IMG/VR virus record: IMGVR_UViG_3300042923_001647
Span: 1 to 33,207 of that record
Direction: 5' to 3' (one strand)
DNA length: 33,207 bases
DNA from: a virus
Lineage: Duplodnaviria; Caudoviricetes
The translations under genes were made by a program, and so were the position numbers. The notes beneath the pieces were generated by a model. That model ran no database searches and was not told the DNA's origin. It worked only from the letters and a program-made list of their open reading frames with translations. Below are positions 1 to 33,207 of the stretch, one piece after another (within the stretch, counting starts at the first letter, position 1; the number at the start of each line of letters is the position of its first letter).

Positions 1-127
1 GCAGTTACTTTATAATAAAATTTTTGTCCATAGTTTAAATTGTAGTCATTCCAATAAAGTGTACCTATTCCTTCTGCTATTTTATTGCTTGGAGCTGGAG
101 TAAAATTTTCAGTAGTTGCCCTATAAA
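1..127. repeat. Terminal direct repeat, copy 1 (assembly overlap of a circular contig)
   Basis: 1-127 (gcagttactt...gttgccctataaa) is identical to 33081-33207. 127 is a common assembler k-mer length. Confidence 0.97.
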
Positions 128-3100
128 TATTAAAGGTTGTGCCTTCAAGAAGCATACTGCTAGCATCGTAGTCCCATCTAAGCAAGGTTGTGTAATTTAT
201 ATTTGGTGTAGCTGTTAGATTCTTAGGTTCCTCCATAAGCTTAACAGTAAACATATGAGTAGATTGCGCAAAAGATGTTGTCCCATCTGGTGATATATAC
301 ATAGTAGTACTGTAGAGCTTATTACCATCAGTATCTACTGCTTCTATATACATTGAATTCTGAATTCCTTCTGGGTAATTTGTTGCATTAAAGCTTAAAC
401 CTTCTCCTGGCACAGTTTCTTCATCTATTAATACATTGTTTATATATAACTTACCTTTAAGACCTGCGGCTCCTCCATTGTTTATCCTCTGGTAGTTAAC
501 ATTTTTAGTTAAGACATTTATTAGGCTTCCGCTTGTTGGTGAATCTATTTGTAGAGTTGGACTATAGCTTATTGAGTTAGACTTTAAAATCTGCATGGAA
601 GCTATTTTGCTGTTTCCAGCTGTATCTGAGGCTACAAGTCGCAAGGTGTAAGTATTCTCTGCAAGACTTGATACATTCCAGCTTGAAAGTATGCCATTAC
701 TAACTGCATTTGTTCCAGAAGCTATTAATGTATAGGAGTTTGGATTTGTACCTACCCCGTATTCTAATCTCCAATCTTTAAAGTGTAAATCACTTACTGT
801 ACCTTTAACGTTTACAATTCCATTTATAGTTTGCTGATTTAAAGGATAGGATAATAAGCTTAGCGGCACTACTGTATCTTTATAATATTTAACACTGCCT
901 GCATATCCATCATTGCCCTGAGCATCTACTCCTCTTATAGAAATTGTATGTTCTCCTTCTGAAAGGGAGCTTGTATAGACAGTATGATAACTGTTTGCAC
1001 TAATATTTCCTGTATTAACCCATGGAGAACCATCTATTGAATATTGTACAGTTGCTAACCCAACATTATCATAAAGGTTTGTCCAATTAACATTAACAGA
1101 AGAAGAATTCGTCCATGAAGGCTTGTCTAGTGTTACTGTACTAGGTGTATTAGGTCTTGTTCTATCACCAGTTTGAATTGCTCCTTGAGATACAGCTTCT
1201 CTTGATGAGTTTCCATTATTATCAATAGCTTGCACCGAAACCGAGTAGCTTGAGCAGTCTGTTAAATTATCAAAGGTTACACTATTTACACTTGGTGCTA
1301 CACTAGCCTCCCTTTGATAAACTCCTGATTTAAAAAGCTTTACTTTATAAGAGTTTAGGCCGCTTGCCAAAGCAGCAGGTAAATCAGAAGTAGGACTCCA
1401 ACTTACTAAAGCTTTCCATGTATTTGCTTGATTGGTCCCTGGAGTATATGATATTGAAATTCCAGGGTTTGAGGGCGTGTTAGGACTTGTGCTGTCTGGC
1501 AGAGTTGGGGTAACACAATTATATCCAATATCACTTTGTTGTCCATATACATTATACGCTGTGACTCTAAAATAGTAGTTATGAGCATTACCATAGCCCC
1601 CATTTGATTTTGCATAGTTGTCAGCTGGATCATTTAATAGTTCTCTGCCGCCACCATCATAATGTAGAGTATATGACTCAAAGCTATGTGGCCAAATTTT
1701 TTTACCATTAGTTGTCCACCAAGTTGTATTACCTACATCATAATATTCATAGTAACTTCCATTAAATACAGCTACTTTATATCCTGCAGCTCCTTCAACT
1801 GCTGGCCAAGATAAGTCAACATAACCTGTACCTGTATTAGCACCACTTGAGTAAGCGCCATAATATAAGGTAGTTATTTTTGGTGAATATGTTACATTAA
1901 GACATGGCTTAATTGAGCCATCCGAAGAATAAAATCTTCTATATCTAGCTGTTTCCGCTGAATCCTTTATTACAAAGCCATAATTTGCTGCACTTCCTTT
2001 ATACCATTCAGAAACAAGTGAGGTTATATCCCAATAGTACCATCTAGGGCTACTAACTGCTACTTGTGATATTACATTCCCATCAAAGCCTGGAGCATTA
2101 TTCCATGTTATAGTACCTGATGACCATGACCCAAGTACTTTATGCAAATTAACATAAGCATTATTTCCATCTGCCACATTAGAATTTGCTCCATATGCAC
2201 TGAATGAAGCTGATACAATTATTCCACCTTCAATATCTGGAAGGCCAGGAAACATAATATATGAACGCACCTTTCCTGTAGTACTGTCATAGCCCGCTCT
2301 AATCTCACTATTATTTCTATAATTAGCAGTAGGATACTTACTTTGAACATATGCATCTGCAGTCACAGTATTTCCTGTAATCGTAGTTGTTGGATCAATG
2401 ATTACGGGATAAACTGTATTTTTATCTTTTAAAAATTTTTCATCTGCTGTTACAACTAATTTATATTTATCTATATTATTATCCTTATCTTTAATACTTT
2501 CAATTTTCATGAAAACATCATCTGAGAAATATCCTTTATCTGAACTGTCATACATGAATGGCTTTTCTATATATCCCTTTTCTTCCTCTGTTTCTTTATC
2601 TTTTAGTATAATTGACCCATTATCCTCCAACTGTGGAATCAAGTTTTTAAGTGTTAATATAAATTCAAAAGAATTTTTTCCTTTATAGGAATTAAGAATT
2701 ATTTCTTCCTTCAATCCACTGTTAGTTGGAGTGTATTTAACAACCGCATCTTCATATATGTTTTCATATTCTATGGAAGCTATACTATCCTCCTCAACAG
2801 TTTTTCCATCATCTAAAGTCTTCTTTTTCTTAACCTCTTTTAGTTTCTTCTCTTTTTTAACATCTTCTTTTACAGGTTTCATTTCAACCTTATATTTATC
2901 TAGTTCAACAGCTATAGGTGATTCACTATCTATATTTTCGTCTAGGGTTACATTTATCTTATTAGATTTATTTTTATATTTTGAACCACTTTTATCCGCC
3001 TTCTCTTCTTTAACTAAAGTATTGTCTATATCTTCAAACTTGTCCCCGTTTTTAAAGTGAATAGGCTTCTCATATACTGATGCAGTATATGTACCATCAC

Positions 3101-3281
3101 TATTCAAAAACACCTTACTATTTTCTGTTCTTTTTTCAACTAACTCTTTTACAACTGTTCTTTCCTTTTTAGGTTTATTTTCTTTAGCTGCTAGTACCTT
3201 AAAATTTGCCGGTATTAACGTAAACATAAATGTAAACGTCAAAGCAATTGGTATTATCTTTTGATATAGCCTGCCTCTCAT
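1..3281 (-). CDS. N-terminal part of giant WapA-like RHS/YD-repeat toxin RHS1 (signal peptide, DNRLRE-like domain, FN3/Ig-like repeats); continues across the junction to 28823, about 2512 aa in total
   Basis: ATG at 3281 after an SD-like GTGAGGA. Translation MRGRLYQKIIPIALTFTFMFTLIPANFKVLAAKENK..KELVEKRTENSKVFLNSDGTYT; WapA-like GYVDLSWPAVEGAAGYKVAVFNG..WTTNGKKIWP. Missing from the ORF track, consistent with being open to the window edge; in frame with 28823..32854 (3281+4258=7539 nt). Confidence 0.92.
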   Translation of the reverse strand, partial: MRGRLYQKIIPIALTFTFMFTLIPANFKVLAAKENKPKKERTVVKELVEKRTENSKVFLNSDGTYTASVYEKPIHFKNGDKFEDIDNTLVKEEKADKSGSKYKNKSNKINVTLDENIDSESPIAVELDKYKVEMKPVKEDVKKEKKLKEVKKKKTLDDGKTVEEDSIASIEYENIYEDAVVKYTPTNSGLKEEIILNSYKGKNSFEFILTLKNLIPQLEDNGSIILKDKETEEEKGYIEKPFMYDSSDKGYFSDDVFMKIESIKDKDNNIDKYKLVVTADEKFLKDKNTVYPVIIDPTTTITGNTVTADAYVQSKYPTANYRNNSEIRAGYDSTTGKVRSYIMFPGLPDIEGGIIVSASFSAYGANSNVADGNNAYVNLHKVLGSWSSGTITWNNAPGFDGNVISQVAVSSPRWYYWDITSLVSEWYKGSAANYGFVIKDSAETARYRRFYSSDGSIKPCLNVTYSPKITTLYYGAYSSGANTGTGYVDLSWPAVEGAAGYKVAVFNGSYYEYYDVGNTTWWTTNGKKIWPHSFESYTLHYDGGGRELLNDPADNYAKSNGGYGNAHNYYFRVTAYNVYGQQSDIGYNCVTPTLPDSTSPNTPSNPGISISYTPGTNQANTWKALVSWSPTSDLPAALASGLNSYKVKLFKSGVYQREASVAPSVNSVTFDNLTDCSSYSVSVQAIDNNGNSSREAVSQGAIQTGDRTRPNTPSTVTLDKPSWTNSSSVNVNWTNLYDNVGLATVQYSIDGSPWVNTGNISANSYHTVYTSSLSEGEHTISIRGVDAQGNDGYAGSVKYYKDTVVPLSLLSYPLNQQTINGIVNVKGTVSDLHFKDWRLEYGVGTNPNSYTLIASGTNAVSNGILSSWNVSSLAENTYTLRLVASDTAGNSKIASMQILKSNSISYSPTLQIDSPTSGSLINVLTKNVNYQRINNGGAAGLKGKLYINNVLIDEETVPGEGLSFNATNYPEGIQNSMYIEAVDTDGNKLYSTTMYISPDGTTSFAQSTHMFTVKLMEEPKNLTATPNINYTTLLRWDYDASSMLLEGTTFNIYRATTENFTPAPSNKIAEGIGTLYWNDYNLNYGQKFYYKVT

Positions 3282-3376
3282 TTTATTCCTCACCCTTATT
3301 TTATTTTAAATATATATCACCTTATAAACCTAAAGTCCCCATCTCCCTTCCTTGGCAATATATACCTAATAATAAA

Positions 3377-3405
3377 ATTATACAAAGCTATATCTTGATA
3401 ATCAA
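3377..3405 (-). promoter_or_regulatory. Sigma-A-like promoter for RHS1
   Basis: TTGATT-17 nt-TATAAT on the minus strand, about 95 nt upstream of the ATG at 3281. Confidence 0.55.
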
Positions 3406-3527
3406 TATTAGTTTTTGAATTTTCTCAATATTGCTAAAATTGATTTTAAACTACTTATCACAATTTATCTAAAGTTCTTCTGCTTAACAGATATTTTTTA
3501 TTTTATTGAATAATCGTGTATATAAGT

Positions 3528-3564
3528 AAAAAACACTTCTGAAATTACTTCAGAAGTATCTTTT
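3528..3564 (-). terminator. Intrinsic terminator after the RinA/ArpU-like gene
   Basis: Stem ACTTCTGAA (3535-3543) / TTCAGAAGT (3549-3557) with a minus-strand U tract. Confidence 0.7.
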
Positions 3565-3601
3565 CATTACTTGCTATTTAATGAAATTGAACATTCCTAT
3601 T

Positions 3602-4018
3602 TTACATATTCCCCAGTGCCTCAATCTTCTCCAGAGCTCTCTTCTCAATTCTCCAGCACTGCTGATAAGATCTATCTATCCTAAAAGAAATAGTATCCCA
3701 TTTATATCCCTTCATATATTTCATTTCTATTACTTCTCTTTCCTTTTCACCTAGTATGCTTAACACATTTTCAATCCTCACGATATCTCTTTCTTTGATT
3801 CTTTTTTCTCTTTCTAGTTTAGCTACTTTATCAGCTATGCTTATAGCTAAATACTCAGTTTGGCTGCTTATTCTATTTGTTTTACCAGTCTTCTCTTCAT
3901 AACTTATTGCAGATGGGCCTATGTTGTCTTCATCCTGAAGTTCTTCAATGTCTAGTTCAATTGCTCTAATCTCTGCCTTTATGTTTCTGTATTCCTTTAG
4001 TTTCTCTACTATTGTCAT
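3602..4018 (-). CDS. Phage late transcriptional activator, RinA/ArpU/DUF1492-like (sigma70 region-4-like HTH)
   Basis: 138 aa; LKEYR..coiled coil..LGEKEREVIEMKY..WDTIS..RSYQQCWRIEKRALEKI; last gene of the early operon; RBS GGGAGG. Confidence 0.85.
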   Translation of the reverse strand: MTIVEKLKEYRNIKAEIRAIELDIEELQDEDNIGPSAISYEEKTGKTNRISSQTEYLAISIADKVAKLEREKRIKERDIVRIENVLSILGEKEREVIEMKYMKGYKWDTISFRIDRSYQQCWRIEKRALEKIEALGNM

Positions 4019-4043
4019 TTTGTTAATCCTCCCTATGTTTTAT

Positions 4044-4099
4044 AAAAAATAAAGACACTATTCCCCCTCATGGAATAGTGCCTCCGTTACTCGGTCAGC
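4044..4099 (-). terminator. Small hairpin plus intrinsic terminator (possible attenuator) upstream of the late activator
   Basis: Minus strand reads GCTGA-CCG AGTAA CGG-A-GGCACTATTCC ATGAGGG GGAATAGTGTC-TTTATTTTTT. Confidence 0.75.
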
Positions 4100-4264
4100 C
4101 TATTTGACTTTCTCTTTATATGAATTTTCAAGCCTTATGGTTAAGTCTCCATTTACATTTTTAATGCCTATCTCAAAGAAATTAATATTACCTATTTTTT
4201 CAACTCCGTCTATAAGTTCATTGATTTTGCTATTTATCTTTGTTTTTATATCTTCCTTCTTCAT
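4100..4264 (-). CDS. Small 54-aa phage protein, possibly XtrA/YqaO- or DUF2292-like; below the ORF-track cutoff
   Basis: RBS GGGGGA, then MKKEDIKTKINSKINELIDGVEKIGNINFFEIGIKNVNGDLTIRLENSYKEKVK*; co-oriented with the operon. Confidence 0.7.
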   Translation of the reverse strand: MKKEDIKTKINSKINELIDGVEKIGNINFFEIGIKNVNGDLTIRLENSYKEKVK

Positions 4265-4309
4265 GCTGTTCCCCCAATATCTTTAAGATGTCATAATTAA
4301 AAATGATAG

Positions 4310-4576
4310 TTATTTTGTGATTAGGTTCTTCTGAAGCAAAGCTTCCTCTAAAGTGTCTACTTCAAGTATTGCGTTATCAACTCTATTATTTAGATTCATC
4401 AAGGAATTCCTGATATCCGTTAACTGCTCTACTGTTAGATCATCTTTTTTTATCGAAAGCTGTTTATTTATCTCCCACTGAGTACTTTTATAAGCCCCTT
4501 TTATATATCCTTGAAGCTGCATAACATAATTGCTATTATTATTTGCATGAATAACTTTTCTTTTTAGTTTGCTCAT
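4310..4576 (-). CDS. Hypothetical phage protein, coiled-coil
   Basis: 88 aa, RBS AAGGAGG, co-oriented with the early operon. Confidence 0.75.
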   Translation of the reverse strand: MSKLKRKVIHANNNSNYVMQLQGYIKGAYKSTQWEINKQLSIKKDDLTVEQLTDIRNSLMNLNNRVDNAILEVDTLEEALLQKNLITK

Positions 4577-4616
4577 ATATCCTCCTTAAATCTTAACACT
4601 GATTGCTCCACGGAAT

Positions 4617-5591
4617 TTAATCATCCCATCCAAGGAGCTTTCTTTCTATTTCACCGAAACTCATACTGCCATCACTGCCATCATAGCTACGCTGGGAATA
4701 GTTATTAAAAGTACTCTTCGTTCCATTGCTGTTATGAGTTATTGGTGTATTATTAAAGTTATAGCAGCCTTCAAGGATTTTTGTATAATGCTTCTCTTGG
4801 AGTATCCAATCAAAATCAGCCTTCCATCCCCTGTCATTATGACCAGTGAGAAACTTGCTGTTTTGTGCTGCTATAAAGATATCTCTTATGCTGTCTAAGC
4901 TTTTTAGTTTATTCCATGCAATTTCAATGGCTCTAAGGCGGCTACTAGGCTTTTTCATAACCTTAGGCAAAGAAATGCAATGGGAATTATAGAGCTCTAT
5001 AATTTCAGCATATGGTACTTTTTTTCTTTTATCATCTTCATTTTCTTTTTTAGTGGAGTCGGGCTCATCATGACCTTTCAGGTCATCCTTATTGTTTTCT
5101 GTTTCTTGTTTAATGTTTTTTGTTTCTTGTTTCTTGTTTATTGTTTCCCCTACCTGCTTAGTAGCCCCTTCTAAGCCCCTTAGAAGCCCCTCGAAAACCA
5201 CTTCGCAGTTGTATCCATGCTCCTTAAAAATGTTAAAAAGCCTGTCTATAAAATCCTTATTTCTTATTTGATGAAGCTCTTTATTCATGCACTTTTGCGT
5301 GTTGATACTATTATTGAAATTATATTTTACCCAGTTTAATATCATAATCTCTTTAGTCTCACTTGAGTACAATATCTTTTCATAGTCAACAAATCTCTTT
5401 AAGAGCTTCTCAACCGTTTCTCTGTTATATCCTGTTTCTGCTTCAATTAACCTTGTAGGTAAGCAATAAACCCCACATTGAGTTGATTTAGAATTAGTCA
5501 TAAGATATATATAAAAATATTTTTCTTCTGGAGTTAAATCCATTACAAAAGTATCCTGCCAGAATGATATTTCAAGTTGTCTATAAGCCAT
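4617..5591 (-). CDS. Phage replication initiator / replisome organizer (DnaD-like, lambda-O-analogous)
   Basis: N-terminal FWQD..LTPEEKYFYIYLMTN..GVY wHTH, low-complexity linker, C-terminal GWKADFDWIL and FNNYSQRSYD tail typical of Firmicutes phage Rep proteins. Confidence 0.85.
   Translation of the reverse strand: MAYRQLEISFWQDTFVMDLTPEEKYFYIYLMTNSKSTQCGVYCLPTRLIEAETGYNRETVEKLLKRFVDYEKILYSSETKEIMILNWVKYNFNNSINTQKCMNKELHQIRNKDFIDRLFNIFKEHGYNCEVVFEGLLRGLEGATKQVGETINKKQETKNIKQETENNKDDLKGHDEPDSTKKENEDDKRKKVPYAEIIELYNSHCISLPKVMKKPSSRLRAIEIAWNKLKSLDSIRDIFIAAQNSKFLTGHNDRGWKADFDWILQEKHYTKILEGCYNFNNTPITHNSNGTKSTFNNYSQRSYDGSDGSMSFGEIERKLLGWDD
5090..5191. repeat. Putative replication origin inside rep: iterons plus AT-rich strand-skewed tract
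   Basis: AGCCCCT at 5163, 5174 and 5185 (11-bp period), next to repeated TGTTTCT/TGTTT units at about 5092-5147. Confidence 0.6.
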
Positions 5592-5660
5592 TTTAACTCC
5601 TCCTTTGATTCCTAAAGATAAGAATAGAGACTATAAGCTCTACCCTTATCTATTGTTTTA

Positions 5661-6368
5661 CTAAGATATTATTTGAATATTTTCTATCTCAACCAGCATA
5701 TCTTCAAGATATTCTTTTACTCTGCCCATGGCATCATTTCTCCATGCTCCACCATCTGCTTCATACAATGCCGCTTGTGGACCACTCTGCATTCTAAATA
5801 TAAACTTAGATTCTGGCTGCCTTATTTCAGGGAAGGTTCTATATGGTGCCAGCGATACTGGATTAGGCACTTTCACATCATTAACCTTGGCTACGCCAGT
5901 CTTAATGGTTACAGCTTGGCTAATACCATCATCACCAACTTCTTTAACTGCTTTATCCTGTATACAGCCAGTTACCTTTAGAAGGATATCCTTGTCCTCG
6001 TTTTGAACAAAGCTTGATTGAAGCATTATATTAAAGCTTTCTGTATCCACAAATCTATTGAAATAGATATTATTAGGAGTAAAAGCTTCGCAGATCATAT
6101 AACATTCTCTTTCGGCATCGCTTCTAAGCTCTGAATATAACGCTACTTTCGTAGGGCTTATAACATGGACTAAAAGCTTTGAAAACTTATCATCTATTCC
6201 TGACTTTATGTAATCTATAAGTGCTGTTAATGTAGTTGTTTTTAGTGCTGCAGGTTCTGGCATCTTTACATGATTAAGCTGCTTAGTTGAATACTGCTGC
6301 CCTTCTATCTCTAATACCTTTATTTGTCCTAAGTTAACTAAATACTCTAAAGCTTCTCTTTCTATCAT
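5661..6368 (-). CDS. Conserved phage early protein (YfdQ/DUF2303-like)
   Basis: 235 aa; PNPVSLAPYRTFPEI.QPESKFIFRM..ALYEADGGAW motif seen in Firmicutes prophage early regions, paired with the next gene. Confidence 0.65.
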   Translation of the reverse strand: MIEREALEYLVNLGQIKVLEIEGQQYSTKQLNHVKMPEPAALKTTTLTALIDYIKSGIDDKFSKLLVHVISPTKVALYSELRSDAERECYMICEAFTPNNIYFNRFVDTESFNIMLQSSFVQNEDKDILLKVTGCIQDKAVKEVGDDGISQAVTIKTGVAKVNDVKVPNPVSLAPYRTFPEIRQPESKFIFRMQSGPQAALYEADGGAWRNDAMGRVKEYLEDMLVEIENIQIIS

Positions 6369-6388
6369 TTTTACATTCCTCCAAATTT

Positions 6389-6769
6389 TTATTTACTGTT
6401 TGCCATTTTTAAATCAATAACATTTTCACCCTTAGGTTCTGGATCATCAATCTCCATTTCTATTTGTCCTGGTATGTTGCTGCCTATCTCAGCCGCTACA
6501 ATCTTTCCTGTAGATAAGTCTTTGTCTATCATTATGTTTGCTTGAGTTGGTAAGAATGGAGCTAGTGTTGTCTTAGCTTGAATGTCTATTTCTGCTACAG
6601 ATCTTTTCTGATTAGGTTTAAAACTTAATGTTAGTGTAAGCTTTCTTACTCTCTTAGCATCTGTATTAGGATCATAGATATTGTTCACCACCTTTTCTAT
6701 TTCAGTATTGATTTGTTCTGCCAATGCTCCTCCTGCAAATGTCTCAAGGTTAATCATCTTCTCCATCAC
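6389..6769 (-). CDS. Conserved phage early protein (often auto-annotated 'replication terminator protein')
   Basis: INLETFAGGALAE..NIYDPNTDAKRVRKLTLTLSFKP motif; strong RBS. Confidence 0.7.
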   Translation of the reverse strand: MMEKMINLETFAGGALAEQINTEIEKVVNNIYDPNTDAKRVRKLTLTLSFKPNQKRSVAEIDIQAKTTLAPFLPTQANIMIDKDLSTGKIVAAEIGSNIPGQIEMEIDDPEPKGENVIDLKMANSK

Positions 6770-6791
6770 TATTCCTCCCTAAATATATTTT

Positions 6792-7031
6792 TTAACTTCT
6801 TAAAAAGTCTTGTATCTCTTTCCTTTGCAATATTGGACAGAAGCCTTCAATATCATTAAGCAGCCTCTCGGCCTTTACAGTTCTTTTCATATAGTAAATA
6901 ACTTCTCTCTTAAGCTGCTCAACCTCAATGGCTTTATCTAGCTCCTGACTTTTATTTATTGTTCTAACATCTGATGTACCAAAGCTCTCAATGTGTTCAT
7001 GTAGCTCTCTTCTTAAGTTTTCTATATCCAT
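6792..7031 (-). CDS. Spo0E-family aspartyl-phosphate phosphatase with a C-terminal extension
   Basis: IENLRRELH...SQELDKAI contains the SQELD signature in a short two-helix protein. Confidence 0.8.
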   Translation of the reverse strand: MDIENLRRELHEHIESFGTSDVRTINKSQELDKAIEVEQLKREVIYYMKRTVKAERLLNDIEGFCPILQRKEIQDFLRS

Positions 7032-7090
7032 AGTCTTATTTCTCCTTAATTCTTTCTAAGTTAATCCAATATGCGTAAATATTTATATAT

Positions 7091-7801
7091 TTATATATTT
7101 ACTACAACCAGAGATAACTGATCATCTGCTTTACCTTCTGAAATTTTATCTGATATACTGAATTTTTCACCATCCTCATAACCTTGATTATAAATTTCGG
7201 TATATCCTTGAAACTCAGTTTGCGTATTTATTGACCTTTCAAATTTTATATTGCTGTGAGCTTCTACAACTTCAGCATCTTTAACAAGAACAAGTCCCCA
7301 TTGTTGATTTTTCTTTTTCTGCTCTTCAAACTTTTCTCTTAAGCCTTTAATAAAGCCAAGAGCATAATCATTCTCAAGTCCTTTCGTGCTGTAACCATGT
7401 TTTGAATATTGATATTTTAGTCTTTTAACAGAACTATTGATGCAGTCAACGGCGTATTCTAAAACTATATTGCATACCGTTACATCTTCTTCTCTTCCAA
7501 AGAAAGCTATTGTATGAGTTCTTCTTGATTTAAAATAGTGATAACATGCAAAGTTATCTGCAATAAGCCTTGATAATTTAGCTTTCCACTTTGCTTTAGT
7601 GAAGGAAACTGAGCTAACTTTCTCTTTAATTGATCTATTATAGGATTTAAACTCTTTTACTTCTTTAAGTGATAACTTGTGCTTTGCTAAAAGTTCCTGT
7701 GCCTTTAACAAAGATAGTTGGGCTTCATTTTCATTACTGCTTTCGCTTAAAGCCAGTAGCTTCTGTACTTTAACGATTATTTTTTCATCCATTCTTCTCA
7801 C
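7091..7801 (-). CDS. DUF2786-domain protein
   Basis: N-terminal KVQKLLALSESSNENEAQLSLLKAQELLAKHKL; C-terminal YNQGYEDG. Likely start at the second Met. Confidence 0.85.
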   Translation of the reverse strand: MRRMDEKIIVKVQKLLALSESSNENEAQLSLLKAQELLAKHKLSLKEVKEFKSYNRSIKEKVSSVSFTKAKWKAKLSRLIADNFACYHYFKSRRTHTIAFFGREEDVTVCNIVLEYAVDCINSSVKRLKYQYSKHGYSTKGLENDYALGFIKGLREKFEEQKKKNQQWGLVLVKDAEVVEAHSNIKFERSINTQTEFQGYTEIYNQGYEDGEKFSISDKISEGKADDQLSLVVVNI

Positions 7802-7807
7802 CTCAAA

Positions 7808-8005
7808 TTAATCAAACTTCAAAGTATCTTCATGGCACGATGGACATTCAGTTATTAATCCACCTTTACCATCGAATTGTACATATCCGCCATCCATGGA
7901 AATTTGAAAAACAGCCTGTCCCATTGTTGTCTTACCCAAATCAAAGCTGCATTCTTTATTTTCACAATATACTGTAGTAATATAATCTGGAAAGCACTCT
8001 CTCAA
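7808..8005 (-). CDS. Small Cys-rich, zinc-ribbon-like protein
   Basis: CENKEC...CPSC; TTG start with RBS GGAGGG. Confidence 0.65.
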   Translation of the reverse strand: MRECFPDYITTVYCENKECSFDLGKTTMGQAVFQISMDGGYVQFDGKGGLITECPSCHEDTLKFD

Positions 8006-8022
8006 TTTAATCCCTCCATTAA

Positions 8023-8118
8023 TTAAAAGTTCTTAGCGCAATATTTTAAGTACTTTTTGCTATCAATTTTAGTATCAGTTTTAGGTTCCTTTATAATTAG
8101 AATTTTCTTTTTTTTCAT
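8023..8118 (-). CDS. 31-aa basic peptide
   Basis: RBS GAAAGGAG, then MKKKKILIIKEPKTDTKIDSKKYLKYCAKNF*. Confidence 0.5.
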   Translation of the reverse strand: MKKKKILIIKEPKTDTKIDSKKYLKYCAKNF

Positions 8119-8228
8119 TGTACTTAGACTCCTTTCATGCTATTATGGAGCTAGAGTATTTTCCTAGGTACTCTAACAAAGCATAACGCTGTTTTCAAAA
8201 TAAGCCCTCTGCAAAGGGTTTATTTTTT
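8118..8228 (+). ncRNA. Candidate ~75-nt antisense small RNA with its promoter and terminator
   Basis: TTGTAC-17-TATTAT with TGn extended -10 (8118-8146), hairpin AGAGTA..TACTCT, terminator TAAGCCCT-ctgca-AGGGTTTA-TTTTTT. Confidence 0.5.
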
Positions 8229-8288
8229 CACTCAATTTTATCTCTGCTGAAAATCTCTCTAGCGAATATTCCATTTAATCACCCTTTC

Positions 8289-8810
8289 TTATCTTTTTAA
8301 ATATCCACGCTCAATAAGTTTTCTTTTATGTTCTTCAAAGAGTTCCTTACTGCTAAAGCCTAATTCATTACACATGACAGCAATATAATGAGCAATACAA
8401 TTAAATGCATCTATAGATTCTAAAATACTCTTTCTAGCAAGTTGCTTTTGCTCTGCTTTCATTAGCTTTGGGTTATCATAAGCCTTAACTTGATTAATAG
8501 CTCTTATGGCTTCACTAAGCTCTTCAATAAGTTTTTCTTTGACAGAAGACCTATGTAAATCCACTCCCTCTCCATCAAGCCACGATACTCCAAAAACCCC
8601 TCCAGTAATTTCGTTTGCTGCCTCCATGTAAAGCCTTGGATCATCAAACTCCTTAGTTAGCTTTTCTAAAAAATCCATACTTGCCTGTCTTTCACCTCTC
8701 TCTATGGCTGAGACTAATTTCCCTGAGCAAAATCCCATGGAACCAACTGCATCTTGTGTAAAATTCTTATTTAGCCTTGCTCCTCTAATGGCTAAACCTA
8801 TATCTGACAT
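8289..8810 (-). CDS. XRE-family HTH regulator with C-terminal helical domain
   Basis: IGLAIRGAR..FTQDAVG..SGKLVSAIERGER. Start moved to ATG 8810 on the basis of the RBS. Confidence 0.85.
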   Translation of the reverse strand: MSDIGLAIRGARLNKNFTQDAVGSMGFCSGKLVSAIERGERQASMDFLEKLTKEFDDPRLYMEAANEITGGVFGVSWLDGEGVDLHRSSVKEKLIEELSEAIRAINQVKAYDNPKLMKAEQKQLARKSILESIDAFNCIAHYIAVMCNELGFSSKELFEEHKRKLIERGYLKR

Positions 8811-8999
8811 CTCCTTTTCCCCCTTTTGTAGAAAATATGTGGCTTTCAATGTTTATTTGTAGAGTAGGCACTCTACCTTTCTACATAGATAAAATGTATA
8901 TTATAAGTATGTAATCCTACCTTTGTTCCTCACCCTCCCTCACTGGTTATGTTTAACTTATTAGGAGGTTGTTTGTATCAATCTCCTTTTCCCTCATGC

Positions 9000-9188
9000 C
9001 TAATTTATAGTTCTGTCTTCATCCAAGCATTCGATTCTTTTTATGAGATCATCTAACTGCTTAGCACTTAGATTCTTGCAAAATATATTCACCACAGCTT
9101 TAGAGAAGTTAACATTGTTCTCTAACAGCTCTGGATTAACTATAGTGCATGTAAAATCTTCCGCTGTAACCATCCTCCTTTTAGTCAT
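9000..9188 (-). CDS. Hypothetical small phage protein
   Basis: 62 aa with an upstream GGTGGGG RBS. Confidence 0.6.
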   Translation of the reverse strand: MTKRRMVTAEDFTCTIVNPELLENNVNFSKAVVNIFCKNLSAKQLDDLIKRIECLDEDRTIN

Positions 9189-9334
9189 ATAACCCCACCT
9201 ACTCGTAAAATATTGCTGTAATCATATTATGAAAATGATATGATTACTGTTCCTATCATTTAAAGATTTGTCCTAAAGAAACTATATCGGTTAGATAATC
9301 TCCACGCCCTTATTTCTTTAAAGCAATGCTATAA

Positions 9335-9556
9335 TTAAAAAAATTTTTCTATTAAATATTTCTTCTTTTTACAGTAATCTATAAAATTAGATATAAATTT
9401 TTCTCCTGGGTTGCTTCGACCCGTTACGATCCTATATATAGTAACATAATTAACATTGACTGCTTTAGCAAACTCCTTATACTTACCATTAAAATCCTTA
9501 TCTATTAGTCCAGTAAGTTGATTAATATTTAAATTTATAATAATTTCTCCTTTCAA
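9335..9556 (-). CDS. Cro-like HTH protein
   Basis: YKEFAKAVNVNYVTIYRIVTGRSNPGEKFI; divergent from the repressor. Exact start uncertain. Confidence 0.8.
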   Translation of the reverse strand: MKGEIIINLNINQLTGLIDKDFNGKYKEFAKAVNVNYVTIYRIVTGRSNPGEKFISNFIDYCKKKKYLIEKFF

Positions 9557-9559
9557 ATC

Positions 9560-9615
9560 ATTTCTTTAATGCATTTCTTTAATGCAATTATATAACTTTT
9601 ATTTCTTTTAAGCAA
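9560..9615 (-). promoter_or_regulatory. Leftward (lytic-direction) sigma-A promoter overlapped by direct-repeat operators
   Basis: TTGCTT (9615-9610)-17-TATAAT (9592-9587). ATTTCTTTWAWGCA repeats at 9560, 9573 and 9601, and also at 9312. Confidence 0.7.
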
Positions 9616-9692
9616 CACTTTTTTTGTAATAATTAGTATTTTTATTGCGTTGGTGTAATATACAAAATAAAATATACATAAGGGGTGATTTA

Positions 9693-10505
9693 ATGGAAAC
9701 TTCAGAATTAATTGACCTTCTTAAAAAAGCTCAAGGAAGTAGAACTCTAAATTCATATGCACAGCAAGCTAATGTTAGTGCTGGCAATTTATCTAGAATT
9801 ATGAATGGTCAGAAACCTACTCCTGAAATTTTAAAGAAGCTTGCTGAAAAATCTCATAATGGAGTTACTTATACAGAATTAATGAATGCCGCGGGATATA
9901 TAGAGGGTACAAGCTTTTCAACTCCAACTTTAACTGCGCACTTAGGCACACAAATCCAAAATAATGTAACTCAAATAACGAAAGTGCCTATTTTAGGTTG
10001 TATAAGAGCTGGACTCCCTATACTAGCCTCTGAGAACTGGGAGGGTGAAATAGATCTAGCTGAAGATATTAGAGCTGACTTTGCACTAAGAGTAGAAGGA
10101 GATTCAATGTCTTGGGTTGGAATTTGTGAGGGTGATCTAGGACTTTTTAGACAAGAAAATACTGCTCAACAAGGTGATATCATTGCCGCTGGTGTAGAAG
10201 ACAATGAATGGTGTGCTACTTTAAAATATTACATAGTGGAAAATGGTGAAGCATTATTAAGAGCTGCTAATCCAAACTACAAGGATATGATTATAACTGA
10301 GAAACATAGAATTATTGGCACATTGGTTGGAGTATATAAACAATCCCCTTCAATAATGGAATACAAAAAATTTCTTATAGATAAAGAAATGAATACTAAG
10401 GGTTGGGGTGAAGCAATAGAAAAAGCTACGCAGTACGGTCTTGAAAGTAAACAACTTATTCAACTTATAGAATTATTTTCACATATGATTAGGCATGTAA
10501 AATAA
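9693..10505 (+). CDS. CI/LexA-like self-cleaving repressor (XRE HTH plus peptidase S24)
   Basis: HTH SYAQQANVSAGNLSRIMNG; cleavage site IRAG; catalytic GDSM and TLK. ATG 9693 follows RBS AAGGGGTGA. Confidence 0.93.
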   Translation: METSELIDLLKKAQGSRTLNSYAQQANVSAGNLSRIMNGQKPTPEILKKLAEKSHNGVTYTELMNAAGYIEGTSFSTPTLTAHLGTQIQNNVTQITKVPILGCIRAGLPILASENWEGEIDLAEDIRADFALRVEGDSMSWVGICEGDLGLFRQENTAQQGDIIAAGVEDNEWCATLKYYIVENGEALLRAANPNYKDMIITEKHRIIGTLVGVYKQSPSIMEYKKFLIDKEMNTKGWGEAIEKATQYGLESKQLIQLIELFSHMIRHVK

Positions 10506-10510
10506 ATAGA

Positions 10511-10544
10511 TCTCAAATTGTTTAAACAGTTTGAGAATTTTTTT
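10511..10544 (+). terminator. Intrinsic terminator after the repressor
   Basis: TCTCAAATTG..CAGTTTGAGA stem followed by a T tract. Confidence 0.65.
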
Positions 10545-10644
10545 AAATCTTGTAGTAAAAAATTTGTAATTCTGTAGTATGTATGTCAAGTTTTTTGTCC
10601 TTTTTAAATATCTTTAAATTTAAATATCTAAAGGGGTGATATTT

Positions 10645-12048
10645 TTGGAATGTAATCTTAATAATCCAATTCATATGTTAAGATATGGAACAAACGCTGA
10701 ACAGAAATACATAGAAAATTTATACAAGCATTTTGATATGCTTGCGTTAAATGCAAACATGGTTGCATATACACCTGGAGCAATAGCACAATTTTTAATG
10801 CAACATTGTCTTGAAAAATGTGGGTGCTTCTTTATTGATCCAATAACTCATGCTTTCCAGCATGATATAGATAAAATTAAATCTTTTAGTAAGAAAAAAA
10901 ATGAATATGTTGTAAAGAAATCTATTGTGAATCTTGTTGAGGCATACGGTAACCCAATTGATGAAAAAATTAATAATAATAAAGTTATTATTCCTAATGA
11001 TTTTTATAATGACGACGTAAAGGAAGCGTTTTGTACTAGGGTTATAGATTTCCAAATTAATACCATAAGTTCTCAGCTTAAGGAAAAAGGGTTTTTAGAA
11101 TATTTATCAGATAATGAAGAAATGATGCAACTGTTAGAACCAGCATTTGTTATTCCTCCCTATTTCTATGTAACAGAAGCAACTCTTGATTCATGGCTAC
11201 CTATAAATATAGATTTCATTAAAATATCAAGCAGAGTTTTTAATGATCGAAAAATATTTGCTCAACTAGTTGTTTCAAAGGAAATTCTAACATCTAAATA
11301 TATGCGTGATATAGTATGTAAAGAATATATTAATTCTAATATCAAAAATCTTCTTATATGGATTGATGATTTTAATGAGCATACTGCATCGTATGACGCA
11401 CTCACGGGCTATTTGGAGTTAATTCACAAGTTAAGCAAAGCTAGTATAAAAGTTTATAATCTATATGGTGGTTTTTTTTCAATTATGCTTACTGGATTTC
11501 AAGATTATCTAGGATTTACTCTTTCTGGCGTTGGGCATGGATTAGAATATGGTGAATATAGAGCTGTAGTACCCGTTGGTGGTGGGATTCCTACATCAAA
11601 ATATTATTATTTCCCTTTACACCAAAGATTAAATTATAAAACTGCATCTGAACTACTCGAGGAATTAGGTTATTTTCGTATATCACCTAAAGAAGGTGCA
11701 GAAAAATATTACAAAGAAATATGTTCCTGTCCTAAATGTAAAGAGATAATTAAAAATGATATCAATAATTTTTCCAAATTTGAAAATACTGAATATTATG
11801 AAGTAAATATAAAAGGTGTAAAGCAAAGAAGACCATATGCAGGACAAGAAACAAAAGAAAGCTGCATTTTCCATTATGTATATAATAAGAAAAAAGAATT
11901 TTTATACTCGTCAAAAAGAAACTCTAATATATTAGATGATTTACATGTAATCTATCATGAATATGATTCTCTAGGAGTTTTAACTCCAGAATATTTATAC
12001 CCGCTTAAAATTTGGGAAAAAGTATTGATTAATTATAAAAATAGATAG
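10645..12048 (+). CDS. Predicted TIM-barrel protein with CxCxxC..H Zn motif (TGT-like / Beta-protein-like), function unknown
   Basis: About eight spaced hydrophobic strands (HMLRYG, DMLALNA, FFIDP, VIPPYF, FAQLVV, LLIWID, VYNLYG, GVGHG), GGG.P..YY.P loop, CSCPKC and a later His. TTG start at 10645 fits the RBS. Confidence 0.6.
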   Translation: MECNLNNPIHMLRYGTNAEQKYIENLYKHFDMLALNANMVAYTPGAIAQFLMQHCLEKCGCFFIDPITHAFQHDIDKIKSFSKKKNEYVVKKSIVNLVEAYGNPIDEKINNNKVIIPNDFYNDDVKEAFCTRVIDFQINTISSQLKEKGFLEYLSDNEEMMQLLEPAFVIPPYFYVTEATLDSWLPINIDFIKISSRVFNDRKIFAQLVVSKEILTSKYMRDIVCKEYINSNIKNLLIWIDDFNEHTASYDALTGYLELIHKLSKASIKVYNLYGGFFSIMLTGFQDYLGFTLSGVGHGLEYGEYRAVVPVGGGIPTSKYYYFPLHQRLNYKTASELLEELGYFRISPKEGAEKYYKEICSCPKCKEIIKNDINNFSKFENTEYYEVNIKGVKQRRPYAGQETKESCIFHYVYNKKKEFLYSSKRNSNILDDLHVIYHEYDSLGVLTPEYLYPLKIWEKVLINYKNR

Positions 12049-12059
12049 GTGATATGAAG

Positions 12060-13352
12060 ATGAGTAAAAAAGTCTACATATTTGGAGCAGGTGCGTCAGC
12101 TGCAGTTGGCCTACCAATACAAAATAATATTTTAAAAGAAATTTTTTCAGTTTCTAGGGTTTCTAATAAAATTGACTTTTTCAATACACAGAATACTCTA
12201 GAAACTATGCTTATTTCTCAGTATCCAAATTTCGAAGAAAGCCGAAGAATACTTGCAGATTTCATAATAAATATTTTTGGCAGCCATTCTTTAGTTGATT
12301 ATTATTATAAAGAATTTCCTCATTCTAATAATCCTAAGGACAAATTTTCCATTAAATTTAGCCCTGAAATTTGGAACAAAATATATACAAAAGTAAAGAC
12401 AATAACAGTATCCTTAGAGGATATATTTACTATTTTAGATAAAGCATCATTTTTAAAGGAATACTTTAATATCTATGATAATTCTGAATTAATTGATATC
12501 CAACAGAAATTAAACAACTGTATAATTTATATGATTTCAAGTTCGATTCATAGATCGAACGATTTTGTTCTATATGAAAAAATAGCTAAGTTTTTTATTA
12601 AAGAAAGACAAAGTGTAATCCAGGAGCAGGATCCTCTATCAATAATAACATTGAACTGGGATACATTGCTTGATAATCATATATATGATGCTTGCCTTAA
12701 AAGTACTTTAGATAAAAATAATGAACCAACAACTTTTCCTGATTATTGTTGCTATAACTATGATTTAAATGAAGAATTACCATCTACGCATTTAAAGCCA
12801 ACTGGAAAGTTTAATATCAAACTAATGAAATTACATGGTTCGATAAATTGGTTATTATGTACAAATTGCGGAAGGCTTATAACAGATTATAGGTATAATA
12901 TCTCTTTACAAGGAATGGACAAGAATCACTCTTTAGTTAAATGTAAACACTGTGACAATAACAGAAAAAACTATGGTTTAAAACATGTTCTCATAACTCC
13001 AACTTTTTTAAAAGATTTAAATAATCTTCACCTAAAAAATATCTGGCATAATGCTTATCTAGATTTGTCTGAAGCATCAGAAGTAATTTTTATAGGATAC
13101 TCTTTGCCTGATGCAGATTTTGAACTCAGATATATTTTAAAAAAAGCTCTAAGGCCTGATGTAAAAATTAAAGTCATTTTACACTCATCTGATAATCCAA
13201 AAGTACTTAATGCTAATCTAAATGGATTAGATGATAAAAGCAAAAAGGTAATCTCAAATAAGTTGAACTATCCTGAATATCGTTATAAAATTTTTTTCAA
13301 AAACCATAAAATTAGTTTTTCATATAAAGGTATCGAAAATTACTTTAAATAA
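12060..13352 (+). CDS. SIR2-like (SIR2_2) protein with Zn finger; putative NADase effector
   Basis: FGAGASA, ITLNWDTLLD, KLHGSINW, CTNC..CKHC, FIGYSLPDAD. Confidence 0.9.
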   Translation: MSKKVYIFGAGASAAVGLPIQNNILKEIFSVSRVSNKIDFFNTQNTLETMLISQYPNFEESRRILADFIINIFGSHSLVDYYYKEFPHSNNPKDKFSIKFSPEIWNKIYTKVKTITVSLEDIFTILDKASFLKEYFNIYDNSELIDIQQKLNNCIIYMISSSIHRSNDFVLYEKIAKFFIKERQSVIQEQDPLSIITLNWDTLLDNHIYDACLKSTLDKNNEPTTFPDYCCYNYDLNEELPSTHLKPTGKFNIKLMKLHGSINWLLCTNCGRLITDYRYNISLQGMDKNHSLVKCKHCDNNRKNYGLKHVLITPTFLKDLNNLHLKNIWHNAYLDLSEASEVIFIGYSLPDADFELRYILKKALRPDVKIKVILHSSDNPKVLNANLNGLDDKSKKVISNKLNYPEYRYKIFFKNHKISFSYKGIENYFK

Positions 13353-13355
13353 AAT

Positions 13356-13380
13356 AAAAGGAGCTTCTTAGCTCCCTTTT
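13356..13380. terminator. Bidirectional terminator between the convergent gene pairs
   Basis: AAAA-GGAGCT-tctt-AGCTCC-CTTTT. Confidence 0.75.
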
Positions 13381-13810
13381 ATACATAGAAGACATTATTT
13401 CCTGAAATACGATTTATTAATTTCTTTAAACTTACTACTCTTGGTTCCCACCTATATTCCTCTATAAATGGAGTAACTACTTCTTCTAACGGATGTTCAT
13501 CATCTTTGTTATAAAAGTATATACCTATATTGTTTTTTTTACATTCTTCCATTAATTGATTTGAAACTTTTTTTGGCCTTGGCAAGCAAATATACGCTTT
13601 GTCTGAACCTAGTTTATGATCTTTTGCTTGTTGTATTGCCTTTCTCCAATCTCTTAATTTAAATTCAATACTAATAATTTTATACTCGTCATCAACTAAA
13701 ACCATGTCTATGCATCTAGATAGATATGGAACTTCCAAAACAATTTCCTTATACTGATGATCTGTCTTAAGCTTATTAAAGCAATCATAGACCATTTCTG
13801 CCTCAGTCAC
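13379..13810 (-). CDS. Small PD-(D/E)xK nuclease-fold protein (MmcB/sce7726-like)
   Basis: E..LEVP...RCIDMVLV...IEFKLRDWRKAIQQA...AYICLP...IGI; GTG 13810 follows RBS GAGGTGA, which overlaps the upstream stop. Confidence 0.75.
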   Translation of the reverse strand: MTEAEMVYDCFNKLKTDHQYKEIVLEVPYLSRCIDMVLVDDEYKIISIEFKLRDWRKAIQQAKDHKLGSDKAYICLPRPKKVSNQLMEECKKNNIGIYFYNKDDEHPLEEVVTPFIEEYRWEPRVVSLKKLINRISGNNVFYV

Positions 13811-13820
13811 AATAATCACC

Positions 13821-14408
13821 TCAAGCTTTTATGTATCTGTCTCTAATTTTTGATTTTTCAGCACCTTCAGGGTACTTATTATAAACATAACTTAGGATTG
13901 CGTCTAAAGATAATATATTTATTTTATTTTTGAATTGTTGCAATAATTCAATCTGTTCTTTAGTAAACAGTGGAATTAAACTTTTCTCAACGAAATCAAT
14001 CCCTTTTTCAGTAAGTGAGTACATCGATTCCTTAGGTATATCTAGATTTAGTATATCTATCTCTTCACCATATCCTATATCATCTTCAATATCATATACA
14101 AACTCGTGAACAGCTGCTTCAGACATAGCCTCTCCAACAGAATCTTCTGATATAAACTTTATCATTCTAAAGAATCTTATATCATCTAATAAGTCCTTTG
14201 AAAATGGGCCATAATCATACGCAAAAAATTCAGGTAAACTTTCTTCGCGTATATTGTCAAAGTTCTTAAAAAGTTCTTTTTCAAATAAGAACATCATTTT
14301 AGTAATTCTGGTTCTGCCAATAATCGGCTCATTTTTTTCCTTTAATGCTCCTGGCAAGTAAAGCAGTATAAGAAGGATATCTTTGCCTTTTAACATTTTC
14401 TTTTCCAC
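13821..14408 (-). CDS. YwgA/Panacea(SocA, DUF4065)-like winged-helix protein
   Basis: GRTRITKMMFL..FFAYDYGPFSKDLLDDI..YSLTEKG..YVYNKYPE; RBS AAGGAGG. Confidence 0.7.
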   Translation of the reverse strand: MEKKMLKGKDILLILLYLPGALKEKNEPIIGRTRITKMMFLFEKELFKNFDNIREESLPEFFAYDYGPFSKDLLDDIRFFRMIKFISEDSVGEAMSEAAVHEFVYDIEDDIGYGEEIDILNLDIPKESMYSLTEKGIDFVEKSLIPLFTKEQIELLQQFKNKINILSLDAILSYVYNKYPEGAEKSKIRDRYIKA

Positions 14409-14615
14409 TTTAATTCCTCCTTAAAAACATAAATTAATATACCTTAATCTAAAAGTATTATAACATTAGTTAATAATAATTCATACATTCTAACATAACT
14501 TTTATATATTTTTTATACGCAAATTATATAAACGTTATATAATTATTATATTAAACATTTAATTTAATTTGATTTGATTTTACTATATTAATAAATTAAG
14601 AACAGGAGTGAACTT

Positions 14616-16205
14616 ATGAAATCAGCCATTTATAGCCGTAAATCTATCTTTACAGGCAAAGGAGAATCTATAGAAAACCAGGTACAACTCTGTAAGGAGT
14701 ATGCTTTAAAAATAGGAATTTCAGACTTTTTTATTTACGAAGATGAAGGCTTCAGCGGTAAGAGTACGGAAAGACCTGAGTATCAAAAAATGCTAAAGGA
14801 TGCTAAGGCTAAGAAGTTTGACTGTATCATATGCTATAGGCTAGATCGTATTAGCCGTAACATAGCTGACTTCTCTACCCTTATACAAGAGCTTCAAAAG
14901 CTGGATATAGGCTTTATATCAATTAGAGAGCAGTTTGATACAAGTACACCCCTAGGACGTGCCATGATGTATATAGCCTCTGTATTCGCTCAATTAGAGC
15001 GTGAGACCATTGCAGAGCGTGTTAGAGATAATATGATGCAGCTGGCAAAGAGCGGTCGTTGGCTAGGAGGTAAACCCCCTTACGGATTCATAATAGAGCC
15101 TATAGTTTATAAAGATAGTGACATGAAAGAAAGAAAGATGTTTAAACTATCTCCTAACGCCGAAGAGATTAAAATTGTAAAACTTATTTATGATAAATAT
15201 ATTGAGTTTAATTCTATATTTAAGGTTGCTAAATACTTAGAAATGCAAAATATAAAGCTAAAAAACTATAAACAAGTTAATCCAGCTTTTATTGGCGATA
15301 TTTTAAGAAATCCAGTATATGCCACTGCTTCTGAGGAAACAATGAAGTATTTTTCGAAGTTTGGAGTAGTTATAGAAGGAAATATTAATAATAGCCATGG
15401 CTTAATGGCATACAATAGAACTGATGGAAAAAAGAATAAAAAGGATATTTCAGAATGGATTATTTCCGTTGGAAAGCATACTGGTGTTATACCAGGGGGG
15501 CAATGGGTTGCTGCTCAAGATATGAAAGAGAAGAATAGCCAGACTCCTCCTAATTTAGGAAACTGTAATATTGTAGCTTTAACTGGACTACTACGCTGCT
15601 CAAAATGCGGCTCACCTATGAATGTCCTTTACGGTAATAAGAGAACTGATGGAAGCAGGCATTACTATTATAAATGCTCTAATCGTATATTAAATGTTAA
15701 TAATTGTGATAATCCTAATATAAGAGCTGAAGTAATTGAAGATATAGTTATTAATAAGCTTAAAAAACTGTCTGCCAGCAGAAAAACAATATTAAAAGAA
15801 CTTAATAAGAATAAAAGACTAACTGATAATACCGAATTAGTAATAGAAATTGATAATATTAATAAAACCATAATTAAGAATGAAACTGCAATAAATAATC
15901 TTGTTGAGCAGATGACACTATTAAGTCTTGATGCATCTAAATTTCATGCAAAAAAGATTGAAGAACTAACTAAAAAAAATAGAGACTTGAAAAAGCAGCT
16001 CCTGGATCTGGAAGAAAAAAAACAAATTCATGACATTACTGAAACAAACTCAGAGATTTTAATTCAATCCCTGCTTAATTTTAGCTTAGCTATAGATAAT
16101 TGTGAAACTCCTGAAGAAAGAAAAGATTTGTTTACTAAAGTTATTGAGCTGGTTACTTATGACGGAATAAAGAAAGATGTAAAGGTAAAGCTATTAAAGG
16201 TATAG
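14616..16205 (+). CDS. Large serine recombinase (integrase)
   Basis: AIYSRKS catalytic Ser, DEGFSGK..RP, YRLDRISR, FAQLERETIAERV, recombinase domain, Zn ribbon CSKC..C..C, coiled coil. Confidence 0.97.
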   Translation: MKSAIYSRKSIFTGKGESIENQVQLCKEYALKIGISDFFIYEDEGFSGKSTERPEYQKMLKDAKAKKFDCIICYRLDRISRNIADFSTLIQELQKLDIGFISIREQFDTSTPLGRAMMYIASVFAQLERETIAERVRDNMMQLAKSGRWLGGKPPYGFIIEPIVYKDSDMKERKMFKLSPNAEEIKIVKLIYDKYIEFNSIFKVAKYLEMQNIKLKNYKQVNPAFIGDILRNPVYATASEETMKYFSKFGVVIEGNINNSHGLMAYNRTDGKKNKKDISEWIISVGKHTGVIPGGQWVAAQDMKEKNSQTPPNLGNCNIVALTGLLRCSKCGSPMNVLYGNKRTDGSRHYYYKCSNRILNVNNCDNPNIRAEVIEDIVINKLKKLSASRKTILKELNKNKRLTDNTELVIEIDNINKTIIKNETAINNLVEQMTLLSLDASKFHAKKIEELTKKNRDLKKQLLDLEEKKQIHDITETNSEILIQSLLNFSLAIDNCETPEERKDLFTKVIELVTYDGIKKDVKVKLLKV

Positions 16206-16217
16206 CTTTACCTTTTT
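16181..16217 (+). terminator. Hairpin overlapping the recombinase stop codon
   Basis: AAAGGTAAAGCTA (16181-16193) / TAGCTTTACCTTT (16203-16215). Confidence 0.6.
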
Positions 16218-16218
16218 C

Positions 16219-16266
16219 GTTGTAGTTTTATATGCATAGGTAATGGAATGAATATAAAACAACAAC
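16219..16266. other. Putative attP site
   Basis: 19-bp imperfect IR GTTGTAGTTTTATATGCAT / ATGAATATAAAACAACAAC (2 mismatches) around a 10-bp core AGGTAATGGA, 14 bp after the recombinase stop. Confidence 0.75.
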
Positions 16267-16565
16267 AAATCACATTCATTCTGAAAATCTACCTATTATA
16301 TACTATTTTAAATACGGATTTCTATAATTATTTCTTCTAGATTGATTCTTTAATAATTTACATTTATATATAGCAGTCTATTTCTGATTGCAACTAAAGT
16401 ATTAATAGGTATATTTTTAAAATCATTTATATTAATATAATGTTGACATTGCTGATTTAAATATATGAATATATTTTTTAGTAGAAACTTCATTAATATA
16501 TTATAATATTGATATTATTTATTAATAAACAAGTATGAACTAATAGTAATAATACTGTTTCAACT

Positions 16566-16695
16566 TTGACAAAAGATCATTTCCTATGAGAACTTAATGA
16601 TTTAGTTGATTTCTCGTTCATCTACGAAGAATTATTCAATTTTTACATTGTTGACATGAGCCGCGGTGCTAAGGATATCATCATCTTTTTGTTGC
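16566..16695 (+). pseudogene. Remnant of an IS1182/IS5-type transposase N-terminus
   Basis: Translates LTKDHFL*ELNDLVDFSFIYEELFNFYIVDMSRGAKD, resembling the family's 'DH.LR.....VDFSFIY...Y....GR...DP' start. Confidence 0.55.
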
Positions 16696-16736
16696 TAGTT
16701 AATATTGTATTCACATAAAACTGAATCCTTTAAATA

Positions 16737-16784
16737 AAGAAAAGATAAGGAAGTATTCATAATAACTATGTATACTTCCTTATC
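16737..16784 (-). terminator. Terminator-like hairpin downstream of the RHS2/immunity operon
   Basis: GATAAGGAAGTAT (16744-16756) / ATACTTCCTTATC (16772-16784) with a minus-strand U-rich tail. Confidence 0.6.
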
Positions 16785-16913
16785 CTTAATTACCTTACTT
16801 GGTATATATTGTAAAAACAAAGCTTTTTTCATTGTCCCACATAGAATGCGATGTTTTTACAAATAGTCTATCAATAAATTAGATTTTAAATGGTGCTTTA
16901 ATAAATATAATAC

Positions 16914-17393
16914 CTAAATTCCCCATCTATATACCTCGTAGAAGTACTCATTTCTAATGACACATATACCGAAGTCTAAATTATCACCAACTAACATAAA
17001 ATCATTACACATACTGAAAAATCCAATTTTCTCAAGTATCTCAGAAATATTATTAAATACGTCTATGATATTAACTCTTACTGCTTCCACTTCATACTCA
17101 TTATCAATAAATAGAAATGCTTTACAATTAATCAGACCAATATCCTGTATTATCTCATTTAAAGCCACTGAAGATAAGGTAACATTCTCTTGGTAGTTAG
17201 CCCCTCCAATATTTTTTAAAGGCACTTCTGAATTAAATCTTTCTCTTACCTTTGTACAAAATGCTCTATTATCCTCTTGAGCTAAAAATGACTCATTTGT
17301 TATATTAATATATTTACTAAATTTAGTCACTAAATTACTTCTTCTACTCTTTCTCTTCAAAATTTCTATTTTTTTTTGTCTATCTATATTCAC
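16914..17393 (-). CDS. Putative cognate immunity protein for RHS2 (possibly YxiF-like)
   Basis: 159-aa soluble protein starting 17 nt after the toxin stop, RBS AGGAGAGGTGA. Confidence 0.75.
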   Translation of the reverse strand: MNIDRQKKIEILKRKSRRSNLVTKFSKYINITNESFLAQEDNRAFCTKVRERFNSEVPLKNIGGANYQENVTLSSVALNEIIQDIGLINCKAFLFIDNEYEVEAVRVNIIDVFNNISEILEKIGFFSMCNDFMLVGDNLDFGICVIRNEYFYEVYRWGI

Positions 17394-17410
17394 TTTTCAC
17401 CTCTCCTAAA

Positions 17411-20400
17411 CTAATCAGTATAACCATTAAAATCCTCTGGAAAGTGACCAGGATATTGATTATATCTAATTTTATCTAATGGACTTCCATATTTGTCATC
17501 AGCTGCATGAAAGTGTGGACCTCTTCCAAATCTATCTTCTCTATGCTCAATAATATATTTGTTTCTACCATTAACATTAAATTGATATACCCATCTATTT
17601 TCTGAATCGTAGACTTGGATTGGTTTACTATACTGCGCAGAATTTGGTATGCCAGCACTTCTTTTAGCTGCTCTAAAAGCTGCATTTCTTGACAGACTTA
17701 TATTGCTTACACGGTTCGCAGCTGAGTTTATGGCTGCATCAATAACTGTCTCCTTCACTTTCTTAATAGCTATGATACCCATAACTATAGTAAAGTTTGT
17801 TCGTTGATTAGCCATTTCTTTATTAAAGTTAGTAACCGTTTCAATAATACTTATCTTTTTAGCCGGTTCATCATCTGGATCACTGAAATCAGCCCTAACA
17901 CTCTTAAATCCATTAGCATCTTTTCTATTTACAGGATTGTTTTTACAATAAGCAAACAAATTATGACCTAACAACTCACCAGTTTGTCCTATCAGGGCAT
18001 CAGAATTTATAAAGCGACCCCATTCAGGGTTATAATATCTGCTCTGTAAATAATACAATCCAGTCTCGGTATCATACCTATACCCTCTATAACGATATGG
18101 ATTTATTGCTCCAACTGTTGATGCAAGCGTACCTGTAGTTGATATCAGTTTACCCCAGCTATCATATACATAGCTTACTACCTGCGTTCCAGTCTTGTCA
18201 AATAACCCTATGATATCTCCTTGAACATTTCTTATATAGTAATATTCTGCACCATTGAGGTTCATAGAAACAATGTGTCCTGAACTATCATAAGTATAAT
18301 ATATCTTATCAGTACCGCTATCCTCATAAGTAACCTTATCTCCTACAAAATGATAATTAGTAGTTACACCATTAATAGTTTTTTGTGTTCTTATTCCTGA
18401 ATCATTATACTTATAAGAAACACTTAGTCCATTTCCACTAATGCTTGATAGTTGTCTACCTTCTTCCCATGTATAAGTATAACCATTATAAGTTGTTGGA
18501 TTTCCTATAGCATCATATGTTATACCTTTTCCATCAAAGCTTGTGAGTTTATCTTTCCAATTAGTATCTCCATAAGAATATGCATATGTTTTAGTTGCAA
18601 TACCTAGCGAACCTGTCGTAAATGGATATTCTGTTTTGCTTGTTACATTGCCACCTACATCATAGGCATTAGTTATAGTTTTGTTTAATACTGCATTATC
18701 TTCTCTAATTAGTTCATTCAATTCATTGTAGTAATATTTTATTGTTTTTCCATCTTGAATAATTGTTTCAATGTTTCCATTCTTATCATAAGTATAGCTT
18801 ATACTATTTCCATTATTATTTACTGTTTGTATTCTATTTGTGTCAGTGGAACCAGTTTTTATTAAGTTTATTCTGATCGCCTCAAGTTGTAGATTTTGTC
18901 CAGTTGTTCCCGCTATCGCTCCATCAGTTACAACATTCTGCCAACCAATATGAGCTACATGGGCTTGATACTGTATTTGATATCCTGCTGGCGCTCCTTC
19001 TAGTACAATTCTTATAGCTTCTACTTTTAAATTTTGTCCTGTTGTTCCCGCCATCGCTCCATCATAAACCCAATCCTGCCAGCCAATATTCGATACATGA
19101 GCCTGATACTTAATTCTCATTCCAGGTAGCGGATTATTCAATGAAATTTTTATTGCTTCTACCTGTAAATTTTGCCCTACTGTACCACTTATAGCACCAT
19201 CGTTAACCCAATTTTGCCAACCTATATTCGATACATGGCTCTGATAACTAAGAAATACATTTGATGAACCTGAACCTGGAACATAACTATAGGTAGTATT
19301 ATATTGAGTACTCCCAGTGTTTATATATTTGTTTGTCATTCTAGATAATATATCATAGTTAAAAGATATATTATTTTGAGTATCTCTTGAATATGCAATT
19401 GATTTTAACTTATTATCTTTATCATAACTATAATCAGTAGTATATGAATTTGCTCCTAATTTTTCATTAACATTACTTATATTATTGTTTAAATCATAAG
19501 TATAACTAGTAGAATTATCTGATGAATCTTTGACATTTACTAATCTATCAGATAAATCATATTGATATCTATAGTCTACACCATTTACAATGTCTTTCTG
19601 ATATGCTAAGTTATTAGCTCCATCATACTGATAACTGTACCTAATATTGTCATTATATTTTTTTGCTGTTATCTTATCGTAGCTATCATAATCATTACTT
19701 ACTTTTTGCCCATTACCATAAGTTGACTCCAAAAGTTTCCCTGTTCTTGCCTCATAGCTATTAGTTATAAGATTTTGGCTGCCAGCTGCTACAGAAGTAT
19801 TATTACCTAATGAGTCATAACCAAAATTATAACTAAATCCATTATGAGTTATTGACTTAATTCTATCATTTTCATACGAATAGTTATTTGTTATTGCCCT
19901 GCCATCAGCATTTTTAGTTACACTTGTGAGCCTATTAATCGTATCATATCCATAAGAAGTTGTGTTGTTCTTTGCATCTACTACGCTATTTAGGACATCC
20001 TTTGACTCATCTTGGTTATAAGTAACAGTATTACCCATTGCATCTGTTATGGATTTTATATAATTACCGCTTGCAGTGTAATTTGAAGTTGATTGAATAA
20101 ATAATGAACTATCGCCAACTTTAGCTGTTACTGGATTGCCATAACTATCGTAAGTAAAAGTATATGTTACATTTTCAGCAGTGGTTGCCTTTGTAAGATT
20201 ATGTTTACCTTCTCCTGTATTATAATCATATTCGTATTTAAATTGATTTCCTTTAGCATCAATGGAGCTTATTAAATCATTAGTTCCATTATATTGGAAC
20301 TGAGAATTTTGATTAGCAAGGCTTTTTGTAGATGTTACATTTCCTTTAGAATCATATTGATAGCTCGAACCAAATTCTTCTTTATAAAGTTGAATACCAT

Positions 20401-23400
20401 CAAAATACGCTCTATTTGCATTCCAATAATAAATTATATAAACATTAACACTAGTATAATCAGCATCAGCTATGAAATTTTTTGAAACATACTGCCAATC
20501 AGATGAATCTGTGTTAAATTCAGCAACATCAGATTGCACCCTAGTTGCACCATTAAAAAATACAATATGCAATGCAAAATGTCTTGGTTCTATTAAAGGA
20601 ACCGAATCCCCTTTTGCCCATCCACTTAATATAAAAGAGTCTCCTTTTTTGCCAGATATATTTACTGTCTGACCTATGTCTTTACCTACACTCGCATCTC
20701 CAAGGAAAGAAAAACAATTAGTGTTTAAGTACTGTGGAAAACGAGAATCTGCCGAAGTTGTTAAAATATCATTCCCATCACAACTATTCTTTATTGTCCA
20801 TCCTGTAGGATTATTAGCCCCATAATCACCATAGCTAAAATCACCATTTTCAACCAAGTTATATCTATTAGCCGCTACCCCTTCTTCTAGCTGATAATCA
20901 TCAAAGTATACAGTACCAGTTTCAAGCTTAAGTCCAGTTCTTATAATTACAGAATTGCTGCTAATGTTACTTGGTAAAGTAAATGTTAACTGCATTCGTT
21001 GCCAATTATTCGTACCAGTTATTAACTTTGTAATTACTTCTTCATAGACCCCACTACTATTTAAATAATATACTCCAAGGTATACTCCACCATTATTCGC
21101 ATTTGTGACATTAAGAGTTTTTGCATAAGCAGAAGCTGTATAAGTTTTACCTGGCTGGAGTGTTACTATTTGCTGAGCATAGTGCTTTGAAACATTGTCT
21201 GTTTTACTTACTTTTATACTTCTATTTCCATAATATTTATCCTCTGAAGAATATGTTGAACTTCCCTGACCTCCATCACTAGAAAATATCCAATTTCTAT
21301 CAGACTCAATGCTCTGATTGAGAAGTATATTGTTAATTGTGCTCTGTAGTTTTGAGCTCATCCCCATCTTCGTTACATTGTTAGAATCATATTTATAATA
21401 TTGTGCTGTTCCATCTTCTCCTTTTATATTTATTGTTTTACCCCAATAATCGAATAGATATATACTCTTTCTGCCTTTAACATCAACAAATGAAGTAGCA
21501 TTATTACCGTAAGTTATGTTAAGTTCTCCACCTAAAGTTCCATTAGTATGGCTCTCTAACACTTTTTTAACGCGGAATACGCCTGAATCATAATAATTAA
21601 ATGTCATCTTATACCCGTCATAATTTGTAGCGCTAGTTAAGTTATACGAAGAATCATACGTATATGTTGTATACTTACCATCAGGATATGTTATATTAAG
21701 AAGCTTACCTACTCCATCATATCCATAGCTTGTTTTTCTACCCGATGGGTCAATTATTTCTGTAAGTCCTCCAACGCTATTATAATTTAACGTTGTAACT
21801 CTTCCCGAGCCATCCGTAACCTTAACCATAGTTCTAACTCCATTTGCAGGAGCCGTACCATATTCACAAGTGAGCTTGTTATTATTACTATCTCTTAGTG
21901 ATATTAAGTAACCATTTCTATCAAAGTCTAGCTTATTACTATCTTTATCAGTTATATTAAACGAGCCATCTGAATTCAACGTGAGTTTAAGTCCTAAATT
22001 CAGCTCATCATTCAACGTTGTCTGACCTGATATTATCTTAAAGAAATGTTTAGTACCATCCTGATCAGAATATATCCAATAATCATTTTGGACAGATTTA
22101 GTTACTGTCTGACTTAAATTTAATCTCCAACCATGTCCATACCCAATGTTCATAGAAACTTCATTGTTATTATAGACATGATTTATTTTTACTGGAAGTC
22201 TATTTCCTCCCATATTTAAGTCATCATGTACAAGAACTAGATTCCCGTTATAATCATTAATATAACTAGTTCCAGCTCTACCAATATCCTGAGAATGGTA
22301 AGTCCAGAAACTCTCTAGTCCTGAATTATTAACATAAAATAAACTTACTACTGGTAAAGCAGCACTATTGCTCCAGTCTGACGAGCAAAATACTATTTGT
22401 CCAGAAGCTTCATCATTACTTTTAAGCATTAATCCATAATTATTACCTGTAGAATACCATTCCTTAGCAATGCCAGTAATATTCCACTGCTTCCCACCTT
22501 CACCTGCACCAATAATACTGTTATAGTCTTCAATCTTAGGAGTATAAGCCGGTTTATTGTTCCAACTTAACCCACTTGAATTCCAATTCGCTTGGACTTT
22601 ATGAGCATTTATTTGAACTCCACTTGTAGTTGAATAGCCAGGTAAATAATAAAGGCTTAGTATAGCATTTGTAATCATATCTGCACTTGTTAATGCAGGT
22701 AAGTTAAACTTTATATATGTCCTTAAAGTTCCTATAGTGGGATGCTTACCAACCCTAAGCAAAGGATTTAGATATTTATCCTCTGTATCATTTGAACAAA
22801 CAAATGTATCTTGTATGCTGCTAGCTTTCTGCTGAGTCTCAACAGGTGGATCTATCGTTATTGGATATACTCTTTCACTTGATTTAATCCACTCTTGATT
22901 AGGAGATAAAGTCAATATATAGCTAGATTTATCTTGTTTTAAGTCAACTTTAATTAAGTTGCTTTCTGCCCCCTTGGCATCATACATAAAAGGAGAACTC
23001 ATACTAAATACAACTTTATCAGCTTGTTTTGCATCATAAAAAATTATACTATTATCCTTTTGTAATTTAGGTATTAGGTTATTTGCATTTATGTTAAAGA
23101 TAAACTCTGTCTTATCGGTTGGTTTATTTATAATAATATTCTCTTTTAACTTACTTCCAGTTGTAATATATTGAAGATCTATGTTATCAAATACATCTTT
23201 AAAGTCTACTGTAGATGATAAATTAGGCACTACCTTTTTTTTCTCATTCTCAATTCTAGTTTTTCTTTTTTCATCCTTATTAGCAGCCTCGGTCGCTTTA
23301 GAAAACTCATTGTCTACTAGTTTTATGGTGTCACTTTCTTTAGCAATCTGATTGTCTACTAGTGCTTCAATATTCTTTTCTATCTTATCATTGTCTATAG

Positions 23401-23953
23401 AAGCTTTCTGTCCTTCAACTTTATTAGCTTTCTCTAAGTTCCAGCTAATTTCATACTTGTCCTTTTTTATACTGACAAACTTTTTTGAATTTGCCTTATT
23501 AGAAATATTTATACTAAAGTCGTTCTTCTTATTAGTGTATATACTTGACTTATTAGTTACTTCTTTAGTTTGTTGGGAATTGTTCTTTTCCTCTGAGTCA
23601 TCAGAAATACTTATCTCTTCTTCATTAGTTGTGCTTTCTGATTTATCTTCTTCTTCAACTAGAGAATTATCGATATTTTCCCACTTTCCATTAACAAGAT
23701 AATGGACTGGTTCTGGGTAAATAGCTACCTGATATGTCATGTCGTCCATTAAGAATTGCTTTACATTTTGTTCTCGTTTTGATTCTACTTCCCCAATAAT
23801 TTTTGGTTCTTTATCAAATACTTTAGTTGCAGCTGATGTATTGGTTTTATCAACTTTGTTTTCCTTTGTATCCGCAAATACTTTAGTTGGAAATATTGTC
23901 GCAAAAACTGTTATAACTAATAGCATTGAAGTTTTTCGTATAAATTTTTTCAC
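17411..23953 (-). CDS. WapA-like RHS/YD toxin RHS2: signal peptide, DNRLRE-like, CBM-like domains, YD repeats, 3 ChW repeats, RHS core, C-terminal Tox-HNH-EHHH-like nuclease
   Basis: Signal peptide ending VFA; core NPYRYRGYRYDTETGLYYLQSRYYNPEWGRFIN...NNPVNRKDANG; tip SRNAAFRAAKRSAGIP..IIEH..GPHFH..GH. Confidence 0.93.
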   Translation of the reverse strand: MKKFIRKTSMLLVITVFATIFPTKVFADTKENKVDKTNTSAATKVFDKEPKIIGEVESKREQNVKQFLMDDMTYQVAIYPEPVHYLVNGKWENIDNSLVEEEDKSESTTNEEEISISDDSEEKNNSQQTKEVTNKSSIYTNKKNDFSINISNKANSKKFVSIKKDKYEISWNLEKANKVEGQKASIDNDKIEKNIEALVDNQIAKESDTIKLVDNEFSKATEAANKDEKRKTRIENEKKKVVPNLSSTVDFKDVFDNIDLQYITTGSKLKENIIINKPTDKTEFIFNINANNLIPKLQKDNSIIFYDAKQADKVVFSMSSPFMYDAKGAESNLIKVDLKQDKSSYILTLSPNQEWIKSSERVYPITIDPPVETQQKASSIQDTFVCSNDTEDKYLNPLLRVGKHPTIGTLRTYIKFNLPALTSADMITNAILSLYYLPGYSTTSGVQINAHKVQANWNSSGLSWNNKPAYTPKIEDYNSIIGAGEGGKQWNITGIAKEWYSTGNNYGLMLKSNDEASGQIVFCSSDWSNSAALPVVSLFYVNNSGLESFWTYHSQDIGRAGTSYINDYNGNLVLVHDDLNMGGNRLPVKINHVYNNNEVSMNIGYGHGWRLNLSQTVTKSVQNDYWIYSDQDGTKHFFKIISGQTTLNDELNLGLKLTLNSDGSFNITDKDSNKLDFDRNGYLISLRDSNNNKLTCEYGTAPANGVRTMVKVTDGSGRVTTLNYNSVGGLTEIIDPSGRKTSYGYDGVGKLLNITYPDGKYTTYTYDSSYNLTSATNYDGYKMTFNYYDSGVFRVKKVLESHTNGTLGGELNITYGNNATSFVDVKGRKSIYLFDYWGKTINIKGEDGTAQYYKYDSNNVTKMGMSSKLQSTINNILLNQSIESDRNWIFSSDGGQGSSTYSSEDKYYGNRSIKVSKTDNVSKHYAQQIVTLQPGKTYTASAYAKTLNVTNANNGGVYLGVYYLNSSGVYEEVITKLITGTNNWQRMQLTFTLPSNISSNSVIIRTGLKLETGTVYFDDYQLEEGVAANRYNLVENGDFSYGDYGANNPTGWTIKNSCDGNDILTTSADSRFPQYLNTNCFSFLGDASVGKDIGQTVNISGKKGDSFILSGWAKGDSVPLIEPRHFALHIVFFNGATRVQSDVAEFNTDSSDWQYVSKNFIADADYTSVNVYIIYYWNANRAYFDGIQLYKEEFGSSYQYDSKGNVTSTKSLANQNSQFQYNGTNDLISSIDAKGNQFKYEYDYNTGEGKHNLTKATTAENVTYTFTYDSYGNPVTAKVGDSSLFIQSTSNYTASGNYIKSITDAMGNTVTYNQDESKDVLNSVVDAKNNTTSYGYDTINRLTSVTKNADGRAITNNYSYENDRIKSITHNGFSYNFGYDSLGNNTSVAAGSQNLITNSYEARTGKLLESTYGNGQKVSNDYDSYDKITAKKYNDNIRYSYQYDGANNLAYQKDIVNGVDYRYQYDLSDRLVNVKDSSDNSTSYTYDLNNNISNVNEKLGANSYTTDYSYDKDNKLKSIAYSRDTQNNISFNYDILSRMTNKYINTGSTQYNTTYSYVPGSGSSNVFLSYQSHVSNIGWQNWVNDGAISGTVGQNLQVEAIKISLNNPLPGMRIKYQAHVSNIGWQDWVYDGAMAGTTGQNLKVEAIRIVLEGAPAGYQIQYQAHVAHIGWQNVVTDGAIAGTTGQNLQLEAIRINLIKTGSTDTNRIQTVNNNGNSISYTYDKNGNIETIIQDGKTIKYYYNELNELIREDNAVLNKTITNAYDVGGNVTSKTEYPFTTGSLGIATKTYAYSYGDTNWKDKLTSFDGKGITYDAIGNPTTYNGYTYTWEEGRQLSSISGNGLSVSYKYNDSGIRTQKTINGVTTNYHFVGDKVTYEDSGTDKIYYTYDSSGHIVSMNLNGAEYYYIRNVQGDIIGLFDKTGTQVVSYVYDSWGKLISTTGTLASTVGAINPYRYRGYRYDTETGLYYLQSRYYNPEWGRFINSDALIGQTGELLGHNLFAYCKNNPVNRKDANGFKSVRADFSDPDDEPAKKISIIETVTNFNKEMANQRTNFTIVMGIIAIKKVKETVIDAAINSAANRVSNISLSRNAAFRAAKRSAGIPNSAQYSKPIQVYDSENRWVYQFNVNGRNKYIIEHREDRFGRGPHFHAADDKYGSPLDKIRYNQYPGHFPEDFNGYTD

Positions 23954-23985
23954 TTTTCTCCCCCTATTATATATAATTACTTATA

Positions 23986-24144
23986 ATTATACGTCATATA
24001 ACAACGATTACAATTTGTTCTATCCGATGCAATTCGACATATATTTTGAATAAAAAAGCAGTCTCAAAATGAGACCACCTCAATTACTAACATTATTCTA
24101 ACCATGACATTTACGCTTATAAAATTCCGATAAATATTGTCGAA
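23986..24144 (-). promoter_or_regulatory. RHS2 promoter with two consensus Spo0A boxes
   Basis: TTGTAA-16-TATAAT (24013-23986); TGTCGAA at 24039-24033 (minus) and 24138-24144 (plus). Confidence 0.55.
24052..24078 (-). terminator. Intrinsic terminator insulating RHS2 from upstream transcription
   Basis: Minus strand GTGGTCTCA-ttt-TGAGACTGC-TTTTTT. Confidence 0.65.
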
Positions 24145-24349
24145 CGATTTATCCACTGTTCAAAAATAATTGATTAACTCTAGTACGCAAAATTAACCTA
24201 AGTATATTTTTACACATTATTCCTCTATTCACTAAACTCTGATTCTTGTTTCTTAATATAAATTTAAATATTCCCATAAGTATTTTTATCTTCAGTTAAG
24301 TAAGTTCTTCTTCAGTTATAATTGTTAATTAATTAACATGGTTTTGTTT

Positions 24350-24446
24350 TTCTACCCCCCTCATGTAGGAAATCACTTCGGGGTCTTTGATTGTATGGCC
24401 GTCGGTTCCCTGTGTTTCCAACGCTTTCAATCCCCTGGGGGGGTAA
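24350..24446 (-). other. cos-like packaging region (tentative)
   Basis: GC-rich island in AT-rich DNA. Minus strand TACCCCCCCAGGGG...GGGAACCGACGGCCATAC...TGAGGGGGGT resembles the layout I recall upstream of terS in cos siphoviruses of Firmicutes. Confidence 0.45.
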
Positions 24447-24935
24447 ATTTGTAAAAATATAGAACTCCCAATTGAATTTTAAGCTATATTTTCACCAGAA
24501 ATAGTGAGCTTTCATACTCCCAATTATTATAGTAGCAAAAGAAATCCACTATTTTCTCCAATGCATCCATACCCTTAACACCTTATATCATAGGGCCTCA
24601 GAGCATTCTATTTAACAGTATTTTTAAAACTATTCACACTTCAAGACAAAATAAATTTTAATAATTAAGTACTTTCAAACACAGCTAAAATAGCTCTGAG
24701 TTTAACAAAAATACATATCTTTTTACCAGCAAAAGTGTTAAAATTACTGCCTTTCTGAGTTACCTTCAATATACAATGTGTGAAACTCATAATTACCCTA
24801 TAAGTATAGTAAATTCAATGGTTTAGTTAATACACGCATTTTGAGTTTAACATTACCTCAATATGTGTAATTGAGCCATAATATTAGTAATCTTAAATTA
24901 AATATACATCATAAACAATGATTATATACTAAATC

Positions 24936-24970
24936 AAAAAAATGACGGTTACCTTTAAAAGATAACCGTT
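24936..24970 (-). terminator. Terminator ending the RHS1 cassette array
   Basis: GACGGTTA / TAACCGTT stem with a minus-strand U tract. Confidence 0.6.
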
Positions 24971-24988
24971 GTAGAAATCATAAATAAA

Positions 24989-25372
24989 TTAATAGTTCAT
25001 ATCATAAATAACAACTTTATTAGCTAATACCTTAACAAATGCCCTTTCTGGGAATGGATCTCCCTCAACTATTAAAGATATAATACTATCACCTAATCTT
25101 ATTACTGTATATCCATCTTCATCAACAGACTCCAGACACCCTATAAAATATAAAGTGTCTTTTTCCATCCCTAAGGTGCATGCTTTTTCATCAATCTGTT
25201 TCATACTGTCATTCCAATTAAGTGTATCTGGTATTTCGAATTCTACAAAATATTCCACATCAAGACTTGGTTTGTCTCCTTCCCATATTGCTTGGGCATT
25301 ACCAAACTCTGTAGTAAAGGTAACCAAGTTCTTTGACTCTATGCTTTACACTTTTTTTATACTAATTTTCAT
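24989..25372 (-). pseudogene. Orphan immunity gene 2 with premature in-frame TAA
   Basis: RBS AGGAGG, ATG 25372, MKISIKKV*SIESKNLVTFTTEFG..., in frame with track ORF 24989..25327. Confidence 0.7.
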
Positions 25373-25392
25373 ATACACATTTCCTCCTACAA

Positions 25393-26440
25393 CTATTTTA
25401 TCCGTTGTAATAGATTTGTTACTGTCATAATATCATTCACTGGATCATAAATAAATGTTTCTTCATACTAGTGGAATTTTGTAGTACCCATACTTTTCAT
25501 TTCAGACTGTGTGAAGGCAAATACTCTTAGTACTATCAGCAAAAAAATCCTATTAGAATCAACCATTTCAGTCCTTGGGTGGATATTTGTGGTATTACGA
25601 CCTAAGTAATCAACCCATCTTTGAGTAACTTGACTTTATATCACTCGGTGCTTTTACTTTAGTTACATCTATAACCTTTGTATTAATGCATGGAGTATTA
25701 ACCTTAGCAGCATTACCCGCAACCTTTGAAGTGATCTTCACTTTAGACAATTTCATCTCAGTTAATTTATCTTCTGCTTTGGCAGTCACTATGTCTTTTA
25801 CTGTATTTGCTACAACAGCCGCTATTACTATTATATCTATTGAAATTAACATTTTGGGGTTCATTTCATTAATCTTCCAACTTCATTTGCAGTCTTAGTA
25901 AGCTTGCTTTCTCGTACAAAATCCATTTCAAGCTCTTTTGATGTACCACCAACATCATCAGTTACTGAAAATGCTCTATACCCTGTAGGATCTATATAGT
26001 TTATAGAATTATTCGATGTATAGCTGTAAAGATGCTGTATCCATGATTCATATGGGTTTCCTGCATAAGTATCCTCAGTCAAGAACCTACCTGTATTAGG
26101 ATTGTAAAATCTTGCGTTCATATAGTATAGGTTCGACGAAACATCATGCACTGCTCCTGTAAATTTGATATCATTCTTAAATAGACTGTCTCCACTATCC
26201 TTTATTTTACCAAATTCATCATAATCATAGCCTTTAACTAAGCTTCCGTCAGGCTTTATTATACTTGTTACGCTTCCTCTAATATCATAATTATAGAAGA
26301 AATACATGTTAGCATAATTGCCATCAAATCTCTTGGAAGCCACTATTGTACCAGATGGATCAAGAATATGCTCCTGGCCTTTATTATTGTTGATGTCAGC
26401 AGTGTATAGAAAGCTGTCGCCATCATAATAATACTTTGTT
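25393..26440 (-). pseudogene. Orphan RHS cassette 2: core repeat plus degenerate toxin tip with several frameshifts and stops
   Basis: 25955-26436 copies 29358-29839. Frameshift near 25870; relic peptides NIHPRTEMVDSNRIF and EMKSMGTTKFH*YEETFIYDPVND..LQRIK. Confidence 0.8.
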
Positions 26441-26470
26441 TACAATTATCTAATTTGCTTTGAACCGTCT

Positions 26471-26509
26471 AAAAAAAGTAGCACCATTTCTTACTATTGC
26501 TACTTTTTT
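26471..26509. terminator. Bidirectional terminator after immunity gene 26539..27210
   Basis: AAAAAAGTAGCA / TGCTACTTTTTT. Confidence 0.7.
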
Positions 26510-26538
26510 ATCATTTAAGTTAAAAATACCTAATACTA

Positions 26539-27210
26539 TTAAGATTTCTTTTTAGATTTTATATGAATTTTATTACTCTTAAAGTTACCTTCTTCATATT
26601 CACTAAGTTGTTTATACCTATAATATACTTCACCTATAAAAGCCGATCCTAATATCATTAATATTGATGCAGCTATATATATAACAGAATTTGTAGATAA
26701 AAAATTGTTTATTATACTCGATATACAAACCCCCAATATTATCATACTAGATATGCTAGCTGAATATGGCACAACAAAAAATGCTTCTAGCTTACTTATT
26801 TTTCGCTTCTCACGACTTTTTAAATATTTATAAATTTTTGTTCTTGCTATATATAGAGAAATATTACACAATGCTGCAAATACTACAACAAATGCTAAAC
26901 TAAATATTATATACTGATAAAAGCTTTCTATATTCTCATAAAGTTCAGTAAGCAGTATAAGATATGAAAATAATGGTAATATCCCCAAAGCACCTAAAGG
27001 TATATGTTGAAACTTCTTAGAATATATCCACAGAAGATATCCTATTAACAAAGCTATATACCCTATAATACTACTTAACATAATTAACGATTCATTATTT
27101 TTAAGTAATGGTAGAAAGCAGATTAATGCATTAGTTGGAATAGCAATAAAAAGAGCAAACTTTTTCTGTTCCGTGTTTTTTAATGCACGTTTGTACTGAA
27201 ATTTATCCAT
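26539..27210 (-). CDS. Multi-TM putative immunity protein of orphan cassette 1
   Basis: About 6 hydrophobic segments; immediately follows a hydrophobic toxin tip; RBS AAGGGAG. Confidence 0.75.
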   Translation of the reverse strand: MDKFQYKRALKNTEQKKFALFIAIPTNALICFLPLLKNNESLIMLSSIIGYIALLIGYLLWIYSKKFQHIPLGALGILPLFSYLILLTELYENIESFYQYIIFSLAFVVVFAALCNISLYIARTKIYKYLKSREKRKISKLEAFFVVPYSASISSMIILGVCISSIINNFLSTNSVIYIAASILMILGSAFIGEVYYRYKQLSEYEEGNFKSNKIHIKSKKKS

Positions 27211-27225
27211 TTATACAACTCTCCC

Positions 27226-28119
27226 TTACTGATATATATTCTGTTCTAATCCAAACGCAGGAGCAAGCGCATTTTTTATTGAATTTCCTGCAAAATAATC
27301 TACTCCAATCCCAACAGCAATACTAGTCATTGCTACAACGGCTGGTGTGGCAGCTACTAAGATTCCTACTGTTATTGCAACTCCTATCACTCCTACAGTT
27401 ATTGCTGATGATATTGCTCCAGTAACAAGGCCTGCTACAGCATCCCTACCAACTTCAGCTCCTCTCTTACCATCAAAAAGATAGCTAAAACCTGCAGAGA
27501 ATAATGCTGATGTAGCACCTCCTTTTATGATTGCTTTTGCTGTTATCTTTGCAAAATCACCAATAGAATGTCTCATTATTGAGCTTACCAGCCCTGCTTC
27601 TGAACCACAAGCTTTACTTATACGTTGAGTTGTAATTTTTCCAGTTTTTAAATTTGTATATTGATAGGACTATCCCTTTGTGTTTGTCTCTACTACCTTA
27701 ACAGATTTATCATCAAATAACTGACCAGTTAATGTTTGGACATCCCCATATCCTGATATAAGTGTTTGCTTAACTGTTTTTACTATTGGATCCTTTTTTT
27801 CTATTCTTCGGTATTTATTTTGTTTCCACTGAATTAACTTTTCTTCTTCATCTCTATAATCATCCACACTAGTCCCAGCAGCCTCATCAGTTACTGAAAA
27901 TGCTCTATGCCCTGTTGGATCAACATAATTTATAGGATTATTAGATGTATAGCTGTAAAGATGCTGTGTCCATGATTCATATGGGTTTCCTGCATAAGTA
28001 TCCTTTGTTAAGGATCTTCCTGTATTAGGATTGTAGAATCTGGTATTCATGTAGTAAAGGTTTGATGAAGCGTCATGCACTGCTCCTGTGAATTTGGTAT
28101 CATTCTTAAATATCTGCAA
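27226..28119 (-). pseudogene. Orphan RHS cassette 1: core repeat plus hydrophobic toxin tip, split by one in-frame TAG
   Basis: 27865-28112 copies 29339-29586. Track ORFs 27670..28119 and 27226..27576 are in the same frame, separated only by TAG at 27672-27670. Confidence 0.85.
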
Positions 28120-28345
28120 ACTTCACGTCTTAGCAGATTTATCCGAACTCTAAATAATTGTAGCTATTCACTAAAATATAATTAGATCCACTCACATTAT
28201 AGAGCAAAAAATCATACACGATATAATTTTTTACTTATCGACTTGAAAAATATAGAGAAGATTCATAAATCCAAGCATGCTTATCGCTTAAATTTATGAA
28301 TCGCTGTCTTAAACACTTGGCTTTAGTTAATAAAGTAATCTTTTT

Positions 28346-28816
28346 CTATAAATTGTCTCCAAGTGATATAACTCCAATAATAATTGCTGAAACAATTATT
28401 ATAAAAATTAATATCATAAACATTGATAGTCTTGCCATAGCTATCTGCTCTTCATTTTTGCTTTTAAGCATTAATTTTAATCTCATCACAAAAAAATAAC
28501 TTATAGGTATAATGCTACAACCGAGAATAATTAACTGCACATTCTTGTTGATTAATGATAATGTTCTCAAAATAACAAATATAATAATTATTGTAATAGA
28601 CATAAAACCAGACACGTAGAGATACATTGGCGTTATAGGATTTTCCCTTTTTTTATCTTTTATAAACTCATAAATAAAGATAAAAAATAGTATTAAAACC
28701 AATAATAAACTTATATATTTAGGTATATTCTTACTTAGACTAATTATAGCCATAATCATAACTATTAATGCCAGTAATTTACTTTCTATTTTTTTTACAA
28801 CCATTATCTTGTGCAC
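28346..28816 (-). CDS. Membrane protein, putative cognate immunity for RHS1
   Basis: About 5 hydrophobic segments; starts 7 nt after the RHS1 stop. Confidence 0.75.
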   Translation of the reverse strand: MHKIMVVKKIESKLLALIVMIMAIISLSKNIPKYISLLLVLILFFIFIYEFIKDKKRENPITPMYLYVSGFMSITIIIIFVILRTLSLINKNVQLIILGCSIIPISYFFVMRLKLMLKSKNEEQIAMARLSMFMILIFIIIVSAIIIGVISLGDNL

Positions 28817-28822
28817 TCCATT

Positions 28823-31800
28823 CTATCGTTTCTTTTGGTCGAAAAACACGTCATTTACCATGTCAGCTCCCAATCCAATTCCAAACGCAATAATAACTCC
28901 AGTTATTACAACTGGTGTCGATGCTGTAGCTGTCATAGCACCAATAGCAATACCTAATGACATAGCTGCGATATTAACTCCCGTTCTTAACAGAGGATGT
29001 TTATATTGTGTAAAATTCTCTATTGTTTCTGGTATTGTGAGTACTGCACTAGCTATACCTATTTTACCAAGCATCTTTAATGATTTAGCTCCAACTTTAG
29101 GAACAATAGTTTCAGCTGTAACGCCCTTACCAAACTTAAATATAAATGACCTTTTGGCATTTCTGTTTGGTAAATTATCTGCCAACTCACCTAAAGTAAC
29201 ATGTTCAGGAACCTTCTCGGTAAAATATTCGCCAAGCTTATCAGCAGAAGTATCTCTCAGTCCAGATATTAAAGCCACTTTAGTTGCCCTCTTTACTTTT
29301 ACTGCTATGTTATTTTTATCATCTGCATTTGTATCATGCACACTAGTCCCAGCAGCCTCATCAGTTACTGAAAATGCTCTATGCCCTGTTGGATCAACAT
29401 AATTTATAGGATTATTCGATGTATAGCTATAAAGATGCTGTGTCCATGATTCATATGGGTTCCCTGCATAAGTATCTTGAGTCAAGAACCTACCTGTATT
29501 AGGATTGTAGAATCTTGCGTTCATATAGTATAGGTTCGATGAAACATCATGCACTGCTCCTGTGAATTTGGTATCATTCTTAAATAGACTGTCTCCACTA
29601 TCCTTTGTTTTACCAAATTCATCATAATCATAGCCCTTAACTAAGCTGCCGTCAGGCTTTATTATGCTTGTTACACTTCCTCTAATATCATAATTATAGA
29701 AGAAGTACATGTTAGCATAATTACCATCAAATCTCTTGGAAGCCACTATTGTACCAGATGGATCAAGAATATGCTCCTGGCCTTTATTATTGTTCATGTC
29801 AGCAGTGTATAGAAGGCTGTCGCCATCATAATAATACTTAGTTGCTACTCCATCTTCTATTTGTTTTATTCTTTGACCATCACCATTATAGGTGTTTTCT
29901 ATGTTCTTAGTGCTGCTTTCATTGGTTATGGTTAAGTTTATAAGTCTATCAGCTTTGTCATACCCGAAGGTTGTAGTTTTTGAACCTGTTACTTCGCTTG
30001 TCTGATTACCGTTTAAATCATAGGCAAAAGTTGAATCTACTGTACCATTTTTCTTTGTCTCTTGTAGGCTGTTAAACTGATTATAATTATAGCTGAAGTT
30101 ATCGCTTCCTTCGCTCATAGTGAGTCTATTTCCTACCTTGTCGTAGGTATAGCTTGTAGTTTTATTCTCACTGCTGTTTACTACTGATAGAAGTCTTCCT
30201 ATCTCATCATAATTATAAGCTTTATTTATAGTCTTTTCACTGTCGTAGTTTGTATAGGCAGCTTCATTTTTTATAAAACCTCTCTTGTCATATTCTAATG
30301 TATATTCTTCCTTCTTTGTGCTGTTATTGTCAAGATAGGCAATACTGTTTGTAAATCCTGCACTATTGTAGCCGTATTTTGTCCTTATAAAGTCAGTTCC
30401 ACCTGTGTCAAAGCTTCTATAACTGTTTGTATAATCTATCTTCCCTGAAGGAGTATAGCTGTAGTCACTTACTGCTTTTCCGTTTAGAAGTACGCTTTGA
30501 AGTCTTCCTAAGGTATCATAGTTATATTCGATACTCTTTGTGCTGCTTCCTTCTATATAAGAAACTTTTGTTCTGTTTCCGCTACCATCGTATTGATAAT
30601 CAACAGCACTACCTTCTTGTACATATTGTATAATTCTGTCTAGCTTATCATAGCCATAGGTGGTGTCTATAGCTTTTCCGTCTTTAACATCCCTCATGGA
30701 AACCCTATTGCCATTATCGTCATAGCCAAAGCTGGTGTAGTTATTGCTGTCATAGGTTACCTTTTCTAGTCTGTCTAAATTGTCATAATCGTAGGATATA
30801 TAGTTTCCATCAGGCTTGATAAGCTTTTTTAGATTTCCTTTAGGGTCATACTCATACCTTGTAACTTGCCTTTCGCTGTCACCTGTAGTTCCTTCCTTAA
30901 CTTCCTTTACCTTTCTTCCAAGGGAGTCAAAATAAGTTAGCGTTTCTCTGTTTAAGGCATCTATACTCTTGTTGTAAACTATGCTTCCTTCTTTTATGTC
31001 ATATTGATAGCTTGTGAAAATTTCTTGTCCGTTTACAGTGTTAGCTGTCTTTTTGAGTCTTCCTATTTTATCATATTGGTAGCTTGATATATTTCCCTCT
31101 CCATCTTTTGATGTCAGTTTGTTTCCCATCAAGTCAAAGGTGAATTCGTTAACTATATTTAAGTTTGAAGGGTCTGTGATTGTTTTAACTCCCTGATTTA
31201 ATTCATTGTATACTGCCTTTGTTTCTCTGCCTTCTGCATCCTTAGACTTAACCATATTTCCTGCTTGGTCATATTCATAAGTTACAAAGGTTCCTCCGCC
31301 CTCTTCCTTTATAACTCTTCCAGCTGCATCATAGTAAGTCTTTGTTATTCTGCCCTCAGCGTCTTTGGATGTAACAATAACATTATTATCTGTTCCATAT
31401 CCATAGCTTGTGGTGTGAGTTTTGCTGTCAGCATCTGTTATGCTTTTTATTCTATCTATCGAATCGTAGCTGTATACTGTTGTAAAGCCTCTTCTATTCC
31501 TAGCGTGAGTTAAATTACTGTTTAAATCATATTCGTTTTCTGTATATTTTCCATCAGCATATATTATCTTTTTCTGTCTTCCCAATAGATCATAAACAGT
31601 TTCAATTGTTCTTCCTAAAGCATCCTTTACCTTTGTTGGGTTATTTTGAGCATCAAAGGCTAAGACTTCTGTTACTTTTCCTTGCGGCTCTGTAATTTTT
31701 ACAAGTCTTCCCTTACTGTCATATTCATAGCTGGTAGTGTTTCCAAAGCTGTCTGTAGTTGAGGTTAAATTACCTAAGGCATCGTAAGTGCTGCTATTGA

Positions 31801-33207
31801 TTTTACTCTCAGCATCTTTCACTGTCTTAACATTACCTTTGCTGTCATAGGTATATTCTGTTACTGCAAAGCTTCCTGAGCCGATTGGACTGCTTATTTG
31901 TCCTACCTTATTAAAGCTGTTGTAATTTTTATATTCTGTTATATTTCCTAGAGGATCCTTGACAGTTAAAATATTACCATTAGAATCGTAGGTATAGTAG
32001 TAATTTAACTCTTTATTTACTCCACCTACGTTATTCATATAATACATTCTAGTTACATTATAATTCTCGTCAACCTCATAGCTGATGCTATTTCCTAAAG
32101 GGTCTATCTTTTTAGTTATGTTTCCACTGTCATTATAATTAAATATTGAAGTCTTTCCTCTATTGCTCGTTATTGAAGTGCTTAGTGATCCATAGCTTAT
32201 TGTATAAAATTCATTTATAGGGTCTGTTACTTTTGTCAGCTTTTCATTTGTATAGGCAATTGCAGTTGTATTTTTCTTTGGGTCTATGATGCTTTGGATT
32301 TTTCCATTGCTGTCATAAACAAACTCTTCTGAGTATTCAACATTATTTTCAATTAAAGTGTACATTTTCTTCAGTCTATCTGTGGTGTCATCGTAAAGAT
32401 AGGTGAAGCTTCTTCCGGCAGGATCCGTTACTGTTTTAAGTCTATCCTTTGTATCGTAATCTAATATGCTTGTATTTCCATAACTATCTTTAACCTGAGT
32501 CACATTTCCTCTTGCATTATAGGAAAGCTCAAGGAAGTTTCCATTAGGCTCTGTAAATTTGGTAAGCTTCATAGTCTTGTCAAAGATATATTCTATGTTG
32601 TCTTTTCTTTTTATTTTGTAACTGCCATCTGCACTGTTAAAGTTTAAGGACATATATAAGCCTTTTGCGGCGCTATAGCTTCCATCAGCATTCTTAGTAA
32701 ATCTATGAATACTTCCATCTCCGTCTTTTAGTATTATACCTATTTCACTGCCTACTGCATCGTATTCCTTTAATAGATTTGTATTGAAGCTGAAATCAAA
32801 GCCATAGCCTAAAGGAGTTTTAGTTGTAGATTGACTGTTATAGCTTCTTCTCATTGTCTGAATTAAAGCAGAACCTGGAAAAACAAAGTCTACTGTTTGA
32901 TAAGCTAAATTTCCAGTACTTAAATTTATATACCCTTGACCACTTCCAGTTCTAAACTGAGAAAATCCCCAGTAATTTTGAAGTCCTAATCTTTTTTCAA
33001 GTTCATTTTTAGAAACTACTGTAGCATTAGTTGTATTTGAAGTTATACTTTCTCTCCTTATTCCATTGATATTTTTTACGGCAGTTACTTTATAATAAAA
33101 TTTTTGTCCATAGTTTAAATTGTAGTCATTCCAATAAAGTGTACCTATTCCTTCTGCTATTTTATTGCTTGGAGCTGGAGTAAAATTTTCAGTAGTTGCC
33201 CTATAAA
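28823..33207 (-). CDS. C-terminal part of RHS1: YD repeats, RHS core, hydrophobic (putative pore-forming) tip
   Basis: Frame is open from the window end (..YKVTAVKNING..LGLQNYWG..GYINLSTGNL..MRRSYNS); core ARFYNPNTGRFLTQD..NNPINYVDPTGH; tip rich in Ala/Gly/Ile helices. Confidence 0.93.
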   Translation of the reverse strand, partial: YRATTENFTPAPSNKIAEGIGTLYWNDYNLNYGQKFYYKVTAVKNINGIRRESITSNTTNATVVSKNELEKRLGLQNYWGFSQFRTGSGQGYINLSTGNLAYQTVDFVFPGSALIQTMRRSYNSQSTTKTPLGYGFDFSFNTNLLKEYDAVGSEIGIILKDGDGSIHRFTKNADGSYSAAKGLYMSLNFNSADGSYKIKRKDNIEYIFDKTMKLTKFTEPNGNFLELSYNARGNVTQVKDSYGNTSILDYDTKDRLKTVTDPAGRSFTYLYDDTTDRLKKMYTLIENNVEYSEEFVYDSNGKIQSIIDPKKNTTAIAYTNEKLTKVTDPINEFYTISYGSLSTSITSNRGKTSIFNYNDSGNITKKIDPLGNSISYEVDENYNVTRMYYMNNVGGVNKELNYYYTYDSNGNILTVKDPLGNITEYKNYNSFNKVGQISSPIGSGSFAVTEYTYDSKGNVKTVKDAESKINSSTYDALGNLTSTTDSFGNTTSYEYDSKGRLVKITEPQGKVTEVLAFDAQNNPTKVKDALGRTIETVYDLLGRQKKIIYADGKYTENEYDLNSNLTHARNRRGFTTVYSYDSIDRIKSITDADSKTHTTSYGYGTDNNVIVTSKDAEGRITKTYYDAAGRVIKEEGGGTFVTYEYDQAGNMVKSKDAEGRETKAVYNELNQGVKTITDPSNLNIVNEFTFDLMGNKLTSKDGEGNISSYQYDKIGRLKKTANTVNGQEIFTSYQYDIKEGSIVYNKSIDALNRETLTYFDSLGRKVKEVKEGTTGDSERQVTRYEYDPKGNLKKLIKPDGNYISYDYDNLDRLEKVTYDSNNYTSFGYDDNGNRVSMRDVKDGKAIDTTYGYDKLDRIIQYVQEGSAVDYQYDGSGNRTKVSYIEGSSTKSIEYNYDTLGRLQSVLLNGKAVSDYSYTPSGKIDYTNSYRSFDTGGTDFIRTKYGYNSAGFTNSIAYLDNNSTKKEEYTLEYDKRGFIKNEAAYTNYDSEKTINKAYNYDEIGRLLSVVNSSENKTTSYTYDKVGNRLTMSEGSDNFSYNYNQFNSLQETKKNGTVDSTFAYDLNGNQTSEVTGSKTTTFGYDKADRLINLTITNESSTKNIENTYNGDGQRIKQIEDGVATKYYYDGDSLLYTADMNNNKGQEHILDPSGTIVASKRFDGNYANMYFFYNYDIRGSVTSIIKPDGSLVKGYDYDEFGKTKDSGDSLFKNDTKFTGAVHDVSSNLYYMNARFYNPNTGRFLTQDTYAGNPYESWTQHLYSYTSNNPINYVDPTGHRAFSVTDEAAGTSVHDTNADDKNNIAVKVKRATKVALISGLRDTSADKLGEYFTEKVPEHVTLGELADNLPNRNAKRSFIFKFGKGVTAETIVPKVGAKSLKMLGKIGIASAVLTIPETIENFTQYKHPLLRTGVNIAAMSLGIAIGAMTATASTPVVITGVIIAFGIGLGADMVNDVFFDQKKR
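33081..33207. repeat. Terminal direct repeat, copy 2
   Basis: Identical to 1-127. Confidence 0.97.

Follow-up and report, generated by a model that had tools for sequence, protein, structure and literature searches.

The 33,207-nt window, by which we mean the whole stretch of DNA analysed, closes into a 33,080-bp circle that on balance is best read as a clostridial temperate phage derivative without a late module, which has kept the switch, Rep, the integrase with attP and a predicted cos, and which would be a single proto-hitcher lineage packaged by a helper phage. The observations themselves are the gene content, an order that a full phage shares, missing late genes, an attP junction and a cos-like sequence. 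Excision and replication on induction are likely, as is packaging only by a co-resident cos phage. Bases 1-127 of the window are identical to 33081-33207, the RHS1 frame (2,516 aa) runs stop-free through the join, and 13300-33207 is covered by contigs at an even depth of ~11-13x, all of which agree with the closed unit described in the first-pass annotation. These contigs come from the single run containing this DNA, which is possibly the source of the window and thus not independent, and they omit rare forms. Among the datasets listed with this DNA there is no RNA run.

Integrase, attP-like inverted repeat, CI/Cro, Rep with repeats and late activator had been placed in temperate-phage order, and profile searches and repeat analysis recovered each of them. 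The minus strand carries a RinA/ArpU-like late activator at 3602..4018 (phrog_36, E 5e-23; TIGR01636 weak and below cut-off), two small early genes at 4100..4576, the 54-aa one being phrog_23283, the phage replication initiator Rep at 4617..5591 (phrog_6251, E 8e-50; DnaD-like), further early genes at 5661..9188 (phrog_1029, phrog_997 "replication terminator", Spo0E-like, DUF2786/DUF7168, a 65-aa ORF, a 186-aa HTH protein and a 62-aa ORF) and a Cro-like HTH protein at 9335..9556. Three 11-nt repeats (5157-5200) and A-rich repeats (5089-5146) within the Rep gene are likely the origin. Divergent from Cro, on the plus strand, profile matches identify a CI-like repressor with an S24 peptidase domain (9645..10505). 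Its Ala-Gly at 122-123, Ser154 and Lys194 are all present and, with the roles that we take them to have by LexA/CI precedent, point together with the S24 domain to self-cleavage. A large serine recombinase (LSR; 14616..16205, plus strand) is followed by a 22-nt attP-like inverted repeat (16216..16269; 86%), and one contig of the run crosses attP. No tRNA or Rfam match was found in the window.

An AT-rich stretch (28% GC) at 10636..14408, which does not figure in the first-pass annotation, holds four defence-like cargo genes encoding a 470-aa protein, a SIR2-like protein of 432 aa, a 146-aa ORF and a SocA/Panacea-like protein of 195 aa. No named defence system matched this stretch, PADLOC giving weak SIR2 and PDC-M19A matches only, and an Atlas search named no family for the 470-aa protein.

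RHS toxin/immunity DNA makes up 19,460 bp or 59% of the circle, in keeping with an earlier estimate of about half, and the two full genes alone make up 43%. RHS1, on the minus strand, is cut by the window ends into a 5' part at 1..3293 (DNRLRE/CBM96 and fn3 domains, predicted Sec signal peptide) and a 3' part at 28823..33080 (DUF6531, YD repeats, RHS core and a hydrophobic C-terminal predicted toxin). The C-terminal tip matched no known family, with no more than weak pointers to LXG/Gly-zipper clusters from the Atlas; ORF analysis places an immunity-like membrane protein for RHS1 at 28346..28816 (minus). RHS2 (17411..23953, minus; 2,180 aa) has a signal-peptide-like start, DNRLRE, CBM, ChW and RHS core, and ends in a Tox-HNH-EHHH nuclease domain; the predicted YxiF-family immunity protein lies at 16914..17393 (minus; PF24715, E 3e-28). 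Both signal peptides were judged by eye. Two orphan RHS-core/C-terminus cassettes, decayed and interrupted by in-frame stops, occupy 24989..28816 (minus) along with further immunity-like ORFs. By sequence, RHS1 and RHS2 have the marks of WapA-type Rhs proteins (YD repeats, RHS core, variable C-terminus and downstream immunity gene), and the two giant toxin genes are predicted to be antibacterial.

The idea that these weapons are amplified from a late promoter found no support: a terminator-like hairpin at 3535..3557 (reported on the plus strand, with a T run on the minus strand too; two such hairpins were found versus 0.2 expected) separates RinA from RHS1, and the RHS genes stand at normal moron positions. 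A sigma-A-like promoter match at 3377..3405 (minus; 10/12 positions) lies upstream of RHS1, in a region where such matches are at chance level (6 found versus 5.4 expected).

Profile searches covered 29 main non-overlapping ORFs out of 83 ORFs of at least 45 aa. Among these 29, no match was found to the terminase, portal, capsid, tail and lysis families of a functional temperate phage, to primase, or to the relaxase, coupling protein and T4SS of an ICE/IME or conjugative plasmid, which confirms the absences first noted for relaxase, T4SS, primase and capsid. The same applies to packaging, head, tail and lysis genes at large, as none of 119 late-region ORFs from three related phages matched the whole circle by tblastn, and neither a TerS nor an HNH profile matched the circle below E 0.1. 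As a positive control, virion genes were recognised in the full relatives G001 and G404. In the N-terminus of RHS1, residues 47-469 match phrog_37549 (E 6e-16), a family labelled "virion structural protein"; we rejected it as a virion gene, the match overlapping a DNRLRE region common to chromosomal WapA proteins.

The closest relative is a full temperate phage of 40,162 bp (IMG/VR record G001), which encodes terminases, portal, capsid, sheath, tape measure, baseplate, holin and endolysin. It shares with the circle the LSR (89% identical), the 54-aa ORF (98%), the 62-aa ORF (84%), the HTH protein (80%), RinA (66%) and Rep (37%), in the same gene order and with both att arms matching, and DNA likeness stops just past the attP-like repeat. 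CI matches in the C-terminal 176 aa only (63%). The common genes are full length with a dN/dS of 0.01-0.12 in 5/5 pairs, which mostly reflects time as a working phage. This homology and synteny of the early module support the earlier reading of a domesticated or derived prophage. A second relative of the same LSR clade, the 55-kb provirus G404 (CheckV 100%), has a complete virion set and, directly after its endolysin, an RHS gene 44% identical to RHS2; in both G404 and G001, cargo lies between RinA and the packaging genes, which is RHS1's position in the circle. Intact clostridial prophages thus carry WapA-type RHS genes as ordinary cargo, and at the same right end (G404). When Rep, RinA, the RHS1 N-terminus and a 58% LSR relative served as queries in viral scans, distant loci or none were returned.

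A cos-like packaging site, on which the first-pass annotation was silent, lies at 24353..24448 on the minus (late) strand and consists of a C run, ACCG, a GC-rich core and a G run, with neither of its usual neighbours (HNH, TerS) and with a diverged right half. By analogy with phiS63, whose mapped 3' cos occupies the equivalent position in a matching layout (PMC3442830, in the part available), the cut is predicted at about 24404-24394. With a profile of 101 positions built from 16 TerS-upstream regions, a test that is partly circular because these regions were chosen by a pattern written after the window's site was known (17/25 matched, one duplicate dropped), the site aligns to model positions 4-99 and scores 16.2 bits (E 3e-4). 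None of 100 shuffled controls exceeded 5.6 bits, 1.45 Mb of other loci gave two matches of at least 8 bits (one of 8.1 and one of 11.1, the latter being a cos-like phage site as well), and 6/9 held-out phage loci scored 8.6-16.7 bits. In score the site resembles genuine cos regions of the HM T/phiCD506 class. It does not fit G001's class: a profile from 39 cos regions of that terminase class, which recovers held-out phages at 43, 35, 20 and 6 bits, found no match in the window. Among the genomic motif matches listed, 9 of the 15 tested non-rRNA ones lie 0.3-0.5 kb before a same-strand TerL, a count from which a multi-copy stretch recognised by eye as 16S rRNA and seven GC-rich or unclear sites were excluded beforehand. 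For the phiCD506 class, a cos is not given in the available portion of PMC5127024. A blastn search of phages with 24200-24990 returned short chance matches only; a retained Xer-like site at 24760-24880 was considered and dropped for want of blastn support.

Clostridium and Clostridioides phages with an HM T/phiCD506 terminase module measure 31.4-38.7 kb, a range that includes the circle. The exact cos core was found beside a terminase in none of 119 viral stretches (56/64 parts scanned), and the exact-core matches within them were judged to be chance.

We propose that the circle is normally integrated in a host gene and would be freed by RecA-triggered CI cleavage or by sporulation. Rep would then amplify it using host helicase functions, since a helicase loader is missing behind Rep in the full relative G001 as well. 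Cutting cos and filling a normal head, which a circle of 33 kb allows, would fall to a helper terminase of the HM T/phiCD506 class. The two WapA-type genes may be expressed as morons and their products Sec-exported to poison non-immune neighbours, which would repay the keeping of the element.

The element may instead be a cryptic dead end of the skin type that is excised, for instance in the mother cell during sporulation, and is kept for its toxins but never transferred, its cos being a relic; we consider this possible but do not favour it. Distant LSR relatives (about 40-50%) directly adjoin sigK (L028, L033) or other host genes, clostridia are known to have excising elements of this kind (PMC3442830, as far as available), and an LSR element of the same clade (L470) has WapA directly divergent from its recombinase. 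The orphan cassettes are decayed, and orphan cos-like sites also occur in remnants without RHS (G710), so cos retention need not mean selection. Against this, no contig of the run has an attL/attR loose end at the att site, versus ~11x for the circle, which is more in line with an amplified or packaged circle than with rare excision, and cos was kept although nothing is left of HNH, TerS and the small tyrosine recombinase. No integrated copy was found in the genome and metagenome recombinase loci searched, and neither an attB nor an excision factor was seen.

A rather doubtful elaboration of the helper-packaged reading is that of a natural cosmid, in which the virion module was swapped for WapA arrays that serve both as contact weapons and as filler to unit length for the helper's full-size head; cos would be under selection, and the element would hitch-hike without capsid-remodelling genes.

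The first-pass annotation had set an undescribed class of large clostridial satellite beside a domesticated prophage, and had counted a one-off deletion in a full prophage against its view. The satellite idea has gained a concrete packaging route that it formerly lacked, from the cos-like site and the helper-like size, but the class itself was not substantiated. The virion-less RHS layout recurred in none of 24 viral RHS loci, 60 upstream regions (fetched for 94 WapA places that lie in 65 genomes, out of 335 scored; 58/60 had no match to the phage query set), nine short loci from 43 other genomes, or 80 metagenome and two genome recombinase loci with RHS nearby. In 400 Clostridia genomes phrog_23283 had three weak matches, none in a similar element. 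The closest relative is a full phage, as the deletion view would have it; cos kept without its neighbours and the helper-like size nevertheless indicate more than a plain one-step deletion. The circle is unlikely to belong to a recurring and established family of large, WapA-carrying cos satellites in clostridia, even though cos is cleanly kept between two cargo blocks, the size is helper-like, the early genes are intact and the CI DNA-binding domain is unlike that of G001. An SOS-type CI and RinA are kept, as in a phage, and no capsid-remodelling, Ccm-like or interference gene was recognised among the scanned ORFs. The circle has been observed once, and a satellite family is not shown.

It is very unlikely that the circle is a plasmid-like episome held outside the chromosome by the phage Rep: the attP form alone is visible in the run and similar Rep and phrog_1029 genes occur on records labelled plasmids, but neither a partition family nor a plasmid Rep family turned up in the profile search of the 29 ORFs, attP and the recombinase are intact, and the Cro-side operon that contains Rep should be repressed by CI. 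An assembly artefact, in which a collapsed repeat or chimera dropped the late genes, is barely credible: the ends overlap by precisely 127 nt, a k-mer length common in assemblers, and contigs of the run are broken at the three 300-nt RHS-core repeats, but depth is even, the breaks fall within the orphan RHS array and not at the expected late-gene place, an 8,008-nt contig (18062-26069) runs from RHS2 through cos into the orphan array, another of 10,805 nt covers the early region, closure near 4136-4153, deduced from lengths, fits two contigs, and the lengths are compatible with one contig through RHS1 and the join.

Among known systems, clostridial LSR temperate phages (G001, Clostridium phage HM T KU517658, Terrisporobacter phage TPELB_ph1, phiS63) share with the circle the recombinase clade, the CI/Cro, Rep, RinA order, the attP layout (G001) and the cos layout (HM T, phiS63), but encode the HNH, terminase, head, tail and lysis genes that it lacks. 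Intact prophages with WapA/RHS morons (G404; L143, L144, L449) likewise have an LSR at one end and WapA with immunity at the other, facing att; they differ in their complete virion set, PBSX-like (phrog_2) terminase and one RHS, versus two RHS loci in the circle. WapA-type toxins thus travel on clostridial temperate phages. We found no publication that deals with clostridial prophages carrying WapA/RHS genes or with virion-less elements of this sort, in a partial coverage of the literature that is not proof of absence.

Skin-like elements intervening in sporulation genes (skinBs, skinCd, gin, yin) have reportedly been found; they share a serine recombinase of the clade beside sigK, form a circle on excision and can miss virion genes, whereas the circle keeps a cos-like site and a full early module. 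Gram-positive PICIs have a primase/helicase-type replication module and a repressor relieved by a helper protein, not by SOS self-cleavage; the circle has a phrog_6251/DnaD-like Rep and no primase match. The cos-type PICI SaPIbov5, as portrayed in the available part of PMC5052747, has in common with the circle an integrase, divergent regulators, an origin of its own, a phage-type cos and the need for a helper terminase (the last two predicted for the circle), but is about 14 kb with a capsid-shrinking Ccm protein that redirects capsid size, while the circle has 33,080 bp, a phage-type Rep, an S24 CI and RinA, and no capsid-like match. Gram-positive WapA/Rhs contact toxins, in the excerpts available of PMC12704120 and PMC5576092, show the same signal peptide, YD repeats, RHS core, variable C-terminal toxin, adjacent immunity gene and orphan modules; the phage-borne MuF toxins of PMC5576092 differ in being carried by intact phages.

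The closest parallel to the preferred reading, the helper-packaged phage derivative, is the reductive model, in which defective prophages, with DLP12 and Rac named, act as proto-hitchers; the available part of PMC11389934 states as open whether such prophages become helper-mobilised hitchers. With an intact switch, origin and attP, an isolated cos, a helper-like size and host-benefiting cargo, the circle is a clean, testable candidate for this step. As judged from sequence it would qualify, having an early module syntenic to a full phage and a packaging signal retained. Like the prophages described there, it has lost structural genes and kept packaging signal, switch and replication; it differs from them in that no remnants of the cos-flanking genes are left, the lost length has been replaced by toxin cargo and the element is a closed circle.

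The window's ends share an exact 127-nt overlap, which closes the element into a circle of 33,080 bp. The minus strand carries Cro, an early gene set, a Rep that contains internal repeats and a RinA-like activator (3602-4018); the plus strand carries an S24-domain CI and a large serine recombinase (LSR), the latter followed by a 22-nt inverted repeat. Past RinA come the WapA-type toxin gene RHS1 (2,516 aa; 28823-33080 and 1-3293, minus strand), whose reading frame spans the circle join, an immunity-like gene, two decayed orphan cassettes and RHS2 (2,180 aa; 17411-23953, minus strand), which has a terminal Tox-HNH-EHHH domain and a YxiF gene alongside. The RHS block makes up 59% of the circle and the phage-derived part only 12.7 kb. 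AT-rich repeated motifs at 9260-9334 and 9558-9634, flanking Cro and in the CI-Cro gap, are possible operators.

No gene for packaging, head or tail, lysis, a primase or conjugation emerged when 29 of the 83 ORFs were compared with Pfam, PHROGs and NCBIfam. The sole such match, of the RHS1 N-terminus to a family labelled "virion structural protein", was rejected as a virion gene. The same profile library readily detects late genes in relatives, and the 119 ORFs in the late regions of three related phages gave no match to the circle. The first-pass annotation, which described a closed circle without a recognisable virion module and with about half of its DNA devoted to RHS toxins and immunity, is thus borne out.

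The nearest relative found, G001 (40,162 bp), is a complete phage: it carries terminase, portal, capsid, sheath, baseplate and lysis genes. Identity is 89% for the recombinase, 80-98% for small early genes, 66% for RinA and 37% for Rep, and common DNA blocks are 80-85% identical; both att arms are also present in G001, and DNA likeness ends beyond them. Five common genes are full length with dN/dS of 0.01-0.12, values that mostly record their past as phage genes. CI resembles that of G001 in its C-terminal part only, which suggests from sequence that the two differ in immunity. More distant recombinases adjoin sigK, an FAD oxidoreductase or an ABC transporter gene (gene names by eye), a setting akin to that of clostridial intervening elements (PMC3442830).

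RHS2 relatives occur in 24 viral loci, two of which (L143 and L144) are records of one prophage, the intact provirus G404. Its RHS gene (44% identical) immediately follows holin and endolysin, and it has a full virion set and a recombinase of the window's clade at the opposite end; excision would give LSR-att-immunity-RHS, the same order as in the window. Three further loci (L145, L152 and L158) look similar by eye. WapA-type toxins are therefore normal phage cargo, as seen in G404, and in both G404 and G001 cargo lies in the interval that separates RinA from the packaging genes, the place of RHS1 in the window. A terminator-like hairpin lies downstream of RinA, and a sigma-A-like match lies upstream of RHS1, where promoter matches are at chance level. 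Because of the hairpin and the usual cargo positions, the RHS genes are likely morons rather than RinA-driven late genes; amplification of the weapons from the late promoter is not supported.

WapA is exported by Sec and acts on bacteria (PMC12704120, PMC5576092), and the same is predicted by analogy for the window's RHS proteins. The tips of RHS1 (28823-29380) and of the first orphan cassette are hydrophobic, rich in Gly/Ala and followed by membrane proteins, and are possibly membrane-acting toxins of a family without a name. Tandem related, apparently secreted proteins occupy the RinA-terminase interval of an intact Clostridium prophage (L173 13277-19000 and L174 1-1800, G404), and two intact prophages (L159, L160) have a 693-aa early-region protein and, close to the late activator, a segment that matches the RHS2 core.

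Between CI and the recombinase, four convergent AT-rich genes (10636-14408) encode a 470-aa protein of a widespread family without a name, a SIR2-like protein, a 146-aa ORF and a SocA/Panacea-like protein. This region, where G001 has different cargo, matched none of the named defense systems and is a candidate defense system.

A cos-like site that had gone unreported in the first reading lies on the late strand at 24353-24448, between the RHS1 and RHS2 loci. In order, it consists of a C run, the motif ACCG some 37 nt further along, a GC-rich core and, 42 nt later, a G run. It was not recovered by a profile derived from 39 regions of the terminase class to which G001 belongs. One built from 16 regions upstream of small terminases of the Clostridium phage HM T type, with a selection pattern composed when the window site was already known, matched nearly full length at 16.2 bits. 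The best of 100 shuffles reached 5.6 bits and 1.45 Mb of other loci gave two matches at 8 bits or more; held-out phage loci scored 8.6-16.7 bits in 6/9 and leave-one-out 5.5-21.7 bits in 15/16. Since the pattern postdates sight of the window, separate checks were made. The 3' cos of clostridial phage phiS63, mapped by experiment (PMC3442830), occupies a matching place, the pattern is matched in 26 of 351 genomes, and 9/15 non-rRNA sites tested have a large terminase on the same strand 0.3-0.5 kb downstream. HNH and TerS are absent from the window, broken frames included; therefore, either at least two events spared the cos-like site or its flanks decayed beyond recognition.

We lean toward a prophage that lost its late module and became a proto-hitcher, a concept described in PMC11389934. 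Such a circle would still excise and replicate, would be retained for its toxin and defense-like cargo, and could be packaged by a helper phage with matching cos. Packaging from cos requires near-unit genome length, as in lambda; clostridial phages with the HM T-type terminase module measure 31.4-38.7 kb and the circle 33.1 kb. A skin-like relic that can no longer transfer is a less probable reading.

An established satellite family is doubtful, as the surveyed loci held no second example. No like element was found among the 24 viral RHS loci, among 82 recombinase loci of metagenomic or genomic origin (the metagenome scan covered 27/64 parts and lacked the closest relatives), in 60 regions upstream of WapA (94 places, 65/335 genomes), or in another 43 genomes, which supplied 9 short loci. 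Of the 60 regions, 58 gave no match to the chosen phage query set, one is an intact prophage and one has, at a contig end, a recombinase divergent from WapA; four were shorter than 5 kb. Recurrence of a virion-less RHS layout was thus not found, and of the earlier proposals on origin, prophage derivation is favored by G001 while an undescribed satellite class is not. The divergent recombinase (L470, G271:C30, 7745-10389; window's clade, 48%) borders a fragment of an ABC substrate-binding gene and is directly divergent from the WapA start with no CI/Cro between, and the contig stops inside WapA. Four of six motif sites without an adjoining terminase look cos-like, with no RHS repeats nearby. 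One, at about 286-289 kb of G710:C1, follows a RinA-like gene 2.9 kb upstream, and its surroundings lack TerS, TerL and portal genes of the families tested; that genome contains no RHS repeats but does have a complete cos prophage, at 1.51 Mb.

That the circle is an episome is improbable. Even less credible is an assembly artefact, the misassembly envisaged earlier: in the one public run found with circle DNA, a soil metagenome that is possibly the window's own source, contigs span 13300-33207 at about 11-13x, long ones bridge attP and RHS2-cos-orphans, and their lengths are compatible with closure near 4140. One contig reads through attP and none shows a loose end marking attL or attR; integrated copies may still occur, as contigs omit rare forms.

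Among known systems, SaPIbov5 meets the length requirement by shrinking the head (PMC5052747). The circle would work as cos satellites do, on paper only, and it differs from PICIs in size and replication module, which places it outside that group.
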